64,000 bases of DNA from Oikopleura dioica (GCA_907165135.1 OU015566.1:2418001-2482000), one strand, 5' to 3'; shown: positions 1 through 64,000, counted from the stretch's first letter. Made by a program: numbers and translations. Notes: a model not told the origin generated them from the sequence alone.

Positions 1-3000
1 CTGATACCATTCCTGGTCTGGGGTCCGAACAATCAGCTTCAAGGCTTACGAGAAGCAGTTTACATCGCCAAAGCACTAAACCGTTCACTCGCTGCGCCAA
101 TATTCTACCCAAACTGGAATCAATGGGACAAATTGCCAACTATTCTGAACGCTTCTATGCGTCTCGACGTAGAAAGTCTTTCGAGAGTCGTCTCCTTAAT
201 TGATCCGGCAGAAGTTTCAACTCTTTGCGATGGAAAAATCGATGCGGTTTTTTTCACAAGGAGGGTCCTGAAAACGTTTAAGGGGGTAGAAACAGCTTTC
301 TTGATTTTGAACTCTAGCTACATAAAAGAAAACATCCGGTTTATTTATGTTAACAGAAGTTCCTCATAAATGACCTAAAAGAGGGGTCCAGCCAGGGTTC
401 CAATTTTGCCAAAAAATTTTTGGAGTGGAGTGAAGCGATGAGTTGATAGCCCAAAAAATTTTTTGAGCGGAGTGGATGCCCAAAAATTGGTTGAGCGAGT
501 GGAGAGGGTGAGCGGAGTGGATTCTGAGTGCATTTCGAGCGAAGTTTGAGCGATTAAAATTTTTTTTTTTGCATTACATGCACCCTACGCAGAATGCACA
601 TAAAAAAGAGTCACGGTGCCGGATTCTCTTAGAACGATTTCATTCTCGTATTAATAGTGAATTCACAGTATTATTCTACTTATGATAGAGAAAAACCGAA
701 AATTGGAAAAGAAAGCTGATGAATTGCAGATATGATTTGCAAAAAGAAACTTGTAAAAATCTTTATACCAAAAAATAACTGTGAGCGCGTGAAGTTGAGC
801 TCGGCGCTGCTTCCAGGGGTCCCTTAAAGAAAAGAGGTTGAAAAAGGTCGGGCCCCCACGAGCAGATAGAAACCCAAGTCATCTTTGCACGCCGTGAGCA
901 AGCCTTTCCTTGCTCTTTCTGAAGGATAAGGAAGGGTTTTAACGAAAAGCAGGGTTTTGATTTGAGGGTGTAGCTAATGATAAACTGCTAATCTGCCAGA
1001 AACGTGCTGTTGGAACTTCTTGGCAGCAATATTCTCTATAATAGATCAATTTGATGACTGCGTGAGCCTGAGATTTTCAATTCTAAAACTGACGAACATT
1101 CAGGTAGCCAATCAAAGCTTGATTAAAAAAGGCCCAAGATACAAAAATCCACTCCATCCACTCAAAATCCACTCCGGAGTGGATTTTAAACATTGTTGGA
1201 GTGGAGTGGAGCGAATGAAAGGATGCTAAAAATTAAGGCTGTGGAGTGGATCCACTCCGCTCAAAATCCACTCCATCGCTCAGCAAAATTGGAACCCTGG
1301 GTTCAGCTTCACAAAAATGTGAATGAAAATTGTTTTCTTATTATTTGACTCGAGATATCGAGGTTGAAAATGTGCGAAAATCGAGAATTTCGGAAAGATG
1401 GGTTGCTTCTGAGCCCCATTTCTCGAAAATTTGATTATTAAGGACCCCCCGTCAGCTTTTTTTGAAAAATCGAATTTCGGAATTTTTGAATTTTGCCCCC
1501 GGAAATGGATTCAACGGGCCAAAAAACGATTTTGACGCTTCATTTTTTGGGGGTCTATCTCGACTCTAACACCCTCAAAATCGCATTTGAAAATAAGCTT
1601 TTCACCGAAAATTGACGAATTTGCCCTTATTTTGGCAACAATATTGATTTTTCTTGGTCAAATCTTCGTCTTATCAAGTTTTTGAAGCAAGTTTAACTTA
1701 AGGACACATAAAAAACCAAAAATATGGTGTTTTTTAAAATTTCGATTTTTCGTAGGATAAAGCTGACGGGGGGTCCTTAAAACAAATTTCGAGGGAGATG
1801 TTCCTAGATCTAAGATGTTTCTATCTTAAAATGAAAAGAAAAATTGAAAATCTAAGATTTTTTTGTTTGTAGCGCCAGTTAAAAATCGCTTATTTTCGAA
1901 AAAGCTGTTTCTACCCCTGAAATAATTCAAAAGATAATTCGAGATATTTAAGAGATGGCAATTAAGAATTTCTCTAAGATTCTTGATTTTTGCCATTCAT
2001 TTTTACTTTTTTTGGGAGGGGTCATGATATTTTGCAATTCAGAACTCTATTTCAAGAAACGAAGGAGATAACAAAGAAACAATAGCCATGGAGTATTATG
2101 GTCTGAAGTACGCGGAAGATCGTATCTATAAAGATCGTTATCCAAGAGAAATGCCGTTTCGAGATGCAATCAACCGCACCAAAGTTGCTGAGTACTATTC
2201 TTCTGATGTCAAATGCGCTCAATTACAATTTCCCTGGAGCACGATCCTTGATGAAGAAATTTCGAAGCAAACTCATCTCAAGAGCAGACAAAGAAGTGAC
2301 GAGTTCAAGGAAATGATAGAAATAATTAAACATACAAGGAGACCAGTGTTTATCAGAGAAGCGGCGAAAAAATTTCTGAAAATAAATGGAATTGAAAAAA
2401 TTGCCGTGATGCATTGGCGATATGATGATGTAAGAAAACTGTAAAATTGGGGCGCACTGGTTATGTCGCCGAATGTCGCCGAATGTCGCCGAATGTCGCT
2501 GAATGTCGCCGAATGTCGCCGAATGTCGCCGAATGTCGCCACTTATTTTCGAAAAAATAGGAATTATGAAAGAAAAATTGTTTTTTTGGCTCAAATATAC
2601 AAAACAAACTTGTTCTAGAACCGTAAAAGGCGGAAATAGTAGGAGGCGCGGCAATAGAAGCGTGTCCAGCCCGACCAGTGAGTTTCCTACCACAAATTGC
2701 GCGGAGCGCTTTCTTGTCTCGAAATTATGCCAAAACAGTTCTAGAACAAGTTTGTTTTGAAATTTCTTGGTTAAAAACCAGTTTTCTTTCCAAAAATCCT
2801 GGTTTTAAAAAATAGGTGGCGACATTCGGCGACATTCGGCGACATTCGGCGACATTCGGCGACATTCGGCGACATAACCAGTGTCGACCGTAAAAATTTC
2901 CAGAAAGTGTAATTTAACACGTTCAGAACGACTATATTCACAATAAAAATTGGCGAAGGCAAATGGCGGAGGATTTTATAATGGAGATAAGGGTTCGAAA

Positions 3001-3552
3001 TCACCAGGACCAATACGCCTAAATACCTTTTTTTCTTGAGACGAGTTTATTTTGTCGAGAGAATTTTGAGCCCTGATTGAGATGAAGCATGAAGAAAAGT
3101 ATCAAAAAATTCAGCAAAGAGTTATCAAAAACACTTAAATCAAAGAACCTAACAACAATCTACTTCGCCAGTCCTCCGGACGAAAAACCTCTTTTGGAAA
3201 CAATTGAGAAAGGATTAGATGGACAGAAAGTCGTAAGCGATCAACTTCTTGTAGAATTTTTGCGGAAAGAGTTCGAAAATTGCATTGAAATTATGGAAGA
3301 CTTCGGAGATATGATCTCGCTAATGGAACAAGAGCTTTGTTATCTGTCAACGCTTTTTGTTTATTCTTGTTTTAGCACGTGGAGGTACTAATGTGATTAT
3401 CTAAGATCTTACCTTATTATTTGTTTTTTAGCGCGAATGTTCTACTTGAAAGACAAATTGACGGTTTCTTCGAAAACGAGACGAATGTCAAACTTATTGC
3501 AAGTGCTATTGGGAAAGAATACACTGGCCTTTGCTTTCCTGATAATCCATAA
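1..3552 (+). CDS. GDP-fucose protein O-fucosyltransferase family (O-FucT) gene, 5'-truncated, multi-exon
   Basis: Frame 1 from base 1 reads WGPNNQLQGLREAVYIAKALNRSLAAP (family N-terminal motif). Later exons give AVMHWRYDD, IYFASP and SLMEQELCYLSTLFVYSCFSTW|SANVLLER. Predicted exons: <1-264, 2043-2429, 2927-2985, 3088-3384, 3432-3552 (TAA). The 2986-3087 junction is ambiguous. Confidence 0.85.
393..1299. mobile_element. hAT-type non-autonomous element nested in the 282-1917 element
   Basis: TIR CAGGGTTCCAATTTTGC (393-409) / GCAAAATTGGAACCCTG (1283-1299). 8-bp TSD GGTCCAGC / GGTTCAGC (one mismatch). Subterminal GGAGTGGA/TCCACTCC repeats on both arms. Confidence 0.85.
1442..1776. mobile_element. 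335-bp Kolobok-type MITE
   Basis: Perfect 18-bp TIR GGACCCCCCGTCAGCTTT / AAAGCTGACGGGGGGTCC with TTAA on both sides (1438-1441, 1777-1780). Confidence 0.9.
2455..2883. mobile_element. CACTG-terminated foldback element with 10-bp subterminal arrays, in O-FucT intron 2
   Basis: Termini CACTGGTTATGTCGCC / GGCGACATAACCAGTG. Tandem GAATGTCGCC units on the left arm and GGCGACATTC units on the right. No clean TSD. Confidence 0.8.
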
Positions 3553-3590
3553 AAATAAAAAAGTTTTGTTTAAATTGACAATTTGAGTTG

Positions 3591-3986
3591 CAGTTATTTT
3601 CCTCTTCTGTGGACATATTTTGTCCCAGATTTTTATAAAAATGTCCACAAAAGTGGGCGAGAGTCTTCAAAAATGTCCTGCGGTAGGGCCCTAAAATTTT
3701 TTCCTCGATAAGTTTATCTTCGAAAAATGGCAGATTTCATCACCAAAACGCCTTTTTAGCCTGTTTAACCATTTATGGACCATAAATTATGGTCAATTAA
3801 ACTGTATAATCCATTGATTTCTTAGAGATAAACATCCTCATTTTGAAAAAAACACCCACTTTCTTCCTCTTAAATTTTCTCGGCTGGACAAAAGGGGAAT
3901 TATATCATTGCATAAGTGTCCCTCGAAAACCTCTTATAATGAAGAAAATGTCCACAAATAATGGTCCACAAAAGAGGAAAAAACTG
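3591..3986. mobile_element. Probable MITE
   Basis: Imperfect inverted ends CAGTTATTTTCCTCTTCTGTGGAC / GTCCACAAAAGAGGAAAAAACTG with internal AAAATGTCC motifs. No TSD found. Confidence 0.55.
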
Positions 3987-5246
3987 AGCTAGCAAAAATT
4001 TTTTGACTTGTTTTCATGGGTGGTGGAGCCGGTTAGGGTTGTGCATTTGATGACATTTTGCTAGGTCTCTCTATTTTTAGTTCCTTTGATCGAGTTCTTT
4101 TGCTTGAGATCGAAGACCTCAATTGATGCTTGGCTGTTGTATAAGTCACTGCAGATCTGCGTCAAATTATCAGCTTGCTGATTTCGCCGGACTTCGAGGA
4201 AGCGAATCTCGCCATTTTCGCATAGCTTGTTGATCTCATCACCGGCCGTTCCAACATCGGTGTATTTTGCTGGTGGCAAAGCTGATATTCTTGAAGTGCT
4301 ATAAACAAACAAGTTCGTAAACATCTTTGATATTATCTAAATGCCAATAGACATGCGCGTTAATAAAATACAATTGAAGAGAAAATGTTTTTTGGTGTTA
4401 TTATTATTCATGAAACAAGAGGATTCGCTTATACTTTATTTCTAAGAGTTAATGAAGTTGTTCTCAATTAGAAGTCCTGACTTCACGCCACCGTCCGAAT
4501 ATTATTTAGTCATATTTTCGATCGACCCAGCTAAAAATATCATTGTGAAAGAACTTGAGCGCAAAATACCATAGCTATTTCGACAAAACCAGAACTTAGT
4601 TAAAGAGCTCAGTTAACCCATCTTCCTCCGTGTGTCTTCACTAAGGACGCGAAAGCCTCTTCTTTAGGCATCAAAATTATGATTGTAAGGTGAGCAATAA
4701 ATTCTCAGATATGGTGGAAATCGAAGTTGTCTTTCAGACACAAGTGCGTGATTACCTTGATTGAATTTATACCTTTTCAGTGCTATTCAGAGACAGTTGG
4801 ACTGCTTGCTGAGACTTTAGAATAGAGCAAGCCAAAAATAGAGTTAGAACATAAACGATCTATGACTAAAAGGCGTATTAGGTACGAAATTTAAGGGTGG
4901 CATTTCGAGTTAAAAATACTGATGCCAAATAATTCGATCTTCTGTGAAAATTTTCTTATTTTATCTGATACAGCGGTCATTTTTCAGAAATTTTCGAGAT
5001 TTTTTTTGGATGTTTGCTTGAGACAAAAAATTCGACAAGAGAATAATTTCAAAAAGAGACGTTCATTTGACCAAATGTCTGCTTAAATTCTTCATATTCG
5101 TTGATACGCTAAGCGCGATGGGCTCATGGCTTATTAGAATCAACGCGACGAGAATGGGTTAAAATATTTTCGTTGAAGAACTTGAGCGCTAATGAGCAGA
5201 GTTGCTTTGACGTGTCCAAAGTCAAATCGAAAAGCATTTTTAAAAA

Positions 5247-8200
5247 ATGTCTTTCTTTCGGAACATTTCATATTTCTATCCTTTTTCAATATTGATTATG
5301 TTTTTCACTTCATTTTTAATTAAACTTGAGCGTGACTATGAATTTCTATATCTAAGAGAGGATAAAATCAGAAAGATTCATGATGAAAAGAAGCTTAAGT
5401 TTTACGTCGATCACGGGACATTTGATCCAGCAATTACAAAAACAACACCCTATGAGATCATTTCTTCACCGAATGAGGACTTAGAAGACATCGACATTAT
5501 GTTTGGTTTAAAAACTGTTTTAAAGAATCGTAATATAAGGGAAAAAATTCGGAAGTCCTTTGGCAATCCCGAATTATACCGAGAAAAATACAAAGTAAAA
5601 TTTGTATTTCTACTCGGTAAAAAGGATGATTACGACGAAAATCTTATTCTCGACGAGAAAAATCTTTACGACGACATTCTGTATGGAAGCTTCCAAGATT
5701 CCTACTGGAACTTGACGTACAAGGAAATCATGTTCTACACTTGGACGGAGCAAAAGGCGCCAAATGTCAAATTCGTCTATCGAGGCGACGATGACAATTT
5801 TTTGAACCCGCTTGGATTGATGAAGTTTTTTGACGAGCACTGGAGCCAAGCAAATGCAGAACCAGCCTTGTGGGGTGGAATAATAAAGGAAAACAATTCG
5901 TTGCTTGGCCAAGGAATGAAAGTGGAAGAAATAAGAAAAGAGAGAAAAGCTGATGTGTGAGTCAAAAGCGAATCAACATTAGATTTTAATCAAGAGTCTT
6001 TCTTGTTTTAGTGTTGTTCTTCCGCAATTTATCAATTCGGGCTATTTTCAGGTGGCCAGGGTTGAAATTTCCCCCTTATCCTGCTGGTTCGGGCCAAATC
6101 ATCAATCGAAACGCTTTATTCGTTCTTGGAAGCCAGATGCAGCGCACTCCAATAACTTCTGTTGATGATGCCTTTGTTGGAATTTGCATGCTGTACGCTG
6201 GCTTCGAACAGGGGTGACCATTTGGCATTGGGCATTTGGGCAAATCGGGCAATTTTCGGGCAAAAACGCTTTTGGGCGGGCAATTGGTCGACTCAACGCC
6301 TGAAAATAGGCTGGGCAACATGGGATACGTCGGGCATTTGGGCATTTTCTGGGCAGTTGGGCACCATTGGGCAGCTGGGCAAATGCCCACCGGGGAAAAT
6401 CACGAACGTGGGCTTTTTCCTGCCCGCTTATTGGTCTTTAAGCTCGCAAAGAAAAAAAAGATATAAGGAGAAGGTTCTGCAAGGGTGTGTGAAGTGGACC
6501 TCAATGGTTAGCTGTCTACCTTTGACCTCCTGATCCTTTTATGAAATTATCCACCCCGTTAACTCGATTTTTTTGCGGAGATGGTTCTGCAAGGGTCTGT
6601 GAAGTGCACCTTGAAGGTTAGCTGTATACGGTAGACTCCACCCTTGACCTCCAGATCCTTTTTATCCCTTATTTTTGAACCCCTTGTTCGAGACGGTTAT
6701 GCAAGAGTGTGTGAAGTGGACCTTTATGGTTAGCTGTCTATTCTTGACAACCGGACGGAACTTTTACATAATTATTTTTTCGACCCCTTTTAAATATTTT
6801 TCAAACCTTTCAAGAGCCTTTTTTTGCTTAAAATTCGTTCAATCACTTCAACTGAAACAAATTATTAAAAGAAAAGTAAAAAAGTAAAGTTTTAAGAAGC
6901 CTGAAATGCCGGGAAAATTTTTGCCCGAAAAATTGCCCAATCGCCCGATTGGGCATTCTGGGCACATTGGACTGGTCGGGCATTTGGTCGGCCCGGGTCT
7001 TGATTTTTGGTATTGGGCGGGCAATTGGTCGGCCCGACGATAATTTTTTGCCTAAATGGTCACCCCTGGCTTCGAACATAGGCTCTTCGATTACGAGGGA
7101 TTCATGTATCCGGGATTGCTTGAAGATAATAAAATTTGCTCTGTGGTTAAATCTTTAAGCATCCATTATCCGAAGTTTGATTATGAGTGCATGGTTAATA
7201 AAATCAATGTTTATGCTGAAAGATGTGATCGTGAAGGTAGGTTAGACATTTCTGCTTCTTGCAATTGGTACGACATGAGTTTTTCCCCGCCGAATATCGA
7301 CGGACCAATGTTTCAACGTTGCGGGGCGCAATTTAACAACAGCAGATGTAGTACCAACAGGCCCTTGGATCGACATTTGGAAACGATTTTTAATGAGTTC
7401 ATATATTTTTTTAAAGAGTCGAGCGGGTAGGAGTTAAGCTCACGCCTTTTTCGATTTTGCTTGAGACAATAATCAAAATATTTGTCTATTAAAAGAGTAT
7501 AAAAGAAAAAAAATCTTATTCCGAATAGAGAGCCAAGAGAAGAGATGACTGGGCTGTGAAAAAACCTGAAAGTGGACCATGTTGCAGCCCGGAAGGCTAC
7601 TGTGTGCCAACGGAATCGAATTGCTCCTGCGCCGATTGTGTAGATTTTCTTGAACTCGAAAATTGTAAGTAAATTTTAAATTTCCGCTTGTTCTATAAGC
7701 CTTTTCGTAAACTTTTGTTTTTAAATTTTAAGGGAACTCTCCTTAAGTAAAAATTAATCATGAATCATCAATATTTATTTGAAGATAAAAATGCTATTCT
7801 CGATCATGAGATGGGCGTCACCTGCTGTTCATTGGTTCAAGTACATTCGAAAATGCTTTTTAGGTTCAGAGTTAACAGTGAAATGAATATTATATCTCGG
7901 TTGCATGAAAAATAAGTGCAGATTCATTCAAAAATTTTCCACCAAGACCCCTAAAATGATAATCGTAACTCCCATTAGAGGTATTTACAGGAAAATCATC
8001 ATCGATGAAGAAAACGCTGAATACGTCTCTCAAGAAGTTTCGAAAGATAAACCTGTTTTTAAGCTTGTTTATGGGAAAATAAACTCTGAGGAGTCTGGTT
8101 GGCATATTTTGATGGTTCAAAATGACACTTATAACCCATTTTATGCTTTTGGCGAAACAACTAGCAAGAACAACTGCCCAAAAAAGCTGATTGGTTCTGG

Positions 8201-8276
8201 ACCTTTCGTTGGAAAAGAAGCGTCTGTTCACTGTTACCACATGAAATACGACGAGATGACGATATCGGGATTATGA
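5247..8276 (+). CDS. Beta-1,3-galactosyltransferase family (GT31), type II membrane protein, probably with a C-terminal hevein-like chitin-binding module
   Basis: N-terminal hydrophobic segment, then FVFLLG, DDILYGSFQDSYWNLTYK, YRGDDDNF (DxD), FPPYPAGSG and VDDAFVG. Exons: 5247-5956, 6052-~6213, ~7082-~7379 (or to TAG 7430), then 7529-7664 (GPCCSPEGYC...CSCADCVDF). Further exons to 8276 are uncertain. The catalytic exon is interrupted by a hAT element. Confidence 0.8.
6209..7068. mobile_element. 860-bp hAT-type non-autonomous element inserted in a GT31 coding exon
   Basis: Perfect 15-bp TIR CAGGGGTGACCATTT / AAATGGTCACCCCTG and perfect 8-bp TSD GCTTCGAA (6201-6208, 7069-7076). Many subterminal GGGCA/TGCCC motifs. 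Confidence 0.95.
6474..6750 (+). repeat. Three diverged ~110-bp tandem units inside the hAT element
   Basis: GGTT(C/A)TGCAAG(G/A)GT(G/C)TGTGAAGTG...GGTTAGCTGT recurs near 6474, 6583 and 6696. Confidence 0.8.
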
Positions 8277-8769
8277 TAAAACCATCCTGTTTATTTGATA
8301 CTTAATCTTTGGATTATATTTATCTGTCATTTTATGAAATAGAAAAACTTAATACATAATTTCTTTGTTCTTTAATTAAAGACCACAATTGAAAAATGCA
8401 AAAAAATTTGCTGCCTATGAAAGAATTTTATCAAATTTTTTCAACTTGACTTCCGCTTCCGCACCCTTGAACTGCATTGAACTTTACGGGTTCATTAGCA
8501 ATTTTGCTCCTCGCTGTAGAAAAACTTGTAGACGGCAATACTTGAGGCTTGTTGTTTAATAAAAAATTTTGGCAAATGATGTTTACATTGTTTGTCATAA
8601 AAAGGAAAAATTCCTGGTTCTATACATGAAAAATAATAACGCCTGTATAACAGAAAAAAGACAATTTTTTTAAATTTATTATTCAAAAACTAAAAGGATC
8701 AAACTTGATTATCAGCACTCGCTTCCAGGAACAGACGCTAAAAGAAAATTTATTTATGTCAAATATTAA

Positions 8770-10740
8770 ATTTTCTTACTCTCAAGTCCCCCGGCATTGC
8801 AGTTCTCTTCGGTGCACGTGACCTTGCACGATCCAACTCGTTCTTCTTGTCCAATTGGTGAGTATCGAGTACAATCAGATTCGAGATTGATTTCGAATGG
8901 GCTGCACCCTCGGTGGAACTCGTGGTGTTCTCCCTTGCTTGTCACTATTTCTGGATAAGAATGGGACTGGCTATAACAACAGAAAGACGAATGCCTATCT
9001 TATCCCTCTTCTTGAGCACCATAAGTCGAGAAACATGCAGTATTGGCGTATCTTGGGCACAAAACGGGGTAGTCGGAAGTTTCAGCATCGACTAAATTGT
9101 TTTTGAAAAATGACACTGAATCAAGCAACCGAACCTTTTCGGCCGCAGCAGATATCGCCAGAAATATCACCATCATTATCGTATTTATCGCATTTATTGC
9201 AGCTTTCAACCCCTCCTTCTTTCTTCTCAAACTTGTCCGCAACACCCTCCAATCCAACATTGCACAATTCACCATCTTGATCTGGGAAGCAAAGATCACT
9301 GCACTCTCGCTCCTGGAAAAATTCATTCGGGGTGCTGTAGTAGCAGTATGACTCGTCGTAAGTTCGCATCGTGCAGTTTCGCTCGACTTCGTAAGTCATT
9401 TCTCCGTTGTAGTTGTTTTCAGCGATCATGATGGTCACGCAGTTGTCATTTTCGTTTGGGCAGGTTTGGGCGAAAGCACTGCCATCTTGAAAACAGCCGA
9501 TGTCGTTGTTGTCTCCAATCGTCGAATTTGAGCCGTTAACCTTTTCCCGGCAAATTGCGCAAATTGGCCAAAAGTTTCTATTTGAACCTGCTGAAATGAC
9601 TAGTAACCGATTTTCTCTGTCTCTGTCTTCACCTGATTTCACCACTGATCCAAAAGAGTTTTCTATCAAAATAAAAAACAAAAATTGAATCTTCATTTTG
9701 CAAGAAAAAATTGATCTTTTTGGAAAAAATTGACCCTCGGACGATTTTTGGCTGCAAAACAAATTGTCGAAGCCATCATTTTTACTGAATTTCAAATACG
9801 AAATTACATGATTTGGTCAGTCATTTTTGCGCAATTCGCATCGAATGAACTTTTCATCTTTCGAAATTACGGCTCCTAAGATTATTTTTTACGATTTTTA
9901 TTGAAAAGTTTGTTAGTAAAATTCAGAATTCTCAGATTTCTTTCTCAAACAAGCAGCTTGACAAAAATCAGGCAGATCAAGCTTTTGGAAACTAATGTTT
10001 TTCCTTCGCTGTTCCATTTGGTCAAGTCAACGCTCTGACGAGAAGAGGAAAAGTTGAAATCAGGATCGGAGGATATCAGCTTCTTGTCTGCGAGACCATC
10101 TTCAAGCATGTCGGTAAAAGTCATTTTGGTAGTTTCTAGCAGCTGGTCTTCAAAAGACTGCTTATCATTTTCGCTTAGAAATTCCTTGGACTCCATTTGA
10201 AACGGGAGAGTAATGATGGCTTTCATCGTGGAAGCGGTGGATTGTCGGAAGACTTGAGTTCTTAAAATTATCACTATCAAAAGATTGAATAGTTTCTTGA
10301 ATATTTTACATTGCTTCGACAAAGTCGACCTCGATGTTTTCGAATAGCAAATTCGCTTCGTCTTCTATGTTCGCGATTCTTTCTAGTACGTCCTGAAGCT
10401 GTCCCAGGAGCTCTTCCTTTTTCGAAAGATATTCCGCCGACTCTGAGTCAATGAGAGCTTGACTGAATGAAATTGTTGTTGCCATCTCGATCTGGACGAA
10501 AACATCAAGCTAAATTCGGCGGAATAAAAGGACAGAAGACCAAGAATCGCTTACTCTTTCAACTGCTGGTTTTTGCTCAACGGATCCGGAGCCCTCCTCC
10601 TCGTCAAAGTCAGCTTGTCGAACTGCTCTTTTCAGAACTCTTCTTCCGTCAAAGGTCTCTACTATTTCGAGATATTGACGAGTTTCTTTGGCAGCGCTGT
10701 AGAATTGAAAAATGGCGAAAAATATAAGCAAAGTGTTCAT
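8770..10740 (-). CDS. Secreted protein with SEA-like region and two Cys-rich (Ly6/uPAR-like) modules
   Basis: Signal peptide MNTLLIFFAIFQFYSA at 10740. Middle exon MKAIITLPFQMESKEF...FTDMLEDGL. Then CAIC...CFQDG...CPNENDNCVT...RNC...CSDLC...CN and CNKC...CPRYANTACF...RGCS...SCKVTCTEENCN. The 3' end is uncertain. Confidence 0.7.
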
Positions 10741-11622
10741 TTTTTATTCGCAATCTAGGAGAAAAGGTTTGAATTGCGTACATTCGCGTAGGTTTTCAGA
10801 AAGTTTGAAAATATTATAAAGAATAATAGGAAATTTATTCAAAAAATAAAAGAAGACTCTCAGCTTCAAAGAAGAAAAATGAAAAAAATACGGAACGACT
10901 TCATTTATATACTGGTCAATTTTATGAGCAGATCGTCAAGGCTCTAGGAAGTTATCAATTAAATTTCCTAGCAAAAAGATGAGTGTTATTTGTATAGGAA
11001 AAGAACTCAATTCTGCAAGGAAGTAATAAATTAAAACGCAGTCTCAGCGAAGTCATCATCAAATTTTTGTAGGAAGAGAAGGATCATTGAAATCAATTTG
11101 TCTTCCTTGATTGCAGCCAAGACGAAAACCCTAAAAAGCTTCTATAAAATCTATATCTATAAAATTTCTAGAATTTCTTTTTTGAAATTCCGTTTTGGCA
11201 ATAAAATAAGCGCCCTTTGCCGAGTTTCGATATTTTAACTGACCCGCTCTAATCCGTCGATGAGCGGGACTTAAAATAGTTGAACGTTGTTATGAAAATG
11301 AGCGAGCGCTGATTGGGGCTAATCCATCAAGGAAATAAATTGTACCTTTTCGTGAAATTATTAGATCGACTGCTTGGGAACGTGTCCAGCTCCATCGCTG
11401 TATTTTTTGGCCGGCGCTTCGGCCTCCAGTTTCAAAGGAATAGCGGAAAGAAGGAATTCGTTCTATCAAGAAAATGTTATACAACAGGGGTTGAGGTTAA
11501 TGAAAACTAATGAATTCTAGCGCGCACTCATTAGGAGCAGCAGCGTCTGGGGCGCTCTGGATTTTCCTGTTTCTGAAGAATTTCTTTCAAACTTTGCCAT
11601 AAACCTGTGTAAAAACCGACAG

Positions 11623-11888
11623 TGCTGGATATGTCACGAACGGCCCGAAATTCACGAATGTCACGAATGTTACGAAAATCACGAGACTCATGAATGTCAC
11701 CGAAATCACGAAAGTCACGAAAGTCACGAATGTTACGAATATCACGAAAATCACGAAAGTCACGAATGCACGAATGTCACGAAAATCACGAGATTCATGA
11801 ATGTCACGAAAACAATTTTTTTGTTCGTGACATATTTAGTCAAATCGTGACATTCATGACATTCGTGACATTCGTGACATATTCAGTG
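11623..11888. mobile_element. Foldback element with 10-bp subterminal arrays, related to 2455-2883
   Basis: Left TGCTGGATATGTCACGAA versus right TTCGTGACATATTCAGTG. Inverted arrays of GAATGTCACG / CGTGACATTC. Confidence 0.7.
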
Positions 11889-14800
11889 CCGACCTAAAAA
11901 ACCATAAATTTCGCCCGAAAATTCTTTTGAAATGGGCAGAATCAGAAAAGAGTTTCATCGATTACGTTTACAAAGATTTGCCCTCATCCAATTACCCCTT
12001 GATCAGCGACTTTTTGGCTTGTTATTTCATTATTTTGTTTAAAATCTCGCATTACGACTTCCGCATTCTAATTGCTCTCCCCACCCTTGCGCAGGTATAT
12101 TTTACGTTAATTTCTCGTTTCCAAAGGAAACGCGCAAAATCAAAAATAAACGGCCCGTTACCATATTACAAACAGAAAATGCCTCGTTTTCAAGAATTAT
12201 CGCGCTTTCGCTTTTGAACAAGTTTGTGGAAATGAAAATAAATCCAGACTCGAAATGGATTATTTTCGTTGTGAATGGGGGCGATCGACGGGAAAGAGCT
12301 TGTTAATTTGGATTTTAAATTTGCTTAATTGGCAATCAAAGGAGGTTTTTTCTGACTCATTTTTTGAGGATTTCCAATTTAAATTCTTTTCAAGTTCAAA
12401 TTTTTATTAAAAAAAATCGAGAAATCAGTTTGTAAAAAGTCGATTTTCTTAAAGAAATCGGCCTTTTTCTCGCTTTATTTTTAATAATTCGAACCCTTAG
12501 GTTCCTCTCAAGTGTTCATTTCGTCTTTTTTTCGAACGAAGCCCGGCTCCCGGATCTCAATTAAGGCCCTCTTATCAGATAACCCGCCGCGCGTGCATTT
12601 GACCCCTCGAATCCAGTTGAAAATTCTCGAGTGTCATTTTTGGTGTCTCATTTGCGCGCCAAATTGCTTCTCAATCACCAACTCGCGCGCAACTTACGAC
12701 AGCGCTAGAAATGTGCTTTACGAGATCATTTGCAGACAGTGAAAACACTAGAACATGCAGAAAACACGTGGCGCGGTTTTTAGTCTTTGAGCGATGCATT
12801 TTAATTGATATTTTTGGAATTAGTTTTTGAATTTTGAATTCTGATGTTCTAAAAAAGCGATTAAAAACTGGGTTATTTCCGATTTTCCACCTTTGTAATT
12901 TCGAATTTCAAATTCCGAATTCAATATCAATCAGGATAATCTGCCTGTCAGAAGAGACACCGTGTCAGGCGATAGTCGCGCAACAATGCGCTCCGTAACT
13001 CCTGCCTTCCTTCATGCATACACTGCGATTTCCAGCTGGAAAATTGGCGCCTTTTTCAAATTCTGAAAATAAAGGGACGAAATTTTCGAGAATTCTTTTT
13101 GTTCAAAACAAGCGGAATTTTGAAACAAACTAACACCTTGTATTTTTTCATCAGTAACTTGATCTCTTTAAGACAGGTTCATCTGAACTCCTAGTCATAT
13201 TATACTAATGGTAATTAATTTTGATTGGCACGCCGAGTTTGAAAGTTTTTCGAATTATTTTACGCACAGATTTATCTTTTTTTTTCTCGCCCAAAAGACT
13301 ACTTTGAAACGCTCCCCCGAAAAAACGCAGGAGGGCTATGTTTACGGTCTTACAAATATCAAGGGGCTATTCGCGCGCGTACAGTTGGCCTGATCCGTCG
13401 AGGAAGAATTTCTAATCCCTTCCAGCTTCCATCAAAAAGCCGCGCGGCGCTAAACCCAAAATAACTTTGCCCCGGCCTCCGAGGGCCTCAATTGATCAGC
13501 TGCAACTTTTTACTTACTCAGGGATTATGGACGGCTTTCTCCCGAAAGATCCAGAACGGATAAGCATCTCCGAGAATTTTCAAGTGGAAAAAAGGCTTCG
13601 AGAGTTGAAGTTCTGCTGGTTTGGCGCTGATCCTACTTTTTTGAAATGAACAAAGACCAAGTTCTTTTGCGGAAATTAACGCCGGTTCGTCGGGGGACCG
13701 GGCCGAGTTCGCAGATCGAGGAGGATTTTATCGCAGCTCACGAAAGTAAATTCGCGGAGATACTTATCTCGGAGCCAGTGTTTTGTTGAATAAGAGCCAG
13801 TTTTGTTTTACGAAACTAGCGCAGGATAATAATCCGTTACGTAAAATTAATTGAGCTGAGAAGGCATCATTCTTGACCCTTGGGATTAACCATCACAGGT
13901 AGGTACTCGAGGTACTCGACAATTGCCTGCTTGCTTGTTCTAATTCTTACGATAACGCTCTTATCGATGAAGAGATAAGCCAGTGAGGACTAATTTCCGT
14001 GTCCCCGATTCCTCTTTTCGCCGGGAGGAGGTCAAGATTTGTTAAACACGGTTTTCAAAATCTCACGATTCTCCTCAAATTTTATTCTAAAAGAGACTTT
14101 TTATTTAGAATTTTTTTTACAAATAAAAAATTAAATAAAAAATTTGCTAAAATAATAAAAATACGAAAAACCGCTACAAAATGATGTTTCTTTCAAATGG
14201 ATTCAGCTTTGTCGAATTCCAGATATTCTTAACCTTTACTTCCAGCCGCTTCCTGTTCCTCTTTTTTCGGTTCCAACAAACAAACTGAAATTCCCGTCCT
14301 TGTCACGCGCTGACAGCTCTGGGAATTTGAAAAGTTTCTTTTCAACCCCAAATTTTGGAGTCGCGAAAAGCACATCCGCCCGCGCGGTCCGTCGTTTTTG
14401 AAGTTTTCCAATTTTGGGAAGTCTTCAATCAAGAGGTCATTTTTACAAAATTTGACCCTGTCGCCAAATTTCAAAGTCAAAAAGCTTTCTTTTTTTCAAA
14501 GGAGGGAAAATATGGAAATGAGATAAGCGCTTATCATAATAAAAGTGTCATTTGAATTTCGAATGAGACGAATTAGATCATCTTTTTGTGGCTTTTTTGA
14601 GCGCTAGAATGGCTGGAAAAGACTGTGTGTTTGAACAAGCCGTGGCTACTTCTGCTCACTTCCGGGGGTTTTTCCGGTGAGGGTATTTATCAAGCAGCTG
14701 AGGGAGTAAAATTTTATTCGAGGGAAAATTTTGCCAAGACCCTTTCTTTCATGACTCCTCCTATTCTTCAGTCGAATAAATTTTGTCACGGACCATTCCC

Positions 14801-15243
14801 GTTTCGTTAACACCAAACGTGCTAAATATATATCCCCCATAATCGAGTTTTAATTGAATTTCTTAAGAACGCGTTTATCCCATTACAGCAGCCATCAATT
14901 ATTTTCCGATTTATTTTTTGATGTGGATCAAAACCGCATCCGACTAATTCAATAGATTTTCAGTCTTCTCGTACTGACTGAATCGTTCTGTTAAGCAAGT
15001 CCTGTATTATAGTATTAGCTTGATTTTTGATTGCGGTCAAGAGAAGTGCCCTTATTTCAGAACTTCCGATTAGGGTAAGTTAATTTAACCACTTCTCGCA
15101 ACTTTGAGGAAAAAAACAAATTGGCGTCTGACAAAAGGTCAACGAAAAAAGAGCAAAAACCGCGCGGTGATTTGCCACTTCTGAGGAAGCGCCAAAATGC
15201 CAGACAGCTTTTTCTGGTAAAATGGCTCAGTTTCAAAATTTAA

Positions 15244-15302
15244 GGGTATAACCTTCGATTTCCGCAACTTTCCGGTCATTGGGGAAATCGAAGGTAGTAC
15301 CC
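15244..15302. mobile_element. 59-bp hairpin mini-element with TTAA flanks (Kolobok-type termini)
   Basis: TTAA|GGGTA-TA-ACCTTCGATTTCC...GGAAATCGAAGGT-AG-TACCC|TTAA. Two stacked perfect stems. Confidence 0.75.
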
Positions 15303-16674
15303 TTAATAATTTCTTGAGCTCAGAAAAACCATCTTTCTTGTAGAAATCTACATTGTAAGAAGCCGATAGCGTCGCTATCAGAATCTGCCTAATCCGGCTG
15401 ACTATGGAGCTTGATCCAAAACAAACTGGTGGATCGGCCTGCCAAACAGTTCCTTCCGCGATACCCCTTCTGATAAGCCGAGTACTTCGATATTTGAGTT
15501 TGTCTGTTTCCTGTCACCCTATTTGACAAGCATGGGCACCACATTTTAGAAGATATGGTAAATAAAAAAAGAGGCCGAAAAAAATATTCCAGAATCAAGG
15601 GCGCGCCGCGCAAATTTCAAAGTCGGGAAGTAGATAAGATTTTTCTTGCTACTTTTTGAAAACAAAATTTTTCATCTAAATTGAAATCGTCTTCACTACT
15701 GTCCGAAAGTTCAGTAGGACCAAAACCTCATCTCCTGCTGTGATTATTTTCCTTCTTTCTAGCGCGGATTTAGAAGCTGGTACGGGAAGCAAGTGTGGCT
15801 AGCTATCTTTACTCGTATCCTTGTCGCTCGGAAAGATGTTCAAACAAGCGTTCTAGAGCCGCTGCTCTGAGAAAAGAGAACTTCCTTTACGGCGGGACAA
15901 AGAGTTCTATTCACGTTTTTGACACAAAACGAGTGGAAATTAAACAGGAAACGGAAAGTCGAGGACTATGAAGCGGATATCCCCGTCAGTTATCTTTGTG
16001 TAAATAGATAATACTAGCAGCAAAGTGGCACTGGTCATTTTCAAGGTAAAACTTTGACAAGCAGTTTTCGAGCCAAAAACTGTCTATTCCCTTATCACCC
16101 ACCGAGCTTCCATCTTTCACTTTCTCAAGCTCCCGCCGAGTCGCTATTTCTTATCAGAAATGTACTTTCTCCAGTCTCTCCAGCCACTTGATCAGCTGAT
16201 TTAACCGGCCGCCTTTGATCTATTCTTTCCTCTGATTAAATTCTATCTTCGTCGCCGATTTTAATGCACAATCCGCGCGAGATCTCCGAGGAGGCTTTTT
16301 TCTGATATCACCAAATTTAGCTCCGTGGCGGCTAAAGTTTCAGATTGGTGTAAGTGAAGCTTGAGTACTTAATTCGAGCATTTTGCCAAGTGCGCAGGAA
16401 AACACACGGGCCCTGAGATTTTAGCGAGCTACTGTCGATTCTGATTGTATAATCGAAGCTTTGAAAATGTGCGGGGCGCAGAAAAAAGGAGATGCAAAAG
16501 AATATTTATCGGACGGGTGAGGATGAATGGGCTGCTTGTTGAATACACAAATTTTGGACGCCGATGTCTGGCGAAATTTATGAATCATGTCATATAAAAA
16601 TGTCAAGCACTGGTGCGAATGTTTTCCGGAAAATAACAATTTCTGTCTTTGACATCTGAAAAAAAGAAAAATTC

Positions 16675-16875
16675 CAAATGTCCCAAAATGTCTGAAAATG
16701 TCTTAAAATGTCTGCAGCACATCAAGTTCTTTTGTCAGCAATGTCAAACGATGTTAGATGTCACATCTACAGATATGAGGAAGAAAAGGCCGATGACATC
16801 TGTCGACATTGTCGACAAAAATATCTTTATTTTTGGTAGACATTTAAAGACATTTTCGGACATTTGAAACATTTC
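16675..16875. repeat. Inverted arrays of ~10-bp AAAATGTC units (decayed foldback element)
   Basis: Left arm CAAATGTCCCAAAATGTCTGAAAATGTCTTAAAATGTCTG. Right arm AGACATTTAAAGACATTTTCGGACATTTGAAACATTT. Termini not resolved. Confidence 0.6.
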
Positions 16876-17425
16876 ATCTGAAATGTTAACAAATGTCGAT
16901 TTGTTTTCTTTTCACAAGCTGCCTCTAAAACGCATAAATGACTGTATCCAAGTCCTTTTTCCGTGTACTATTTCCTTTTCAGCAATTCTAATTCAAGCCT
17001 CACGTTCCGCATAACTTATTCTAGTGCCTTTACGAATCCGTACTCAAGCCCACTCAACTCGCCACAAGCGCAATCTTCTGTTCACGGAAGAATACGATCC
17101 GGACCATAAAATATGCAAATAATATGCTTTTTCTCAACATTTTTCACCAAAACGCAAAAAAGATGGCGCTGCTCCCCCGCCGCGCCGCCGAAAAAAAGCG
17201 CGTTTCGGAGCTCTCGAGCGCCACCGAGCGCAAACGCGGACATTCACGCATGGCGGAGAAAAAAAACTTTGTGAAGAAAATTGCAAGAAGAAATTTTACG
17301 AATACGTACTGAGGCGATTTTACAACAGTACTTTTTTACAGAAAATACCTTCAAAACTGAGATAAAAAAAGAAGAAAATCAGAGATTTTGACGAAAAATC
17401 TAAAGAAAAAATTTTGACGAAGAAG

Positions 17426-20400
17426 ATGCGATTGGGTATTGCTGCCTTGCCGGCTATAGGTAAAATTTAATATAATTTTCGGATATTTTTTTTTGGGAAA
17501 ATTAAAGAATTTTTTTTTAATTTTTTGAAAAATTGAAAATTCTTTTATATTTTTTGAAAAATCAAAATATTTTTTTAGTTTTTGAAAAATAAAAATATTT
17601 TTGTTTTAATCATATTAATCTAAAACCTGGGATTCATTCAATAACTCTCGCCCTGTCTTGATTTTCCCGGCAAAGGTCAATTCTCAGCTTTTTCTCGCTG
17701 AAAATTTAAAATCTTAAATTTCCGATTCTCGGTAAAATTAACAACTGCGGTTTTGCCCTCCTCTATCACCGGAAATTCAGGCGAGCGTTGCTCAAATATG
17801 ATTTGAAATTTATCAGCCTGGCGATATCCGAATCGCATAAAGCCTTCCAAGGAGATAACGCTCGATTACGAAAATTCTTTTTGCGTTTTTTGCCAGAATT
17901 GAACCCGATCCCTTGAGCAGCCAGGAAAGCTCGGATTTGCTCCAAAAAACTTTGTTCAAAACAAAAAGGAACAAAAGAAAATCCCCTTATTCCCATTGAT
18001 TCCGCTTTTGTTTGGATACAAGGAAAAATCTTTTAATTAGAGGGTAAGCCCTTAATTTTTCTGCCAAAAATGCGGATAAATTTCTGCTAAAAAAGCTTTT
18101 TTCATGCCGAAAATAAGATTTTTGCTGAAAATTTCAGGGAAAAAATCATCAAAATGACGATTATTTAAGGGTATCACTCGAATAACAGTACTCAATCCCG
18201 CCACAGTAATCTTACGCCATGCAAATATTTTGATGAATCAATGACATTATGATAAGCTTACTTTACAGCTCCGATTTTTTATCTTTATCAGAAGTTGTCT
18301 TACTATTTTTCCTCAAACAAAATTGACAAAATTAAAAACTCGCGTGGTGCAAATAACTAACGAGTCAGAAAGACACACACTTATTCTCGGGATGAGCCCA
18401 TAATACCGAAAACGCATTAGGTTTTTTCTGCGCGTACAATCATGTTGATAATAAGGGTGGAGGGAGTCGGCGAATGAGTAGTATTTTGGTAATGGTACTT
18501 TGTACTCTGATTATGGTAAAACTGACAACGATATAGAGAGACAAACATGACTAAATTAACCGAGAGCAAGAAATGAAAATGATTAAGAGATATTAAGGAG
18601 GTATAAGAGGAAAAGCCTTTTCTAAAACTGATTTTATTTTTAGAGACCCTTAAGATTTACAATCTTTCTTGATCTAAAAATGGCATAAAATTAGTTCATT
18701 TTGACTTTTCGTCATGACACCCTTATTTTAAGCGGATAAAACTGGCACTAGAATCGAAATAAAAGCTTAATCTTTGAATAATTCACACTATAAATCCACC
18801 CAAAATAAAAAAAAAATTCAAAGGCGAGAGCCATAAAGCCCCCCATTTTTTCCATCAAAGGCGTCGGGCTTTGGCCCTTTAACTCCTTCACGCGCGCGCA
18901 GCCATTCATCACTTGTCAATAGTATTTTTACTATTGCTCGTTCTTTTCTTTTTGCACAGCGGAGATTTTGTGTGATTTGGCATTTCAAATAAGGATTCTT
19001 ATTGCAAAATACGGTCTTCGTTCTCATGAAATTTTCGAGTACGCCGGTACTTGGGCCAAGGGATGAAAGTGGGGGGCAAATAGGGTAAGGACTTTTGGGG
19101 AGCAAATATGAAGAATAATGGAGAAAAAGGTTGACAGATGGTCGGGTTAAGGGTCTATCAATAAGATTCTTGTTCAAAAAAGACTTCGTGGTTTTCATTT
19201 TTCTTTGGGATACCCTTATAATCATCATCTTATTTATCAAAAACTAAAACAGAAAAATTGCTGTAAAAAGATATTTCTAATATTCAAATCTGATTTCTAA
19301 GCAACCCAAAATACAAAAAAAAATGGATAGCGTAACAAGAACTCGACCGGGATTTTCTTTTTGGCGATAATCATTCGCGAGAGGAGCTGAGCCGCGCGGA
19401 ATGGAGTACGCGCGTGGCCACTTCCGTTCAGCGCTCTAAAGCGTTTGTTTCGTGGCGCCGCGAATTCTTACTTTTGTTGTAGCTTCTTATTTCCGTTTCT
19501 TTTTTCTTGGTTTTGAAAAATCGACTGATTTTTTTCTTAGACAGCGTTTTTTCCAAAATTTGACAAATTTAAACCGAAAATTGGACCCAAAATTGTCGAT
19601 CTTTAAAAGCCAGGCTCTGATTGGCTCATCCAGATCTATCCTGATTAAGACAGAAAATGCACCAATGAACGCTTGGCCTTATTTTGGCGATCGAAAAGTG
19701 ACTTGTTTGAAATTTTTTTTCTTCGAAAGAAAATTTTTCCAGCTCCAGACTTTTCAAACAATTTACTCTTCATGGCTCCACCCATCAGCTTTCAGGCTGA
19801 GCCTCCCCGTCTCCCAGCTGATTTTCCGCGTGGCCAATTCTTTCTTCTTTCACAGGCTTCCAATTATGGGACCCGAGACGAAATAACGTTGATAAGGAGA
19901 TCCCGGTGGCAATTTAACTGTCACGCTTGCACGTGATTGCGATCTGACTTCGCGCTGATGGAAGGTTAACCTAAAACTAACGCTGGGGTTGACCTTAAGG
20001 AGGTGCCCCTGAATTCGTCAGAGTCGTCACGCTCGCCCAGAATTTTGTGAAAAAATGTCGAAAATTACATATTCATGAAAATCCGTTCCGCTCGGTCGAC
20101 CTTTGTGCCCCAACACCGTATCTTTCGCGATAAAAACCTCGTTGCTCGAGATTCCAGAGCCGCGTATCTCCAGTGCCTCGCGAAGAAAGACAGCACTCTA
20201 AATAAACACAACAGTTGGGGAAAAGCATAAACCGGAGCGGGAAAGCGGATTTTGACGAATATATACTCGGACGCAAGAAAGGGGTTTTTCGGGAAAGATT
20301 AAGGGTAGGGAGGAGGGTGTGGGAAGATTCTGAAACAAGGAAATGACTCACCTGCTCTTACTGTTTTTTGTTTGTTTTGCACCTTAAGGGTGTAGACATC

Positions 20401-23400
20401 GTTTACTGCGAGTTTTGACCTTCTTTTTGAAGCAATTTTTGCATGGTGACACCCTTATTTATTTGAAAAAAATCTCGATTCTTTCAAGAAGAAGATTATA
20501 AACGACTTAAAACTTATTTTACATTATTGACTCTGGCTCACTTTGAATCTTTTTTCGCCGGAATTTATCTAAGCGCTTTCGTGAAAACTTCAAAAACGAT
20601 TCTAGCGCCGAGGAGAAGGAAAACAAGTTTTGTTACTCTAAGAAGTTCGACTTGATTGAATTTTCCTTCTTTCACTTTTTTTCACCTTCCTAAGCAGCAG
20701 AGTTAACCTTTTCGGACCTAAATGCACACAGATGGGACGGCAAATTACTCCAGTTTTGTTTTGGCCCTCAGAAGTGCTGGCGTATGCTGATTTTTGGTTA
20801 TTCTGAAGGCGAATAATTAAGTTTCAATAATTGGCATGAATCTTTATCAGAAAAACGGTCCGTTAGAAGTTTAAAACGAACAGTAGGGCCAAGTCAAAAA
20901 TCTCGCTAGATTAAGCTAAGAAGGTGCGAGTTGGCGGCTTTTGCGGTGTTATTAGAGCGTCAGCTCCACCGGGCCCGGCACACTGATAACTCAGCCACTA
21001 CTAGAAGCAAGATTCTGAGCGATATCGTGAAAATGTGATGCTGCCTAAGAGCAACGATATCACAACAAATTAAGCTGATAAGGAAGTCAGAAGGAGACGC
21101 AATTTTCTAAAAATCACGCTTTCAACAACAAAAATTATCATGATCGAAAAATTGCTCGAAATCGGCAAAATTAAGGATCTACCCTCTCTAATTCGTCTTT
21201 TTCTGTAGCCTTAAATTATAAAAAAGACATTTTCTTATAAAAAAAGTATTAAAAATGAATAAAAAATTGGCTTAAAACTATTTAAAAAGCTCTTTTGTGA
21301 CGCTATACCCTTAATTAAACCAATTATTTATTAAAGATCTAGGTATAAACCACTTAAAAAGCACTAACTACGACTCCCTTAAAAAAACTCAGCGGTATTA
21401 AAAATTGATAGAAAACTTATCTCGCCTGTTTCATTAACCCCTTTATTGAGTCAATTATTTACTTTTCTTTTTTCTAAAAAGCAGATAAGGAAAGAAAGAA
21501 AGTGGAGTGATGCATAATCCGATACTGTTAGAAGCCCTTTCGCACTTAAACTTTCCGCAGATGTGGAACTTCTGTCCCGCAGAGGCTCAGGACTCAACCA
21601 ACTTTTTGGTGCGGTGAGCAACCGTTAAGCTTATTATTTCGTAAGATTTCGAGGCACATTATACAGGCGCTTCTTAATTTTTTAAGGGGATCGACATTTT
21701 TCGCCATATCATGAACTAGGTTCCAAAAATATCGCCGGTGAGATATTCCGAAAATAAAACCCGCAGTTGGGTAATTAAGTAATAACTCCCAACTGTTTTC
21801 ACATCACGCTCTTAGCCAATTTTCGCGCGATTGACATATGTAAAAGCTAAAAATATTTTATAGTTTTGGTGAAAATAATCGTTACGCCGCTTAATCCACT
21901 CAATGGGGTCGGTTATTTCCGAAAAACCGTCACTTTTTTTTCTTGGATCGTGACGCCCTTAATCCCGTGAAGAGAAAAGTGAAGGAATATTTAGAATTTT
22001 ACATCTTGGGGTTTATATTTTTTGTTTACAGCCGCCCAAGAAACATCTTCCCAAGGGCACTTGTGTTTTAGCATTCGTCAAAATCAATGCTCAACAAGTT
22101 ATGATTACGTTCCAGTTGGTTGAGCAGCGCAAAACAACGGTCCCTTAAGTTCCTTTATCATCTCTTATCATTCTTTCCCAGAAGCTGCCAGGTGAAACTG
22201 GGCATTCATCACATTGTCCGCTAAATATTATCATTTTTGAAATCCGGTTAAGGGAGAATTATCGAATAATTATTGGCTTTTCTATCATATTTTTTTGACA
22301 GAGGCACGTTTTCGAGGCATTATGAGCTTGCTGTGGTCCAATGATGTTGCATTCGAGTGACCATATTTTCGCGTAAACGACCGTATTTCTAAACCACCAC
22401 TTATAAGTATTCAAAAAAGCACATTCCAGGATGTGCGCGGCACTTTTCCCTGGTGCATATCTCGACTCAGACATTTTTCAACGCTTCCATCCCTTTTTTT
22501 CCAAAACAACGTGGCTGGGAAACTATGGGGTGTACGTATCATACGGTAAATCTTGAGTCGAGAGGGTTTTCGTTCTTTTGCTATTTTTGCTTTTAGAGCT
22601 GTTTATATCGAAAACAGCCTTGGCACCTTTTGGGAAAAAGGAACGCCCTAAAATATGTTTTGCGTGTTTGTATTGCCAGGTGGCCAAAGCTTTATAAATT
22701 CGCTCCGAAAAGCGGGCAATAAGTTCCCTACTTTTTCAATTCAAAAGCGGAAATGGTCGATTTTAATTTCTTTTTTTCCAGAAAACCCGCCCTTATTTAC
22801 CCCAATCCAACAGCGTCTGAAATTCAGATAGACATTTTTACAATCGGAAATTGCCATTTTGCGCCTTTGTTTACCCCTCAACCCCTTTTGCGGTCCCTTG
22901 ACCCGTTGGAAAGAAAATAAAGCTTGTTTATTCCCCGTTTCCTATATTATTTGCGCTCACGCTTCGGGCAATATTTTTCTGAATGGATCAAACGAGCTCG
23001 TAAAAATTGGGACGCGGGAATCGAGGAAGTCTTGAGCAGCGGCCGAAGTGTTTGGCTGAGTGGCCGTATTTTTCTCGAGCGCTCTTTTTCGAGAGAGTGT
23101 TTGAAATAATCGCGCGGTAATCCTTGTTTGGGGTCAGATTGCCGAGATACTTACGACAATGGGATAAGCTTACATCGTGTAAATATTGCTTATTTTGATT
23201 CGGGAAGTTTGGGAATGCAACTAACTCCGGTAATGCTATATTTTTAGCAAAATGACGTGGGACAATTCATCCAAAATCGTGTTTTGTAGGATTCATTTAA
23301 CCTTGATTCCGGCTTTTTGTTCAAAATATTTTCCATTCAATGAATTTTTTCATCAATTTTTTACAAAAATAAAATTATGAAAAATTAAAATTTTAATTTT

Positions 23401-26400
23401 AACATATATTTCTAGCGCTCGGCAAGCTCAAACCAACAGATGTCTTCACAGTTCAACCAGAAAACGTCGAGGTCGTCCGTGGAAGCACCGTGACTCTAGA
23501 ATGCGCGATCGACCCTTCCGTCACCTCCAAATACACATCCGACCCTGCTGAGGAGCTCATCCAATGGGCAAAGGGTAAATTGGGGCTTGGATTTCCTCCC
23601 CTTAGGCGAGAGCGGTACAGTCAGCAAGTCGGGCCGAATAGCTACAGTTTGACGATCGAAGATGTCCAGGCAGAGGATGAAGATGACTTTGAGTGTCAGT
23701 TCACTAGCGAAGGTAAATAACTGTAATGAGAAAAATACTTCAATGATGATTTAGGTATTCGAAGCAAGAATGCTCGATTGACGACAATCATCGCTCCAGA
23801 AGAGCTCCAAATCACTTCAAACGCGGCTAGTCTGATAGACAGTCTCCCCGCCGAGCCCGAAACAACCGTGACTGTCATCGAAGGAGTCGAAGCCGTCATC
23901 GATTGCGTGAGCATCAAGGCGAAACCAAGCGCTCTTCCAAAATGGACGAGCTCTTTCAAAGGTAAAAATCAAGTTCTGGAGCGAGACGTTGTTTTGACAG
24001 AATCAAAGAGGATTCTTGAGATACGTATCGTGAGTCTGAAACAACAAATCCGCAGATTGATAAAGCCAAGGGGATTATCCTTTTGGAAATTGAGCCGTTC
24101 ACCTTTGCTTGTTTTGTGGATTTGAATTTCGAGAACTTGAATCGTCAAAAAAAATGGAGAACCCCTTATTTTTGAAAATTAATTTCTGACCCCGGATAAC
24201 AACAGCATCGTGGATTTTGATCTCTCGTAAGGACAAAACAAGCCGCATCTGTTTGCCGCTAGAATTTGCGTTTTTTTGTCGTGTGCCGTTACGGCGGAAG
24301 CGAAATCAGCCGCGATCCCCTTAACGCCCCTCGGCATTCCTTCTATTATTCGGGCAAGATATGTTCCCGAAATTCAAATTCTCGCGGCCGGGCGACCGCC
24401 TCATATCAAGCGACATGTGGTTAAGGACACTAGAATCGCCTTCTGAGCAAAGCCAGATGGTCTTTCTCTCGGCGGTTTAGCTGGTCAATTAATGATCAAA
24501 TGGTAATTTAACAATTTCAGATGCGGAATTCCGCGGACCATGGGAAGTGTACGATTCCGACTCGAAAACTACTAATGCGACTCGTCAATTGCGCTTCATC
24601 CCTTCTCTGGAACACGACGGAATGCCTGTACAATGCTCGGTAGAACATCCAGCGCTAGAAGAACAGCTTACCGTCGAGAAGACCCTGAAGGTTTACTGTA
24701 AGTAGATTTTCCATTTTCTTATCACTATTATCAAGAGCCCCCGCCGAGCGAGGGGTAGTGATAAATTAGCGGTGTCAATTTTCGCGAAATTAATAAAACT
24801 CACGTGCTTTTGCAAGTCTCGCAACAGAGAGCGGTTTTTGAAAATTATCCGAAACGTAATATTTCGCAGCGTGCAGCGAGACATATTGTACGACCGCCAC
24901 AAGAGAACTTCTAATTTTCGGCAGTCGTTTTTTGTGGCGAGCGATTTTTCAGTAGAAATCAAAGACACTGCATTTCAAATTTGTTTCAACAGAAAAGAGC
25001 ATTAGGGCGATTCGCAGTGCAGGAGTCGTTGGTTCGCTATCTAAATCGCGTAACCCGATCTTCGAGATGTAAAAAGGGTTCAAGAAAAGAAGGGATTCCG
25101 TATCCGGCCGAGCCGATAACGTCTCCTGAGTGTATAATGCCTGTCACTGCGCTGAATTCACCAGCCATCGTTGTATTCGCAAAATTGACAGCCGCTCAGT
25201 TCTTCTAGGCCCTGAATCGGCGCTAGAATTGCAGTACTGGCTCTAGAAAAACAGTTCAGCGGATCTTCTATTTTCCAAAGATCGAATTAATTTTAGAGCG
25301 CCAGGTAGCGCGTCCAGTCATCGGGGGCTTATTAGATTTTCCAATTTTGAAATTTCAAATTTTAGATTTTCACAAAAAAAGACAAATCGAGCCAAAATTG
25401 TTGGGCACGGGAAAACTAGCGATAATTTGCGATTTTACGGGGTCGGCGCTCGGCACGAGGAGGGATAACCTTACTGGACAAGATTATACAACGCGGGTGA
25501 TATTTTTATCGTGAACTGGTTACGTAGCCGTCAGAATATGAAGATCGATGAACTAGCTCTTAAAAAATACGACAGAAGAGTCCTTCGATCGTTTAAAGAG
25601 CCACTCGAAATTCCCCAGATTCTAGAGACCTCGCTCGGCGGGATACTTTTCGCGTAAAATTACTCAATCGTTCCATTATCACCGCGGCTGATAAGAGCTC
25701 CGAAGTGGGTGAGATATTGAACCGCAGAAAATTCAGAATTTCTCGACTCTTTTTCTTGCCAGATTTAAAAAATCAAAGCAGATTGGTTGTCTTTTCTTTT
25801 GAAGAAGGGCGCCCGCAACATGACTGTGTTTGTGTCGATTGAAAATTCCAGCGCGGCTTTGGCGAGGAATTAGAACTCAGTCCGACCAGCATCACGTGTT
25901 AAATAGGTTCAACCAGAGAGTAGTCAATGCGGTCTTGTCCAGTCTGAATTCACTATTTTTCGGCAAGATTTGACCTTACGATTTTTTCGATGCATGTATT
26001 TTTTTCGTCGAAAAGAAGGACTCTCTCGGTGGGTACTGGGTTTTATAAAATATTCGCCCCGCGATGAGGCGATAAGATAACGAGTTCCACACCCAGACCG
26101 CCGTCACTACCGGGCACGTTTTTCAAGCCAATATCTTATTGGTATTAAAAACGTATCTAAGTTATCATTACGTGACGAAAGATATTTCCCCTTTTCAACT
26201 AAAATATCGTTTTTGGGCAAATTTTCGACCAATCAGAGCTTCCTATTTTGATGGTAGGCCAATCAGCAAAAATGTAGTTTTTTGGGAAATTTTTGACCAA
26301 TCAGAGCGCCGAATTTGGCTAGAAAAATGAAAGTCGCACTGAAATTTTTCGTTGATCATTCAAAAAACAACGGGCCGAGCAGTATTATATGCACGAGCTT

Positions 26401-29400
26401 AAAATATTTAGAAACCTGACTCGTGCCCTCATCCCTTCGCTCATCCCTTTTCACAAAAGACAGCTTACTTATAGCAAGTTTATTTCACGCTGACTCCCTT
26501 CAACAGCAAGTTTCCGGCGGCTCAAGCTCCGATTTCCATTTTCTCCATTGCCACTTGGAATAGAATGGGTTAAGGGCTTCCGTTAGAACTTACGCTTTTC
26601 CGGTCAATAGAAAGGTTCACTTGAGAGGATGATTATCTTGAAGAAGACGCATTTTTCTAGGTGGTTAGAAAATGCCTTGAAATTATAAATCGGAGCAAGG
26701 AATGGGCGAGAAATTCGATGAGAAGAAAAAAGATTCAATTTGAGAATTCTTCTTTTTCGGTTTTTGTCAGAAGTTAACAGAATGATAGCACAGCGATTAG
26801 GCAAAGTTTTTTTTAAATCTTGTTCGATTAGACTTTTTTTTACTCCACTGGCGGGTACTAATTTTCCCGCTAAGATCACTTCAACTCATCATTTTCAAAA
26901 TTGCGGTAAATCTCAGAGCGGGAGTTATTTGAACAGAGGATTCTTCTTCTGTATCCTTGACAAACGTGGGCTGTCCCCTTAATCAGAGGATAATGGCCAC
27001 ACGGTCAAGCCATTAGGACCTTAACGATCTCAATTTTGAAGATCTTTAAAGCCGCCACGCGCATTTTTTTCGACAATGTGTCAGATTTTTTCAATGCTCT
27101 CCCTCTTTTTTTTGTGCCGAAAATAACTGGCTTCGGAACACATTTTTTTGTGGTCAATTTATTTTCGTATTTTTGCCACGGCGCTCGTTGCGGAAGCGAA
27201 TATTTTTTGGAAATTCTAGCGTTATGAAAAAACGTGAATGAAAATTATTGAATCGCTGTAAATATTTGGAATATTTTGTAAAGCATCGCGGGGCAGGGTT
27301 ACACCTGCTGCGGTTCCAATGCCAGAAATGTTCAAATAGGGAATTTAAAACACGATTTGACACGTTTTGCGCCAACGGGTTAGGTTTGCGATGATGGTGG
27401 ATTATTCATAATATATTCATGTTTGACCAAAAAGCAAATTTTTTCATTTTTAGAAAAGTAAAAAAATAGTTCGAATTTTTGCCATATTTTTTTTATAAAA
27501 TCTGATTGGCCTGCAAGCCGAACTAGGATTTTATTGGTCAATTTTAGCCAAAAATTTGGTCAAAATTAAAAATTTCAAATTATCGTTTTTTTTTTAATTC
27601 GGGCATTTTTGAAACTAATATTTGTTCTAAGATCCTCCAAAAACGTCCATCAAACTACCATCAACCCCAATCCTGGCCGGCTCTGAAATAGAAGTTGAAT
27701 GCGAACTGGAAGGAGCGAACCCGCCCGCACGCGAATTCCGCTGGATGATCGATGGCGAGATTCTTGAGAACGAAACGCAAAATGTCCTCAAATTGGAGGT
27801 TGCCGCCGCCCATCACCTTCAGCAAATTTCGTGTGAAGCCTTTAACGGAGTACAGAATGCGCAGCAACCGAGTGCTGGACAGATTGAAGTTCTTTGTAAG
27901 TTTGTTTTGATTTTTCGGTTTCCTGAGCTTTTCAGTTGAACCCGAATTGGTGGAGAAATCCAAACGAGTCGGCGTCGATCCAGAAGATACAGAAGTCGAG
28001 CTTTTTTGTGAGTTTTCTGGAAATCCAGCGCCGAAAATTGATTGGTAAGTTTCGAAAAAAATATCGAAAAAATCAGAAAAAATCGATTTTTTAGTCAAAA
28101 ATTAAAGTTTTTTCTAGGTTTTTGGAAGACAAGTATCTCGGCAGCGGAAAATCACTCATTCTCGATGCTCGAACAACCCCAGTTTCAGCCGGTTCTTACA
28201 GTTGTATCGCCTCAAACGATCTTGGCAAGGCCTCATCAGAAATCCTCGTTGTGGTCAAAGGTCCACCGACGATTATTTCCTCGAATCAGCAGTCGACGAA
28301 TCTGGAATGCGCATTTATGTCCGAACCAGCCCCAAGCCTGATCGAAATCAGAAACTTGGAAACGGACGAAATCGTCAAAATCGACGAAGAAATTCAGTTC
28401 TACAATTTGGAAGTCGTCAACGTCCAAAACTTGCCGCTTGGCTTGTACGAATGCAAAGTCGAGAACGAATTCGGATCGACGAGCGCTAGAATCTCACTCT
28501 ATGGAAATGGTAATTTGAAAAACTGAATGTTTTGGCTTATTACAACTGGGGTATATTTTGCGTCGTGTAAGGCCATGCAAAGTGGGCGAAATTGAAAAAT
28601 TTAAAGTGGCGCGCAATTAACCCGTGTCAAAGAAAAACCAACAGAACGGTTTAATTGACACGATAACATTTTTAAATCTCAAAAAGTCGAGATTTGAGTT
28701 CTTCAAAGTTTGTTTTTACTCGAATTTCGAATGTATACATTTTCTCTCAAAACTTAAGATTCTCTCAAAAACGTGGATTCAATCATCCAAAAATATCGAA
28801 TTTTCAAAAAAAAATTAATAAAAAATTTTTTTGATCAAAATTGATCGTTATCAGTCAAAATTCCCCTTATCACTTCATAATTCGCAAGAAAAAAATCGGT
28901 TGCGTCGAAAGTTTCGACTCGAAACAGAGCGCGGAGGAAGCGGCGATTGAAATTCTATTTTTAGGATTGGGCGCCAGCGCCAAGCTTGGAATAATTGTTG
29001 GTGTTTTGGTCGTGGCGATCGCGATGGTGCTATTTTCGCTTATTAAAATGAAGGTGATCAGCAATACCAGAAGATTCAAGCTCAATCAGGTACTGAAAAA
29101 ATGATCAAGAACAAAAAAAGCCTTCAAAACTAAGCCAAAGTTTTTCCAAAAAATGATTGATAGATTGTTAACCCATTTCCGCCTCTTGCTTTCCCAGATC
29201 CGTGTATTTTTCTCAGTGTATTTTTTCTGCTCTGATGGGCGGTGGTTACTCAATTCCGCGGCGAAACCGCTCCGTCGACCGGGCGTTCCGTTTCCGCTTT
29301 TCCTTCTAACCTCGAAAAAGAGAGAGAGGCTGCCTCGAGGAATATTTTGTTTAATGAAAATGATTGAACCGCGGTCGTAGAAGGGCAGGAGGAAAAAGAG

Positions 29401-30694
29401 AATTTAAAATGGAAAATGGGCGCTCGTCCCTAATGGATTCAATTTTGGTGCCAAATTAGCCGACCACAGTTCCGAAACGCGCAGAGCACACAAATGCCAG
29501 CTCGGACAAGGTGGATCAGCACGTGCACAAACACGTTACTTCGGATTCATTATCTGCTCACTACAGTGATACTATTTTCGCGCTTTTTCAAGGCATTTTG
29601 ACTATTTTCAAACTCTGAAAAAAGAGTTCCCACACTTTTTTTTGGGTGGTGTCAGGAACCGACGAAAATTTCGACAAATTTTGCGTGGAAATTTTTAACC
29701 AATCAGAAATCTGGATTTGGCTTACCGCTTGTACCGCAAATCAGCAGCCGAGTAGTCGCCCAACGAAAAATTTGTCGAAATTTTTTGTAGGTCCCTGACA
29801 CAAAATGTATTTTTGAGAGTAAAAAATTAAGGGTGTCCTTGCTAAAAATATCTTGAGAAAAAATTCTTATCGGACATTTGATGAGCCATTTTTTTCCTCC
29901 CTAAAATTAAGAATTCGTGATTTTAAGGGTTCGTGCTAATTTATTCGAAAATGACACATCATCAACATATTTGGAACATCCTCAAACACTCCCTTATCGG
30001 TAGTGTTCTGAGGCTGCCCCGGCATTTAACTGATAACGTTGCTTATCACCTCCATTTTCTCAACCTTTTTCGCTTTCTTATCATTTCTTATCAAGAACCA
30101 TTATCAGCTAATTTATTTACTTTTCTTTTCAGGTTCCGGAAAACGACTCAACTGGAGATCTCGAATCGAACCGCCGCTCCATCGTTATTTCGAAGCCGTT
30201 TTTGCAGAAGCACCAGTCGAACCCGCTGCATGTGTTGGATTCGCAATTGGACGCGATTCTCGACAACCACGGTGAGTCTTTGTTTGACATAATTCCGCGG
30301 TTCTTTTAACTTGGCGACATATTTAATTCGATGCGCGACTCTACCATCCAATTAGAGGAATTGTGCTTACATAAGATTCACTTCTCTTTTTTCCTTCCCT
30401 AACGCTTTCTTTTTAGTTGAAGTGCGCTACTCCGACATCAACCCTTCCGACTCCGGTTCGACCCACCGATCCGCCGCCGACGACGGCTACGCCACCGAGT
30501 CCGGCAGCAACAACAAGATCGCCGCCAGCATCGGCTCCAACTTCACCAATTACGAGTTCGAGCAGAATTCGAATCCGCAGAGCTCGCAGACGAAGTTAAA
30601 GGTCATCTGGGACGATTCGCTGCCGCACGATTACGAGACGAAAGGACTCTTTGTCAGTAATTACAGAAAACAGAGGTCGATTTCTCAAGTTTGA
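17426..30694 (+). CDS. KIRREL: KIRREL/NEPH-like Ig-superfamily adhesion receptor (5 Ig domains, TM, C-terminal PDZ-binding motif)
   Basis: Phase-compatible GT-AG exons: 17426-17459, 23416-23712, 23755-23961, 24521-24697, 27632-27895, 27936-28044, 28118-28509, 28965-29053 (TM GIIVGVLVVAIAMVLFSLI), 30133-30271, 30417-30694. Ig1 has QWAKGKLGLG, Ig2 is C2-set (CSVEHPAL), and the tail ends ISQV. Confidence 0.85.
29649..29801. mobile_element. ~150-bp MITE in a KIRREL intron
   Basis: GTGTCAGGAACCGACGAAAATTTCGACAAATTT versus the reverse complement of the right end, GTGTCAGGGACCTACAAAAAATTTCGACAAATTT. No TSD. Confidence 0.75.
29994..30105. promoter_or_regulatory. Homotypic GATA-site cluster (candidate intronic enhancer)
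   Basis: Six GATAA/TTATC sites at 29994, 30032, 30043, 30078, 30088 and 30101. Function is inferred only. Confidence 0.45.
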
Positions 30695-31833
30695 GCGGAA
30701 TTTTTGACTGTATATTGCCATTTTTTGACTGTAAACTTCAAGAATAAATACAATTTTCTACTTCTTAATTTCTGTTTAGTCAAATTTCTCGAAAAAATTT
30801 TATGGAAAAAATTCAAAAAACACGATTTTTAACTGAAAATCTTCCGATAAAAAACTTTTCTACTGAATAATTTATTCAAGCAAAAAAATATTTAACGTTT
30901 TTAAAATCCCTCTCGTTTGATCTTCTTTTTTCTCCGAACGCTCCTTTAGTAAGAATTCCGCCCGATCTCGTTCACGAAATATTTTTCTTCGTTCTGAATC
31001 CGACTCGCACGTGATCGTTGAAACCCTCTTTTTTCTGGTTTCTCAATTTTCATTCTCAGAATTGCTTTCGCAAATTGTGATGTTATCCGCGACGAGGGGC
31101 GCAATTGCAAATTAACTCTCGCGAGTACAAATCGGAAAAACAAAATTAACCCTCGGCCGACAGCTGGAGCAACAAGCCGCAGAGTGAACAGGAAGAGTTT
31201 CTCAGGCATGTAAGAACCAACCGCCAGTGATTCATTTCAAAATAAAATTATTGCTTGTTTTTGTGAAATTTCTAAAATTAGCATAAATTCGCCACCCCAC
31301 TCATTCAATTTCCAAATGGAAGGAAGCACCAAAGCCTCTCGCTTCCAGAGGCTGATATCATCTCTCGATCCCTTATCGTATTTTCGCCATGTTTACCAAC
31401 AGGTTCTTACCTCACGTGTAAGCGGAAGTGTCGCACGCGCCAGTGCGGCCCGTTGCGCGCCAAAACAGGATCGAGGGCGGCGGCGCTGAAAACTTATCGC
31501 GCTTCGGCGTTTTTGGCACCGACGAGGATAGAACCAATGCCACAACAACAGATTTGCGTATATTTTCTCTTAGCGACACTTTCAAAAGTTACTTTGAAAA
31601 ATGCTTCGAATACAAATTTATTCGAAAAAATCGGTTATTTCTTTCAAAAATTCTTGACTTGAAATCAAGGAAGAAAATTTATTAAATATTTTGCCGATTT
31701 CATCGAGAATGATTCGCGCACCATCATCATCTCATTAGAACAACATTACGTATGGAATCGCTTCTGAAATTCTCAGTCTAATTATTTCGCCGTTGATCTA
31801 TAAAAACCTCGCGCCAAGGCGGTGGAGGCTCAA

Positions 31834-32046
31834 ATGAAATTCTTGACAATTCTATTTCTGTCTTTTCTGATCTCGGTCGAAGCGGGGCTGAGAGAAATAC
31901 CAAGTTTTTGTAAAATAAGTACTTGTAAGAAGTGCAATAAATTGATCAATATGGGATCGAGAAGAAAAGAAGTTCATCTTTGTGCTAGAATTTTAAATCT
32001 TCCTCACTGTTGCCCAATTTTTATTTCAAAACCATCCTTTGGCTGA
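31834..32046 (+). CDS. Small secreted 6-Cys peptide, single exon
   Basis: MKFLTILFLSFLISVEAG signal peptide, then FC-x4-C-x2-C-x15-C-x8-CCP, ending in G-stop. Confidence 0.75.
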   Translation: MKFLTILFLSFLISVEAGLREIPSFCKISTCKKCNKLINMGSRRKEVHLCARILNLPHCCPIFISKPSFG

Positions 32047-32100
32047 TGTTTTCGCTTTCATTTTTTTTAATAAATAACGTTTTCTTCAAGCAGTCATTTT

Positions 32101-33064
32101 TTATTCGGCATCAAAAATAACAGCATTATCGCAAGTTTCTCTGCGACTGAAGTCTTTCGTTTTGAAAACCTCAAGCTCTGTAGATTTGATTTCATTGTCA
32201 ATTCTCAGCCGAAAGACCTCTTCACGAAGAGCTTCTGATTCTACATTCGCCATTTTCAGTTGCAGCGAAAGATCCTCGATTTTCAAAAGCGAATTTTGCA
32301 GCGTATTTTCAGACAGTTCTTTTTTGTCTCTTTGATGATCCTCGTCATATTCGCAGCAGTCGCAGAGACACTCATGTTTGACATTTTTGAGAATTTCAAT
32401 CTTAGAGCTGAGAATCGTGTTGTTTCGCTTTTCTACTTCGATGATGCTCTTTGATCTTTCAACGGGTCAAATCGAGGATCAAGTCAATTTAACTGACTAA
32501 ATTTGACCATTCCTGATGAGGTCTTCAGTCACTTCTTTGAATCTTTCTTTGTAAAATTTTTCATTTTCTGAACGATCCTGAAGATTATGCAATCTTGATC
32601 TCAATTCTCTGTTTTGATTTTGAGAGCATAAAAGATCTTCTTCAAGTTTTTCCATTCGCTCTTTTTGATCTTGCTCGATGGCGAAATCTTGCTCGGTATC
32701 TTCTCGGTATTTTTGAAACGCTTCTTGTTGGTCTTCAAATTCCGTCTTTAGCCTTTTGATTATTGATAAAAAAGGCAAATTTTAATCAAAATTACTCGTG
32801 AAATTCAGCTCTCAGCCGCTCATATTGAGTCGTTGCGCCCTCGGAGTCTTAAAAATCCTAGTTTCGACTTGATTTTTTGACCTTACCAGAGTAGCTCAAA
32901 TCTGAAAAATATTCCTCGTTGTCTTCAGCCAAAAGTTTTTCCGCATTATTGAGTGCTTTTTTGACCAACTCGTGCTGAATGACCAAATTTGTATATTCAA
33001 TTTGCAATTCTGTCAGTGCATTTTCTGCTTCTATTCTCCTTCTTTTCTCGCTTATCTCGGCCAT
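32101..33064 (-). CDS. Coiled-coil protein of unknown function, multi-exon, 5' end uncertain
   Basis: Heptad-rich E/K/Q exons at ~33064-32885, ~32855-32800, ~32750-32513 and 32455-32101. The last junction needs a GA donor. May join upstream to the 33283-33590 TM exons. Confidence 0.65.
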
Positions 33065-33282
33065 TTTTTTGATATTCTGAGCCGGATTTTGGACTGGTCA
33101 GATTCTTGAGAGCTCTCGAAACTTGTAGAATGCGTCAATTAGGCAATCAGAATATTTTGACAACTCAGAAAAAAAATGAAATTGTATTTATACAGCGAGT
33201 TTCAAACAGAAAGAGTTCAATTGTCATTCAAAACAGAACTATCTGACTTGATTTCTTGCAAGATTCGATCCTAAAATTAATT

Positions 33283-33590
33283 TTAGAATAAGTTTTTCGT
33301 CGTAAAATTACCCCTGTTGATTTGACTAGAATCTGTCGGCTGATCAGTTGTTTCTGGACTTTGAGAACCTCTCATACAGTGGCCGCAGAAAATACCGACA
33401 ATCAAAAAGCCGATAAAAACGCCGATAATCATGATCCACTCCCACATTTCTGCAGTCTGTTGAGCTAAAAAAATCAAGCCATTACCCCTTTTTGATAATT
33501 GTCAATTCACCTCTTTCCAAATTAAAAAGTTCCATGTCTGTCAGACAGTCTTTACTTGCCGAAGTCTTTCCAAGACTTCTGCAGTGCGGT
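33283..33590 (-). CDS. Small single-pass membrane protein exons
   Basis: MKPHCRSLGK...ERG spliced in phase 1 to AQQTAEMWEWIMIIGVFIGFLIVGIFCGHC, a clear hydrophobic segment. Confidence 0.4.
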
Positions 33591-34006
33591 TTCATTGTCT
33601 TTCTCACTGAACTTTCTCTCCGACTATTTATCTATTCTTTTTGTTTTCTACCGAATGCAGGATTACGCGATATTAGAGTCAGATTTTGGCCATGAAAGAA
33701 TGAGCCCCACTATCGTGATCTAGTTAATATCGACCAACAAGGCCGGGTTTAACGAGAACACGCTTGCGACAACTTATGAATCACTGAGACGAGAGTATTC
33801 TGAATGCCAGATTACTGTGATTGAAGGGTATTAAACCCATAAAGCGCGATCCCGTACATAACTTACCCTTCGAGACGCTCTTAAACTTGTCTTTTTCAAG
33901 TTAATTATTCAAATACCAGCATTTTCCTGGAAAACCAACGACCAAGGTCACTAACAGTCAGATTTTTTGAATAATTTTGCGGCCAAAAGAGGCCTTTTTG
34001 TTCAAT

Positions 34007-34640
34007 TTATTGACCACTTAGCAGCAGAAACTCCTTAAAATGCTTCAAATCGACTTCTTCCTCCGCTGTTTTGGAATTTGCAGCCTGAAGAAATTCGGCA
34101 AAACATTTGAATTCATCATCAAAAAGCGGCTCTTCGCCAAGTTCTGTCATGATGTTCTTGAGCTTTGACATTGGAAGAGCGCCGAGATTGTTTTTGTCAA
34201 AGTACTGCACTGCCTCTGAAAACGATAATAAATCAAATTTTCGGAAAAATTACGATTGAGCTGCGATGCAGGATTTTCTGGATGGTTTTCTTTGTGAACA
34301 AGCATCATTTTTTGAAACTCTTCAAAATCGATTACTTCGTTTCCATCCTCATCAAAGTCGAGCATCAGCTTCTTAATTTCTTCCTTCGAGGGCGGGTGGC
34401 ATCCGATTGTCTTCATTACTGTCTCCAGTTCGGAGAGATTTATCGTCCTGAAAATTGTTTATTTAGCAATTTTTTCAGTATTTCAATTGAATTTTTTTAT
34501 AAAAAATCCAACCTGTCTCCATCATTATCAAAGAGCTCGAATAGGGCCTTTATCTCTTCCTCCTCAGTTGACATCTGTTTCAACTCAATCTCCTTGACTT
34601 CACTTTTCTTCCTTGATTTTCTCTTGCCCGCGTCGCTTCT
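34007..34640 (-). CDS. Calmodulin/centrin-like EF-hand protein, start codon not resolved
   Basis: EF loops FELFDNDGDR|TINLSEL, DFDEDGNEVIDFEEF and degenerate YFDKNNLGALPMSKL...LGEEPL. GT-AG introns. Confidence 0.85.
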
Positions 34641-34907
34641 CGAAAGAAGATAATTTAAAAATTGCCAACACATCAATTTTCGTTCTATTTTTGGATCTAT
34701 TTTTGGAAATGGAAGAGTAACTAAATGAGGAGAGGAGATGGTTGAAACTCATCAGCCACGAATCGATAGCGGTGATTATTTTCCAAAGAGCTTTTTGATG
34801 CTTTTATTAGTCAGAAGGGAAGCTCAATTTTCCGTTACTGAAGGGAACACAATTTAAAGATTTTTTATTCATTATATACAGACAGACACTTCTCTTTAAA
34901 AATTCAT

Positions 34908-36535
34908 TTATGGCGCATACGGTCTGAACCCCCTGGCTAACATTGTCCAAGATTGAACAGCATCGCCAGATTCTTTAGCGAGGAAGAAACTTAGATTATT
35001 TTCGAGGTGAGCGATCCTTAAAAAAATATTTAACTCAAATAACGAAATGAGACTTACTCTTTTTCTGAGCATTCAGCATCACTCACTGCCAGTCTGAACA
35101 TCTCCCTCATCAATTCTGGGTCTGTATACTTGTGAGCAACAGAGAGTCCTCGCAACAGACAAGGATTGTCAACCACAATTCCTTGCGGATTCAGCCCAGA
35201 GCAGATGCCAGCCGACCTCTTCAACTTTTCCCTGAAAACATCGAAAGAAAGAACAAATACTGTAACTCACTGTTTTCCCGCATTTTGAATCAAATCTCCG
35301 ACGTAAACATCATCCATCGGAAGCACTTGAGTCCTTTCAATCGCATTTTCCATCGCTAAAGCGAGATTTCGCGTTGTTACGTAAGCAGCGCCAGAGAAAT
35401 AAGAACTGAACTCGTCAGCATCGTACATTTGCTCCGGCATGAAATATTTTGAAGAAGTATCGCGAATCGGAAGGGCGCCTTTTTTTAGACAACCTATTCC
35501 TTCAACGGAGCGTTGAGAGCTTCTGATCGCAGCGATTTCGCGAGCGAAATTTTGGGGGACTTTTTTGGATTGAGAAATTGAAGAATATGAAGCGGACATG
35601 GTTACGCGACGGCTTCGCTCTCTAAATTCTTTCTCATTTTCAACCCTTTTTAAAAGAATATCATCATCGCCTTTGAACACATAATCCACATTCTTACACG
35701 ACTTCTCAATAAACCTCAAGAACGCAATGTCCTTGAATGGCAAATTATAAAGCGACTCTTGAAAATCCAACAGCAAAATATCTCCCTTCTCTAGAATTTC
35801 ATCCGACAAATCAACCTCTTCTTCTGCTTGGGCGATGAGGAAAACCACCTTGATTCTGTAATGCAGCCAGTTCCATATTTCTGGTTGGAGCCAGGTATCG
35901 CGAAGAGCTTGACGCATTTGAGAGGATCTTGGCAGCGATTTTATTCCGAAAATTATCGTTTCGTCTTCGCAAGGGAGTGGAGAGATGAGAGCTTCTGGTT
36001 GTCGATCGGGGTCGAATTTGAACAGTTTGTTCAAATGAGAGAACATCCCTGTATAAACGCAATTTCGTTCATTATTCAATCTCCTCTGTCCCCTCAAATC
36101 CGGATAAAGACTTTCAACTTCCGAGACATTCAGCGTATTCTCTTTGTCCCAACCATCGCAATTTCTCCTGTACATCACCCAAGAATTAAACTCCGCCGAA
36201 ACAACATCTGGGCCCTTCCGGAGCTCGAAAAATCCCAGCTCATTTTCGATGACTTCCGAGACTCCGTTGCACTCGTCTTTTTCAGCGCAAGCGAGTTTTG
36301 CTGATTCAAGAGACGAAAAACGGAAACATTCGATCGTTACCGGATCTTTGATGCAGTTCTAGATACTGTTAGAAAAAAGCTTTTTCTCAAAAGAACTTAC
36401 TGATATCGTCACTCCTTCGTGAAAAACCCAAAACTGTAATTCGTTGCTCCCGTCTTGTTCGTCCGGGGATGTGACATACAGTAGTAGCAGCAAATACAGA
36501 CAGTAATTCAATCTCTTTGTCAATAAAGCCTCCAT
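34908..36535 (-). CDS. Second GT31 beta-1,3-glycosyltransferase with a Cys-containing stem module
   Basis: N-terminal TM (YCLYLLLLLYV). Stem FSSLESAKLACAEKDECNGV...FELRKG. Catalytic motifs IKSLPRSSQMRQALRDTW, DILLLDFQESLYNLPFK, FKGDDDILL, YFSGAAY and MDDVYVG. Confidence 0.85.
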
Positions 36536-37193
36536 TTTTCAGCCCCAATTTCTCTTTTTTTTAATTTCTCTTCATAATGCTTTTAGGGTTAATTTATATC
36601 AATGATATATAAAATATTTTTACCATGATATTTTGATTGCTTATTCTTTAGGATAGCCGGTTTATCGTGAGAACGAGACATCGAGATTCGACAAAGATAA
36701 CGATAGCAATATGCGTGTTCCGCAAAAAATATTGATGTCCTGGGAAAAACTTCTATAGAAAAAATATTTTCAAGAAAGGGAATTATAATTTCTGAGTTTT
36801 TTTAAAGAAACAAACAAATTTTTGATATTTTGAAATTTTTATTTCATTCATTTTGTGTCAAGCAGGCCAATACTCGATCATATTTTTTAGGTTCCAATAA
36901 GTATTGTTTTTTGTACAAGCTGTTATTTTATTTTTCAAGAAATTTGACAAAATGAAAATCTCCCCCGAGGAAATTTTATTTTTTCAAATTTTTGAAACAG
37001 CAGTTATTTCGATTTTTTCGAAAGTTGATCGCAGCAATATTTGCCGCCTTTCGTTTTTTTTCACTCATTTTCAGAGAGAAAAGCAGTAGGTAAAATTGGT
37101 ATGAGTAGTGAGATGAGTTTTTCGTACAATCGTTACTTCTTCTTGTCGGAGAGGAAACTTTTTTTCGGTAAATACAGTTGTTTGGAGAATTTT

Positions 37194-38499
37194 CTAGCAG
37201 GAGCTGTCCGCGCTGGCGGCTTTTCCGGAGCAGCATTGTTGAGTGGCGGGATTGATTTTGACGCTAGAATAAGGATTTATTCATTGTTAATCGGAAAAAG
37301 GGCGATGGGGAAAATAAGGGTATCATAACGATATTTCTGTAAAAAATGTAAAATTTCAAACGAGAACCGACTTATTGATCTTATTTGCGATTTTCATCAA
37401 CTTACAACGGATTGCCATTTCCTCCGCAGCATTGATGCTCAACTCCGACGCCTCGGACACTTGAGGCGCTGCTATCATCAGAGCTGAATCCTCCAGCACC
37501 GCCGGCACCAGCGCCGCCCCCGCTGACACAAGATTCGTTCTCGTCAAATCCGTTGAACCATTGTCCGGAACCGGTCTGGGCAAATTCTCGAGCGGCAAAC
37601 ATTTGATTGGCAAAAGCCAAGTCGCAGTTGAATAGCGAGGCTTTGCAGCTGTTTTCTGGTTCTTTCGTGTAGATCGACTTGAGGAGATGTTAAAAATGAA
37701 GTCGAGAAGAGTTGAGTCAGTACCTTATTTCGTCGCTTGTAGACCCATCTGTAGCTTTCATCTTCGTTGTTACAGTCTTCTCCGTAAGCTGCAGTTGCGC
37801 AGCTGAGGCAGACCTTGTATTGATGACAGGCAGTATCCAAGGAATCGATGGGTTTTCCTTAAAATTTTATTATCAAAAAATGATAATAAAAAAATCTTAC
37901 CTTTTCCGATTTCGCTCATGTCCTTCCCAGTCAACTGGTGGCAGAAGCAGCCGTAAGCCCAAAAATCTGCGGCGTTGAAGCTCTCCTTTTTCTTGAGACC
38001 GTTGATGTTCCAGACCTTGCCGGCGATGGTGGCGAGATCGCCATAAGTGGAAGGGATGTCGACTTTGTCCTCACGGGGCTTTTTGTCTTTTCCCTTGCCC
38101 TTCTTTCGGCGGCGAGCTGAAGAAAATTAGATAAATGAAGAATGAACCGAAATGGTCTGTTAAATTCATTTTTTAGAATTGCTATTTTTTGATTTAACGG
38201 AGTGATACCCTTATTTCCAATCAATATATATATATAAAATCCTAGGAATTTGATTCATATTCTTTTTTTATTGTCCTTAGATCAAAATGAGAAGAAAAAA
38301 TAAGGGTGTCACTTCATTAATTTTCAAAAATAGTTAATAAAAAAGTAGATAGGCTCTTACCTAAAGGAGAATCTTCTGGAAGCTCGGGAAAGGGTTCAAA
38401 AGTTTCGCAGTCAACTCTAACTCTTCCGGAGTAGCATTCCTCATCATCTAGAATCTGAGCATGGGCAGCTGCGGCGAGAAAAACTGTCGAAACTTTCAT
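37194..38499 (-). CDS. Secreted phospholipase A2-like protein lacking catalytic residues, with C-terminal CC repeats
   Basis: Signal peptide MKVSTVFLAAAAHA. WAYGCFC...GK|GKPIDSLDTACHQYKVC and CKASLFNCDLAFA. Gly-rich linker, HQCCGG and INPATQQCCSG...C-stop. Five GT-AG exons. Confidence 0.8.
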
Positions 38500-40999
38500 T
38501 TTTATCGGTTTTTTTTTCAATCGAAACCCTTTTTCGTTCGTCGGCGATCTCTAGAAAATGATCGTAACTTATTTCTTGTCTTTTGTATCAAAGACTTATG
38601 GCCAGAAAACCGGCGCCTGGGAGATTTTATATCACTCGCGTATGTTTTGAGTCCAATCGTGAATTCGTATGCGGCGCCAGCAAGCTCCGATGAAGAAAAA
38701 ATTGAACACGATGAGCACGAGCTGTGTTGTGTTAAATAAAGATTTCATGAATGATTTGACATCATTATCATCATCATATCGCGCGATGACAACGTTCACG
38801 GAAATTCGTAAGAGGTGATAAGATAGTGAGTTTTAGAGGCATTGCTCAATGAGTCAAGTTTTGATTATCTCGGCCCGAGATTCTTGATTTTTGTCGATCT
38901 TTTTTCAAATTCTTCAGGCTTAAGGGTGTCATCAACGATTTTGGGCATATTTTCATTCACTTTTTCCGCACCCTCCCTTAAGATTTTTGATCTTTTTTTA
39001 TGCTCATTAGTAGAATTCAACCTTTGAATGTCTGTTCCTGGCGTCATTTGGACGCTCTTCTGCGGTTGCTGTGTTCAGTTCGACGACCAGATTTCATCCG
39101 TTACTACTCTTGAGCAGATGATGACCTGCTTTTCTGAGCGAGCTCTGAAGAAATCAACCTCTTTTTGGGCGTCGCCTGATTTGGAGAAAGACGAGCACTT
39201 TCTCTGCGAAAAAAGATCTTGACCAAAAAAATGCACTTCCATGAATTGGTTGAGTCCAGAAATACGCAGAAGCTTGTTCTCGATGATAGCTTATTTTAGT
39301 AGCATATTCGGGAAATAGCGTTTTATTTCTTGAACAAAACGTAATCGTAGTCCACGGACAACGTTTATGAAACAAAATAAATCAAAGAGCATTCTCGTAA
39401 ACGTACTACACGACACTGATTTGATTCAATTTTAGAAAAATGCTCAGTCGACAGGAATCAAAGTGGGGAATGCGATCTTGCTACATTTTGAGCTACATTT
39501 GATAGGGGATAAACCGCTGTAAGTCGACATTTCTGATTTTAGCCCGACATGATTTTTCGTTGATTTGGTTCGTCTATGCCGCGGTTTTCAATTGTTTTAA
39601 GAAAAATTATTTTTTTAAAATTAAAAAAAAATTATTTTTAAAAAATTATTTCAAAAAAATCATATTTTTAAGAAATTATTTATTTTTTTTTTCTTTCATT
39701 CTTCAGAAAAAGTGAACTGTTTGTCCAGCTGACGTTTCCAAAAAGCAGATCCAATTTCCGTCATTTAATTTTTAATTCGATTTCGAATTTGTTGATGCTC
39801 TCTACAGGGCGGGGGTCGATTCTCGCAAAAAAATAACCTGATCGCGGCGAGGTTTTGGATTCAACATTGCAACCTCATGGCTTTAGATAATCTTTAGTCG
39901 AAATCGAATTTGACCAAAATTGAGTTCCAGGAAGACGACTTTTTAAAAAAAGTTTGTTGATAGCCTAATTCGCACGAGAGACACGTTCGAAAACGTGGAA
40001 TAAGTTTGCAGAAATTGGTAATTACGATAATTTATTTGTTGAAAATCGACCGGTTTTCATTTTGAGCGTTTTATTCGATCTCCTGCTGTGAGCCAAGTGT
40101 TTGAGAAAATATTGCCTTTTCGCTTTTTCGCGCGCTCTAGAAATTCTTCTCTCTCGGCAGTGTGGTTCTTGTAGTTTTTGAGTCGGCGGTCTTTTTCTAT
40201 CGTTCTTTTTCCGAGCTTCTTTGACGAAAAAATTGAAATAAAAAGAAACCATAAGTAAGATTTAAGTTTTTTCTATATTTACTTTTTTCTTCCTAATGAA
40301 TGCGAAATTAATTTATCTAACAATTTATCTATTGGATAAAGTTCAAGGCCGCGTTTGGTTAGGGTTCTCTTTTAGTGCTTCCATTCGACATATCATATAT
40401 GATACATATGTATGTTCAATGGCGCACTTTTTTTAAGGTGGGCCAAGTTATTTCTCCCACTTTTTCATTACCTGGACAATCATATATATTTAGAGTCAGC
40501 TAAAAAAATCTCGAAACTTGACCTTTTTTCTTTCTCGACCCTAGCCGGCTAGAGCAAAATTTCAAACGCATTATTCGAGCTCTCTCAGTTATCATTATAT
40601 AGCCACCACATGTGTAATATCTTGAAGGCGGTAAAGAGGTCTCTCAAAGAAGGGGTACTCATTAATTATTGTCTACCTGTGGCTCGAGAAATGAATGATT
40701 GAAAATTTGAAAAAGGCGCCATACAGTACTGTATGGCCCATACATTAAATATTTTTTAGAAAAAAATTACATTGATGAACGATTATTATCTTGTATCGAT
40801 TAAATAATTTGTTTTTAACCATTATATGGAGAATACCAAATTTCAAGTACAATTTTTGAGTCGCCAATAAGATTGCTGTATTACTACCAGCAAATCAAAA
40901 TGCTTTCCGTAAAAACCAGATCAAAAATAAATTCATTCTTTGCTATTATTTCCATATTTTGGTTTCACTCAAAAACTTAAATTATAATAAATTTAACCG

Positions 41000-43900
41000 A
41001 AATTTTATAAACTGAGGAACTGTGTTTGTTGCTCGTCTTACTTTTAAAGCCCGTTCCTAGCACGAATAAATTGCTGCTCTTTTCCAGTGATAAAATTGCC
41101 CCTTCCATCGGTGAAAAACAAGATTGGCGGTTGCTTCGGCTCCTCGAAGTAGAAATCCTTCTCGACGGCTTAAAAATTGCTGTTTGGTATTGAAACACTT
41201 TTGGATTTAACCTTTTATTTTCTGAAAATAGTCGGATTGATTCTCGCTGAGCTGGCTTCCGATGAAACTCTTTGAGCGTTTGATTGATGATTTTGTTGCG
41301 GAGGATTTTCGTGTGTATGCACTAGAATTAAGAGTAAATAATGGACAAGATGTGATTTGGTAACTGGTCGAATACAGTGTTCTCATTGGCCGAAAGCTTG
41401 AAACTAACATCTGATTGGCTTGTTGCTCAAATTCGAGCCTGGGCTAAAAACAAGTTTCTGATTGGCCGATCGGACAAATTCAGAGAATGGATTGGCCGAA
41501 AGTACAAAAACTCGATTTTGATTGGCCAATTCAAACCTCTGAGTAAATTGCCGCCTCATATTGTATTCATCCGAATCCATGGAGCTCTTCGACGTCACTG
41601 GAGAATAGTTTTCTTCTTCCAAATCATCATCGCTTTCCAAATCGTAAAGCCCATTCAGTAGCTGGCCCATTTTTTCGTTCTTTGCATCTTGCTGGAGAAG
41701 CACTTTTGTCAGCTCTATTGAAGTCCTTGCTTCGCTGAAAAAAGAGTGTTTTAAGAAAAAGAAAGAATTTTTGAACTTACTGTGTGTTTTTTCTTCCGTG
41801 AAATTTCTGCATGAAATTTCTGAAAAAAAAAGTTATCATTTAAATAACGAGAAACCCTATTGATGTTCAACTTTACTACACGAGCACGATATTTTAACAC
41901 GATAAATACACGCGTAAATTTCGTGGCGCTGGTTATGTTATTTTCGGGTTCGGCAAGTGTGGCGGTGGCGAGTGTCGTTTTTGGGCTAAACAGATGCAAA
42001 CTATTTGCCAAACGGATTCTACAAAATTGGGTTTATTTTCAATACGCGTTGGATGGCCATCCACGTACTTTTTTATGAAATCGGCATGTTCACCAACTAA
42101 TCGAGTGAAAACAACACTTCATAAAGAGTAAATCTAGCAAGACTTCTACTATTTTGGCGTTCTGGGGGGACGTAGTCTATGTGACACATAGATTGGGTTA
42201 TTTAACAATTTATGACGAAAATTATTTCCCATTTTTAGAAGCCATCTTACCTAACATCGCGGCGATAAGTTTCGGCAAATGTCGAATCGATAACAGGTTC
42301 TTTCTTCCGGCCCGAGCTCGGTCGAGATAAAGTGACGGCATGTTTTACTGCTTGAACGCGAGTCCATTTTGAGCCTAATCAAATCGCTATCTCGCAATTT
42401 GCGATTTTTCTACTCAAAATGTCGAAATGAGTCATTGCTTACCGAGCTTGTTAATTTCCGCCTGGTGGCGCCCTGCATCTCTTCTCTGTCTTTTCATTGG
42501 CTGTCAAACGAAGCAGGCTAAAAAGGAAATAGGGATTTTGAAGCCCAAGCCTGGCCTGGTATCGGCTGTTTTGGACGTCGTGAATCGCCATTTGGGTTGA
42601 GTAAATGTCTCTAAGAGCGGATTTTCGCCTGGTTGAATCTCGCTCGAACGCATTTCCAGTAATTTCCTTTTCTTGGTTATCTTCGATACAGGGGTCTGGA
42701 TTTTGGCCAAAAATGAAAAGCGAAAGCGAAGCGAAAGCGAAAATTTTTCAAAAATTTTAAGCGAAAGCGAAGCGAAGCGAATCAAAATTTCGTGAGCGAA
42801 AGCGAAGCGAAGCGAAAAATTTTTCTAAAAAGCGAAAAAAAGCGAAAATTTTCCGGAAATATTTAACCTTTGAGAAAGTGTCCATTTCAAGTATGGTTTC
42901 ATTTTTATTACTTTTTGGACGGTGGTCTCAGTTTGCCCGCGTCGCCGTTTACCCAAGTCGCCGTCTCCCAAAATCGTCGTTTACCTTACTTTGGGGAACG
43001 GAGATCTTGGGCAAACGGCGATGAGAATATATTTATATAGATTGATAATTAAACATTGTTTGGCTTCTCAAGCGTCAATCTTGGCCTCATCAATGCCAAT
43101 CCTGGCTTCACATATTTCAATCATGTCTTCTTCAATTTCATTAAAATTTTATCAATGATGTCTTATCCATCGTCAAGTCTGCTTTCAACATTTTCAATTC
43201 TGGCTTTACCGACTTCAATCATGGCTTTTCCAATCTCAATCCCGGGTTTATCGACGTCAATTACGACTTCTCCAACGTCAATCGTGGCTTCTCCAATTAA
43301 TCTAATCTTGAATAAGCCATGATCGACAACTGAGAAGCCGGAACTTACGTCTGAGAGGCTAGGATTGAAATAAGTGACGCCCGGATCGGTGTTGCCGGGA
43401 TTGATGTGAAGCCGGGATCGATGCTGGAGATGCCAAGATTGATATTTAACCAACCAGGATCGACGTCTGAAAAGCAAGGATCGAAGTTTTGAAGCCGGGA
43501 TTGAAGATGGTGATGTCAGGATTGATTGTGGAGAGGCCAATATATGAAATTATAAGATCAATCAATTTAAATTATAATACATCGCCGTTTGTCCCATTCG
43601 CCGATTCCTCAAGTTGGGCAAACAGAGATCTTGGGCAAGCGGAGACCACTCCATTCGGACTTCCGCTCCGATTTTTCAAATTGCAAATTTTCTAAGGTTA
43701 GTGAGCTGAAGAGGCTGTGTGGCTCAGCTCAGGTCAATCATTTCTAAATATTGACTGCCTTGCTCAGATTAATTGAATGAATTTGAAGAGTCAGCTCAGC
43801 TCAATGATTTTTTTGGGAAGGACAGCTGAGCTCCTGGGCTCGGCAACCTGAGTACAGGGTCAGGGTCAGGGTCAGGGTTAGAAAAAATTTTCTTGATATT

Positions 43901-45050
43901 TACTCAGGTACTCAGGTCAGGGTTTCTCACTCAGTCAGGTACTCAGGGTACTCAGTCAGGCCTGCTCAGACTCAGGAACTCAGGTCAGGGTCAGGTGCCT
44001 GACTCAGGCCAAAACTCAGGGTTTTTCCACACATCAATTTCATTCTTCGCAGATAACATATAACCTTTAATCACAAAATCGCCAATAAGATGGAAAATCA
44101 CTGTATTTTGACCCCCTTGACGTTGCAAATTGACTCTTTTTTGTGTTTTTTTCGCTTACTCAGGCCCTGTGTGAGCAACTCAGGCCTGTCTTTTAACTCA
44201 GGTCAGGGTCAGGCTCAGGGCTTTTTTTCTCGGGCCTCGATTTTACTCAGGCACACAGGTCAGGGCCTGTGTACTCAGTACTCAGGGACCTGACTCAGGG
44301 TTTTACTCAGGTCAGATTGCCGAGCCCAGCTGAGCTCAGCGCATCTCACAATATTGGCTACTTTGAAAACAGTAAAATTTCTCTCAGCACAGCTTTTGCA
44401 AGTGCCAGCTGAGCTCATTCAGCAAAATTTCCACTTGAGTTTAAGCTAAAGCTAAGCAAAAAAGGCGAAATTTTCAACTCCTGGAAAGAATTCTTTTGAG
44501 CGAAATTTTCGCGAAAATTTTTAGTAAAAAGCGAAAGCGAAGCGAAGCGAATTGAAATTACAAAAGCGAAAGCGAAGCGAAGTGAATTCGCTTCGCTTCG
44601 CTTCGCTTCGCTCATGAGCGAATTCGCAAAGCGAATCCAGACCCCTGTTCGATATAAAAGTCCATGATTTCTTATTTCGAATTCTCAAAATCCTGAAAAT
44701 CAAAAAAAAATTTTTTTTGAATTCCTTCCTAAAAAGCTCAAAACGACCATTTTTCTCTTCCAATCTCCCGGATACCGGTATTCTCTGAAGAAAGAAAAAA
44801 GATCTGAGAAAGAAAAACCAAGTGCCTTAGCTCTAGAGAGGTGTTTCTGAGTTTGCTTCAGCTGCGTTTCAAGTTGCCAGAAACTCCCGCTTCGTTTCAT
44901 CTTCTTAAGTTTTCTGTAAATAAAAAAACAAAATCTCGACTTCTTCGCTGTCAGAAGATTATTTTTTCTTGCCTCCCAGTTTTTATACTGTTTCTGAACT
45001 AGAGTTTATTTTTTCATGTACTTGAGTGGCGAATTTGACATCCTTAATTC
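41000..45050 (-). CDS. Multi-exon gene of unknown function, interrupted by a nested transposon; possibly a pseudogene
   Basis: Exon-like blocks at ~44920-44823, ~44785-44730, ~44690-42440 (split by the TE), ~41735-41535 (EARTSIELTKVLLQQD...RRQFTQR) and ~41400-41215. The frame across the TE is ambiguous. Confidence 0.4.
42920..43651. mobile_element. Nested hAT-like element carrying inverted 21-bp repeat arrays
   Basis: Inverted ends GTGGTCTCAGTTTGCCC (42922-42938) / GGGCAAGCGGAGACCAC (43633-43649), with subterminal TCGCCGTTT motifs. TSD degenerate (5/8). Confidence 0.6.
43834..44329. mobile_element. Nested TIR element, CTGGGCTCGGCA family
   Basis: TIR CTGGGCTCGGCAACCTGA / TCAGATTGCCGAGCCCAG. 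Perfect 8-bp TSD CTGAGCTC. Internal ACTCAGG/CAGGGT repeats. Confidence 0.9.
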
Positions 45051-45761
45051 GCGCTTATCTTTTCTCAAGAGAGTATGATTATTTACTCGAAAAAATCATA
45101 AATTTTTATTTTTCGTAAAAACAAAATTCGAAATTTAATAACAAAATAAAATTTTTAATACAAAAAATAAAAATTTTTTATAAAAAAAATTTGAGAATTT
45201 TTAAAAATTTTTGAGCATAAAATTTTTCTTTTTTGGCGAGTTTCAAAATACCTCAAAATTTCTCTTCTTGAAAATATTTTTAAACAAGCGACTAATCGAT
45301 CATGAAGCGTTCAAAAGTTCGACTTCATTCAAGTGCAAAACTAACAAATTAACCGTTTTACACAAAGCAAGCTGAATAGTGATCACATGGCGACCGATTG
45401 TAATTCGCCTCCGGTATTTGACAGGAAATAGGAAATAGAGCTTCTTTTCAAAGTTTTTATTTTGCGTGATACGGTATTATCTTTTCGATTTGCGTCATTT
45501 TTGATGAGTTTCAAAATTCATTTAGCTAAAATTATGAAATTGAATTCGCAAAGTGTATTGATTTTCGAGCTGAAGCAAGAACACGGGCTTTATATAATAT
45601 ATGATAAGCCAAATACAGCAATCTTATTGGCTGCCGAAAAATTCAGTTAATGGCTTGCCACATTTTTCCTCTTTGATCCCGAAGCGATCCCTAAATTGTA
45701 TAATCAACAAATCTCCGGCAAAAAGCGTTCGTCATTGACCAAAACAAGATTCAAAAGCAAA

Positions 45762-47982
45762 ATGTTAAAAGATTTTTTCTTCAGTTTTTCTCTTTTTGCA
45801 ACATTTTTCTTTCCACTTTTATGGGTGGCCTTGAAATCAAACAGAGAAACCTTTACCTCAGCGAAAATTGAAGACATAGAAGACATAGAAGAACTACCTC
45901 CTGCAAAGAATATTCTGCTCTTGACTGGTTATCGAACTGGATCGTCCTTTTTGGCGGAGATTTTTAACCACAACGAAAACATTTTTTATGAACGGTTTCT
46001 TTTCTATGATTTTTATTCGAAAGCAGCGATAACGTAGTTCACAATCGAAATTAACAGCCCAAGTACACCTGCAATGAAGGTGATCCACACTCGTTTCTCC
46101 ATCTTTTCGAGAACTTCTTCCGTCTCCAACCCGTCTTTTTCGTCTTCTTGTTTTTCGACAATGAGTACAATGTCGATGAAACCGTAGACAACTTGGAGCA
46201 CGATGCTCAAAGCTGCCAAGGACATTTTCAAAAGCATTGGGTAGTCCTCGCAGTAGTACACAGTTCTTTCTGAAATTATAAATTAGACCAATTAACGAGT
46301 GTCTTTTCCCCTGACTTACGTTGACTTGCCAAAGTAGCTCGACATTCTTCACCGGACAGATCATGGTCACAGATTCGCCCGCAGAATGTGTACTTCTCGA
46401 TTTCATTCCTGAATTAATCCCCTGAAATATGATTCGATATTGATGAAACATACTTGAGCATGATGAAATTTCCAACAACGAGGGCTGAATTCAAAGCAGC
46501 AGTGTTGAAAGCATTCATTTTTCTTGCTGTTTTTTGGCTTTCCTCGCTGAAAATTTAGATATTTATCGAAAAAAAATCATAAATTTATCAATTAAATTAT
46601 AACTTTTTTAACCATCATCTTCGTTTTCGTACCTCTCATCGTCCTTTGTAGCCTCAGTTTGAGCAACAGAAGGAGTAGGTTGTTGAATCTCCTTCCCGGG
46701 ATTAATACTCTTTGCTCTTTTTGTTACTGCCATTCTGAGCGAAAATTTTCTCTAGCCCGGGCTCACGATCGGTCACTTTTACTTATGATTCATAAGTTAT
46801 GAACCTTATGTTAAAGGATCATCCGCAGTCGTAAATTCCGCGAAAGCCGTCTTTCACATAGACTCATTGTTGGATACTTTATTACGGAAGTAAAATGGAA
46901 ACTTAGCAGCCATATAGCTTTATTGGTAATTGCGCCGTTTATTTACAGTAGATTTCAGTTTAAAGAAAATTTTTCTAAAAAAAAGAAACCGAGTTTGAAG
47001 CTTTTTGAGCCTGATCATATTGTTTTGGGGACAAGAAAGTATCGTGAAAAACGACATGAAGAAGAATGGGCTTCTTTCATTTTGGATCTTTTTCGGTGTA
47101 ATTTAACCGACCCAGGATTAAGATATGATGATGGTCGGATAGGAATGGAATCGATTCTCAGAGAAACAAGGGTTAGGGTTAAGGAAGCTTTTCTTAACCC
47201 GTTACCGCGCGGGAGGCGTAAAAATGCCTTCTCGCCAATAAGTACGCAGTATTTCGAGCCTCGGGGCGTGTCGAAGCCGCGAAATTTCTACGCGCTCGGC
47301 AACGGGTTAACCCGTTTTTGTATCTGATTTTTTGGTCCCTTTTGAAAGTCTTCTACGATAAACCAAATGCGCTCAAATCAAGCGATCTGAAAGAAAAATC
47401 ATCTGAAGAGGCCCTGACGAAATTCTGCCAGAAAAACGTGCGAGTGATAAAAACCATTCAAGATGGCGACATTGGAGTGATTTTACGAGAAGCAGAGAGG
47501 CGTGAAGTGGATTTGAGGGTCATTCTCTACTTCCGGTAACGATTTGTTAAATAAGCAGTTTGCAGATTATTATTTTTAGCGATCCAAGGCCCGTTTATTT
47601 GAGCCGGTTGAGGATTGCCGCCGCGGCGTCTCTTTTCTACAACATCAAAATTTTTTGTGAACGTAAACTCGAGCAGTTAGAATTTCTGAAAGAAAATACT
47701 CATCTTCATTCAAGGCTGAAAATCGTCAAATTTGAAGATTTTGCGATGAAGCCAAAACAACAGACAAAAGCGATCTACGATTTTTTGAAGCTAGAATTTC
47801 CGATTTCCGTTGAAAAGTGGCTGGTAGAGCATACGACTCAATCGGATGAAGATACTTTTGGGACATCGAGAAACTCGGCTGAAATTATTTCGAAATGGAA
47901 AAGTGAAATAACGCAGGAGCAGAAAATTCCGATTGATTTTATCTGTGCGGATTATTTAACTGAGCTCAAATACGACATCTGA
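45762..47982 (+). CDS. Carbohydrate sulfotransferase (Gal/GlcNAc-6-O-sulfotransferase-like), type II membrane protein
   Basis: N-terminal TM. 5'-PSB motif LLTGYRTGSSFLAEIF, then NIFY|LFEP, VIKTI, 3'-PB motif FR|DPRPVYLSR, VKFEDF and SRNSAEIISKWK. Exons: 45762-45989, 47001-~47170, 47350-47536, 47580-47982. Confidence 0.9.
46013..46733 (-). CDS. NINJ: Ninjurin-like two-TM protein nested antisense in sulfotransferase intron 1
   Basis: Four phase-compatible GT-AG exons: 46733-46633, 46546-46454, 46408-46320, 46269-46013. ALVVGNFIMLK resembles the ninjurin ALLMANASQLK helix. LSIVLQVVYG and LLISIVNYVIAAFE resemble the two ninjurin TM segments. Confidence 0.75.
47198..47306. mobile_element. 109-bp piggyBac-type MITE
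   Basis: TTAA|CCCGTTACCGCGCG ... CGCGCTCGGCAACGGG|TTAA. CCC/GGG termini with TTAA duplication. Confidence 0.85.
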
Positions 47983-48014
47983 CACAGAAAATAACTGAAA
48001 TTGATGTTATTCTG

Positions 48015-48881
48015 TTATTCAAGTCGAAAAGCTTTGAAATTTCTTCGCAATTTTTCAGTTTTTCTTCTGCAAGATCGGAGTTCCTCGACAAACTCCCGCT
48101 CATTGAAGAATTTATGCTCAACGAGGCTCTCGGGAAGAGCTTGGCTTGGTTCGAAAGTTGCCTTCTTCTTTTTTCCTCTTCCCAAAGTCTGGTTGTTCAC
48201 TTGTGTCTAGAGAAAAATCAGCCCCTTTCTATACTTTTCGACGAACCTTGACGGGTGGCAGAAGCATTATTTTTCCATCGCAATTGACGTTGTAACCGAT
48301 TTTTCGGAGCGTAATTGACATGTATTGAAACTCCTTTTTTGCCTTTGAAATTTGATCTTTGATCATTTTATGCCGGTAGAAATCATCCAAGCATTTGAAG
48401 TAGAGTCGGCAGGAGTTGCAGAAGAACTGGGTCTCCTTGATGTCCACGACATAGCGAAGCCGAGCGGGGCACGTGATTCGCCAGCTGTAGGTTGGGATTT
48501 TTGTTAAAGAGCTTGAAAGACCCGTTAAAGGATGATATTTTATCCTACAAAACTTACCAGGGAACAATCTTTTGCAATCCGGAAAACTCCTTTCTATCTA
48601 CTGTCGACGCCCCGTAGGATCGAATCGTTCTTGCTGTTCTAGTAGATCTTGCCGAAACGCTCATTTTTTCTCTTTTAGAGAAAAAGAAAAGATCGCGTTG
48701 GTTTTATACCTTCTATCATTTTGATATTGGCTATCTTGTTTGTCTTTGTAAGTTGTTTTTCGCGCCGCGTGAAACTGTCAAATAACGACACTTCTTCTTG
48801 ATCCAACAATCCAGGATCCTCCAAAATTTTGCAGGCAAGCTCTAGAATGATTCTCTGTTGACCAATTATTTTTGAAAGCAT
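48015..48881 (-). CDS. Probable gene with one C2H2-like zinc finger
   Basis: Three adjacent minus-strand ORF blocks. The middle one contains FFCNSCRLYFKCLDDFYRH. Splice junctions not resolved. Confidence 0.45.
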
Positions 48882-49012
48882 AACTAGTTGATAAATATGA
48901 GCGAAGGGGGCTCTAAGAAATTAATAGTTTTATGAATGGCATCTAAAATGGTTAAAGTTGAATTTTTGGTCAATTTTGGAAGTTTTGATGCCCTTTAGTT
49001 TTCTGTGTCGCT

Positions 49013-49656
49013 TTGCTTTGTGGTGGTCTCATAGCATTTTTGACTCAGAGCAAAGGGGACAGAAGCGTTAATGTTTACGAAATAACGACAACATCTACGA
49101 ATACATTCACATTTACAACATCAACAACTTCAACGACGATGACGACAACACAGACAACAACGACATCAACGACCCCGACAACAACGATAAACTACAAGAA
49201 ATGTGTTTCCTTCGCTATGACTGGTGGCGACTATGAGCGAGTCGACCATGAAACCGCGCAGTCGAGATGCGAAGACATTGGGGGTTATCTTTCATTCTTT
49301 TTGACTCAAGACGAGCTTGACCACTTCAACAACGAGCGCGAAACTTTAGGCAGAAAAGAATGGCTAGGAATTGTAAAGAATCAAACTACACAAGTCTGGC
49401 AAACTGTAACAGGTTATAAATACTGTTGGGTTAAGTTTTGATGTAGTCTTTAGGGATTAACAACACGATATTCGATTGGACGACCAACGAGCCAAACAAT
49501 GTCGGTGGAGTTGAAAATTGCATTGAGCGATACACTTATGGAACTTGGAATGATGAGCCTTGCAACCAACTTGAAACATTTTCGTGTCGACTTGAAGAAC
49601 TGGTCCCGGATCACCTGAATTGTTCTACTGATTATTTCTTGGCGAACGGCAATTAA
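49013..49656 (+). CDS. C-type lectin with Thr-rich mucin stalk, start uncertain
   Basis: Hydrophobic N-terminus and poly-Thr tract. AQSRCEDIGGYL, WLGI, then after a GT-AG intron W...EPNN...ENC...WNDEPC...C. EPN/WND is the mannose-type Ca-binding signature. Confidence 0.85.
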
Positions 49657-50761
49657 ATTAGTCAAAAATTAATTTAGTCAAAAATCAGTTGTGTGGAAAA
49701 TCAAGATGAAAAAAAAAATTCGATAATCTTATCTGAAAAAGTTTTTTTTTTGTTCACGTTTTTTTATCAATAATCTTGTGTTAATATCTACGATTCAATT
49801 ATATCTGATAGCAACTTCTTTTATTCTCTTTGTCATAGATATAAACTTGTCTAACTGACGAGTGAGAAATAGTCCGACCTTCATGTTACATTCACGTAGT
49901 TCTTTGATGTTTGGAACATCAAGCTGTTGATCAAATAAGCCCACTCTCAAAGTTCTTTCTGTACGCTCACGATCAATTTTAAAAATTCTTTTGAGTCCCC
50001 TTTGAAGACATGGTTTTTATCTGGCATTGACGATAATCAATCAGACCAGAGTTAAAGCAGAACGAGTTATGCTCAGAGTATCTAAAATATATAGCAGTAT
50101 ATAACTGCAGACTTTCTTGAGAATAAAAAGAACTGCTGAAGTTCGTGCTCTCTATTTAAAAACAAAATAATCCATGTGAAAATTGTTACCTTACTCATTT
50201 GACCGGCAACGGATCATTCTAAGTCCGACAACCTTTTACGTTGACTTTTCACAACGTAAAAAAGTGATTGACAAGCAGTGACATAATTTCATGGCATAAT
50301 TGATGGCATCTCTTTATTACAAACAAAATATCAATTGCCATGATGAACGTCACAAATCTTGTACTGATTACCCCGCTTTCCTAAAAGTCCTACTAGCTAA
50401 ATCTGACTAATGCGAACCGGTATTTGAGAGCGGCAAAGATCTTAAACTGACAACTTTTGAAAGGTTGACATGAACAGCTTCAAAATAACAAGTCAAGAAC
50501 GCAATGTGTTCACAAATTACTCGTTTCTCATCTTGACTCATATAGACCGACTTTTTGATGTAGAAAGACCTTTGAATGGTAAGTGTCTTTTGAATATGAA
50601 ATTAGTGCTTTATTAACAAGCAAGCAGAAATAATGAAAAATACAGGTCAGTAAAATAAAAAGGAATCATAAGCATGGTGCATTCTTGGTAATTTTAGGAG
50701 CTCTACTATAACGAGTAAGGTCTGACAATTTTCTTGGGGCAGAAGTTATAATCGCGAAGGC

Positions 50762-51075
50762 TTATTTTCTCCCCAGTTTCACGCAGTATTGGAAGAATCT
50801 TTGCCTGTCATCTTGGTAGCGAAATTTTCCTCGGGTTTGAAGCTCGTTTGCTAGTCGAATGCAGGTAAAGTTGATCTGGTTGTTTCTTGTCGATCTAAAG
50901 ATTTGTTATTAGACTTTATTTATTAAAGTTTTTCGAAAAAAATGAAAAAAAAAATTTTGTACCTTATTAATTCTTGAATGTCCATTTCTATCGCTCCATA
51001 TTCAATTCTAGGAAAACATTCTGCAGAATGACTGAAGAAGATGAAAATAGATGAAATAATGGCCGTGAAATTCAT
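50762..51075 (-). CDS. 81-aa secreted precursor ending in G-R-K (candidate amidated peptide)
   Basis: Exons 51075-50963 and 50894-50762, joined by a phase-2 GT-AG intron: MNFTAIISSIFIFFSHSAECFPRIEYGAIEMDIQELIRSTRNNQINFTCIRLANELQTRGKFRYQDDRQRFFQYCVKLGRK-stop. Confidence 0.65.
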
Positions 51076-52059
51076 CGTTCTGTTCGTGGATGTCGTTGTT
51101 CATAAACTGTTCAATATGAGGAGAACGAGACGCTCAGGAAGCTTTTATGGGCTTGGTCGAAAAAGGTGGCACTCTTGGATACGGCGTCCCTACAGCACCT
51201 CGGAACGCGCCACGGCAGCATTTTTCTGATCTGCCTGAGCAATTAAGTATAATCATCGCTGATAACTATCGATGGAAAAAGTGAACTCTATCTTTTGATA
51301 TTTCTGGCGGAGAACAAAGATTTTTGTAATAAGCGTTAGAAATGTTAAAAATTGATCTGATCGAACACATGTGAACATGGTTTATCATACCATATTTAAG
51401 ATAAGTATCAGATATACTAAACTTTCCGAATATTATTATTAAAGTTACTTACTTGTAACTAATGATATTTTGAATGTTATTACAATATTTATAAGAGATG
51501 CGGTAAAAAGATTTTATTTTCGACAAATCTATAAATACGACTCATATATTCAATTTTGATTATGAATCAGAAACAATATCGTCGGACATTTTTTTTGAGA
51601 ATTCTATACCAAGCGTCATTTAGTTCTTGATAACAATTTTCTTTTTTTAAAACGATGAATGTGTCCCATAAAGAACAGATCTGCCATGACGACATGAATT
51701 ATACCTTTCATTGGGTTTACAATGTAAACTTTACATTCTACACTTTACAAGAAAGTATTTTCCATTATTTTTTATCACCGAAGAATATGAACAATAGCAT
51801 TTTATTCATAGGCCTTTCAATCGTGTATAAGCAAAGTTGGGTTGTCGTTCGGAGATACCGAAGTTTAGTTCCGCATAAAAATAAGACACTTTGTCTATCT
51901 GAATTGAATCAGTACTCTGAGTCAAGAATGAATTGTTGGTGGCGATCATAACTGGACGTTTTCGTCTGACGTATCTTCTTACGTATTTTTCTTACGTTTT
52001 ACTGTACGTATTTTCAACAAGCCCATTCGTAATTTTCAGCACCTCGATCAGACGTGTCA

Positions 52060-52710
52060 GAAATGATTCTTCTTGACCTATGGATGGAAAGAGACCTAGT
52101 CGTAAATAGACGGGAGAGGAAGTTCTTTTTGAATTGACGATGAAATTGGATATTTTTGAATAAAAAATAATCTTCTTGAGCAGTCAGCCTTGACGACCAA
52201 TTCTCTTAGGGGCACCGGCGAACGAGGATCATAATTAATTTAATTGAAGGCGATAATTTATCGCCACAGGATAGACTGCTGGATGCTCCGGACTCATTCC
52301 AAAAGAGCAACCCTCATTATTTTCTTCAGCATGAGATTCTTCTTCTACGATTGGATCAACTCTTGTGACATCGCTAAATGTCAAGGGCGGATAGACTCGT
52401 CCAACTTGTCGCTAACGGGATTAGGTAACCGATGACTATATTTTTAACGAAAGGATAAGATTCTGAGACCTTTTCGATGATGGAAAATGAACTTTGTAAT
52501 TCAAAAAGTGATGGATCATTTCATCCCAAATGGCGCCTTGGAAATCATTTGATCTTATTTCTTCAGAAATATAATTTTGCCTGGCCAGACTCAGTACGAC
52601 TCATCAAAGAACTTTGAATATAGTGTTCGCCTAGGACCCCGAATGAAGTGCTGAAATGGGAAGTCTGTGCCGACTCGGTTCAATAACGCTACGAAGACGC
52701 CTCAAAGTAA
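52060..52710 (+). pseudogene. Possible decayed gene
   Basis: Protein-like blocks (RIIINLIEGDNLSPQDRLLDAPDSFQKSNPHYFLQHEILLLRLDQLL, KYNFAWPDSVRLIKEL) bounded by splice-like sites but broken by TGA, TAA and TAG stops. Confidence 0.3.
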
Positions 52711-53547
52711 TCAAGAAATAGGAAGAAAACAATAAAATACTTTTTGATCAGTAGATCAATGATGCTTACGAATGGGCTCAAATAAAACTAATCGCAAGTT
52801 TTTTTATTTTCGCCGTCGTTTCTGATGCTTTATGCATTTGTTAGAAGAAGAATATGGTTCTTTACTACTATTTTGTATATGACGATTTATGAATGAGTAT
52901 TCAACCGTTTTGAGTTCAGCACTACTTATACACGAGTAGTCTGAACTTTGTCGACTTTCGAAATGCACACTGGTCTCTTTTGCAAATATTTGTTCTTTCA
53001 CTTTCCTTCAAAGAAATCAGATTTCAATGAATCCACTCAATCTTAGTCTCATTATGATTATTCTTTGAATTTTGGATTTTCATTTTTCTATTATTTTATC
53101 ATATATAATTCGAAAAGATATACGACGAATATTTGAATGTATAATCGAATCATCTTTTATATAAAAATATGATGAAGTAATTGATATTAACCTTTTTGTC
53201 AGGGTAAATAACTTCCTCTGAGAAATTTTTCAAAATAAAAAATAATCTTTATGGTCCCGGAATCTGAGGAAAAATTATCCAAAATAAGCCCAAATGGTTT
53301 TTTTCTGACCCAATAATGTCCTTTTTCTCTTTCTGTACTGTCTGAAAACTCAAAAAATATCAAGTCAAAACTGGCAAGTAATCTACTGCAGCTGGATCTT
53401 CTTGACTCATTTCGTGCCTTCCGCATTTCTGCGAATTGCTTGCTCTGGGCTTATCTCGACCTCACTAACTGACTCTTCCAACAAACTCAAATTCCATTTC
53501 AAACTACGATTAGACGCAAGCAAAGTCAGAAAAATAACTTTTTGTAA

Positions 53548-54650
53548 ATGTCAAGAGAGCCACAAAGATGCACAACAACTTTCAGCGGATTGAAATATCT
53601 CGGATCGGTCGAAATTCTCCAGAGTTTAGTGAGGGTTTCGAATCAATTGAGGAGCGATATATGTAGCTATGCAGTGAACAAGATTCTTCAACGATACAAT
53701 CGATCAAACTTCTGGCAGAATCATACGGACACGCAAGTTTCGCAAGTAGAAAACTTTGTTGGAAGATCTCCCATAAACCCTTGGCTCCAGCAAATTTGTG
53801 ATATCCACGTAAGTAAAAAGGAGTTTTTTAATTAATTAACATGGGCAAGAAACCTCCAAGAAAACCGATTTTTGGGGACTTATCCGATTTTGGCCCAATC
53901 CAATTTCTCTAAAAAATCTTGCAGTGGAATCAAGGAAGACCTTCAACTAACTCTCTTCTTCAGATTTCGCCTGACAGAATAATCGTCAATGCGAATGACG
54001 GAAGATTCGTCACTAGAATATTTGAACACCCACTCGTCAACACCTCCATCGCTGCGAGGGATATTGGGGATCCAAATTTATGGTTCTACGTTTTTAAAAC
54101 TATAGACGCTGGCGACCGAATTCCAAAGCGGCATTTATATCTATTCGAATGCACAGATTTTCTTCAAGCTTCGAAGCTTCACAATGTCAGCATTGATCGT
54201 TTCACTCGCCCTCCCCGACCTCCTGGAACTTCCTTTCATCCACTTTCAAAAAACCTTTCCCACTCACAGTCCAAATCGCCTCAAAATTCTCAAAGCCCCT
54301 CGATGGGAAATAGTTATTCAAGGTTCACTTGACAGATCTGATTATCGTTTAAATTATTGCCTGTACATACCTTTTCAATACATCAATTCATGCAAACGAA
54401 CTTGCCTAATATTCCCGTCACTCATCTGGCAGCTACATATCTATCACCGAGACCAGAGAAAACCATTTATTTCGGCTCTACTAGCTTGAAACACGCCTTT
54501 AATACATCGCTAGTCAGCCGATTAGCCGACAAGAGTAAGCCGACTCGTTTTTTTGATGTGGCGCTGAAAAGAATAAGTTCAGTTTCAATTCTCAACAACG
54601 AGCAAATCATACAAGAACAAACTGTTTTTTCTGATCAACAAAGTTGCTGA
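53548..54650 (+). CDS. Shc-like PTB-domain protein
   Basis: KYLGSVEILQSL...AVNKIL matches the Shc PTB YLGxVEVLQSM motif. The second exon has LQISPDRIIV, LWFYVFK and HLYLFEC. The 3' exon structure is uncertain. Confidence 0.65.
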
Positions 54651-54735
54651 AGAGAAGACTAGAATCAATCAAAAATATTATGAGAATATATTTTCTGGTG
54701 AGTTAGGGTTAGACTTATAAATGAGCAGTAGCACG

Positions 54736-55106
54736 ATGAAAGAAAATATTTTTATATTAATTTAATTTTTTTAATTTTAAAAAAGTCCAAGATCCTTATT
54801 TCTTCCCTGATCATCACCAGCGAAGCGCAAAACGGCGGATTTTCTGTGAGCAATGAAGCCAGAGTCATTTACAATTACGGTATTCCAGAAGTTTTTACTC
54901 ATTCCTTTAACTTTTTTGAAGCAAAATCGCATCAAGAATTCTGTGGATTGGCGCACTGTCGCGACTGCTTGACATTGCTGCGAAAGGAGAGCCAAATCTA
55001 TGGATCTGAAGCGTTGCAACGGCAAGGCTACTGGACTTGCACTGTCATCTGGCTCTGGAACGACTGCTGCCCGAAATGGGCCGAGACTGTAGTTCAAATG
55101 CTCTGA
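54736..55106 (+). CDS. Second member of the FC-x4-C-x2-C...C-x8-CCP small secreted family
   Basis: FCGLAHCRDC-x23-C-x8-CCP at 54939-55073. A signal-like KILISSLIITSEA lies upstream in another frame, so the junction is unresolved (intron or frameshift). Confidence 0.55.
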
Positions 55107-55779
55107 TACATTCTTTTTCAATTATCTTAAAGTTTGATTCGTCGTGTTTTTATTTACTGGGAGTAGTTTCGAATAAAGATTTCCGCAATGTAAAATTCTA
55201 AAAAGTATCATTTGATTGATTACCAATTAAATATCCATATCTTCAAATGTAGATATTGCCGGCAGAATATTTTGAATCTTCGGAAATGAAATTCTGTATA
55301 TGAGAATCCAAGTTTTCAAGACAAATTGTCGTATAGATAGAGACGAACCGTCAGTAAGACTTCGATATGAGAATGATAAAATGAATTGAATTATTTTAAA
55401 CATGTGTGTCCATTCTTATTAAGTGCCGGTTCAAAAGCAATTAAAAAAGTTCAGAAGTAAAAGAAGAAAGGACGAATTAACAGATGTTGAACTATTTATG
55501 TACAATTATAGACCCACTTACTCACTTGTGGGAAGTAGCTTGGCCGCACAGTGACTGCGAAGTTTAAGAGGTTTAAATCCAGTGTTTACTGCTCCGCCAT
55601 AAATGTAGCAGCTAGGAGGAGGCAGCAACTGACTTTCCTTTGAAACGATCTAGGAGTTTTTAGCTCTCATTCAGCTTTAGCTTTATCCAGGTAAAACAGA
55701 GAGATAAATTCATACCTTACTTTGATCAAAATTTTCTAGGTTTTTTTGTTCCCGAACGTAAAACCACCAAACCAGCAAG

Positions 55780-56727
55780 ATGGAGTCAATCAAGCACAAG
55801 ATGGACACCATGGTCAAGGAGAAGGAGGCCGCCACCGAGAAGGCCAACTCTCTCGAGGCCGAGGCCCAGGAGTACGAGAAGACCGCCGCCAAGTTCGAGA
55901 AGGAGGTCTCCGAAATCCAGCGAAAGATCGCCAAGGTCGAAGATGACCTCGATATCACCATCTCTGTCACTAAGGACACTGCTGAGAAGCTCGAACTCGC
56001 TGATAAGGTCAGTAAAAGTCGAATACTGTAAAGAAAACTAAAACTTCTTTCAGGAAGCCGTCGATGCTGAATTGCAGGCTGGTGCCCTCAAGCGACGACT
56101 TGCCCTCCTTGAAGAAGAAACTATGCGAAACAAGGAGCGACTCCAGGAGAACATCGAGAAGTGCAAATCCATCGAGGCTTCTGGCCAGGAGAACGAAGAC
56201 GCCCGAAAGGCCGGTGAAGCTCGATCCTTCGCCGCTGAAGAGTCTCTCGAACAGATGGAGACCCAGCTCGAGGAGGCCAACGAGGTCGCCAAGATCTCCA
56301 ACCAGAAGTTCGAAGATGCTTCCCGAAAGCTCAAGGTCGTTGAGGGCGATTTGGAGCGAGTTATTGAGCGAGCTGAAGAATTCGAGACCAAGGGTAAGCT
56401 TTTTTTGTTTATTCCGATTTCAATCTCTCTTTTCTAGCCCGAGAACTCGAGACCCAGATCCGAGAAATGGAAGCTAAGGTCAAGGAGACCGAAGCTATCA
56501 CCATCAAGAACGGTGAGGAAGAAGAGAAGTTCGAGAACAAGATCGCCCACCTCCAGGAAGAATTCAAGTCCCAGGATACCCGAGCTGAATTCGCCGAGCG
56601 ATCCGTCGACAAGCTCGAGTCCTCCATCGACGGTCTTCTCGAGTCCCTCATGAACGAGAAGCTCAACTACCGATCAATCTCTGAGAAGCTCGACAAGACC
56701 CTCAACGACATGATGTCCATGTCTTAA
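55780..56727 (+). CDS. TPM: Tropomyosin (285 aa)
   Basis: Exons 55780-56007, 56054-56393 and 56438-56727 total 858 nt. MESIKHKM start, LKRRLALLEEE, RKLKVVEGDLER, RAEFAERSVDKLE and LDKTLNDM. Confidence 0.95.
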
Positions 56728-56934
56728 ATCACCAAAAAAACCTTTTCTTTTTAAAGCTGAGCTGAATCCGCCTAGAAATAGGTGCTCCAATGTCTGTTTG
56801 TTAACGTGATCGGCTGATCAGGCTGAGAATATCTTTTTCTGACTGGAAATAAATCTCGAGTCATTTCAATTTCTTCTGTTTAGTTAATTATTATTAAATA
56901 AGTATCAGTGTAAAAAAGAGGGAAGAAAATGTGA

Positions 56935-57905
56935 TTATGCGGAGCGACGAGATTTTTTCTTAACAAGTTTAGCTCGCAACGAGTCGGAGCAGAGTTGAAA
57001 AGCCGTTTTTTCTTCTGAAAAGAAAAAGGTTAAAAAATATTTGAGGGCTTCATAAAACCCTATCTCAGGCCTATATGTTCCCATGCCCATTACCTGTATT
57101 AGTGATGGTTGGATCAGCCCCAATTTCAAGCAGAAAAAACGCGGTTGAAAGGCGATCTTCTTCACAAGCCATGTGTAGAGGAGTATTGCCAAGGTTGTCT
57201 CGAACATCTATCATCGGATTGTACTAGATCAAGCTGTCAGATTCTGCAAAAAGAAAGAGAGACTTACCTGTATCATCATTTCTATAACCTTATCGTATCC
57301 TTTTGAAGCGGCTCTGTGAAGTGGAGAATGACCGTATTTATCTTGAGCATCGGGCTCTGCTCCACGGGAAAGCAGCATTGGAAGAATATCTGAAGGATAG
57401 ATTCAGAGAAATTGAAGATAGCAAGTACAGTCTTACGAGTGTGGTTTTTGCTGGCAACATAGTGGAGCGGGACTTGGCAGTTGACTGTTCTCGCATTTAC
57501 TAGAACCAGAATTGATTAAATAGTTTCAATAAAGAGGCTTACCTCCAGACCCGGCTGCAAGTAAAATCTCAGTAATCTCATCCGATCCAGCGGAAACAGC
57601 GCAATGAAGGGGCGTCAAAAAGAAGGGTTGAAAAAACTTTTTAAGATGTGCACTTGTCACTTCTTTCTTTGCTCAACCCTGCCCCAGCCCATGTCATCTT
57701 TGACGTTCACTTTGGCGTTGAATTTCGCGATGAGGAGCTTTGCTATGTCGACGTTATTCGTGCAGGATGCCCAGTGAAGTGCTGTTCGGCCGCCGTTGTC
57801 TTGTTTGTCGACTAGATTTGGCTCTTCTTCTAGTCTGGTGTTGAGCAGCGGCTCGTGGCCTCCATAAGCGAGATTACAGAGCTCCAAATTCGACACTTGA
57901 GACAT
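56935..57905 (-). CDS. PSMD10: Gankyrin, 26S proteasome assembly chaperone (ankyrin repeats)
   Basis: RTALHWAS, DDMGW|TPLHCAVSAG, PLHYVASKN, GAEPDAQDKYGHSPLHRAASKG, GNTPLHMACEEDR and EEKTAFQL follow the gankyrin repeat order. Confidence 0.92.
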
Positions 57906-58031
57906 CTTAAAACATTGAAAATCCGTGTTGAAAAAGGTGGAAAAATAGAAAACGTTTTGTAAAGAAAATAAGAACAGAGAAAACATGAACAGATAAGTAG
58001 AGGCTGATAGAGCGATACAAAAGCTAGAATT

Positions 58032-59379
58032 TTAGTTGACAGACTCGAAAAAATCAGCGTGGCGTTGAGAGTCATCGTTGGAGCGCAGTGAGTAGTCTTC
58101 TGTTACATCTGGAATGGTGTTTTCTTGGGCTCTTTGAGCAGTGTCGGTCTGAAGGTATTAAGAGGATCGAAAAAGGGGGTTTTAGTCTTACCGTTGGGAT
58201 TTCGTCGAGCTCGGATTCGGAGTCAGGCAAACGGCCCTCAGTAAGATCGTCTTCTTTTGTCAAAATTTCTGAAAACGCGCCTCAGGAATTTACTTGAATG
58301 GCCGTCTTACCTGAATGTTCTTCAGTAAAATCATCCGTGTACGAAATACCAGCTGTTTCATTTGTTCTACTTGTCAGCAACGGGTCTTGATTAGCGTCAA
58401 ACGGAATAAGAGAAGAATCGGCAGAAGTAACGGACAACGCGATTTTGTAGAAACGCTCGATGAACTTCCACCAATTTTCGAAGCAGATTTCGTTGTTTTC
58501 GTTCGACGGTTTTAGGCCTTTGAAGATAACGTCGGATAATTCAGTCGAGATTATCGGCATCGTATCTGAATATGAATGTTATAAAGGACCCTTCAATTAA
58601 ACCTGGAATGGCAAGATATAAAGACACCTGGATCTGAATAATAAAGATGTCATTGACAATGTCATGTACCTTTGTAATAAAGACCATTTAGGGAGTCAGG
58701 TCTCTATACAGGCTTCTTAGCCTAGATCCTAATCCTTACCGATAAGAGCGCTAGAAGCGTCATCAATGTGAATAAATCCACTCTTCGAATGATCATACGC
58801 ATCAAACTCCTTCTTCGCCTTCTCTTTTATCTGATCTAACGAAACGACGCTAGAATTTGTCTCTCTTTCTTGGCCCTCGCCATTTTCAGCGGGCTTTGGT
58901 GGCAGTGCGGCAGTGGTAGCTTCAGGTTCCCTTTTGTTCTCGAGTAAATGGTGAATTACGGGAGTTTTTGAGTTCTGTTCTCAGGCTTACTTTCTTCTTC
59001 CTTCGCAAAAGCAGAAAAAGAGCGAGAAATGAAGCGGTTCCTGAATGTTGAGTGAAAGTTCTGTTTCGTCACAAGTGTAGAGTGGCGACTCGAGGACCAT
59101 TCCTGCTTCCGCTTCCAACACTTTCAGCGAGTTGAACATGCCCAGTTTTCTGAGGCAGTCGGCAGCAATGGACAAGCATAATCGCTCGTCGTCACATCTT
59201 TTCGCTGGTTGTGGCTTTTCATCTGAAAGGAGATGTAACGGAACCCAAAAAGTGCTTAAAGATGTACCTAAGCAGCTGAAAATCGCGGCTCTCAGTTCAG
59301 CTTTGATCCTGCTCAGCGTTCCACTGGCCTCTAAATTATTCACCAGCAAATCTCTCAGTTCCACATCATCATCAAGCAT
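58032..59379 (-). CDS. CEP43: FGFR1 oncogene partner / CEP43 centrosomal LisH protein
   Basis: ELRDLLVNNLEASGTLSRIKAELRAAIF matches the FOP N-terminal LisH region. Acidic C-terminus DVTEDYSL...ADFFESVN-stop. Confidence 0.85.
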
Positions 59380-59475
59380 TCTAAAATCAACTTTTTCAGG
59401 ATTTCAGGAAAGCCCTGGTTCGAGGATAAAGATAAATGGCGAGTTGTTAAATTCATGTTTTTCTGTGAAGCTTGC

Positions 59476-61135
59476 TCATTTTCGTCCTTTCTTTCCTTTT
59501 CCACCGCGTTTTTCAACCTTGCCGCCTTTCCCACCTTCTTTTTGCTTCGACCCGGGCTTGTTTATTGGTGAGTACAAGCCTATATTGACTAGATATAGAG
59601 ACTATTTTCCGTCTTCACCATTCCTTCACATGTTTTCGCAGCTTTGGATCTTTCTTCGCCTTCTGTCGGTCAACCAAACTGTGTTTCTTTGCCTCCAATT
59701 CTTTTAGCTTCTTTCTATTGAAGTCGTTTTTCTTTCGCTGCTTCGCTTTTAGGCCATCTTGGCAGGGATTTGTTTGGCCGTTTCGAATAGCCCTGGCTGT
59801 GTGTTATGCTTATTCAAAATCGAAAAAATGAGGAAAAAAAGCCCCGATCCTAAAGCCGCAGCAGATTGAGCTTGAAGATCTTCAAAGTCAATGTCGTCTC
59901 CATCAACTTTCTTAATGAAAAATGAGTGTACGTCCTGCCCTCAGCGAATCTCGGACTTACTGTCTTTTTGATAACAACTGTCTGCTCGCCATTGTCGAAT
60001 TCCTCCTCAGATTCATCTTCATTTTGAGTAAACTGGTCGACGTACTTTTCCAACAGCTCGTTTTTCTGCTTTATTTCTTCCCTCTTTTCCTTGTTAATTC
60101 GCTGCTTCTCTGTCTAAAAAGCTCATCAAACGAAAAAAGCGGTTTCTAGTGCTGACCTGGATCTGTCGGTTGAGTTCTTCGCGCGCCTTTGCTTTTCGCG
60201 CAAGTTTTCTTTTCCGAAAACCTGAAATAAAATAATCATTCGACACCCTTCAAAATGCATTTTTTATCATCCGCCTCAGCTGTCAGCAGTCTGAATTTCA
60301 GAATATCGGACTTTAGGCCACCTTAATTAGGCGATCAAAAAGGGAATCTCATGTTCCGCCTGTACTGGGCTCGGCAAACCCTGTAGGTAACCTAAGCTAG
60401 TTTCTGAAGAGCTTAAACGAGAAGCAAAGCGGCTTTCTTAAAAACGAAGCCGCATAGCGGCTTCGCAAAATCACGATTTAAGTCTACTGTTACCTACTGG
60501 AGCTAGGCTCGTCATCCTGTACTGAAAAATATACTGCACAGCCTACTGTTTCCTGTTTTCTAACTACTGTACTGTTAACTGGAGGAGCAACTTCGCGGCT
60601 TCTCTTTGAAAAAGCCGCTACACGGCATTGCATTGAAGCTCCTCAGAATCTGACTCAGGCTATCTACACGGGGGGCGGGCGGCCACGGTACAAAAGTGAA
60701 ATTTGTACCGCGGGTACAAATTTTGTACCGCCGGTACAAAAAATGATAATTTTTTTGCTAATAAAAACCGATTTTTACCCAAAATAATGCTCATTTTTGG
60801 AAAGAACTCAACCTTTTCTATACCAGTACGGAGTTTCCTTCAATTCTAGCGCGAAGCGCACACTTTTCTCGGATTTTATTTTTGGCTTGTACCGGCGGTA
60901 CAAAAATTTTTTTACCGGCGGTACAAATTTGTAACGGCGGTACAAATTTGTACCGTGGCCGCCCTACACCCATCTACACAGGGTGCCGAGCTCAGGTCCT
61001 GGTCTTCCCCAAAATTACTAGATCGAGAATAAATTTACCTGTTAAAAACTCTTTTCTCGCGGCTGGATCAAACGAAAGCACCAAATCTGCTCCTTCTCTC
61101 AATTCCTTCTTTCTCCGCCCTGTTTTCTTCACCAT
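59476..61135 (-). CDS. NOL12: Nucleolar protein 12 (Nop25/Rrp17 family)
   Basis: LVLSFDPAARKEFLT|GFRKRKLARKAKAREEL is the family signature, split by a TE-filled intron (~61036-60222). Lys-rich tail. Confidence 0.88.
60365..60995. mobile_element. CTGGGCTCGGCA-family TIR element in NOL12 intron 1
   Basis: Left CTGGGCTCGGCAAACCCTG, right CAGGGTGCCGAGCTCAG. Same terminus as 43834-44329. No TSD retained. Confidence 0.7.
60670..60971. mobile_element. Nested GG-terminated MITE with 8-bp TSD
   Basis: Core TIR GGGCGGCCACGGTACAAA (60677-60694) / TTTGTACCGTGGCCGCCC (60947-60964). Direct repeat ATCTACAC at 60662-60669 and 60972-60979. Internal GGTACAAA repeats. Confidence 0.8.
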
Positions 61136-61472
61136 CTTTTCTTTTTCACTTTTTCTTCAACTTCCAAAATTCGTGTTCTTTTCGAATTCTTCTCTATTCT
61201 CCCAGGCTGAGTCACCAGCGAGCGCGCCACAAAGCCAATCGAGAAACGCGAAAATCAGAAATTATTTGAAATTAATCGAGAAGCGGAAACTATTTCTCTT
61301 TTTTCTAGCGGATTTGAGAGACGATGAATGATGAATTGAGAGAAATTGTCCAGTTTTTTAGATTTTTTTTTAATTTCTCGCTTTTATATTTAAAAATTGT
61401 TAAAAATCTTTGACATTTTTTCGCTTTTTCTTTTGTAAAATTGCCAGTTTTAGTAAGTATTTTATCTATAGA

Positions 61473-62628
61473 ATGGCCGAGGAAGTTTCGGAAGAGCAGC
61501 TTAAGGCTCTCGCCATCAAAGAAGAGGAGGAAGAATCAAAATACAAAGGTAAAATCACGAGTTTTCTCCAAAGAATGCTCCCTTGGCCTCGAAAAAATCC
61601 CTATCCGGAACCTGTTTTCTTACTTTTCTAGCTCCCGCTGAGAAATCAATCGCAGAACTGCAAAACCTTGATACAGATGATGAAGCGCTCAAAAGATACA
61701 AAGGTAGGTGCCATCCGTGCTGCTCTCTCTCTAACCTCTGTTTTCAGAACAACTTCTTGGAAACGTCGATGGGGCGACAAGCGCTGATGGCCGCCGAGTC
61801 GTCGTCAAAAAAATACTTCTCAATTCCAAGGAACTTGGCAGTCCGTTGACGATGGATCTTTCCGACACGACGAAGAAGCAGTCTTTTAAAATTAAAGGTA
61901 ATCCCTCAACTTCGAGTAGAGCTCATGTGATTCTAGAGGGAGCCGAATACACCATCGGAATCGAGTTCAAAGTTAGCAACGAGATCGTCTCCGGGCTGCG
62001 ATACAGCCAGGTCGTCACGCGAAAAGGCATCAAGGTTGATAAGATGAATTTGATGGTGGGAAGCTACGCGCCGCGAGCTGATGACTACACTTTCACTACT
62101 GATGCTGATGAAGCACCTTCGGTAAGCGTTTAAAATCTCCCATTCAAGGGAAAGAGCCTCTTTGAAAGAGTCTTTCAAAGAGTGATAAATGAAGTTCGAC
62201 CAGAGATCCTGTTCATCTCATAGAAAGGGAAATAATTTACCCAAAGATGTCTAAAGGAGATGTGATTCAGATGTCCCTTGATGTCGATTAATTTATCCAG
62301 TCGTCTTTAGGCATATTTTATCCCTTTCTGACTCCTCACTGAGGAGTCCTCAGGATGTTTCGAGATGCATGTTGATGTCTACCGGGAGATCTCTTGATGA
62401 GACCTCATGAAGTCTACAGACCTGCTGAGACGTCTGCTTCGGTCCAAAGATGATGAAAGGCACCTTTCATTACTATGATTCTGTCTGAATCAATATTTTT
62501 CCTTAACAAAATTTCAGGGAATGCTGGCTCGAGGCACCTACAAGGTCCAGTCAAAATTCATCGACGACGATAAAAAAGAACACGCCGCTTGGGAGTGGCA
62601 ATTCGAAATCGCCAAAAAGTGGGAATAA
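61473..62628 (+). CDS. ARHGDI: Rho GDP-dissociation inhibitor
   Basis: YK|APAEKSIAELQNLDTDDEALKRYK|EQLLG, FKIK|EGAEY, VSGLRY, MVGSYAP, EAPS|GMLARGTY and WEWQFEIAKKWE. Five GT-AG exons. Confidence 0.97.
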
Positions 62629-63331
62629 CCATCTTCAATCGCGAATCAACCCTTCATTCCAACACAGAAATACCCAACTATCCACCAAAAAGAGTCTCTC
62701 ACTTTCAAAAAGAACCAACCATTGATTATTTCTCACCCCTAGAAAGCTGCCTTCAAATCTACCGTATCTACTCTATCGCACAAAAAAGTTCAACCAAAAA
62801 GAATTCCTACTTGATTTCAATCCAACTCTCATCCAACTTCAGTACCCAGAATAAGACAACAAGATCAAAAGTCAGGTTATTAAAACCCTTCAAATTCAAA
62901 ATGATCCTTTGCCCATCGTCGATTTTGCATGCACAAAGAAATAACTGATCCCTACTTCTTCTTATCTTCATACCTATTCTTGCACTTATTTTGGCCCCTT
63001 TTACGTTATCTTTTCTGTGCAAAAGTAAATAAATTATTGGACATTCTCACAGAAATGCTACTAAAATTGATGACTTTCTCAGATAGAAAAATCTCCTAGG
63101 TTTTCCCATATTAGGATGTCATCAATCTGTCCCTTCTTTTATCATTTCCTTCGTGGTCATTATTTTTAAGGGCTTTTCCTTTTCACAATCAGCGCTATTC
63201 ACGTGTCATCGCGAGGGCAAATATGCCTGTTTAACTACCCGCTGGCTAAGCCATTTTCCCTTTTTTGGAAATATAAATATCGTCGCGCACCTATTCCTGA
63301 CAGACAAAAAATTTGAGAAAAAAAAAACGAG

Positions 63332-64000
63332 ATGGAGCAATCTCTTTTCTTTTGCCACTCTTGCAACCACAGAGCTCAAACTGTTGCAAAACCGTTTAAT
63401 TGCATAAATTGCTTCTCCGTTTTTGTCGACATAGCAGATATTTCTATCAAAAGACCTCTGGAGAAAAGCGATGAATTGATAGAAGCAGAAGATTCAAGTC
63501 AAAGTTTGGCGAAAAAAAGAATACCTCAACAAAGTAAGTTTCAGAAAATTAAAACATAGACACCGTTTGTTTTATATTAACCCAAGCTGGGGAGTCTATG
63601 TTCTCCGACCACAGTTATCACAGAGGGTTCCCTAAAGTACCAGAATGTAGCTTAGGGTCTGATCTGTGGCGTAGGGGTACTTAGAAAAAGTTATTGTCAC
63701 ATGTTGCATCATACAGTGCCTCAATGCAGCTAAAATAAGAGGTAAAGGTCTATTCTGTGGCGTAGGGGGGTTAAAATAATCTCAGGATGTCCTCATCCCT
63801 TTTCTAGAGGGGTTCAAAAACGGGTGGATAATATAAAACAAACGGTGTCATAGTTTTTTCTTTGTTTGACTAGCGAGAAAATCAAACATTTTCCCTCGTC
63901 TATTCATGAACTCGTAAATTTGAAACGCCCAAACTCATTTTCCTTCTTTTCAGGCCGCACAAGCATCAGAGAATCTTCAAACTACATGCAGCAAGAGGAA
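63332..64000 (+). CDS. Probable RNF115/RNF126-like protein, N-terminal zinc ribbon, 3'-truncated
   Basis: FFCHSCNH...FNCINCFSVFVD resembles the RNF115/126 N-terminal zinc ribbon. GTAAGT donor at ~63534 and next exon from ~63954. The RING domain is not in the window. Confidence 0.55.
63652..63775 (+). repeat. Two-copy direct repeat in an intron, possibly inside a TTAA-flanked CCC...GGG element (63581-63770)
   Basis: GGTCT..TCTGTGGCGTAGGGG occurs near 63656 and 63747. Only CCC/GGG match at the putative ends. Confidence 0.5.

Follow-up and report, generated by a model that had tools for sequence, protein, structure and literature searches.

Helices that close the intron close to its two ends are a genuine feature of a subset of the non-GT introns in a 64,000-nt stretch of Oikopleura dioica DNA (Okinawa lineage; hereafter the window), whereas the GT-AG introns lack them. 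The helices exist, two of the junctions are real, and for two introns the helix is conserved across lineages. About a tenth of O. dioica introns lack GT and, to our knowledge, the species has a U2-type spliceosome only. Oikopleura and its relatives remove thousands of non-GT-AG introns by means of a U2 spliceosome that is conserved, and recent work in Fritillaria reportedly implicates changes in U2AF and snRNA methylation. If true, a cis-acting end helix shared across lineages would be a simple, testable contributor to splice-site tolerance. We propose, with about even confidence, that the helices are relics of hAT-like terminal repeats, retained in part for the splicing of weak sites. A preliminary description of the window had drawn attention to these stems, and every sequence and stem that it quoted is present.

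The PSMD10 intron

The PSMD10 gene holds a 68-nt intron on the minus strand (case iii, 57616..57683) with GG..TG ends, in which a 5' arm at 57673-57680 (AGGGTTGA) is paired with a 3' arm at 57624-57631 (TCAACCCT), leaving a lead of 3 nt and a pyrimidine-rich tail of 8 nt. A metatranscriptome contig near-identical to the window joins 57615 to 57684 with these 68 nt missing, leaving ..TTTTTG|ACG, or ..TTTTT given a 1-nt slide, and the same contig is also spliced for the GT-AG intron 57500-57542. At the exact codon, the intron is absent from a diverged genomic contig (L003), which reads ...ATGGGATGG|ACGGCG..., and it is present in the window and in lineage B (L007:5596-5670), where the orthologous intron has GT..TG ends, a 3' junction of ..CTTCTG|ACC, both arms kept and a loop that cannot be aligned. 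The junction first proposed from the window is thus borne out by both the RNA joint and the intron-less contig.

Since five DNA runs, representing four samples, contain 31-mers overlapping the intron, and lineage B (about 22% diverged) carries it too, the skip in the RNA reflects splicing, and an insertion-free PSMD10 allele is an unlikely source of the contig. Template switching by reverse transcriptase across the hairpin was rejected because the joint restores the GW|T(P/A)LH ankyrin sequence just as the intron-less orthologue has it, without a break, and because retention of the intron puts a stop codon in frame. An embedded GT-AG intron of 41 nt, which would add nine residues, is refuted by the RNA contig. 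A homologue search with exon 1 among representatives returned mostly giant ankyrin proteins and one useful match, P0043.

The helix runs from A4-U(-9) through A11-U(-16) in the window and from U3-G(-7) through A12-U(-16) in lineage B, with its CCC at -10 to -12 in both. The two differ by a 1-nt slip and by one arm position at which C has become U opposite G, turning a G-C pair into G-U. That the helix is kept while the loops no longer align argues for constraint, and agrees with the suggestion that stem pairing may aid splicing. Lacking an AG acceptor, this intron with its G(G/T)..TG ends belongs to none of the described O. dioica classes, the G[A/C/G]-AG class included; being short, conserved and well defined, it is suited to minigene tests.

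Case i, the NOL12 locus and further candidates

In a coiled-coil gene, the predicted 57-nt GA..AG intron of case i (32456..32512, minus strand) pairs a 5' arm at 32501-32508 (GGTCAAAT) with a 3' arm at 32465-32472 (ATTTGACC), with a lead of 4 nt and a tail of 9 nt. The reading frame is open only with the intron excised. A GA..AG intron occupies the identical position in three lineages (the window, L001:351-407 and L002:513-580), with lengths of 57, 57 and 68 nt, so that its removal is required to preserve the frame. Each lineage has an end helix of 6-8 bp (empirical p of the end duplex 0.032, 0.005 and 0.053), formed by different pairs in a shifted register, a slip that is also expected by chance from G and C runs.

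Two NOL12 introns on the minus strand are verified by RNA contig joints. The first, at 59557..59623 (67 nt, GA..AG, joint 59556>59624), was outside the preliminary list and was found independently, with the same geometry: GAA + TGGTGA / TCACCA + ATAAACAAG, a 6-bp helix with lead 3 and tail 9. Its lineage B orthologue (L007:3005-3116) is still GA..AG without the helix. The second, at 59758..59849 (92 nt, GA..AG, joint 59757>59850), has a weak closing helix in its MFE fold, CGGGG/CCCUG, with lead 3 and tail 5; in lineage B the orthologous intron (L007:2665-2870) has GC..AG ends and pairs GGGAU(U)/(G)AUCCC at lead 3 and tail 7. An earlier placement of this intron at 59849-59797 had the correct GA donor, as the RNA contig confirms, and the wrong acceptor, which lies at 59758 and makes the intron 92 nt long, not 53. 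The raw RNA runs X12 and X13 derive from a diverged lineage, 90-95% alike, and leave PSMD10 and most of NOL12 uncovered; the AC..AG joint that they show at 58831-58917 probably results from misalignment of such diverged reads.

The gene downstream of NOL12 contains a 66-nt GA..AG intron (58975..59040, minus strand; protein join NIQ|NSKTPVI), placed by orthology with an RNA-verified lineage B intron, L007:4060-4305. It has no end helix and so counts as a counter-example. The end-duplex energies of the pair are -7.7 kcal/mol in the window and -1.8 in lineage B. Together with L007:3005-3116, these two GA..AG introns have little or no helix, so that the pairing rule is not general. Nor are the offsets near-fixed, as had been claimed, for with orthologues included the lead ranges from 0 to 4 nt and the tail from 5 to 13 nt.

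G[A/C/G]-AG introns, with G at +1, non-T at +2, a 3' AG and an exon usually ending in AG, are known in O. dioica (Denoeud et al. 2010, as cited in PMC4122922; Frey and Pucker 2020, PMC7072748). Into this class fall 59557-59623 and 59758-59849 by RNA, case i by the sequence of three lineages and 58975-59040 by orthology. By their ends (exon AG | GA(A)...AG), the NOL12 introns and cases i and ii, the latter putative, are ordinary members. End pairing is not mentioned for the class in PMC7072748 or in the account given by PMC4122922.

Case ii is a putative 1011-nt GA..AG intron in a sulfotransferase-like gene (45990..47000, plus strand) with an antisense gene nested inside it, proposed from its sequence and stem. 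Its 11-bp arms pair 45993-46003 with 46981-46991 (lead 3, tail 9), and its junction is placed only by protein continuity (...NIFY|LFEPDH). An in-frame GT-AG alternative at 45995-46993 would add the residues ERLK. A homologue search returned nothing, a Pfam search of both exons gave zero matches, a PDB sequence search gave one chance match, and no FYLFEP paralogue was found within the window. Case iv (2986..3087, plus strand, 102 nt) is a putative intron element proposed from sequence and a fold z-score of -2.7, with hAT-like ends and 12-bp arms that include two G-U pairs. As the downstream exon or ORF has its own ATG at 3089, the element may be no more than a part of the 5' UTR, and is possibly only a MITE there.

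A 90-nt insertion with AA..AA ends in a GT31 glycosyltransferase (35561..35650, minus strand) directly follows the DDD motif and amounts to exactly 30 residues that are gapped in all GT31 homologues aligned. It is in frame and stop-free, and is a putative intron only. Its ends, AAAA + GGGTTGA / TCAATCC + AAAAAA, form 7 bp including one G-U, and the 12-mer AAGGGTTGAAAA at its 5' end also occurs, in inverted orientation, at the 3' end of the PSMD10 intron. At 7380-7528, where a weak stem had been suggested, end pairing was no better than chance (empirical p 0.46).

End pairing compared with GT-AG introns

The preliminary description had proposed scoring end pairing by donor class against GT-AG controls. 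Six non-canonical introns not selected for their stems, a small sample that represents three loci in two lineages and includes orthologue pairs, paired more strongly at their ends (median -7.5 kcal/mol) than 13 RNA-verified GT-AG introns (median -2.2 kcal/mol; Mann-Whitney p=0.003), and the comparison with all 38 GT-AG introns gave p=0.029. The median was about -13 kcal/mol for the cases first described together with their orthologues. The earlier remark on GT-AG introns of TPM, ARHGDI and KIRREL, that they have no such stem, holds for the 13 verified introns, and also for the wider controls: a Watson-Crick end helix of at least 6 bp occurred in 0/25 predicted GT-AG introns, and one of at least 5 bp, at lead 0-6 and tail 3-11, in 0/38. 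In GA..AG decoy segments, the chance rate of such helices was 2.7% at 6 bp or more and 0.5% at 8 bp or more. Of the non-canonical introns, 9 of 12 combine a GG run close to the 5' end with a CC run close to the 3' end, vs 1 of 38 GT-AG introns.

Proposed transposon origin and possible splicing role

Both a transposon origin and any splicing role of the helices are what we infer here. Under the proposed scheme, hAT-like miniature transposons would have landed in exons and then been tolerated as introns, and the short terminal inverted repeats of the subset would be relics of transposon ends. These introns have GA, GG or GC donors (GT in one orthologue) and AG or even TG acceptors. In the pre-mRNA, their repeats would form a closing helix of 5-11 bp with a G-run:C-run core, beginning at a lead of 0-4 nt from the 5' splice site and stopping 5-9 nt short of the 3' splice site, with the intron interior looped out and a short 3' tail left single-stranded. 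Surviving helices would be kept since, by pairing, they present the spliceosome with two weak splice sites side by side.

The derivation from transposon ends, already suggested in the preliminary description, finds support in the arms. A young hAT insertion at 6201..7076 (plus strand), with an 8-bp target-site duplication GCTTCGAA and a terminal repeat CAGGGGTGACCATTT, served as comparator, and the intron arms CAGGGTTGA or TAGGGGTTGA resemble CAGGGGTGACC of this element. Terminal inverted repeats forming 5-11 bp helices lie at the ends of cases i, ii (putative) and iii and of 59557-59623. The intron borders retain no target-site duplication (the longest repeat was 1-4 nt, by eye, across 8-nt helix flanks and intron/exon ends), so the transposon origin is one we infer. 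Within the 64-kb window, no further copies of the intron sequences were found except the 12-mer common to case iii and 35561-35650; AGGGTTGA occurs there six times vs 1.8 expected. As is typical of transposon-derived introns, relatives differ in whether the sequence is present at the exact site: L003 lacks the PSMD10 intron that the window and L007 have, and the 35561-35650 insertion is missing from all homologues. Among newly gained introns of O. dioica, non-canonical ones are three-fold enriched (PMC4122922).

A comparable origin has been proposed in the larvacean Fritillaria borealis, where the non-canonical introns are described as MITE-derived and bear terminal repeats (Henriet et al. 2019, as cited in PMC11282704 and PMC13326754). 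Both are larvacean tunicates with no minor spliceosome, with terminal inverted repeats in non-GT/AG introns and with lineage-specific intron positions, and for both it has been proposed that the introns stem from transposons and that the U2 spliceosome is tolerant. In F. borealis, however, as summarised in those sources, most introns are of this kind, mainly AG-AC/AG-AT, with target-site duplications and a YAY signature, whereas in Oikopleura they are a minority with G(A/G/C/T) donors, AG or TG acceptors and no target-site duplication, and at least two are old and common to lineages. Introner elements of Amoebophrya carry 8-20 nt inverted repeats and 3-5 nt direct repeats (PMC7789003). They likewise comprise non-canonical introns in which an end hairpin joins the exon borders; they differ in forming multi-copy families and in having direct repeats across the borders, neither of which was seen in the Oikopleura window, and the organisms are unrelated. 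If true, the proposed scheme would tie the 'new' non-canonical introns of Oikopleura to inserted transposons, a link also made for Fritillaria, dinoflagellates and euglenids.

A stricter reading, which we regard as possible though doubtful, is that a subclass of introns follows a structure-dependent rule, in force before the cryptic lineages split and kept since. The terminal helix, in which a G-run around +4 to +8 would pair with a C-run around -8 to -12, would define the borders and let the single U2-type spliceosome use non-GT donors and even TG acceptors. Such a rule, if true, would give chordates an equivalent of the code that governs nonconventional introns in Euglena.

Retained helices also have to be set against neutral leftovers of transposon repeats that play no part in splicing and are seen in non-canonical introns only as these are younger insertions. 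The helix of 59557-59623 is missing from a lineage B orthologue that is still GA-AG and spliced, a helix is weak or missing in two GA-AG introns, the arms look hAT-like and new introns are enriched in non-canonical ones (PMC4122922), all as expected of such leftovers. Neutral repeats should, however, have decayed together with the loop, whereas the arms of PSMD10 and case i persist at ~73-84% exon nucleotide identity with their interiors unalignable; we consider this reading unlikely.

The G-run at +4 to +8 could instead boost a weak 5' splice site through U1/U6 contacts or as a GGG intronic enhancer, and the C/T tract at -8 to -14 could be a pyrimidine tract, their complementarity being incidental. 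GG(G) with (C)CC is the core common to every helix, a +5 G is common in the GT-AG donors here too, the lineage B PSMD10 intron starts with the near-consensus donor G|GTTAGG, and case i slips register among lineages. The usual consensus of a 5' splice site includes G at +5/+6, and the C-run occupies the place expected of a pyrimidine tract, so part of the complementarity could be incidental. Two linear signals alone are nevertheless quite improbable, for A-U pairs lengthen the helices well past the G:C core (AGGGTTGA/TCAACCCT, GGTCAAAT/ATTTGACC, CGGTTTCTTTT/AAAAGAAACCG) and the sole arm substitution between lineages, in PSMD10, retains pairing.

Short inverted repeats are abundant, and the junctions first described might have been chosen because they happened to have them, in which case there would be no class at all. 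The window contains about 700 inverted 8-mer pairs 10-150 nt apart, ~1.4-1.8x the reverse-only or complement-only controls, and window-wide counts of inverted 8-10-mers made without annotation show a modest excess over the same controls. A lead-by-tail grid of 31,798 ORF-bridging G..AG candidates in the window had no peak in any cell, and grouping of window candidates by ORF pairs was much too noisy for defining introns; such unannotated scans tell neither for nor against a class. When the empirical p values of five unselected introns out of the six were combined by Fisher's method, the result was only ~0.08 by hand calculation. We give this explanation little credence, as stems are present where junctions were set independently (by RNA contig, intron-less orthologue or homologue gap), helices occur in orthologues that the preliminary description had not seen, and the 38 GT-AG controls contained none.

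Non-spliceosomal, structure-guided removal, as of Euglena nonconventional introns that are excised as circles, is very unlikely: the PSMD10 intron lacks AG, and GT in the window lineage, and the geometry recalls the Euglena code 5'-N3-CDG...CH'G-N5-6|R with a purine starting the downstream exon (PMC12501133), but most cases have G at +1, a terminal AG and an exon-final AG like ordinary O. dioica GA-AG introns (PMC7072748), and the U2 spliceosome of F. borealis is reported necessary for all intron classes (PMC13326754). End pairing is needed in Euglena, according to knock-in of artificial introns (PMC12501133), and in both systems it lies a few nt inside both borders; the Oikopleura cases differ in mostly retaining G+1 and AG, and they match neither the CAG/CTG motif nor the 3+5-6 spacing. 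The CAG is present in case iii, at +3 to +5, but CTG is missing at -8 to -6; cases i and ii lack both. A purine begins the next exon in cases i and iii, but not in case ii or at 59557-59623.

Splicing and conservation of the PSMD10 intron

The stems quoted in the preliminary description, which proposed a set of non-GT introns with base-pairing ends, were all found in the window where it had placed them, and the reading frame stays open over the join for every junction that it put forward. Taken alone, an open frame is weak support for a junction; a GT-AG intron at 45995-46993 is also in frame within the proposed intron at 45990-47000 (+), adding ERLK, as is a 41-nt GT-AG intron in the PSMD10 case, adding nine residues.

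RNA evidence for junctions came from near-identical metatranscriptome contigs covering window 54600-60500. In one of these, the proposed PSMD10 intron at 57616-57683 (minus strand, 68 nt, GG..TG, 1-nt slide) is excised along with a GT-AG intron at 57500-57542, and another contig from the same run skips a GT-AG intron at 57224-57267. Three further results identify the PSMD10 skip as true splicing. In L003, a genomic contig from a diverged lineage (76% protein identity), exon 1 runs directly into exon 2, precisely at GW|TALH, showing that the junction is exact and that presence of the intron varies among lineages. 31-mers overlapping the intron are present in five DNA runs from four samples and two studies, and in a further lineage, lineage B, represented by the JGI genomic contig L007 (~78% exon identity), a 75-nt intron, GT..TG, interrupts the same codon position. 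By these results, an insertion-free allele as the source of the skip, skipping by reverse transcriptase and splicing of the embedded GT-AG intron are each excluded or unlikely.

Two raw RNA runs labelled as the same species (X12 and X13) show 90-95% identity to window 55782-56766 with many fixed differences; they belong to a different cryptic lineage and can serve junction calls in the window only to a limited extent.

Between the window and lineage B, the loops of the PSMD10 intron are unalignable while both arms are retained. The helix extends from A4-U(-9) to A11-U(-16) in the window and from U3-G(-7) to A12-U(-16) in lineage B, with CCC at -10 to -12 in both; the arms differ by a single C-to-U change, which faces a G, and by one additional G in the G-run, accommodated by slip. 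The unpaired nucleotides outside the lineage-B helix (lead of 2, tail of 6) total 8, the other cases totalling 5-17.

End helices at NOL12 and other loci

At NOL12, an RNA contig defines a GA..AG intron of 92 nt at 59758-59849, upholding the donor originally assigned but not the acceptor. A second GA..AG intron (59557-59623, 67 nt), also defined by an RNA contig, had not been listed; its ends read GAA+TGGTGA/TCACCA+ATAAACAAG, such that the described end geometry recurs in an intron picked without regard to stems. RNA contigs reveal two more GT-AG introns in NOL12 and two in the adjoining plus-strand gene.

Lineage-B introns were defined by aligning a spliced JGI transcript (L004) to L007, giving ten introns: seven GT-AG, one GC-AG and two GA-AG. 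This single assembled transcript (L004:1-1787 on L007:1808-5295) covers NOL12 and two downstream genes with all introns removed, and has the appearance of either a polycistronic, operon-type RNA or overlapping transcripts assembled into one. The intron at 59758-59849, GA-AG in the Okinawa lineage, is GC-AG and 206 nt long in lineage B (L007:2665-2870), its donor dinucleotide having switched but remaining non-canonical. Its helix is weak in the window (CGGGG/CCCUG, from +4), and that of the orthologue, GGGAU(U)/(G)AUCCC, likewise begins at +4. No helix was found in the lineage-B orthologue of 59557-59623, which is GA-AG, and neither the GA-AG intron at L007:4060-4305 nor its window orthologue at 58975-59040 has a notable end helix. 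These helix-poor GA-AG introns indicate that the helix is a trait of a subset and is not needed for GA-AG splicing.

For the intron at 32456-32512 (-), an ENA metagenome contig (L001, 84% identity) and the Bergen assembly (L002, 73%) each supplied an orthologue. The window copy and both orthologues have GA..AG at the identical site (57, 57 and 68 nt) and end helices of 6-8 bp in differing registers: GGTCAAAT/ATTTGACC, AGGGGTC/GACCCCT and AAAGGG/CCCTTT. Beyond LEEDLLC, the deposited Bergen model of this gene (P0002, L002:1-508) departs from the reading frame, and the prediction looks faulty in the vicinity of its introns.

Compared with all GT31 homologues, the candidate intron at 35561-35650 adds exactly 30 residues following the DDD motif, with frame kept, no stop and a 7-bp end helix. 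The longest stem, 11 bp spanning 1 kb, belongs to the putative intron at 45990-47000, whose junction is suggested by motif continuity; a complete antisense gene lies inside it (46013-46740, minus strand), its exons seen as minus-strand ORFs. The segment at 2986-3087 (+) has a strong helix, but its intron status is unsupported because the next exon carries its own ATG. End pairing proposed at 7380-7528 proved absent (p = 0.46).

At 11700-11890 (+), units containing GTCACGAA(A/T) recur and create numerous alternative GT..TTTAG 'introns' whose ends match over 8 bp; the stretch is probably coding sequence built of tandem repeats, not a stem.

End pairing by intron class

Helices were scored as Watson-Crick pairing with a lead of 0-6 and a tail of 3-11 nt. 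Among GA..AG decoy segments from the window, 2.7% have an end helix of at least 6 bp and 0.5% one of at least 8 bp; by the same measure, none of 25 predicted GT-AG introns has one longer than 4 bp. We also computed duplex energies between the first 16 and last 22 nt of each intron. Median values were -13.5 kcal/mol for the originally proposed cases (n = 3), -13.3 for their orthologues (n = 3), -7.5 for non-canonical introns unselected for stems (n = 6), -4.7 for predicted GT-AG (n = 25) and -2.2 for RNA-verified GT-AG introns (n = 13). Unselected non-canonical introns differed from verified GT-AG introns (p = 0.003) and from all GT-AG introns (p = 0.029; Mann-Whitney), numbers that are indicative only, the unselected set comprising three loci in two lineages. 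A GG run near the 5' end with a CC run near the 3' end occurs in 9 of 12 non-canonical and 1 of 38 GT-AG introns. Counted over the whole window without annotation, inverted 8-10-mers are in only modest excess of reverse-only and complement-only controls, and a lead-by-tail grid of 31,798 ORF-bridging G..AG candidates has no peak.

Role and origin of the arms

The stem feature is real, and its initial interpretation, as compensation for weak splice signals and a possible transposon relic, is partly supported. Of O. dioica introns, ~10-12% are non-GT, GA-AG predominating; they are removed by the sole, U2-type spliceosome and are over-represented among newly gained introns (PMC4122922, PMC7072748). 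Non-canonical acceptors in the window are purine-rich or non-AG, without the T-rich tract of GT-AG introns, and the simplest role for the helix would be to draw weak 5' and 3' sites together. We favour functional arms because they are conserved over a divergence that wiped out the loops.

In the literature surveyed, two key primary papers aside, pairing between the ends of O. dioica introns is nowhere described. The closest system is the MITE-derived non-canonical introns of Fritillaria borealis (PMC11282704), followed by Amoebophrya introners (PMC7789003) and Euglena nonconventional introns, whose N3-CDG...CH'G-N5-6 code (PMC12501133) is not found in the window introns.

Judging from sequence, a transposon origin of the stem-bearing introns is plausible. 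No target-site duplication survives at these introns. A 12-mer at the 5' end of 35561-35650 is the reverse complement of a stretch at the 3' end of the PSMD10 intron. The arms start with (C/T)A(G/A)GGG(G)T, to be compared with the terminal repeat CAGGGGTGACC of a young hAT element inserted in a GT31 coding exon (window 6201-7076), which has a perfect 15-bp terminal repeat, CAGGGGTGACCATTT, and a perfect 8-bp target-site duplication, GCTTCGAA.
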